In this document: positions 1-20,000 of the stretch, piece after piece | Numbering within the stretch: the first letter of the stretch is position 1 | Layout: the number at the start of each line of letters is the position of its first letter | Virus record (IMG/VR): IMGVR_UViG_3300037419_003078 | Length of the DNA: 20,000 nucleotides | Strand: one strand, 5' to 3' | From: an uncultured virus (IMG/VR IMGVR_UViG_3300037419_003078) | Lineage: Duplodnaviria > Heunggongvirae > Uroviricota > Caudoviricetes | Program-made: the position numbers and the translations under genes | The notes under the pieces: generated by a model | Told to the model about the DNA's origin: nothing | The model's database searches: none | What the model saw: the letters and a program-made list of their open reading frames with translations, nothing else

Positions 1-424
1 AGATAACTTCACTATCAACTTCTGCTAATCGGAATAAGTTCTCTGAATGGAATAACTCTCCATCATTGTAAATCATACCGTTATGAATACCAATACTTGT
101 TGCTGATTCGATAGGGTGATTATTTTCATTGACAGAAGGTGAACCTTGTGTTGCATATCGAGTATGAATTAAAATGTTATGAGTCTTGTTGTTAATGTTT
201 CTATCCATAAATTCTAAGTATGTGTCATATTGAGTAAATTCGTCTGCACTTACGTTATGCTTTAATACTTCATAGTTATCTTCTCCAAATACTGCAATAC
301 CTGTTGCATGAGTTCCTCGTACTTGATTCTCTACTGCTAATTCACTTGCTAAATCTTTAATCCAATCTAATTGTTTTTGAGTTCGGTTTTTTTGATACAT
401 CATAATTCCTGCGATTCCACACAT
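1..424 (-). CDS. Class II (Ntn) glutamine amidotransferase, 5' part (runs off window edge); not in ORF track
   Basis: Manual translation from ATG at 424: MCGIAGIMMYQKNRTQKQLDW...QVRGTHATG...IHTRYATQG...NNHP...IHNGMIYND...EVDSEVI. It has the N-terminal Cys nucleophile and the RG, HTR, HP, HNG and DSE motifs. RBS GAAAGAGGT. Paralog of 5321..6547. Confidence 0.9.
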   Translation of the reverse strand, partial: MCGIAGIMMYQKNRTQKQLDWIKDLASELAVENQVRGTHATGIAVFGEDNYEVLKHNVSADEFTQYDTYLEFMDRNINNKTHNILIHTRYATQGSPSVNENNHPIESATSIGIHNGMIYNDGELFHSENLFRLAEVDSEVI

Positions 425-471
425 AATATCTACCTCTTTCGGTTTTTAGTTTTTGTTTTGTCTACTCTTTA

Positions 472-500
472 ATAATAACATATCAGTTGTCATCTGTCAA
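472..500 (-). promoter_or_regulatory. Sigma-A-type promoter
   Basis: TTGACA-gatgacaactgatatgt(17)-TATTAT with TG extension and an A-tract upstream. Confidence 0.8.
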
Positions 501-518
501 CTACTTTTTTAAACTTTT

Positions 519-893
519 TTATGCTATATAAACTACCATCATATTATTTCCTCGTCTAACTTCTTGAACTACGAATGAAGATAATCCTTTCAGATTGATT
601 GCGTCTCCTTTTCTTAGTCCTAATTTCAACACTTCTTTAATATTCTTAATTCGTATAAAAGATGGTATGTTTACATCTAAACTCTTAGGTGGATTATCTA
701 TTGATATATAACCTCTACCAATAAAGTTGTATAGCAATTGTCCATTGACACATATTGTTTCTTGTCTTACATCTTCATATATTTCATCTAGTCCGAAGAT
801 AAGGTCATCTTCTTTGACATTTTGTGCTAACTCTATTTCTTCTATCTTTGTTCCTGCCATAAAACTTACTTTAGAACCTTTTCCTAACCACAT
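519..893 (-). CDS. Hypothetical protein, local 'KN..GD.L.LKGL' paralog family
   Basis: 124 aa ORF, RBS AGAAGGTGA; C-terminal RIKNIKEVLKLGLRKGDAINLKGL resembles 2539..2781 and 2804..3043. Confidence 0.75.
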   Translation of the reverse strand: MWLGKGSKVSFMAGTKIEEIELAQNVKEDDLIFGLDEIYEDVRQETICVNGQLLYNFIGRGYISIDNPPKSLDVNIPSFIRIKNIKEVLKLGLRKGDAINLKGLSSFVVQEVRRGNNMMVVYIA

Positions 894-930
894 CTATATC
901 ACCTTCTTACGGTCTATTTTTAGATTATAT

Positions 931-989
931 ATCAACGGAGAGCAGAGGCTTGGAGAACTATGTTCTACTTGGTCATACCCTCCGTTAAT
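931..989 (-). other. Long intergenic RNA stem-loop (processing/stabilising element?)
   Basis: Minus strand ATTAACGGAGGGTA...TGCTCTCCGTTGAT gives a 14-bp stem with three G-U pairs and an inner AGAAC-ata-GTTCT hairpin; no U-tract; bracketed by dyad sites 907 and 990. Confidence 0.65.
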
Positions 990-1010
990 GAAAAGTTTAA
1001 TATTAGACTC

Positions 1011-2312
1011 TTATACTACTTGCTTAAACATATATGAGCCTAATTCTTCATCAAACATTACAAGTCTTTCGTGAGAGATATCTCTCATTAGTTGATTTGT
1101 TTTATCAACTGGAAGTCTTAATCTGTCACTAACCTTGCCAATCCAATCTGCTTCATTTTCACAATCTGTAATCTGTTGTAGAATGACAACCTCTAGAAGT
1201 TTATCTACATTTTCTCGGTCAATCATTCGTGGTGTATAGAGTTTTTCATCAATTTGTGACCATGACATACCATTGATTCTCATTAGTGATGAAGGTGTCA
1301 CTGACATCTTTTTAAGAATATCATATGCAACTGGATTGATATTGTAAATCTCACCTTTTAACCATCTGATTAAAGCACTTGTTCTTAATTGTAGGCTTTC
1401 AATATCATCTTGTTCTAAGTCTGTGCTATCACTTTCTCTATCTCCTGTTCCGAAGTTTACAAATTTATCAAAGATAGTTTTCTTGAAGTCGTATTCATCT
1501 TGTTTAATAGAGATGATACCACATTGAGATAAATCAATAGCCTTATGCAATAGGGCAACTTCTAAGGCAACTAGGGCAGTTGATACAGCAGGTGATAAGT
1601 GAGTGTCAGGGTGTCGAATCTCAACATGGAATGTAGACAATGTTCTATTTCTAAATCGACTGTGATTCATATTAAACATCTGATACTTACTGTATTTCTC
1701 ACTCATTTCTTCTTTGATGACACTCATTGGTGTATTAGTAGCCGAATAATCAAACGGTGGTCGTCTGAATAACACATATCTTGTTAATGCGTAGTCGTTA
1801 CAACCACCACTAGCAATCCAATATAGTTCGGGTGCAAAGATACGGTGTAACTGATAGAAGTTAGCTAAGATAATCTCAGGAACATCTCTTTCTAATTCTG
1901 TTACATCACTATTAGTATATCCTGCTAGTAAGTGAATGTGCATACCTGTATGATGTGAAGTATAGATGTCATGTTGTTGGAATGTATCCATGATATGTTG
2001 ATTCATATCATAGAATGTTTTCCAATCAAAACGTTTACCAACTGTTACAACCTCTACTCCATGTGGCACTGAACCATCTTCCATTACTTCTTTCACACCA
2101 TGTTCACCATGATGATGAATTGAGCGAGAAGGGTTAAGGGCATTATTGAAAGTGTCATAAACACTACTTAGGCTCTTATTTCTAGGAACTTGAACTTCAA
2201 ACTCCTCACCTACTTTTAAAATCTTACGAAACATCATTTGCCAATACTCAACATCTCTAGTAGTCAATCTACCTAATCTATCGTTAAATAATAAGTAATC
2301 AAACATTTTCAT
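1011..2312 (-). CDS. Putative amidoligase (glutamine synthetase/COOH-NH2 ligase fold), long type
   Basis: Motifs GEEFE, EDGS, GVEVVT, TGMHIH, HVEIR; start moved to ATG 2312 (MKMFDY) after RBS AAGGAGAG. Confidence 0.8.
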   Translation of the reverse strand: MKMFDYLLFNDRLGRLTTRDVEYWQMMFRKILKVGEEFEVQVPRNKSLSSVYDTFNNALNPSRSIHHHGEHGVKEVMEDGSVPHGVEVVTVGKRFDWKTFYDMNQHIMDTFQQHDIYTSHHTGMHIHLLAGYTNSDVTELERDVPEIILANFYQLHRIFAPELYWIASGGCNDYALTRYVLFRRPPFDYSATNTPMSVIKEEMSEKYSKYQMFNMNHSRFRNRTLSTFHVEIRHPDTHLSPAVSTALVALEVALLHKAIDLSQCGIISIKQDEYDFKKTIFDKFVNFGTGDRESDSTDLEQDDIESLQLRTSALIRWLKGEIYNINPVAYDILKKMSVTPSSLMRINGMSWSQIDEKLYTPRMIDRENVDKLLEVVILQQITDCENEADWIGKVSDRLRLPVDKTNQLMRDISHERLVMFDEELGSYMFKQVV

Positions 2313-2325
2313 TCGACATCTCTCC

Positions 2326-2466
2326 TTACAGTTCAATTATTTTAATATCTAATATTCTATCGTTTCTTTGAGCAAGATTTCTAATTGAATTTTTTTGTTC
2401 CTCGTTAGAAGGATATGGACTATATAAGTACCAACCTTCACCTCTAGTTAACAAGATTAAGTACAT
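2326..2466 (-). CDS. Small hypothetical protein (46 aa), not in ORF track
   Basis: MYLILLTRGEGWYLYSPYPSNEEQKNSIRNLAQRNDRILDIKIIEL; RBS AAGGAG; directly after promoter 2489-2517. Confidence 0.65.
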   Translation of the reverse strand: MYLILLTRGEGWYLYSPYPSNEEQKNSIRNLAQRNDRILDIKIIEL

Positions 2467-2488
2467 ATGGTCAACTCCTTATACTCTA

Positions 2489-2517
2489 AGTATATCATAT
2501 CAGTTTTCAACTGTCAA
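2489..2517 (-). promoter_or_regulatory. Sigma-A-type promoter
   Basis: TTGACA-gttgaaaactgatatga(17)-TATACT. Confidence 0.85.
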
Positions 2518-2538
2518 CTGTTTTTTTATAATTTATTA

Positions 2539-2781
2539 TTATACTGTAATCATTCCACAGGTTATTTCTAAGGAACGATATGGATTTTTTCCTTCATCTT
2601 TGAACTCGTAAAATACTCCGAATACCTCTAGTTCGCCTAGACCTTTTATGTTTAACGTATCACCACTACATATTTCCATTCCTAGTACATCTTCTGCGTT
2701 CTTGACTCGATACCATTTCTTATTAACAGTATCGCCTTCAAGTTCTTCTTCATAGACTTTCAATGTAACAATATGATACAA
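2539..2781 (-). CDS. Hypothetical protein, 'KGLGELEV' paralog family
   Basis: 80 aa, TTG start with RBS GGGGGAGGT; YRVKNAEDVLGMEICSGDTLNIKGLGELEV. Confidence 0.75.
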   Translation of the reverse strand: MYHIVTLKVYEEELEGDTVNKKWYRVKNAEDVLGMEICSGDTLNIKGLGELEVFGVFYEFKDEGKNPYRSLEITCGMITV

Positions 2782-2803
2782 GGCGACCTCCCCCTATCGT
2801 CTA

Positions 2804-3043
2804 TTATTCTACTATTTCACAAGATATTGCTATCTCTTGATATAAATAGTTCATTTGTGGGTAATCGTAGTTGTCTATGTTTAATGATATTACTTCTAAT
2901 TCTCCTAGCCCTTTTAGATAGAGAACATCACCTTCTTTTAACGCTATAATTTTTTCTAGATGATGTTCTGCATTTCTAATTGGAAAGGTTTTATGAGCGT
3001 GTTCTATACAAAAGTAAGCATAGCAGTCATAGTTATTCATCAT
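2804..3043 (-). CDS. Hypothetical protein, 'KGLGELEV' paralog family
   Basis: 79 aa; FPIRNAEHHLEKIIALKEGDVLYLKGLGELEV; tandem paralog of 2539..2781. Confidence 0.75.
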   Translation of the reverse strand: MMNNYDCYAYFCIEHAHKTFPIRNAEHHLEKIIALKEGDVLYLKGLGELEVISLNIDNYDYPQMNYLYQEIAISCEIVE

Positions 3044-3060
3044 ATCACCTTCAATCTTTT

Positions 3061-3558
3061 TTATATTATACCATAATCGTCAAAGTCGTCTGCTATTTCA
3101 TCTAAATAATAATTTGTATCCTCTTTTTTTACAACTCTTATGAAGTGTATATAGTAGTCATATATTTCTTGGTCTTTTCTTTGGCAAAGAGAACGATAAC
3201 TAAACTTGTATTCTTTACCGTCTAATTTTAGACTTAATTCTCTATCATACTCATTTGTTTTCTCAATTAGAAATTGACTGTTTTTTACTGGATAATGTTC
3301 TCCATTTATAACTAGATAAGCTTTTTCAGGTTTTGGTGTATTAACGTGACATCTAATACATTCTACGTTATTCTCAGAGCAATTAGAACATTTTCTTTGA
3401 CCACAATGAGTACATTCTGTCATACAGTCGTAACACATTACATCACCACAATCGTCACAAAAGCTAGCGTCCATTTCATATATTATACTACTGCAACTAC
3501 ATCTAACTGATGGACTAGTAATAGTTAAGCTATTCATGTATCTAGGCAATCTAATCAT
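3061..3558 (-). CDS. Cys-rich (multiple CxxC) zinc-binding hypothetical protein
   Basis: CSC, CDDC, CYDC, CTHC, CSNC, CIRC motifs in the N-terminal half; RBS GAGGAGTGA. Confidence 0.75.
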   Translation of the reverse strand: MIRLPRYMNSLTITSPSVRCSCSSIIYEMDASFCDDCGDVMCYDCMTECTHCGQRKCSNCSENNVECIRCHVNTPKPEKAYLVINGEHYPVKNSQFLIEKTNEYDRELSLKLDGKEYKFSYRSLCQRKDQEIYDYYIHFIRVVKKEDTNYYLDEIADDFDDYGII

Positions 3559-3562
3559 CTAA

Positions 3563-3832
3563 TCACTCCTCATTGAAGTATTCCTCTTTTGCTTTTTCGT
3601 ATACTCTTAATGGTATTTTATCTGCTAATTGAAAGGCTATTCTTTCATCTAATTCAAGAACTTCAATTAATCCTTCAATCTTGTCTTCATTGGGTATAAT
3701 CGAACCACGCTCAATTTCCATAGCATACTGTGGTGTAATTCCTACTCGTCTAGCCATCTCACTTCTTGTTAGATTTTTTTCTGCTCTCTTTGCTTTAATT
3801 AAGTCTGCGAATGTATTTACCATGTTGCTCAT
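3563..3832 (-). CDS. XRE/Cro-C1 family helix-turn-helix transcriptional regulator
   Basis: FADLIKAKRAEKNLTRSEMARRVGITPQYAMEIERGSIIP is a classic HTH_3 pattern; RBS AAAGGAGGT. Confidence 0.9.
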   Translation of the reverse strand: MSNMVNTFADLIKAKRAEKNLTRSEMARRVGITPQYAMEIERGSIIPNEDKIEGLIEVLELDERIAFQLADKIPLRVYEKAKEEYFNEE

Positions 3833-4086
3833 GTCTTACTACCTCCTTTTTCAATATTATACTCTTTTAGTTGATTATTGTCAACAGTTATTTTATTTCT
3901 TTCTCTGTCATATTTTACGTTGCTTAAAGCGTCATTAATTGAGTCCACCATGACTTCACTAATACAGTATTCAACTCCACCTGTAGCAATTCTTAATTCT
4001 TCTCTAGTTAATTCTAAGCCTTGTTCATTCGCATGGTCTAATATTTGATTTTCAATCATTTTCCTAAAAGTGTTTGGATATTTCAT
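3829..4086 (-). CDS. Hypothetical protein
   Basis: ORF with RBS AGAGGAG; ATG at 4086; the 3' end contains the promoter of the HTH gene. Confidence 0.7.
   Translation of the reverse strand: MKYPNTFRKMIENQILDHANEQGLELTREELRIATGGVEYCISEVMVDSINDALSNVKYDRERNKITVDNNQLKEYNIEKGGSKT
3856..3884 (-). promoter_or_regulatory. Perfect-consensus sigma-A promoter for the XRE HTH gene
   Basis: TTGACA-ataatcaactaaaagag(17)-TATAAT, inside the 3' end of the upstream ORF. Confidence 0.85.
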
Positions 4087-4114
4087 AATCAACCACTCCT
4101 CTTATAGTTTAATA

Positions 4115-4315
4115 TTAAAGTACAAAACTCTTATCTACTTTATGCTCTACTCTTGAAATACTTCTATCTATCGCCTTGATAACCTTCTCTAATACTTCTT
4201 CATTGTAGTCATCTAATTTTCCTACAAATTCAACTGCTAATCCAAACTCATGTGGTTCACAATTAGATGTGTATATTATAGTAGTACCGTCATATTCCAC
4301 TTCATATTTGTACAT
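4115..4315 (-). CDS. Small hypothetical protein, paralog of the C-terminal module of 4360..4806
   Basis: RBS AAGGAG, ATG 4315; MYKYEVEYDGTTIIYTSNCEPHEF...DYN...DKSF. Confidence 0.75.
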   Translation of the reverse strand: MYKYEVEYDGTTIIYTSNCEPHEFGLAVEFVGKLDDYNEEVLEKVIKAIDRSISRVEHKVDKSFVL

Positions 4316-4359
4316 ATTCAACACTCCTTATAGTATATTTTTATATCTTAATTTTATTC

Positions 4360-4806
4360 TTAAAAGTGAAAATCTTTGTTCGTACTTTTGTCTAAGTATT
4401 CTGCTTTATATCCTAACATTCTAATTATTTCAACAACTTGGTCTACGTTGTAATCTACACCATTTTCTTTTACCATGACTACAACTTTTTCAAATAAATC
4501 TTGTTCGCAATCAGTCTCAATAACAACCTTTTCATTATCCATCAATAGACCATATTTATTTTCCATCATAGGTGATTCCTCCTTAGAGTCTAATTTTAAA
4601 CTATTGTATGCTTTTGTTATTTCATGTTTAGACATTTCAAATACTCTTTTTCCGTGGTCAATATCCATCACTACTATATCATACATCTTATTTTTCAGTT
4701 TTGATTTTATAAGCATATGAAAGTATTCATCACTACCATCATCTACTTGACCATATCCTAAATTCATCAATCTATCTTTTTCTTCTGCCATTTGTATCTT
4801 ATCCAT
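4360..4806 (-). CDS. Hypothetical protein, apparent in-frame fusion of two small genes (second start ATG 4569)
   Basis: RBS AAGGAG with ATG 4806; internal dyad site 4583-4606 followed by AAGGAGG and in-frame ATGATG. Confidence 0.7.
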   Translation of the reverse strand: MDKIQMAEEKDRLMNLGYGQVDDGSDEYFHMLIKSKLKNKMYDIVVMDIDHGKRVFEMSKHEITKAYNSLKLDSKEESPMMENKYGLLMDNEKVVIETDCEQDLFEKVVVMVKENGVDYNVDQVVEIIRMLGYKAEYLDKSTNKDFHF

Positions 4807-4818
4807 ATTAATCACTCC

Positions 4819-4974
4819 TTATATGATTTCAATTTTGTCTAATTCATCTTTTGTTACAACAACTGCGTATTTATTACTGTATTCAAAGTCTATCCATACA
4901 CCTGAATTGACATAAACTATTGTTCCAATCTTACCTTTATATTTAACTTTCATACCTTTTTTAAGTTGTTCCAT
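4819..4974 (-). CDS. Small beta-rich (SH3/KOW-like) protein (51 aa), not in ORF track
   Basis: MEQLKKGMKVKYKGKIGTIVYVNSGVWIDFEYSNKYAVVVTKDELDKIEII; RBS AAGGAG. Confidence 0.7.
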   Translation of the reverse strand: MEQLKKGMKVKYKGKIGTIVYVNSGVWIDFEYSNKYAVVVTKDELDKIEII

Positions 4975-5004
4975 ACTAATCACTCCTTAAAGTTTATTTT
5001 TAGA

Positions 5005-5274
5005 TTACATATATCTAAAAAACTTCTCTACATTTTCGCTTTCTGATTCGTCATAACTTAGAATACATTGTGTTAACTCATACTTGTTGTATCTGTCTCT
5101 ATGTGCATTATATCCATCTTCACCATCATATCTCTCTATTACTTCATTAATAAATTCTTCTGCTTGTTCTCTAGACTCTAAGCCAAACTTAGATTTATAA
5201 GAATCGCAACTTCCACTGTGCCACTGTCCACTCATTTGTCTGTCAAATATTTTAACCAATGCTAACCATTTCAT
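5005..5274 (-). CDS. Hypothetical protein
   Basis: ORF track 92 aa; RBS AAGGAG spacing favours ATG 5274. Confidence 0.7.
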   Translation of the reverse strand: MKWLALVKIFDRQMSGQWHSGSCDSYKSKFGLESREQAEEFINEVIERYDGEDGYNAHRDRYNKYELTQCILSYDESESENVEKFFRYM

Positions 5275-5320
5275 AAACATCACTCCTTAGAGTATAATTT
5301 TAAATCCCAAAGAGCTAGCA

Positions 5321-6547
5321 TTAGCTAACTCTATGTCCATCACAATCTGCTAATTCATCTTTTAAATCATCACTCATGTAAGCGTTCATGATGTCAGTAT
5401 AACAACCACCGCAAACTCTTTCATCTTTTGGATTGCTTGAGTTGAAACTTGCCATCTTTTCTTCATCTGTCAACCATTCACCACACTCATAGCATAGTTC
5501 TTCATCTACTAATCCACTTCCATCATCTGCGTCAGTTATATCATCATTTGAGTAAATCATTACCTCACCTGTAACAGTGTCGATTTCACCTTCCAATACA
5601 AGTCCTTTACTATCTTTAGCAGTGACCGATTGGTACGAACTATTGTAGCCTGTTCCTGTCGTTGTTTTAGTAGTTGAAGTCGTGTTACTTTTATAGCTAT
5701 TGCTAGTGTATGTGTAGCTAGATGACTCAATGTAAAATCGTTCCTCCTTACTGATAGCGTCTTCTACAGTTGTAGCATTAGCGTTAATATTGAAGTAACG
5801 GTCAGGTGTAACTTTCATAATTTCTACTGTCTGTTTAGCATTAGTAATGCCTAATGTTTGACCTGCACGTTCTAACTTACGGAACGCTTTTGTGATATAA
5901 TCATCAATAGAGTTGAAGATGATAATTCCTGCCTCTTTCCAATAAGCTAAATGCATTGGCTTATCTTGTTTGATTAAGTGTAGCATATTAGGACTGTTTT
6001 TATGCACGAACGCTAGTGCGAATAATCCACGAAGTCTAGTAGTTTCTAACGCTTCTCTTAATCCATCTAATGTGATATCGTTATTATTATAATGGTTAAT
6101 AAGTTGGAATACAATCTCACTATCTACTTCACCAATACGAGTAAATTCATCTTTGTATTGAGTAAATAGTAAATCATCATTCTTAGCCGAACCGTTATGT
6201 AGTCCGACAACATTACCAATATCGAATGGGTGGTTATTGTTCATGTTCTCTGCTTTACCTTTAGTCATGTAGCGAGTATGAGCAATGATTACACTTGTTT
6301 GTTCTCCATCAAAGTTAGCTACAATCTCACGATATTTTTCATCTTCTGTTGTCATAGTATCTGCATTAATATTCTTTTTGTAGAACTCATATGAACCATC
6401 TCGTTTGAAACTTGCTAAACCTGTTGCGTGTTCACCTCTATCTTGAGTTTCAACCATTAATTCATCAAATACATAACGAATCTTAGCCATCATTTGAGCG
6501 TTACGTTCCACACCATTTAAAAGTACCATTCCATTAATTCCACACAT
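5321..6547 (-). CDS. Class II (Ntn) glutamine amidotransferase with S/T-rich linker and C-terminal CxxC..CxxC zinc finger
   Basis: MCGING..., DRGEHATG, AHTRYMT, NNHPF, LHNG, VDSE motifs; C-terminal CYECG/CGGC. Confidence 0.9.
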   Translation of the reverse strand: MCGINGMVLLNGVERNAQMMAKIRYVFDELMVETQDRGEHATGLASFKRDGSYEFYKKNINADTMTTEDEKYREIVANFDGEQTSVIIAHTRYMTKGKAENMNNNHPFDIGNVVGLHNGSAKNDDLLFTQYKDEFTRIGEVDSEIVFQLINHYNNNDITLDGLREALETTRLRGLFALAFVHKNSPNMLHLIKQDKPMHLAYWKEAGIIIFNSIDDYITKAFRKLERAGQTLGITNAKQTVEIMKVTPDRYFNINANATTVEDAISKEERFYIESSSYTYTSNSYKSNTTSTTKTTTGTGYNSSYQSVTAKDSKGLVLEGEIDTVTGEVMIYSNDDITDADDGSGLVDEELCYECGEWLTDEEKMASFNSSNPKDERVCGGCYTDIMNAYMSDDLKDELADCDGHRVS

Positions 6548-6597
6548 ATTATCAACAACCTTCCAGTTTTTATTTGTTTGTTTGTTTCTACTCTCTT

Positions 6598-6626
6598 AGT
6601 ATACTACATCAGTTTTAAATTGTCAA
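6598..6626 (-). promoter_or_regulatory. Sigma-A-type promoter
   Basis: TTGACA-atttaaaactgatgtag(17)-TATACT. Confidence 0.8.
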
Positions 6627-6651
6627 CTACTATTTTAAAGTTTCTTATAAT

Positions 6652-6801
6652 TTAATTTTCTACTGTATGATTTCTACCTACGTTCCAACTCCAAGCCATC
6701 AACTTCATAACTAAGTCATATCGTCTTTGATTGTTAAAGTCATAATTATATTTCTTATTAATTAGTGTTACATAGTGATTGTAAGTTTCTTCATTCATCA
6801 T
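6652..6801 (-). CDS. Small hypothetical protein (49 aa), not in ORF track
   Basis: MMNEETYNHYVTLINKKYNYDFNNQRRYDLVMKLMAWSWNVGRNHTVEN; RBS AAGGGAGGTG. Confidence 0.65.
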   Translation of the reverse strand: MMNEETYNHYVTLINKKYNYDFNNQRRYDLVMKLMAWSWNVGRNHTVEN

Positions 6802-6828
6802 GATGTCCACCTCCCTTAAAGTCTAATA

Positions 6829-6978
6829 TTATAAGCAACTACATAGTTTTCTATCATGTTGTCTTTGTTTCTTCTTGTGCATTTTTTTCTCTAATTGCCT
6901 TTGCAAGCTATTGTATCCTATCATCTTAGGAACTCTCTTGTCGAATGGATAAGACCATCTGCTATGACTCCTTTGCAT
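6829..6978 (-). CDS. Small basic hypothetical protein (49 aa), not in ORF track
   Basis: MQRSHSRWSYPFDKRVPKMIGYNSLQRQLEKKMHKKKQRQHDRKLCSCL; RBS AAGGAGGTGA. Confidence 0.6.
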   Translation of the reverse strand: MQRSHSRWSYPFDKRVPKMIGYNSLQRQLEKKMHKKKQRQHDRKLCSCL

Positions 6979-7022
6979 TATAATCACCTCCTTAAAGTTT
7001 AATTTTATATTTTAAATTCCCT

Positions 7023-7036
7023 AGCCCCGAAGGGCT
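7023..7036 (-). terminator. C(UUCG)G tetraloop hairpin after amidoligase gene (weak terminator or 3' stabiliser)
   Basis: Minus strand AGCCC-TTCG-GGGCT; no clear U-tract. Confidence 0.5.
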
Positions 7037-7048
7037 TATAGTATATTA

Positions 7049-7945
7049 TTAGATTGCTCTTGCTTGACGAGACTTTCTAATATTAATGTAGTCTTTTAAA
7101 TCATTATTGTAAATCTTAGGTGTGAACTCTAATCCAATCGACTCTGCTAATCGTTTGACCATTTCTTCTGCACTACTAGAGTTGTTAATACTTTCTGCAA
7201 TAAATTCTAATTGCTCTACACTAGAATGTTTGACTGTCTCAATTAAATGATAAGCTAGTAGACCGAATTTCTTAGCGTCACTAGAATCTCTAATTGCGTG
7301 GAATAATCTAAATTCAATAGTTCCTATTCCAGTATCAAACACATTAGCAAAGTTGTATCTATTCCAGTTAGGTAAACTTCTGTAATTACCACTTGATTGT
7401 TCTATTCTTGTCAATGAATACAGTAAGTTTCTAATGTTATCGTGATTATTGATGTTCAATCCTGTTTCTTGACATCTTCTTATAATAGTAGACCAAAGGC
7501 TATCCATAGGGCGACAATAACGATTACGTTGGTTTTCACGAGTACGTCTACTAGGTTTAACCATTAAGAACATCACATCATCTAGTTTTTCCATCAATAC
7601 TGCCATTTTAATTCGGTCAAGTAAAGTGTAGTCTCTAACATCAACATGAATATGTGTACCGGCTTTACCTCTGCCAACATTCCACTTTGTAGCTTGAATA
7701 TCTTCAAATATTTCATCTAACATATCTAACTTTGATAATGGTATTGATACAACTTCCATTCCTACATTGATACCGTCTACATGACGAGCGTTCCAACCAT
7801 AACTATTATTTAGACTGCCATCACGTTTTAAGTTTGAATGACGTACACCTTGCGATAACTTTGTAATATTCTTTGTATATCCTTCAACTTCAATTCCAAT
7901 AGTTCTATTTAATACGATACCCTTTAAGTTTAACTTTTTTGCCAT
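7049..7945 (-). CDS. Putative amidoligase (COOH-NH2 ligase fold), short type
   Basis: IGIEVE, RDGSL, GMEVVS, AGTHIHVD, TIEFR; start moved to ATG 7945 (MAKKL) after RBS GAGGAG. Confidence 0.85.
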   Translation of the reverse strand: MAKKLNLKGIVLNRTIGIEVEGYTKNITKLSQGVRHSNLKRDGSLNNSYGWNARHVDGINVGMEVVSIPLSKLDMLDEIFEDIQATKWNVGRGKAGTHIHVDVRDYTLLDRIKMAVLMEKLDDVMFLMVKPSRRTRENQRNRYCRPMDSLWSTIIRRCQETGLNINNHDNIRNLLYSLTRIEQSSGNYRSLPNWNRYNFANVFDTGIGTIEFRLFHAIRDSSDAKKFGLLAYHLIETVKHSSVEQLEFIAESINNSSSAEEMVKRLAESIGLEFTPKIYNNDLKDYINIRKSRQARAI

Positions 7946-7980
7946 TCGCCAACACTCCTCATAGTTTATTTTTAGATTGT

Positions 7981-8003
7981 AAGGGGAACACCTCGCTCCC
8001 CTC
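7981..8003 (-). other. GC-rich 5'-leader hairpin immediately after promoter
   Basis: Minus strand AGGGGAGC-gaggt-GTTCCCCT. Confidence 0.5.
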
Positions 8004-8014
8004 ACCTTAACTCT

Positions 8015-8043
8015 AGTTTAACACATCAGTTATCAACTGTCAA
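8015..8043 (-). promoter_or_regulatory. Sigma-A-type promoter
   Basis: TTGACA-gttgataactgatgtgt(17)-TAAACT, extended -10. Confidence 0.8.
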
Positions 8044-8063
8044 GAGAAAGTTACAATTTAATT

Positions 8064-8939
8064 TTATACTGCACGCTCTTGTTCGATACCTTCACGAACA
8101 GGCTTACAGAACTTATTATCAATGTATTCTGCTAGTTCTTGATTTTGAGTATTTAAGTGGAACTCACTATCAAGACCTATAGAGTCGAATAATCTACTAT
8201 GCATATCTTCAATGCTTTCACATTGGTAAAGCGACTTAATGATGAATTGCAATTGCTTTATAGTAGAATTTTTGACTGTTTCAATAATATGATAAGCTAA
8301 CATACCGTACTTAGTAGCCATCTCATGTTCAGTAGTAGCACTAAAGATACGGAACTCAACTGTTGGATAATATTCAACATTGGCATTTAACCATTGATAT
8401 TTACCATTCCAACATTCTTTATTTGTTTGTCGTGAAACATAGCCACATAATTCGCTAATATCATCAAAAGTATCAAAAGGAATATTTTGGTCAATGTAGC
8501 TTTGACGGAAAAGATGTCTCCATGACTTATTAAGTTTTACACAATAACCATTTCGTCTTCTTTCATCATCTTCACTCCAACCATAGTATCTTTCAGGCTC
8601 TACTAGTGAATACATTAATAATTCAATTCCTGCTCCAAAACGTAATAATTTAGCTTTGTCTTCTACTGAAAAGTCACTAGTATCCACATGAATATGTAGA
8701 CCACAAGTTCTATTTACATTTAAATCTAAATCATTCAATGTGTCATAGATTGGCTCTAACTTGTTGAGGTCACTGATAGGGTCAGTTTTTAACTCCATTG
8801 ATTCTCCATAGCCACCATATAAAGAACCATCATAATCTACTTCACAACCATTAATAGATACATCATCTACATCTGTTTCTACAAAACATTCAATTTCAAA
8901 ACCTAATGTACGAGTAATCTTTAACTTTTCGTTTGCCAT
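8064..8939 (-). CDS. Putative amidoligase (COOH-NH2 ligase fold), short type; tandem paralog of 7049..7945
   Basis: LGFEIE, YDGSL, MELKT, CGLHIHVD, TVEFR; shares C-terminal LAYH.IETVK.S...QL.FI...SIGL with its neighbour. Confidence 0.85.
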   Translation of the reverse strand: MANEKLKITRTLGFEIECFVETDVDDVSINGCEVDYDGSLYGGYGESMELKTDPISDLNKLEPIYDTLNDLDLNVNRTCGLHIHVDTSDFSVEDKAKLLRFGAGIELLMYSLVEPERYYGWSEDDERRRNGYCVKLNKSWRHLFRQSYIDQNIPFDTFDDISELCGYVSRQTNKECWNGKYQWLNANVEYYPTVEFRIFSATTEHEMATKYGMLAYHIIETVKNSTIKQLQFIIKSLYQCESIEDMHSRLFDSIGLDSEFHLNTQNQELAEYIDNKFCKPVREGIEQERAV

Positions 8940-8971
8940 CTAGCAACACGCTCCTTAATTGGTATAATTTA

Positions 8972-9000
8972 ATATTAACACATCTGTTTTCATCTGTCAA
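8972..9000 (-). promoter_or_regulatory. Sigma-A-type promoter
   Basis: TTGACA-gatgaaaacagatgtgt(17)-TAATAT. Confidence 0.8.
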
Positions 9001-9055
9001 CTACTTTTTTAAATTTGTTTTAAAAAGTTGTTATTGCCCTATTGCTCTTACTATT

Positions 9056-9084
9056 ATATTACCACCTCCTTAAAATTATGTCAA
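9056..9084 (-). promoter_or_regulatory. Second, tandem sigma-A-type promoter
   Basis: TTGACA-taattttaaggaggtgg(17)-TAATAT; spacer differs from the promoter family. Confidence 0.6.
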
Positions 9085-9092
9085 GTATTTTT

Positions 9093-9176
9093 TTAAAAGA
9101 AAGTGTACCATATAGCAAATGCTAGAAAAGAATATATTACAATTAAACTAATTAGTTCAATCTTTTCTGATTTCAT
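9093..9176 (-). CDS. 27-aa single-pass membrane peptide, not in ORF track
   Basis: MKSEKIELISLIVIYSFLAFAIWYTFF; RBS AAGGAG. Confidence 0.55.
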   Translation of the reverse strand: MKSEKIELISLIVIYSFLAFAIWYTFF

Positions 9177-9207
9177 GATACCATCTCCTTATAATTTAAC
9201 TATTTTA

Positions 9208-9339
9208 TCAATCATTTGTATAGTATTCATTTAAATCATCTGAAACTTGTGCCAACAATCTTTGTAGTGAATATATTTCTGATTCTTTTAACGTACCATC
9301 ATTATATTTTTCTAGCATTTCAATTAACTCTTTAATCAT
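9208..9339 (-). CDS. Small hypothetical protein (43 aa), not in ORF track
   Basis: MIKELIEMLEKYNDGTLKESEIYSLQRLLAQVSDDLNEYYTND; RBS AAGGAG. Confidence 0.65.
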   Translation of the reverse strand: MIKELIEMLEKYNDGTLKESEIYSLQRLLAQVSDDLNEYYTND

Positions 9340-9365
9340 TCTATCATCTCCTTATAATCTAATAT

Positions 9366-9545
9366 TCAATCATTACTTGGTAAGTAAGCGTATGAACTAC
9401 TGTGTGCAACTTGTTCACCGTCAATATTCACATATACATGAGTATCTACAGAATTATCACCATAATCATAATCTGATACAATCTCGATAGCTATTTCACC
9501 TTTTTCAAACATCTCTTTTAATATAGCTTTTAATTCTTCTTTCAT
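9366..9545 (-). CDS. Small hypothetical protein (59 aa), not in ORF track
   Basis: MKEELKAILKEMFEKGEIAIEIVSDYDYGDNSVDTHVYVNIDGEQVAHSSSYAYLPSND; RBS AAGGAGGAG. Confidence 0.7.
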   Translation of the reverse strand: MKEELKAILKEMFEKGEIAIEIVSDYDYGDNSVDTHVYVNIDGEQVAHSSSYAYLPSND

Positions 9546-9599
9546 ATTATCTCCTCCTTACAATCTAATATTATATTTAAAATTCCCTAGAGGAAGGAA

Positions 9600-10286
9600 T
9601 TAATCCCTCACTCCTATTCTGTCAGTTAATTTAGATAGTTTTCTTAATTCCTCGTTTAAGTCTCCTATAATAACATGAACTACATTATGAAAGGTATTGC
9701 TTAGAATAGCATAGTTATTAGTGTTAGTTTTATATCCTAAGTCTATAATAGTACATTCTTCATTGTCAAAATAAATTGTATCACCTACTTTAAACTCTAC
9801 ACATACATCTATAATCTTATTATGAAGGGCTTCACTAAAACGTTCATAGTCATAGTCTTTTATTATATCTTGTGGCTCTTGACTCACTCTTAAATTAATA
9901 TAGTCGATTAAGCCTTTAACTCTTTCTTCTAATGTCCAAGTCTCACTAGAATTATATCCTAAGTCAAAGCAATATTCAACTTCATCTGTCACTAAATCAT
10001 ATAGTAAAGCTAGTTTTAACTTATCAACTTCACTTAGAGTCTTTTTTTCGACTGTATCTTCCACACTAGCCACCTCACTTATAGTTGAATTTTCGACTTT
10101 ATCTTCTTCTACTTTAGGGGTAAAAGAATCATCAATAAAGAATACATAATTATCTGTTCCAAGTTCTCTTTGTGAAACTACATATAGGTTAACTCCTTCT
10201 TTAACAGGGTGAGGTACTTTAGACATTACCTCGTACTCCCAATTTTTTCTGCTCCAAGTATCACCAATAAATTTTTCTTGTCTCAT
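9600..10286 (-). CDS. Multi-module hypothetical protein with internal 15-aa repeat
   Basis: 228 aa; EDKVENSTISEVASV / EDTVEKKTLSEVDKL is encoded by two dyad sites 45 bp apart. Confidence 0.75.
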   Translation of the reverse strand: MRQEKFIGDTWSRKNWEYEVMSKVPHPVKEGVNLYVVSQRELGTDNYVFFIDDSFTPKVEEDKVENSTISEVASVEDTVEKKTLSEVDKLKLALLYDLVTDEVEYCFDLGYNSSETWTLEERVKGLIDYINLRVSQEPQDIIKDYDYERFSEALHNKIIDVCVEFKVGDTIYFDNEECTIIDLGYKTNTNNYAILSNTFHNVVHVIIGDLNEELRKLSKLTDRIGVRD

Positions 10287-10323
10287 GATATCATCAACCC
10301 TTCCTATAGTCTAATATTTTATT

Positions 10324-10458
10324 TTAACAACAACCTTTTCCTTCTTTACAGATGTATTTCTTTTCAATAGTATCATTACCTTCACCATCTGAATACAGTG
10401 TCATTAGTTCTAATTCTTTTGCTTTCTTGTTTTCACAAATCATGCACTCTTTTTTCAT
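10324..10458 (-). CDS. Small Cys-containing protein (44 aa), not in ORF track
   Basis: MKKECMICENKKAKELELMTLYSDGEGNDTIEKKYICKEGKGCC; RBS AGGAGTGA. Confidence 0.65.
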   Translation of the reverse strand: MKKECMICENKKAKELELMTLYSDGEGNDTIEKKYICKEGKGCC

Positions 10459-10468
10459 ACTATCACTC

Positions 10469-10651
10469 CTATTCATGTATAGTTATTTGTACTTTACCTT
10501 CAATGAAGGGACTAGGATAAACAGTATAGTCTATTTTTAGACCATTAAGAACTCCTTTAACAAGTTCGATAAGTTCAGTATCCTCATTATTAATTGAGAC
10601 TCCATTGTATTTGTCTAACTTTGTTAATGTCCACGCTAATTCTGATAACAT
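10469..10651 (-). CDS. Small hypothetical protein (60 aa)
   Basis: Start moved to ATG 10651 after AGGAGGGTGA; the track's TTG at 10708 is the -35 box. Confidence 0.7.
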   Translation of the reverse strand: MLSELAWTLTKLDKYNGVSINNEDTELIELVKGVLNGLKIDYTVYPSPFIEGKVQITIHE

Positions 10652-10679
10652 AACTATCACCCTCCTATATTGTACCTTA

Positions 10680-10708
10680 ATATTAACATATAATTCATCA
10701 ACTGTCAA
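10680..10708 (-). promoter_or_regulatory. Sigma-A-type promoter
   Basis: TTGACA-gttgatgaattatatgt(17)-TAATAT. Confidence 0.8.
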
Positions 10709-10739
10709 TATAAATCTTAAAATTAATTTAAAATCCCTT

Positions 10740-10764
10740 AGAGTAGAATGTTAGACTCTACTCT
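10740..10764. other. Intergenic hairpin
   Basis: AGAGTAGA-atgttagac-TCTACTCT; related to hairpin 11757-11780. Confidence 0.5.
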
Positions 10765-10773
10765 TATAATTTA

Positions 10774-10935
10774 TTATTCTATTGTAATAGCGTTACGCTC
10801 TAAGAACTCTATAGTATTTTTAACTTTATTGTCATACTTTTCATATTCATCAGTCCAGTCGTGGAAACCATCTCTTGTATGAATCAACTTCATTAATTCC
10901 TTAACTTGCTCTAACTTAACATATTTATGTTCCAT
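10774..10935 (-). CDS. Small hypothetical protein (53 aa), not in ORF track
   Basis: MEHKYVKLEQVKELMKLIHTRDGFHDWTDEYEKYDNKVKNTIEFLERNAITIE; RBS AAGGAG. Confidence 0.7.
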   Translation of the reverse strand: MEHKYVKLEQVKELMKLIHTRDGFHDWTDEYEKYDNKVKNTIEFLERNAITIE

Positions 10936-10948
10936 AATCAACAACTCC

Positions 10949-11185
10949 TTAGTATCTTTTAATTTTAAACCATCTTATAAATGTAGAATAACCACATGAG
11001 CAGTATAATTTTATACCGTCTTCAAATTCACTCCAATGTGTAAACCTTTGCCCACAATCACAAGTTCCATTTTTAATTATTTTCTTTTCTTCAAATATAC
11101 TCTTAGCTATTAAAATCAAATAATATACTATAAAGCATAACCCAACAGCACTTAATATAATTGTCAATATAGTATCTGCGTTCAT
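10949..11185 (-). CDS. Membrane-anchored zinc-ribbon protein
   Basis: N-terminal hydrophobic helix (ILTIILSAVGLCFIVYYLILIA) plus CDCG...CSCG; ATG 11185. Confidence 0.7.
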   Translation of the reverse strand: MNADTILTIILSAVGLCFIVYYLILIAKSIFEEKKIIKNGTCDCGQRFTHWSEFEDGIKLYCSCGYSTFIRWFKIKRY

Positions 11186-11197
11186 ATAAATCACTCC

Positions 11198-11419
11198 TTA
11201 TGGTCTAATTTTAGACACTACTTCTGCTACTATACTAAGTAAGTCATAGCCACTATATCCTCCTGCACTCCAATGGTATAATATTCTACCGTTAGTATCG
11301 ACTATTGCCCACATATCACACCATTCAACCATATCAAAGTAGATATATAACTTTAAGCCTTTTTCTTCATCTTTAAGAAACCAATCTTTTGTATGTTCAT
11401 CAATATACTTTTTATCCAT
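11198..11419 (-). CDS. Hypothetical protein
   Basis: RBS AAGGAG; ATG 11419. Confidence 0.7.
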   Translation of the reverse strand: MDKKYIDEHTKDWFLKDEEKGLKLYIYFDMVEWCDMWAIVDTNGRILYHWSAGGYSGYDLLSIVAEVVSKIRP

Positions 11420-11431
11420 ATGAATCACTCC

Positions 11432-11629
11432 TTACAGTCTATTTTTCAATTCTTGGAACACATCTAAGTAATTATTCATTTCTTCTAATTTTTCTTCTAA
11501 GTATATTGTATCTCTACCTTCAATTTGTGCTACTTCTATTCTGTCAATGATTGTATCACGCTTATAATTTGCCTGTATCCATGCCCAACCTAATGCTTTT
11601 TTCTTATTGTCTGTTTTTAATCTCACCAT
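11432..11629 (-). CDS. Hypothetical protein
   Basis: RBS AAGGAG; ATG 11629. Confidence 0.7.
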   Translation of the reverse strand: MVRLKTDNKKKALGWAWIQANYKRDTIIDRIEVAQIEGRDTIYLEEKLEEMNNYLDVFQELKNRL

Positions 11630-11777
11630 TTTCAACAACTCCTTATAGTTTAATTTTATAGTGCAATATTGTTTATTATTAATAGTTTGAATAGCACAAT
11701 CAATATTATTATTATGAATATTCTCGATAAGTCGTATCTCATAGCTAGGGGCAAGGTAAGAGTAGAATAATCTACCC

Positions 11778-12464
11778 TTACTTTTTACCTTTCTTGCCTA
11801 GTCTATAAGACTTTGCTAATGCTCTATCATCAAAGTTACCAGTAGGAATATGAGTGTGTTTTACTAAGTCTCTAGCAAACATTCTTTGATTAGCATAATA
11901 CATATTAGCTTGAATTATTTCACCAGTAGGTGTCTTAACGTCTACTATTATACGATTATACATATTATCTCTTTCATCTCGTCTTGAATCATAGCCTTCA
12001 ATGTAGTCATACTGTGCAACTGTAGACCTAGGAACTTTAAATAGTGTACCATAAACAACATCATTTTCATTACCAGTCATTCTAGTTATAGGGAACGAAT
12101 TATTGTATAAGTGCATTACTTGACCACTTACAGTCGCATTTTCGATTATATCTACTCCACGCTCACGCTTAATATTGTAAGGATATTTTAATATACCATA
12201 AGTAAACATTGTCACTAGTTCTTTTTCGTCTTCTTCTACTCCACTACCAAAGACTAATTCACATAGATAGTTAGCTTTTTCTTCTCCATAGTATTCACTA
12301 GCCCACTCATAGAAGTATTCTTTCCCTTCATTAGCAACCTCGGTAAATGTATCTTTAAAGCAATCATCACAAACATTTAATGTGTCAATCATATAAAAGT
12401 CTAAAATCTCTCCTGTAGCCATGTTATCGCAACTTATACATTGATTTTCAATTTTGTTTTTCAT
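11778..12464 (-). CDS. Gamma-glutamylcyclotransferase (GGCT/AIG2-like) with N-terminal CxxC..CxxC domain
   Basis: MFTYGILK, VYGTLFKV, YDYIEGY (catalytic Glu position), YNR.IVDV, ANMY motifs; N-terminal CISC/CDDC. Confidence 0.85.
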   Translation of the reverse strand: MKNKIENQCISCDNMATGEILDFYMIDTLNVCDDCFKDTFTEVANEGKEYFYEWASEYYGEEKANYLCELVFGSGVEEDEKELVTMFTYGILKYPYNIKRERGVDIIENATVSGQVMHLYNNSFPITRMTGNENDVVYGTLFKVPRSTVAQYDYIEGYDSRRDERDNMYNRIIVDVKTPTGEIIQANMYYANQRMFARDLVKHTHIPTGNFDDRALAKSYRLGKKGKK

Positions 12465-12504
12465 AATATCAATCTCCTCTTATAATATATTTTTAGATTA
12501 TAGG

Positions 12505-12520
12505 GAAGGGCGAACCCTTC
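12505..12520 (-). terminator. UUCG-loop hairpin (weak terminator or stabiliser)
   Basis: Minus strand GAAGGG-TTCG-CCCTTC; no U-tract. Confidence 0.45.
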
Positions 12521-12523
12521 ACC

Positions 12524-12913
12524 TTAACCAACTTCACTTAAATTGATTGTCTCTTTAAAGTTAGCTTTATTGCTAGTGTGCATTACACCTTTATCTAATA
12601 CCGTTATTAACACTACAGTCCAATTTTCAACTGTAAAGACTGTGCTACAATCTTTATCTTTGTTACTCACAATAATGTGTTTGTTATTGTTGTTAAACTG
12701 TACTAAATCTTCACCTAATCCAATAATAGTACCTAAGACACTGTATTTATCAATGTCTCTTTCTTGTAACATATCTAATGAATGACTACTACCAATTACA
12801 TTAAACACCTTATTGTCAATAGCAAAAGTGCCAATATAATTATCTCTCATTTCAAACCGTCTAATATAATTGCCCAACTTCACCTCAATACTCTTATACG
12901 TTCTTTCTTCCAT
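12524..12913 (-). CDS. Hypothetical protein
   Basis: RBS AAGGAG; ATG 12913; has its own promoter. Confidence 0.75.
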   Translation of the reverse strand: MEERTYKSIEVKLGNYIRRFEMRDNYIGTFAIDNKVFNVIGSSHSLDMLQERDIDKYSVLGTIIGLGEDLVQFNNNNKHIIVSNKDKDCSTVFTVENWTVVLITVLDKGVMHTSNKANFKETINLSEVG

Positions 12914-12942
12914 GACTATCATCTCCTTGTTTTAATATAGTA

Positions 12943-12972
12943 AGTATATAACAATCTACTATCATCTGTCAA
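12943..12972 (-). promoter_or_regulatory. Sigma-A-type promoter (18-bp spacer)
   Basis: TTGACA-gatgatagtagattgtta-TATACT. Confidence 0.7.
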
Positions 12973-13006
12973 CTTAAAAGTTATGGTATAATTTTAGATT
13001 GTATGA

Positions 13007-13029
13007 GTAGGGCGTACTCGCCACCCTAC
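13007..13029 (-). other. GC-rich hairpin after amidoligase gene
   Basis: Plus strand GTAGGG-cgtactcgcca-CCCTAC, bracketed by dyad sites 12981 and 13031. Confidence 0.5.
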
Positions 13030-13043
13030 CTAACAGTCTAATA

Positions 13044-14246
13044 TTATATTGCTTCACTAATACTGCTAGTTGTTCTTAGAGAATTAACTATATTATTTCT
13101 TGCAATTCTATAAGTGTATTGGTTACATGGTCTAAAATTATACTCTAAACCTAGTAGTTCTTCCATTCTTTCTAGTAAAGTTGTTAAATTATCTACTGCA
13201 TAGAAGTCTTTTCCTATAACAATTAATTGCTCGAATGTAGTGTACTTAGCAAAGTTAACTAGCTTAGTACAAAAGTCAATCCATTGTTTTGCTTGGTCTC
13301 TATCTTCTGCTCCTTCAAAATATCTAAACTCAATAGTCTTACGGAAAAACCAAGAATGTAGATTTAGACCAAAATATCTTTGTTGTTCGTATTTAGAAAA
13401 GCCATCATTTAAATTTCTAGTAAAGCCATAATATTGATTAGCAATTTCTTGAAGTGTAATTTCTTCACCTCTTTCAATCAAATATTCTACCATATCTGCT
13501 TTAACCCTTCTGCAATAAGAACCATCTAGTCTATTTTTATCCATACTACCATAAATCATAGGCTCTAAGATGTTAACTAAGATAGCTAGTTTCGACAAGT
13601 CTTTTGGCTCTAATTCATGACCACCAATATGAACATGAGTTCCACAAGAATCATCTACATTCCAACCTCTATTTCCGATATAGTCAAATATTCTATCAAT
13701 ATAATCGTATTCACCTTCTACAATAATATTGCTCACACATTCAACTCCATATTTATCACCATCACCATGAGAACCTTCACCTTCACACTCACAACATTCT
13801 TCTGTAATTTCACCATGACCATTACAATCGTCACAATCTACTTGACCACGACAACAATCGTCACAATCATCATAACCTTCTTCACAATGTTCACAATGTA
13901 CAATTCCTGTTCCATCACATTCACCACATTCTATACTTTCACCATCTTCATCTATTACACCATGACCATCACAATCTTTACATTCTAGTTCATAGTTTCC
14001 ATCACATTCACAACAAGTAGTGTAGCCTTCACCACTACAATTATCACAATCTATATTCCCACTACCTCTACAAGTAGAACATTCACCAACAAATTCACCA
14101 CTACCATTACAATATTCACATTCTTCATTTTCATCTTCTAATGAACCATCATCAATTAGATTCCAACCTTGCACATAATTACCACGAATATTTTCATCTA
14201 CATAACCCTCTAACTCGATACCATACGTTAATTTTTTCTCACACAT
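13044..14246 (-). CDS. Putative amidoligase with a 10x CxxC(xGxG) DnaJ-type zinc-finger insertion
   Basis: YGIELE, DDGSL, [insertion], GVECVS, CGTHVHIG, RYFGLN, TIEFR; start moved to ATG 14246 (MCEKKL) after AAAGGAG. Confidence 0.85.
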   Translation of the reverse strand: MCEKKLTYGIELEGYVDENIRGNYVQGWNLIDDGSLEDENEECEYCNGSGEFVGECSTCRGSGNIDCDNCSGEGYTTCCECDGNYELECKDCDGHGVIDEDGESIECGECDGTGIVHCEHCEEGYDDCDDCCRGQVDCDDCNGHGEITEECCECEGEGSHGDGDKYGVECVSNIIVEGEYDYIDRIFDYIGNRGWNVDDSCGTHVHIGGHELEPKDLSKLAILVNILEPMIYGSMDKNRLDGSYCRRVKADMVEYLIERGEEITLQEIANQYYGFTRNLNDGFSKYEQQRYFGLNLHSWFFRKTIEFRYFEGAEDRDQAKQWIDFCTKLVNFAKYTTFEQLIVIGKDFYAVDNLTTLLERMEELLGLEYNFRPCNQYTYRIARNNIVNSLRTTSSISEAI

Positions 14247-14278
14247 TCTGCCCAACTCCTTTATAAGTTTATAATTCA

Positions 14279-14307
14279 ATAATACACTATCAGTTATCAA
14301 CTGTCAA
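14279..14307 (-). promoter_or_regulatory. Sigma-A-type promoter
   Basis: TTGACA-gttgataactgatagtg(17)-TATTAT. Confidence 0.8.
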
Positions 14308-14345
14308 CATAAATTTAAAAATAATTATAATTTAATATTTTATTG

Positions 14346-14525
14346 TTAAGAATAGAATTTCTTAACTATAATTTTACCTCTTATTTCTCCAACTAATTCC
14401 CAACCATTTTTACCAATGATATTTAACATTTCTACGAACCCATCATGATAGCCTGTTCCTTGAAAAGTATAAACATTTACATCACCGTATCCTTGACGAA
14501 TATCTATTTCTTCATATTTAAACAT
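14346..14525 (-). CDS. Small hypothetical protein
   Basis: RBS AAGGAG; contains LNIIGKNGWELV (LN..G..GWELV pattern common in small phage proteins). Confidence 0.7.
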   Translation of the reverse strand: MFKYEEIDIRQGYGDVNVYTFQGTGYHDGFVEMLNIIGKNGWELVGEIRGKIIVKKFYS

Positions 14526-14550
14526 GAACATCTCTCCTTATAATTTAATT

Positions 14551-14697
14551 TTAGACTATAATTTCTTCAACCTCAACTCTATCTGCATACGTTGTTCGCC
14601 TAATTTCTGTACGTTGTTCAATGGTAGGATTAAAACTAACTTGAACACCGAATACACGACTACTACCATAAATTAGTATAATATTATACCTTATCAT
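14551..14697 (-). CDS. Small hypothetical protein (48 aa), not in ORF track
   Basis: MIRYNIILIYGSSRVFGVQVSFNPTIEQRTEIRRTTYADRVEVEEIIV; RBS GAGGT; ATGA overlap with the upstream gene; weak resemblance to 2326..2466. Confidence 0.6.
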   Translation of the reverse strand: MIRYNIILIYGSSRVFGVQVSFNPTIEQRTEIRRTTYADRVEVEEIIV

Positions 14698-14843
14698 GAT
14701 TCAACCTCTGTCTTTCTGATTAGTTGCCAACTTGTATAAAGAACAACTAAACTACCCAATATACTAGTAGCACTAAAATAATCACTAGCAACTATTTTTA
14801 ATTCACTATTTGTTCTTTTATTCTTAAAAATATATTCTGTCAT
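14694..14843 (-). CDS. Small hypothetical protein (49 aa), not in ORF track
   Basis: MTEYIFKNKRTNSELKIVASDYFSATSILGSLVVLYTSWQLIRKTEVES; RBS AAGGAGTGG. Confidence 0.65.
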   Translation of the reverse strand: MTEYIFKNKRTNSELKIVASDYFSATSILGSLVVLYTSWQLIRKTEVES

Positions 14844-14919
14844 AATATCCACTCCTTAATATAGTATATTATTTGATTAAGTCGCCTAGAACTATTTTAT
14901 CCTAAGCGACTATAATATA

Positions 14920-15333
14920 TTAATAGACTTCTAAGTTATTAGTCCACTTGATAAAGTTAGAACGTAACAACTCATTAACTTTTTCCTCAATTTCCATAAC
15001 ACTTCTTCTACCTAAGTTTCTAACTCTAATTATAGCGTTATAGTCTAATTTTAGAATATCTTCTATCTTATTAATTCCCCCACGCTTTAAACAATTGAAT
15101 GAACGAACTGATAAATCTAAGTATTCTATCTCAATTTCCCCAAAATTTTCTATGTGTTCGTTAAGTTCTTTATTAACAGGAACTTCAACATAAACAGTAT
15201 TCTCAATGACTTGTTGTTCTTGTTGATTATGCTTAGATACATAGTCTAATAAGAAACTATAAGCCTTTTCATCAGTATCAAAATGTATAGACATATCATT
15301 AACAGTAACAATATTACCACTAATCTGTATCAT
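14920..15333 (-). CDS. RNA polymerase alpha-subunit C-terminal-domain (alpha-CTD) homologue with unrelated N-terminal domain
   Basis: IEYLDLSVRSFNCLKRGGINKIEDIL...VRNLGRRSVMEI closely matches Bacillus RpoA [25 protein letters not shown]...VRNLGRKSLEEV; no alpha-NTD. Confidence 0.9.
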   Translation of the reverse strand: MIQISGNIVTVNDMSIHFDTDEKAYSFLLDYVSKHNQQEQQVIENTVYVEVPVNKELNEHIENFGEIEIEYLDLSVRSFNCLKRGGINKIEDILKLDYNAIIRVRNLGRRSVMEIEEKVNELLRSNFIKWTNNLEVY

Positions 15334-15746
15334 GCTATTTCTTCCTCCTTAGATTTTAATAATAGACTATAAACATCTTCACGAGTAACATTGAAATTAT
15401 CATAATAATCTTCTTCATATCTGCTTTCAGAATTGCTAAAATACTTATCACATTTATCTCTTAACTTATCATGATTTACTTTCTTAACTATAGGTAGATT
15501 AGCTTGAAGTTTCATTAAATCTCCTATTTCATGCTTTACAAGTCTTCTAGTCTGACATATTTCTTGAATCTTTTTAGCATAATTATAACCTTCACTAGCA
15601 CTAAAATTATCTATTTCAATAGCATGGTAAGTACTAGATAATTCTTTATCTAACATAGATTGCATTTCTTGAAGGCTTTTTAACTGTGTTTCAATTAATT
15701 CAAAGTTAACCATTAAATCCCTGTAAATATCTTTAGCTAATTTCAT
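15330..15746 (-). CDS. Coiled-coil hypothetical phage protein
   Basis: 138 aa, heptad-rich; RBS AAGGGGAG; ATGA-coupled to the alpha-CTD gene. Confidence 0.75.
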   Translation of the reverse strand: MKLAKDIYRDLMVNFELIETQLKSLQEMQSMLDKELSSTYHAIEIDNFSASEGYNYAKKIQEICQTRRLVKHEIGDLMKLQANLPIVKKVNHDKLRDKCDKYFSNSESRYEEDYYDNFNVTREDVYSLLLKSKEEEIA

Positions 15747-15842
15747 TCCCCTGTTCTCCCCTTATAATATATTATTCGACTATTGAATAGTCGCAAGTAC
15801 CTAGGATATAATTTTATACCCTAAGCACTAACCATTATTCAA

Positions 15843-15908
15843 TCAATCTTCTAAACGTTCTACTTCTTCACCGAATAACATTAAAGCAAATTCAACTAAG
15901 ATAGACAT
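15843..15908 (-). CDS. Possible 21-aa peptide
   Basis: MSILVEFALMLFGEEVERLED directly after promoter 15939-15967; RBS GAGAGGTG is somewhat distant. Confidence 0.35.
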   Translation of the reverse strand: MSILVEFALMLFGEEVERLED

Positions 15909-15938
15909 TAACAACCTTGTTCACCTCTCAATAACAAC

Positions 15939-15967
15939 ATTCTAGTATATAAGTATTCAACTGTCAA
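15939..15967 (-). promoter_or_regulatory. Sigma-A-type promoter
   Basis: TTGACA-gttgaatacttatatac(17)-TAGAAT. Confidence 0.75.
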
Positions 15968-16116
15968 CTGAAAAATAACTTCTTTTTCATTTTTTCAAAC
16001 CATCTTTCAAACGGGGGGCAGAATAGATAGAGTAAGAATATAATAAAAAACCCTAATGACGCATAACCGATAATGATAAGAAAGATATATAACCCATATA
16101 AAGATTGAAATAACAT
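15964..16116 (-). CDS. Small membrane protein (50 aa), not in ORF track
   Basis: MLFQSLYGLYIFLIIIGYASLGFFIIFLLYLFCPPFERWFEKMKKKLFFS; RBS AAGGAG. Confidence 0.65.
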   Translation of the reverse strand: MLFQSLYGLYIFLIIIGYASLGFFIIFLLYLFCPPFERWFEKMKKKLFFS

Positions 16117-16148
16117 ATAAACACTCCTTATAATATAATTTTAGACTA

Positions 16149-16304
16149 CTATAATACTGTTAATGGTATACTTGCTACATAACAATCATACTTAGAATAC
16201 TTTTCTTTTCTAACTAGTTCTGCGTCTTCTTTATTAACATATATATTCCAATCTGCTACTTCATCACCGTTAGTAAAAATAATCATAAACATAAATTCGT
16301 GCAT
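16149..16304 (-). CDS. Small hypothetical protein (51 aa), not in ORF track
   Basis: MHEFMFMIIFTNGDEVADWNIYVNKEDAELVRKEKYSKYDCYVASIPLTVL; RBS AAGGAGGTGA. Confidence 0.65.
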   Translation of the reverse strand: MHEFMFMIIFTNGDEVADWNIYVNKEDAELVRKEKYSKYDCYVASIPLTVL

Positions 16305-16305
16305 A

Positions 16306-16797
16306 TTATTTCACCTCCTTATAATCTAATTTTAGATGTTTATCTAAGAACCTATAAGCATTAATACCACATACTACAATACAAGCAATAAGCCTAGTCA
16401 TATCACCTTTAGCACTATAATCTAATCCAAGCCCAAAGAATGTAGTAAACAAGAATACATTGTAATACTTATGACCAATACCATAAGAGATATAATCCCA
16501 AACCTTTCTAATTGAAAAGCCTTTATAACTCTTATAATCTCTAGCTAGTATTTGAATCTCTAACTCAATTCTATCTAGTTTAAACCAAGTTTCATCTAGT
16601 TCTCTGTCGTTTCTACCTTCAAACGAATTAATTTCACTGTTAAACTCATATTTGTTGTATCTCCAAAGATAATTTTTATAGTCTCTTAATTGACTATATT
16701 CATTGAACAACTTATCAATCTTAACATAAGCACTTTCTGTTAATGTATTCATATCAATTTCAGTTTTACCAATTACACGAATATCTACCTTTTTCAT
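16306..16797 (-). CDS. Hypothetical protein with two C-terminal hydrophobic segments
   Basis: ATG 16797 after AGGAGTGGGG; VFLFTTFFGLGL and LIACIVVCGINAY segments. Confidence 0.7.
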   Translation of the reverse strand: MKKVDIRVIGKTEIDMNTLTESAYVKIDKLFNEYSQLRDYKNYLWRYNKYEFNSEINSFEGRNDRELDETWFKLDRIELEIQILARDYKSYKGFSIRKVWDYISYGIGHKYYNVFLFTTFFGLGLDYSAKGDMTRLIACIVVCGINAYRFLDKHLKLDYKEVK

Positions 16798-16881
16798 TTT
16801 CCCCACTCCTAAGTATAATATTAGACTCTAACAGTCTAGGCTACTTATGATATAAAATTCAATCATAAGCAGATAACACCG

Positions 16882-17295
16882 TTAGATAATTATTATATTC
16901 GGTCTATCTTTTACATAATCACATTGTTTACAGATACCATCTTCCATAATATCATAGAAGGAATAGCATTTTTTACACCTAGGTTTTCTTTCATCTAGTA
17001 TTGATTCATTACCGTTAACAATTTCAATTAGTTGAATACCTTGCATAAGTGCAACCCTATTCATTGTCATTTCTTGATAAAATATTCTTGATGTACTTTC
17101 ATACTCAAATTCATCTCTAAATTGCTTACCGTTATTATCTTTATAAGCTACAATATATTTTTCTACTTTAACTTCATTTTCTGCATTTTCAATAATCCCC
17201 AATATCATACTATCATTGTAAAAGTCAGCATTGTCATAGATAACAGATAACAACTTTAATAGTTCCTCATGGTTTAAATGTGATAAGTCTTTCAT
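16882..17295 (-). CDS. Hypothetical protein with C-terminal CxxC..CxxC zinc finger
   Basis: CKKC...CKQC; RBS AAGGGAGAG. Confidence 0.75.
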   Translation of the reverse strand: MKDLSHLNHEELLKLLSVIYDNADFYNDSMILGIIENAENEVKVEKYIVAYKDNNGKQFRDEFEYESTSRIFYQEMTMNRVALMQGIQLIEIVNGNESILDERKPRCKKCYSFYDIMEDGICKQCDYVKDRPNIIII

Positions 17296-17378
17296 CTCAA
17301 TCTCTCCCTTATAATTTAATATTAAATCATTCCTACCTACAATCTAATTTTAGATTATAGATAGAGTATCATTTAATA

Positions 17379-17561
17379 TTATATCGTTACACTTGAATTA
17401 GGTGGGAATAGTAATACTTTCCCTTTCAAGTAGTCATCTTGAGACTGTTTATCTAATCTTTCCTCTACAAATTCCCTAGCCTCTCCTTCATCTTCAAAAC
17501 TTGCACACTCAAAGTTCCAAGTAGAAATATTGTAATAAGTCACTATCCAATCTTTATTCAT
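17379..17561 (-). CDS. Small hypothetical protein
   Basis: 60 aa; RBS AGGAGG. Confidence 0.7.
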   Translation of the reverse strand: MNKDWIVTYYNISTWNFECASFEDEGEAREFVEERLDKQSQDDYLKGKVLLFPPNSSVTI

Positions 17562-17585
17562 CTCTATTCCTCCTAAAGTATAATA

Positions 17586-18197
17586 TTATACTGTATATTG
17601 AACTTGACTCTTAGGTATCCAACCTTCCCAAGTAACATTCTTAATAGTCGTTAACATCTCATTGTATCTATCTTTTAGTTCTTTTTCAGTGTTACAAGGA
17701 TTAATATGAAAGTGTCCACCACATACAGGACCTAGCCCATACATTAAAGATACTGGGTGTGTTAATGTTCGGTTACAATGTAGACAATTACTAGATGGTT
17801 GTAACAATCCATTCAATTTAACTTTAATAGCTTTATTAGTTTCTTGTAATATAACACCTTCCATAGTTCTCATAGGTATTGGGTTTCTATTACTATTAGT
17901 TGCTCTAGTTAACCATTGACGAACTTTAAATATAGTCTTCTTTTCGACTGTAGCGACTGTATTTTCTTTTGTGAAGTCGAATAAGTCGAATGTAGCCAAA
18001 CCACTTTTATCATTAACTTCTACTGCCCAATCATTACTAATCTTTTCGCAAATATCCTCTACTCTATCACTATAGATAGCTTGAATAGTAAACGATAACC
18101 ATGAACCATGTAAAGAACTTTCATTCCAATTAAACTGTGCTCCTCCACCTAATAATAATTTCATATTCTCTCTAGCAACTGGTAAAGTTACTTTCAT
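17586..18197 (-). CDS. Two-domain protein with DUF6011-like zinc motif
   Basis: CLHCNRTLTHPVSLMYGLGPVC fits CxxCxRxLTxPxSxxxGxGPxC; start moved to ATG 18197 (MKVTL) after AAGGGGAG. Confidence 0.75.
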   Translation of the reverse strand: MKVTLPVARENMKLLLGGGAQFNWNESSLHGSWLSFTIQAIYSDRVEDICEKISNDWAVEVNDKSGLATFDLFDFTKENTVATVEKKTIFKVRQWLTRATNSNRNPIPMRTMEGVILQETNKAIKVKLNGLLQPSSNCLHCNRTLTHPVSLMYGLGPVCGGHFHINPCNTEKELKDRYNEMLTTIKNVTWEGWIPKSQVQYTV

Positions 18198-18236
18198 CTT
18201 AATATCTCCCCTTATAGTATAATATTTAACTATATG

Positions 18237-18266
18237 AAAGGAATGAGTAGCTAACCTCATTCCCTT
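18237..18266 (-). terminator. Hairpin after amidoligase gene (possible terminator)
   Basis: Minus strand AAGGGAATGAG-gttagcta-CTCATTCCTTT; bracketed by dyad sites 18212 and 18267. Confidence 0.55.
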
Positions 18267-18284
18267 TTATAATCTAATATTATA

Positions 18285-19613
18285 TCAATCTCCCATATAG
18301 ATTAAGCGACCACCTAAGAACTCTATATCAACATTTTCACGTTTGAACATCTGATATAATGACTTAACTTTCTTTTCTTCAACATCTAAGAACATAGCCA
18401 TGTTCTCATGAAATTCATTCAAGCTATCTGCAAACGGTACACTCATAGACTTAATTGCTACTAAGAATTTTTCTCTCAAAGTATCATCACTAGCACGATT
18501 GCGAGTATTAAACACTCTTTCAATTAGTTCTGTGTTCCAATGTGTATCATGACCATTTTCAGTTAACCATTGACTAATAGGACATTTGATTAATTTATCC
18601 ATAACTTCAACTGCTTCAAGTGAGTTGATAACTTTTAAGTATTTTGCTAAGTATGATACAAATTCTTTGTATAGTTGTTCTAATTTTGTACGGTCAACAT
18701 TGTCATAACCTCGTCTGTGTTGTTGCATTAACTCATATGATAATTCAACATCATTTTCAGTAAAGTTGAATTTTAGACCGTTGCGGGAAAAGTCGATAGC
18801 TAATAAAGTGATAGCCTTGTTAATGGATAACCACATAGCTAAGTGAGTAGCATTAAAAGTAGTATCACACATTCTATTTTCAAAGTGTACATAATCTATA
18901 CCACTGAAAATTCTTAAATATGAATCTCTACTCATTTGAGATAGATAACTATTTGATTGAGGTGTAATAACATTGTTAGCGTCATCAGTACGACCATATG
19001 CTCTCCACCAATAGAACAAGTCATCATTATTAAGTAAGTCGTATGAACTACCACGAACACCTCTAGCCCCACGTTTATCAGTCATAACCAACCATTTCAT
19101 AACAGGCATGAACTTAATAAAGAATTTAGCTACTGTATTGTAAATAGGTTTGTTGTCTAACTTAATTGTACTAGCGTATTCATGTCTATCTCTATCGTAC
19201 ATATATGATACTGTGTTATGAACATGAACAGAACCCATTTTAGTATGGTACACTCCACCACTAGCTTGCTTGTAAGTATCTAAGATACCGTTAAGATATA
19301 ATTTTAGATTATCCCAACCGATTAAATCAATCGGACTTGCAGATGTTTCAGTACCATAAATACCACCGTTATCATTTGAATAACTAGTTAATGAACCATC
19401 ATGATGAACATCATTATTCCAACCGTTACCATCATTTAAATGTTCTTGAGTAGCGAACCCTCTACCAATTGCCCCAAGTTTAGAACTAATTGTACTTTCA
19501 GAATAAGTTGTCATAGCTTCAACCTCAAACGATTGAGTAACAAGCCCTGCAATACCTTTTAATGTGCTACCTGCTTTTGCCATTTTGTCCTCAAAGAATT
19601 TTTCTTTTGTCAT
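18285..19613 (-). CDS. Putative amidoligase (COOH-NH2 ligase fold), long divergent type; paralog of 1011..2312
   Basis: SFEVE, HDGSL, GTETS, GSVHVH, HFENR; C-terminal half aligns with the 1011 gene (AIDFSRNG vs AIDLSQCG); RBS AAGGAG. Confidence 0.75.
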   Translation of the reverse strand: MTKEKFFEDKMAKAGSTLKGIAGLVTQSFEVEAMTTYSESTISSKLGAIGRGFATQEHLNDGNGWNNDVHHDGSLTSYSNDNGGIYGTETSASPIDLIGWDNLKLYLNGILDTYKQASGGVYHTKMGSVHVHNTVSYMYDRDRHEYASTIKLDNKPIYNTVAKFFIKFMPVMKWLVMTDKRGARGVRGSSYDLLNNDDLFYWWRAYGRTDDANNVITPQSNSYLSQMSRDSYLRIFSGIDYVHFENRMCDTTFNATHLAMWLSINKAITLLAIDFSRNGLKFNFTENDVELSYELMQQHRRGYDNVDRTKLEQLYKEFVSYLAKYLKVINSLEAVEVMDKLIKCPISQWLTENGHDTHWNTELIERVFNTRNRASDDTLREKFLVAIKSMSVPFADSLNEFHENMAMFLDVEEKKVKSLYQMFKRENVDIEFLGGRLIYMGD

Positions 19614-19655
19614 TTTTCAACATCTCCTTATGATATAATTTTAAATTTTAAAGCT

Positions 19656-19679
19656 TTCAGTGATAAGTTATCCACTGAA
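19656..19679. other. Intergenic hairpin
   Basis: TTCAGTG-ataagttatc-CACTGAA between dyad sites 19628 and 19686. Confidence 0.45.
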
Positions 19680-19724
19680 TAATGATTATAGTCGAATATT
19701 AAATTTTTGAGTCGGGGAAAAGGA

Positions 19725-20000
19725 TTAGAACAATTTAAGTGCCAATCTTGCTAATGCCTCTGTATGCTCTAAGTATACTATAGAACCATTATCTACTATA
19801 CCTATATGAACTGTATAAGGACTAGAAGGCATATGATGTACTAATACCATCTTACTATTAACTTCAAATAAGTAAGAAGTATTTTCTCCATCTTCAACAC
19901 TCTTATAGAATGTAACTAACACTGTTTCAAATTCTTGTTTTAAATAGTCCCTAATTTCAAACGTTCTTTCTAAGTTTCTTTCTTGTTTCTCTGTTAACAT
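19725..20000 (-). CDS. Hypothetical protein
   Basis: 91 aa ORF whose ATG lies at the window edge; RBS not visible. Confidence 0.65.
   Translation of the reverse strand: MLTEKQERNLERTFEIRDYLKQEFETVLVTFYKSVEDGENTSYLFEVNSKMVLVHHMPSSPYTVHIGIVDNGSIVYLEHTEALARLALKLF

Follow-up and report, generated by a model that had tools for sequence, protein, structure and literature searches.

The early gene region and its sites

The window analysed here, a stretch of 20,000 nucleotides from an uncultured soil phage, covers early genes in which a 24-base near-palindrome recurs about once per 300 bases. The array and the genes and promoters that bear on it are as follows.

907..19709, minus strand: array of 24-bp pseudo-palindromic sites (pattern and PWM scans)
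3563..3832, minus strand: 89-aa XRE-family HTH protein, candidate binder, found in all three relatives (75, 50 and 40% identity)
14920..15333, minus strand: 137-aa protein with an RNA polymerase alpha-CTD domain (domain search)
472..15967, minus strand: family of sigma-A-type promoters with a shared spacer motif (consensus match only)
TTGACA at 500, 2517, 3884, 6626, 8043, 9000, 9084, 10708, 12972, 14307 and 15967, minus strand (consensus match)

The pattern proposed in an earlier note on this DNA gives 53 strand-matches at three mismatches or fewer; 30 dinucleotide shuffles average 0.13. The motif is genuine and far above shuffles, but the 'about 45' copies of that note were an undercount: an iterated PWM settles at 65 sites, and a symmetrised PWM at 66 (around 0.1 expected), the latter trained on the same genomes that it scanned, with smaller counts (59, 25, 17) from a window-only PWM.

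Copies are degenerate, with a pairwise identity averaging 15.0 of 24. Read from the centre outward, the half-site consensus is W-T-T-M-K-A-Y-Y-N-T-A-A; information ends at +12, positions +4/+5 vary, and hexamer positions +2/+3 are 81–91% fixed. The invariant positions are symmetric and lie 11 bp apart, flanking a conserved A/T centre, and this spacing is the geometry of dimeric HTH proteins. The arms barely covary (5.23 versus 4.99 pairs of 9, with the position 8/17 pairs below expectation), which points to a duplex site rather than a stem.

On the coding strand, the 65 cores comprise AAAATT (21), AATATT (17), AAAAAT (8), AATAAT (5), ATTATT (4), AATTTT (2) and eight singletons. The core is polar with transcription: the AA:TT ratio at the centre is 36:5 for in-gene sites of four genomes versus 72:66 for chance matches, and 17:0 among SD-adjacent window sites, although codon usage may contribute part of this (p=0.01 against an assumed 71% expectation). 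The two copies reported earlier as inverted, 16845 and 13125, are indeed inverted in the site scan, as are further copies at 8179, 11110, 11757, 15239, 15349 and 16033.

Sites at gene boundaries

Gene boundaries hold 44 of the window's sites, while 21–22 lie deep within ORFs; density at boundaries is about 4.4 times that of interiors (44 in 6,399 positions versus 21 in 13,578).

Boundary sites, starts, minus strand (PWM): 907, 990, 2526, 2794, 4102, 4328, 4987, 5287, 6645, 6992, 7036, 7959, 8051, 9352, 9558, 10304, 10738, 10764, 11198, 11432, 11643, 11757, 12480, 12981, 13031, 14325, 14538, 14671, 14910, 15349, 15762, 15801, 16128, 16319, 16808, 16845, 17309, 17337, 17366, 17573, 18212, 18267, 19628, 19686
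Weaker copies, minus strand (PWM): 2342, 6816, 9850, 14859
18212..18290, minus strand: example of a site-hairpin-site junction (predicted by RNA folding)
6992-7059, 7959-8074, 12981-13054, 14859-14933, 15762-15824, 16808-16868, 10738-10787: similar hairpins (predicted by RNA folding)

A site ends at most 22 nt upstream of 25 of the 41 gene starts, and 23 of 42 gene ends fall in or adjoin one. Many junctions follow the order site, hairpin, site and SD, the hairpins being predicted by RNA folding. As the earlier note had claimed, 22 stop codons fall wholly inside the 66 sites, but eight rather than nine of them share a common offset, the ninth (6829) falling in the weak site 6816 (10.7–11.5 bits). 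A stop is met within a site in 130 of 198 site-frames, 36 of them at that very offset, so the shared offset is largely a by-product and is explained without cassettes.

Distribution among relatives

The motif is present in three uncultured relatives of about 150–160 kb (G001, G002 and G003), and is retained across relatives of 31–47% GC in which the candidate regulators have diverged. Two of them concentrate it in the same early arm. G001 carries, per 10 kb, 1 site, then 0 in nine successive intervals (about 90 kb without a site), then 3, 5, 6, 8, 25 and 27; G002 carries 7, 5, 7, 17, 4, 4, 1, 0, 0, 0, 1, 1, 2, 1, 3 and 1. G003 has 45 sites (0–1 in shuffles) evenly over the whole record, about one per 3.2 kb and 2–6 per 10 kb, with a spacing more regular than chance would give (gap CV 0.65, p=0.002), and 27 of these are inside ORFs, including portal, tail and polymerase genes. 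Exact pattern matches number zero in SPbeta, 0305phi8-36, Basilisk and three Bacillus phage-plasmids, and two in 74 distant viral loci that total 1.03 Mb.

Sites inside reading frames

The in-gene copies (21–22, wholly in ORFs and at least 30 nt from both ends) are absent from the earlier note.

3215..19314, minus strand: span of the copies within ORFs
The 22 starts, minus strand (PWM): 3215, 4031, 4583, 8179, 8258, 10034, 10079, 10524, 11110, 11271, 12128, 12613, 13125, 13472, 13678, 15038, 15239, 16033, 16676, 17148, 18760, 19291
18760..18783, minus strand: site in a 442-aa ORF, absent in the collinear G001 orthologue (18.6 versus -4.8 bits)
19291, minus strand: site in the 442-aa ORF, absent in the G001 orthologue (14.8 versus -14.4 bits)
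15038..15061, minus strand: site in the alpha-CTD ORF, absent in G001 (15.3 versus 0.8 bits)

A PWM built from boundary sites only finds 21 interior sites, against a mean of 0.27 (maximum 1) in 100 codon-order shuffles. In a comparison with synonymous shuffles, the interior count is 21 versus 3.2. An internal SD and ATG follow the copy at 4583, which in effect marks a junction that the frame reads across; 17148 sits where two ORFs, distinct in G001, are fused in the window.

In collinear orthologues, in-gene sites are gained and lost mostly by substitutions, without a breakpoint. Scores fall below 10 bits in G001 for seven of 13 window in-gene sites and in the window for five of 11 G001 in-gene sites, two of these 12 lost sites missing narrowly (9.1 bits) and two lying in poorly aligned stretches. 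At 15038..15061, 20 of 24 bases are common to G001 although the site is missing there.

Promoters and the -10 question

At six window promoters a site ends 7, 8, 8, 17, 18 or 29 nt upstream of TTGACA, and the corresponding gaps in G001 are 7, 7 and 8 nt. Taken together, these gaps are in helical phase (Rayleigh R=0.95), which is not independent evidence because the promoters are paralogous; the 7-8-nt gap can follow from the TATAA of the arm overlapping an A-rich UP element. In G003, a site lies within 45 nt of five of 21 sigma-A promoters versus 4.5% of random spans (p=0.002), and some sites fall inside -35/-10 spacers. Promoters with a nearby site number 2 of 33 in G001 and 4 of 30 in G002, near the random rates of 4% and 6%, so the strong replication-gene promoters are not covered there. 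The relatives encode one or two sigma factors.

The site was also considered as a -10 element in its own right. Over the 40 nt upstream of SD-adjacent sites no conserved -35 was found (at most 0.25 bit per position). On the coding strand the first T reaches 66% and the sixth T 64%, with no fixed TA...T, and most G003 in-gene half-sites have G in the first position. This candidate is not supported, given the missing -35, the separate sigma-A promoters and a GC-richer relative that mostly lacks TA there.

Gene gain and loss at sites

Gene gain, loss or replacement can be traced in nine cases, seven of which have sites at both ends (a hand estimate, given a site at about 55% of starts, expects about 0.3 per event), and in the five clean indels the allele without the gene carries a single site. 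Comparison with G001 gives the following.

17366..17596, minus strand: 60-aa ORF (17379-17561) between sites 17573 and 17366; one site, 155852, in G001
17309..17332, minus strand: single site; two sites around an extra 50-aa ORF in G001
5287..5310, minus strand: single site; two sites around an extra 60-aa ORF in G001
907..930, minus strand: single site; two sites around an extra 45-aa ORF in G001
4583..5010, minus strand: window-specific DNA between sites 4987 and 4583; one site (143002) in G001

Site 155852 has a left arm like 17573 and a right flank like 17366, with a core identical in all three, and a homologue of the 60-aa ORF lies about 1 kb away. The left arm of 907 is 8/9 like its upstream partner and the right arm 7/9 like its downstream partner. 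The switch falls inside the site in these two clean indels of the five, while in three the crossover may lie anywhere from core to start codon; at 5287 the whole right arm still resembles the upstream partner, so the crossover need not sit within the hexamer. Site and SD leader at gene starts form a repeated 30–40-bp unit of about 65% identity, and one 15-nt leader after a site is identical before unrelated genes. Of the integron-like cassettes suggested earlier, the site-bounded events and an intact XerD-like gene in the family stand, but the crossovers cannot be tied to the 6-bp core. Junctions with sites are not significantly oftener broken (17 of 21 versus 4 of 7 without; p=0.32).

Candidate binding proteins

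Candidate binders are the XRE protein, a winged-helix protein and a XerD-like protein. The second is a conserved 132-aa winged-helix (wHTH) plus long helix/coiled-coil protein (predicted structure, pLDDT 92.5); in each of the three relatives its gene lies upstream of an actin-like segregation gene, 2.5–7 kb away, and it was not seen in the window's own genome. The pNOB8 centromere-binding protein and Sso10a-2 figure, with generic MarR-type proteins, in its fold matches, which are all weak and generic (E 5e-4 to 3e-3, TM about 0.4–0.6).

The search for a tyrosine recombinase proposed in the earlier note yielded a XerD-like gene with intact R-K-H-R-H-Y residues, in one copy, in six of the seven family records searched; a homologue (P0071) lies on a 166,133-bp contig, equal in length to the one bearing the window's proteins, which tentatively places it in the window's own genome. 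In G002 the gene neighbours the terminase genes, with about 37 kb between it and the densest stretch of sites. This only tyrosine recombinase is XerC/D-like and scores 142 and 127 bits against a 265-bit integron-integrase cut-off.

The N terminus of the alpha-CTD protein's G001 orthologue matches phi29 p4 weakly; the protein was not found in the motif-bearing G002 and G003, both incomplete records. Among 41 proteins of the window and 150 of G001, Pfam scans named no gp71-family repressor; the ParB domain PF02195 matched none of the three incomplete relative records, and for no candidate binder does the gene's promoter carry a clear autoregulatory site in every relative.

What the sites may do

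In-gene turnover by point mutation, weak covariation, the polar core and the promoter overlap in G003 argue for selected, double-stranded binding sites rather than recombination scars, hairpins or a -10 box. Together with the in-gene copies themselves and the even spacing in G003, these features support the earlier suggestion of a dense binding array for a dimeric protein. On sequence grounds, we lean towards an operator or roadblock array for a dimeric phage-encoded protein that secondarily channels gene exchange. The protein would most likely be of the helix-turn-helix type, and selection would keep copies wherever sequence allows: before SDs (which would supply the terminal TAA of the site), over stops, over promoter UP elements and inside frames. 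Once bound, it would most likely reduce or abolish transcription in the early/accessory arm, sitting over promoters and forming polar roadblocks, in stoperator fashion. Secondarily, the unit of site and SD leader may channel gene gain and loss by homeologous recombination, ERF annealase and RecA being encoded in the G001 genome. Counting against repressor sites, one site per 300 bp far exceeds the need of repression.

Stoperators of Cluster A mycobacteriophages, in the portions of PMC6550527 and PMC9283540 that describe them, lack symmetry and span 13 bp; a genome has up to about 30 of them, a two-domain monomer (L5 gp71-type) binds them, and most share one orientation with respect to transcription (PMC6550527). 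The present sites share the many genome-wide copies, the prevailing orientation and the presence of some copies at promoters, but are 24-bp dyads whose core is polar, number 65 in 20 kb, and come with no gp71-type repressor among the proteins scanned. SPBRE of the large temperate Bacillus phage SPbeta, as outlined in sections of PMC10516654, is likewise a repeated element: a 15-bp motif with ten peaks, all in promoter regions, bound by MrpR, so a tyrosine-recombinase fold can act as a repressor. While MrpR is a catalytically dead enzyme, the XerD-like protein of the present family is intact, and SPbeta has no pattern match.

Alternatively, the array may be architectural, its protein coating, bridging or tethering the genome (centromere-like anchoring, compaction or self-marking), with the winged-helix/coiled-coil protein as binder. 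The even spacing in G003, the smooth gradients of G001 and G002 regardless of gene boundaries, and the position and centromere-binding fold match of the wHTH would suit this, but it predicts neither polarity nor promoter overlap in G003, leaves about 90 kb of G001 bare, and relies on weak, generic fold matches of a protein not seen in the window's genome, without a ParB domain in the three incomplete records; we regard it as unlikely. KorB operators of IncP-1 plasmids are dispersed palindromes on an extrachromosomal element too, serving silencing and partition, but are far fewer.

Rather unlikely, in our view, is that the sites are targets of the XerD-like recombinase moving single-gene modules in the style of integron cassettes or pdif, in-gene copies being secondary. 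The 9-6-9 geometry (a homodimer on 9-bp arms with a 6-bp overlap), the intact gene in most family records, the site-bounded events and the two switches within the site fit; by eye, the A at +6 and TA at +10/+11 seem to resemble the XerD arm. But sites arise by point mutation in conserved genes and occur in G003 portal, tail and polymerase genes, three events allow crossover from core to start codon with an identical leader before unrelated genes, and the junction test is not significant. Dozens of active direct repeats would moreover delete the arm, and the stretch that we equate with the specificity helix of XerD differs among motif-sharing relatives. Inverted arms around a hexamer, sites flanking single genes and a XerD-like gene recall Xer/dif and attC (passages of PMC2731167 and PMC9892861), and pdif from general knowledge. 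The conservation profile is the reverse of dif, which, in the part of PMC2731167 on its sequence, has best-conserved arm bases next to a variable hexamer; here, unlike the 11-6-11 dif site, information ends at +12, inner arm bases vary and the hexamer is conserved. Integron attC, as treated in parts of PMC9892861, differs in that the arms here lack hairpin-type covariation and the recombinase scores far below the integrase cut-off. PeSLs of the T4-type phages RB49 and phi1, in the excerpted account of PMC2839356, are ~100-bp intergenic promoter and stem-loop units with mini-circles shown; they too are junction repeats in variable regions, where a gene between two elements corresponds to one chimeric element in a relative. 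The present element is a 24-bp dyad and not a promoter, has a third of its copies in coding sequence, and is known from assembled contigs.

It is quite doubtful that the XerD-like recombinase is itself the binder, coating dif-like sites as a roadblock and rarely recombining pairs, so that it both silences and shuffles modules; if true, this would be integron-like gene capture in a phage, with Xer chemistry on double-stranded sites.

We consider it very unlikely that the site is a positive element, as an activator site or a phage-specific promoter firing short gene-by-gene transcripts. The helical phase of the gaps, the many site-hairpin-site-SD junctions, the sigma factors and the p4-like/alpha-CTD protein of G001 favour it, but nothing informative lies upstream of SD-adjacent sites, the dyad is contiguous rather than bipartite, copies occur in genes and inverted, the phase is explicable as above, and sites in G003 -35/-10 spacers would block rather than activate. 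In Bacillus phage 0305phi8-36, the relevant part of PMC2147016 reads 14 non-coding 21-bp copies as promoters; that phage has convergent arms, an actin-like gene, relaxase and translocase genes and a repeated motif in the non-structural arm as here, but no match to the present pattern.

Least probable is a host (Bacillales) protein exploited by the phage, which would fit retention of the motif across 31–47% GC with diverged candidate regulators but not its absence from the Bacillus phages and phage-plasmids above or its two matches in distant loci; we know of no Bacillus regulator with this consensus.

Implications for the family

Dispersed phage repressor sites are known, with stoperators at about one per 2 kb and SPBRE at about ten per genome; here there is one site per 300 bp, written into protein sequence. 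With three candidate proteins and a precise consensus, an operator or roadblock array could be tested in laboratory strains of Bacillus subtilis or E. coli, with no need for the phage itself. Because the same sites mark small-gene gain and loss, a regulatory element may double as a joint for gene exchange. The two layouts in one family, a steep one-arm gradient or an even genome-wide grid, raise the question of what selects for genome coverage by a DNA-binding protein.

A dense array of 24-bp sites

The earlier note described a 24-bp near-palindrome, with inverted 9-bp arms around a 6-bp core, at most gene junctions of the window, and read it either as an integron-like series of single-gene cassettes or as a 'stoperator'-like binding array for a dimeric phage protein. 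The array is real; its mechanism we infer. With slightly better than even confidence, we favor a phage-encoded dimer that would bind the duplex 24-mer and repress the early arm by covering promoters and impeding elongation.

Features of the window
907..19709, minus strand: array of 24-bp sites
3563-3832, minus strand: XRE regulator
14920-15333, minus strand: alpha-CTD protein
1011-2312, 5321-6547, 7049-7945, 8064-8939, 11778-12464, 13044-14246 and 18285-19613, minus strand: amidoligase/amidotransferase/cyclotransferase cluster

In the window, the originally described pattern yields 53 strand-hits when ≤3 mismatches are allowed, where shuffles average 0.13, bearing out the dyad motif. Matrix scans confirm the junction placement (44 boundary sites) and extend the total to 65-66, with 21-22 sites within ORFs. 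Sites touch 25/41 gene starts and 23/42 gene ends, and 22 stop codons fall inside them, matching the claimed minimum. The stop offset shared between sites was rejected as evidence for cassettes: a stop is met in 130 of 198 site-frames anyway, 36 at that offset, which is mostly built into the consensus. From the center outward, the half-site reads W, T (81%), T (91%), A/C, G/T, A (99%), Y, Y, N, T (81%), A (64%), A (47%), as computed from 94 in-gene sites in four genomes (the window and its uncultured relatives G001, G002 and G003), which carry no information past +12. The core is polar, as had been noted: relative to transcription, AA and TT at the center stand at 36:5 in genes and 17:0 before Shine-Dalgarno sequences, versus 72:66 among chance hits. 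Codon usage may explain part of this polarity.

Rfam returned no matches. Scanning IMG/VR twice with the pattern yielded one hit in G001 and one in each of three unrelated records, taken as chance. Narrow term sets in an open-access library found no description of the motif or the family, which is not proof of absence, and the accessible parts of PMC4113786 and PMC12007190 hold nothing on the motif.

The phage family

The window (31% GC, ~42 genes, all on the minus strand) encodes the XRE regulator, the alpha-CTD protein, many small unknown ORFs and amidoligase-type genes. The latter comprise three amidoligases recognizable by Pfam, a glutamine amidotransferase and a gamma-glutamyl cyclotransferase. 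Two further proteins, of 433 and 442 aa, show amidoligase-like motifs by eye and have no Pfam match; in G001 the 433-aa protein has 84% identity, much more than its neighbors do. The amidoligase at 13044-14246 carries a long DnaJ-like CxxCxGxG repeat insert, within which a co-occurring relative has joints, suggesting that the repeat number is variable.

The window's proteins sit on a 166,133-bp contig from soil and rhizosphere metagenomes. INPHARED holds no close DNA match to the window, and a cultured relative is absent from the collections searched (best terminase identity 30.5%). Contigs carrying homologues of the 442-aa ORF reach 178 kb, and one belongs to a Paenibacillus xylanexedens assembly, which suggests a host among the Bacillales; no relative was found in plasmids for this protein family or in GTDB genomes.

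Genome-wide statements rest on the three relatives, which are 76-89% complete: G001 (158 kb, protein identity to the window ~60%), G002 (158 kb, ~40% GC) and G003 (146 kb, 47% GC). G001 encodes a terminase, capsid, Pol III alpha, RecA, ERF annealase and RuvB, as well as an actin-like protein, translocase-like ATPases and one XerD-like recombinase. This gene set, most of which is common to G002 and G003, is that of a large phage, probably able to persist as a plasmid. An actin-like protein, TraG/VirB4-like and coupling-protein-like ATPases and a nicking-type replication/relaxation protein (G001 106343-107362, 112053-116490 and 119267-120247) recall the translocation operon of 0305phi8-36; a PDB sequence search with the relaxase-like protein returned nothing specific.

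Selection on sites inside genes

When trained on the 44 boundary sites alone, a matrix still picks up 21 interior sites, where codon-order shuffles average 0.27. Across 13 orthologous gene pairs, 7/13 window sites score less than 10 bits where they align in G001, as do 5/11 G001 sites in the window; two of these 12 are near misses and two lie in poor alignments. The differences arose mostly via substitutions, with homology on both sides, and such in-gene turnover cannot be produced as recombination scars. By this comparison, the sites appear to be selected as DNA, inside genes too.

The window-only matrix finds 59, 25 and 17 sites in G001, G002 and G003, none in three structural-region fragments and 2 in 74 distant viral loci (1.03 Mb). 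If the matrix is made symmetric and trained on all four genomes, the relatives yield 75, 54 and 45 sites (shuffles 0-3). In G001 and G002, density follows a gradient with its peak where the amidoligase block begins. G003, whose record stops before the region of that peak, has 2-6 sites in each 10 kb, spaced more evenly than random (CV 0.65, p=0.002), and 27 of its sites lie within ORFs, including portal, tail and polymerase genes. Rather than repressing transcription, the sites could be architectural, coating or tethering the genome, which we consider unlikely.

Possible gene exchange at the sites

The window and G001 differ strongly in gene content. Of the nine gain, loss or replacement events traced by hand, 7 have a site at both ends; since ~55% of starts carry a site (25/41, 18/37), a hand estimate expects ~0.3 per event, though the traced events are a small, non-independent set that does not take in large non-homologous blocks. 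Of the two remaining events, one replaced the gene behind a promoter and the other involves an HNH gene. All five clean indels have an empty allele with a single site. A junction-level Fisher test is not significant (17/21 vs 4/7, p=0.32), and the switch point lies within the site in 2/5 clean indels, whereas in 3/5 it could fall at any point between core and start codon. The cassette model is supported in that events are site-bounded, the junction test adds no significant support, and crossovers cannot be pinned to the 6-bp core. Because three switches may lie as far out as the start codon and unrelated genes are preceded by an identical 15-nt leader that follows the site, the exchanged unit looks like a site plus its leader, resembling the exchange described for PeSLs in the accessible part of PMC2839356.

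In the ORF at 16882-17295, two ORFs that G001 keeps apart by 2 kb are fused, and the in-gene site 17148 lies at the junction. Near-identical contigs from four of 12 metagenome runs show no letters other than those of the window. For the 15 of 74 joints covered, sides are mostly 21-53 letters and depths unlike those of the window's strain; at 85% likeness such joints are expected from repeats and from further members of the family. Contigs drop rare variants.

Could a XerD-like enzyme shuffle cassettes at these sites? The tyrosine recombinase sought in the family is present, intact in 6/7 records and with a homologue (P0071) apparently also on the window's contig, and 7/9 events are site-bounded. 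However, in dif the arm bases beside the hexamer are conserved and the hexamer is variable, according to the part of PMC2731167 available, whereas the 24-bp site has the reverse profile. Enzyme comparison rules out an integron integrase, and sites arise by substitution inside genes. We regard XerD-mediated shuffling as rather improbable. No conserved candidate for a separate dif-like target was found.

Promoters and hairpins

An RNA or ssDNA hairpin was rejected, as arms pair at 5.23/9 within a site versus 4.99/9 with other sites' arms (p=0.026). Short predicted hairpins made of inverted half-site copies do lie between paired sites (14859-14933, 15762-15824 and 16808-16868), most without a U-tract. 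At 16845-16868 and at G001 154527, flanks are near-identical and the site center is apparently inverted between the phages, possibly by loop micro-inversion.

The site is also not a -10 element, a reading that the earlier note had kept in view: the 40 nt upstream of SD-adjacent sites hold no conserved sequence, and the window has eleven TTGACA promoters of its own, sharing a different spacer motif. That the site is an activator site or some form of promoter is very improbable. The window promoters (500-15967) and those at G001 133-154 kb are sigma-A promoters with an A-rich upstream tract; their spacer motif, absent from G002 and G003, contains a 5-3-5 dyad and could mark a second operator or a duplicated promoter family. 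A second class, CC-TTGAC(A/T)-17-TATAAT followed by an ATAARTATAA-like sequence, has 21, 18 and 11 copies in the replication and accessory regions of G001, G002 and G003, and none in the window.

At 6/11 window promoters, a site ends 7-29 nt upstream of the -35 box, over the A-rich UP region. In G003, a site lies no more than 45 nt from 5/21 sigma-A promoters (p=0.002) and in four of these cases covers the spacer or the -10. The binding-array reading gains from this G003 overlap, from selected in-gene sites and their turnover by substitution, and from core polarity, but overlap is near random in G001 (2/33) and G002 (4/30).

Candidate binding proteins

All three relatives encode an XRE protein, a 132-aa winged helix, an RHH-tailed protein and the XerD-like enzyme. 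The XRE protein is 75, 50 and 40% identical to that of the window, and T33, Q35, Y36, I40 and E41 of its recognition helix are invariant among 16 close homologues. By post hoc analogy with the 434 repressor, an XRE dimer would be expected to touch +4 to +7 and leave the A/T hexamer between them uncontacted, which would fit the site; the outer TA at +10/+11 would fit the wings of a winged-helix dimer, again post hoc. In the winged-helix protein, the wing carries a conserved S-R-R and the C-terminal helix is long; Atlas and fold searches place this protein only generically, and PDB sequence searches with it and with XRE gave nothing specific. Binding by a host factor instead is hardly probable.

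The alpha-CTD protein was rejected as the general binder, being missing from the G002 and G003 records, both incomplete. In its G001 orthologue (153003-153422), the N-terminal part has a weak match to p4, the late activator of phi29 (Pfam E 3e-5, PHROG E 1e-4), and the window protein has no p4 match at E 0.01; the protein may be an activator joined to the domain it targets, or else a decoy. No ParB is found in the three relatives' incomplete records.

Comparison and proposed function

As far as the accessible parts of the sources go, the array would resemble stoperators (PMC6550527, PMC9283540) in working mode and is not a member of that group, being a 24-bp dyad at several times their density. 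PeSLs (PMC2839356) are alike in shuffling, but the present site is not a promoter cassette. Neither SPBRE (PMC10516654) nor the 0305phi8-36 motif (PMC2147016) is the same, with no matches to our motif in SPbeta or in the 0305phi8-36 genome.

In the repression that we favor, a putative phage-encoded dimer would bind the 24-mer as duplex, and selection would multiply sites wherever coding and translation signals permit. Their occupancy would cover promoters and impede elongation over the early arm, which would be kept inactive while the phage persists as a plasmid, or turned off once the early phase is over. The repeats may then act as short homeologous joints for gene exchange.
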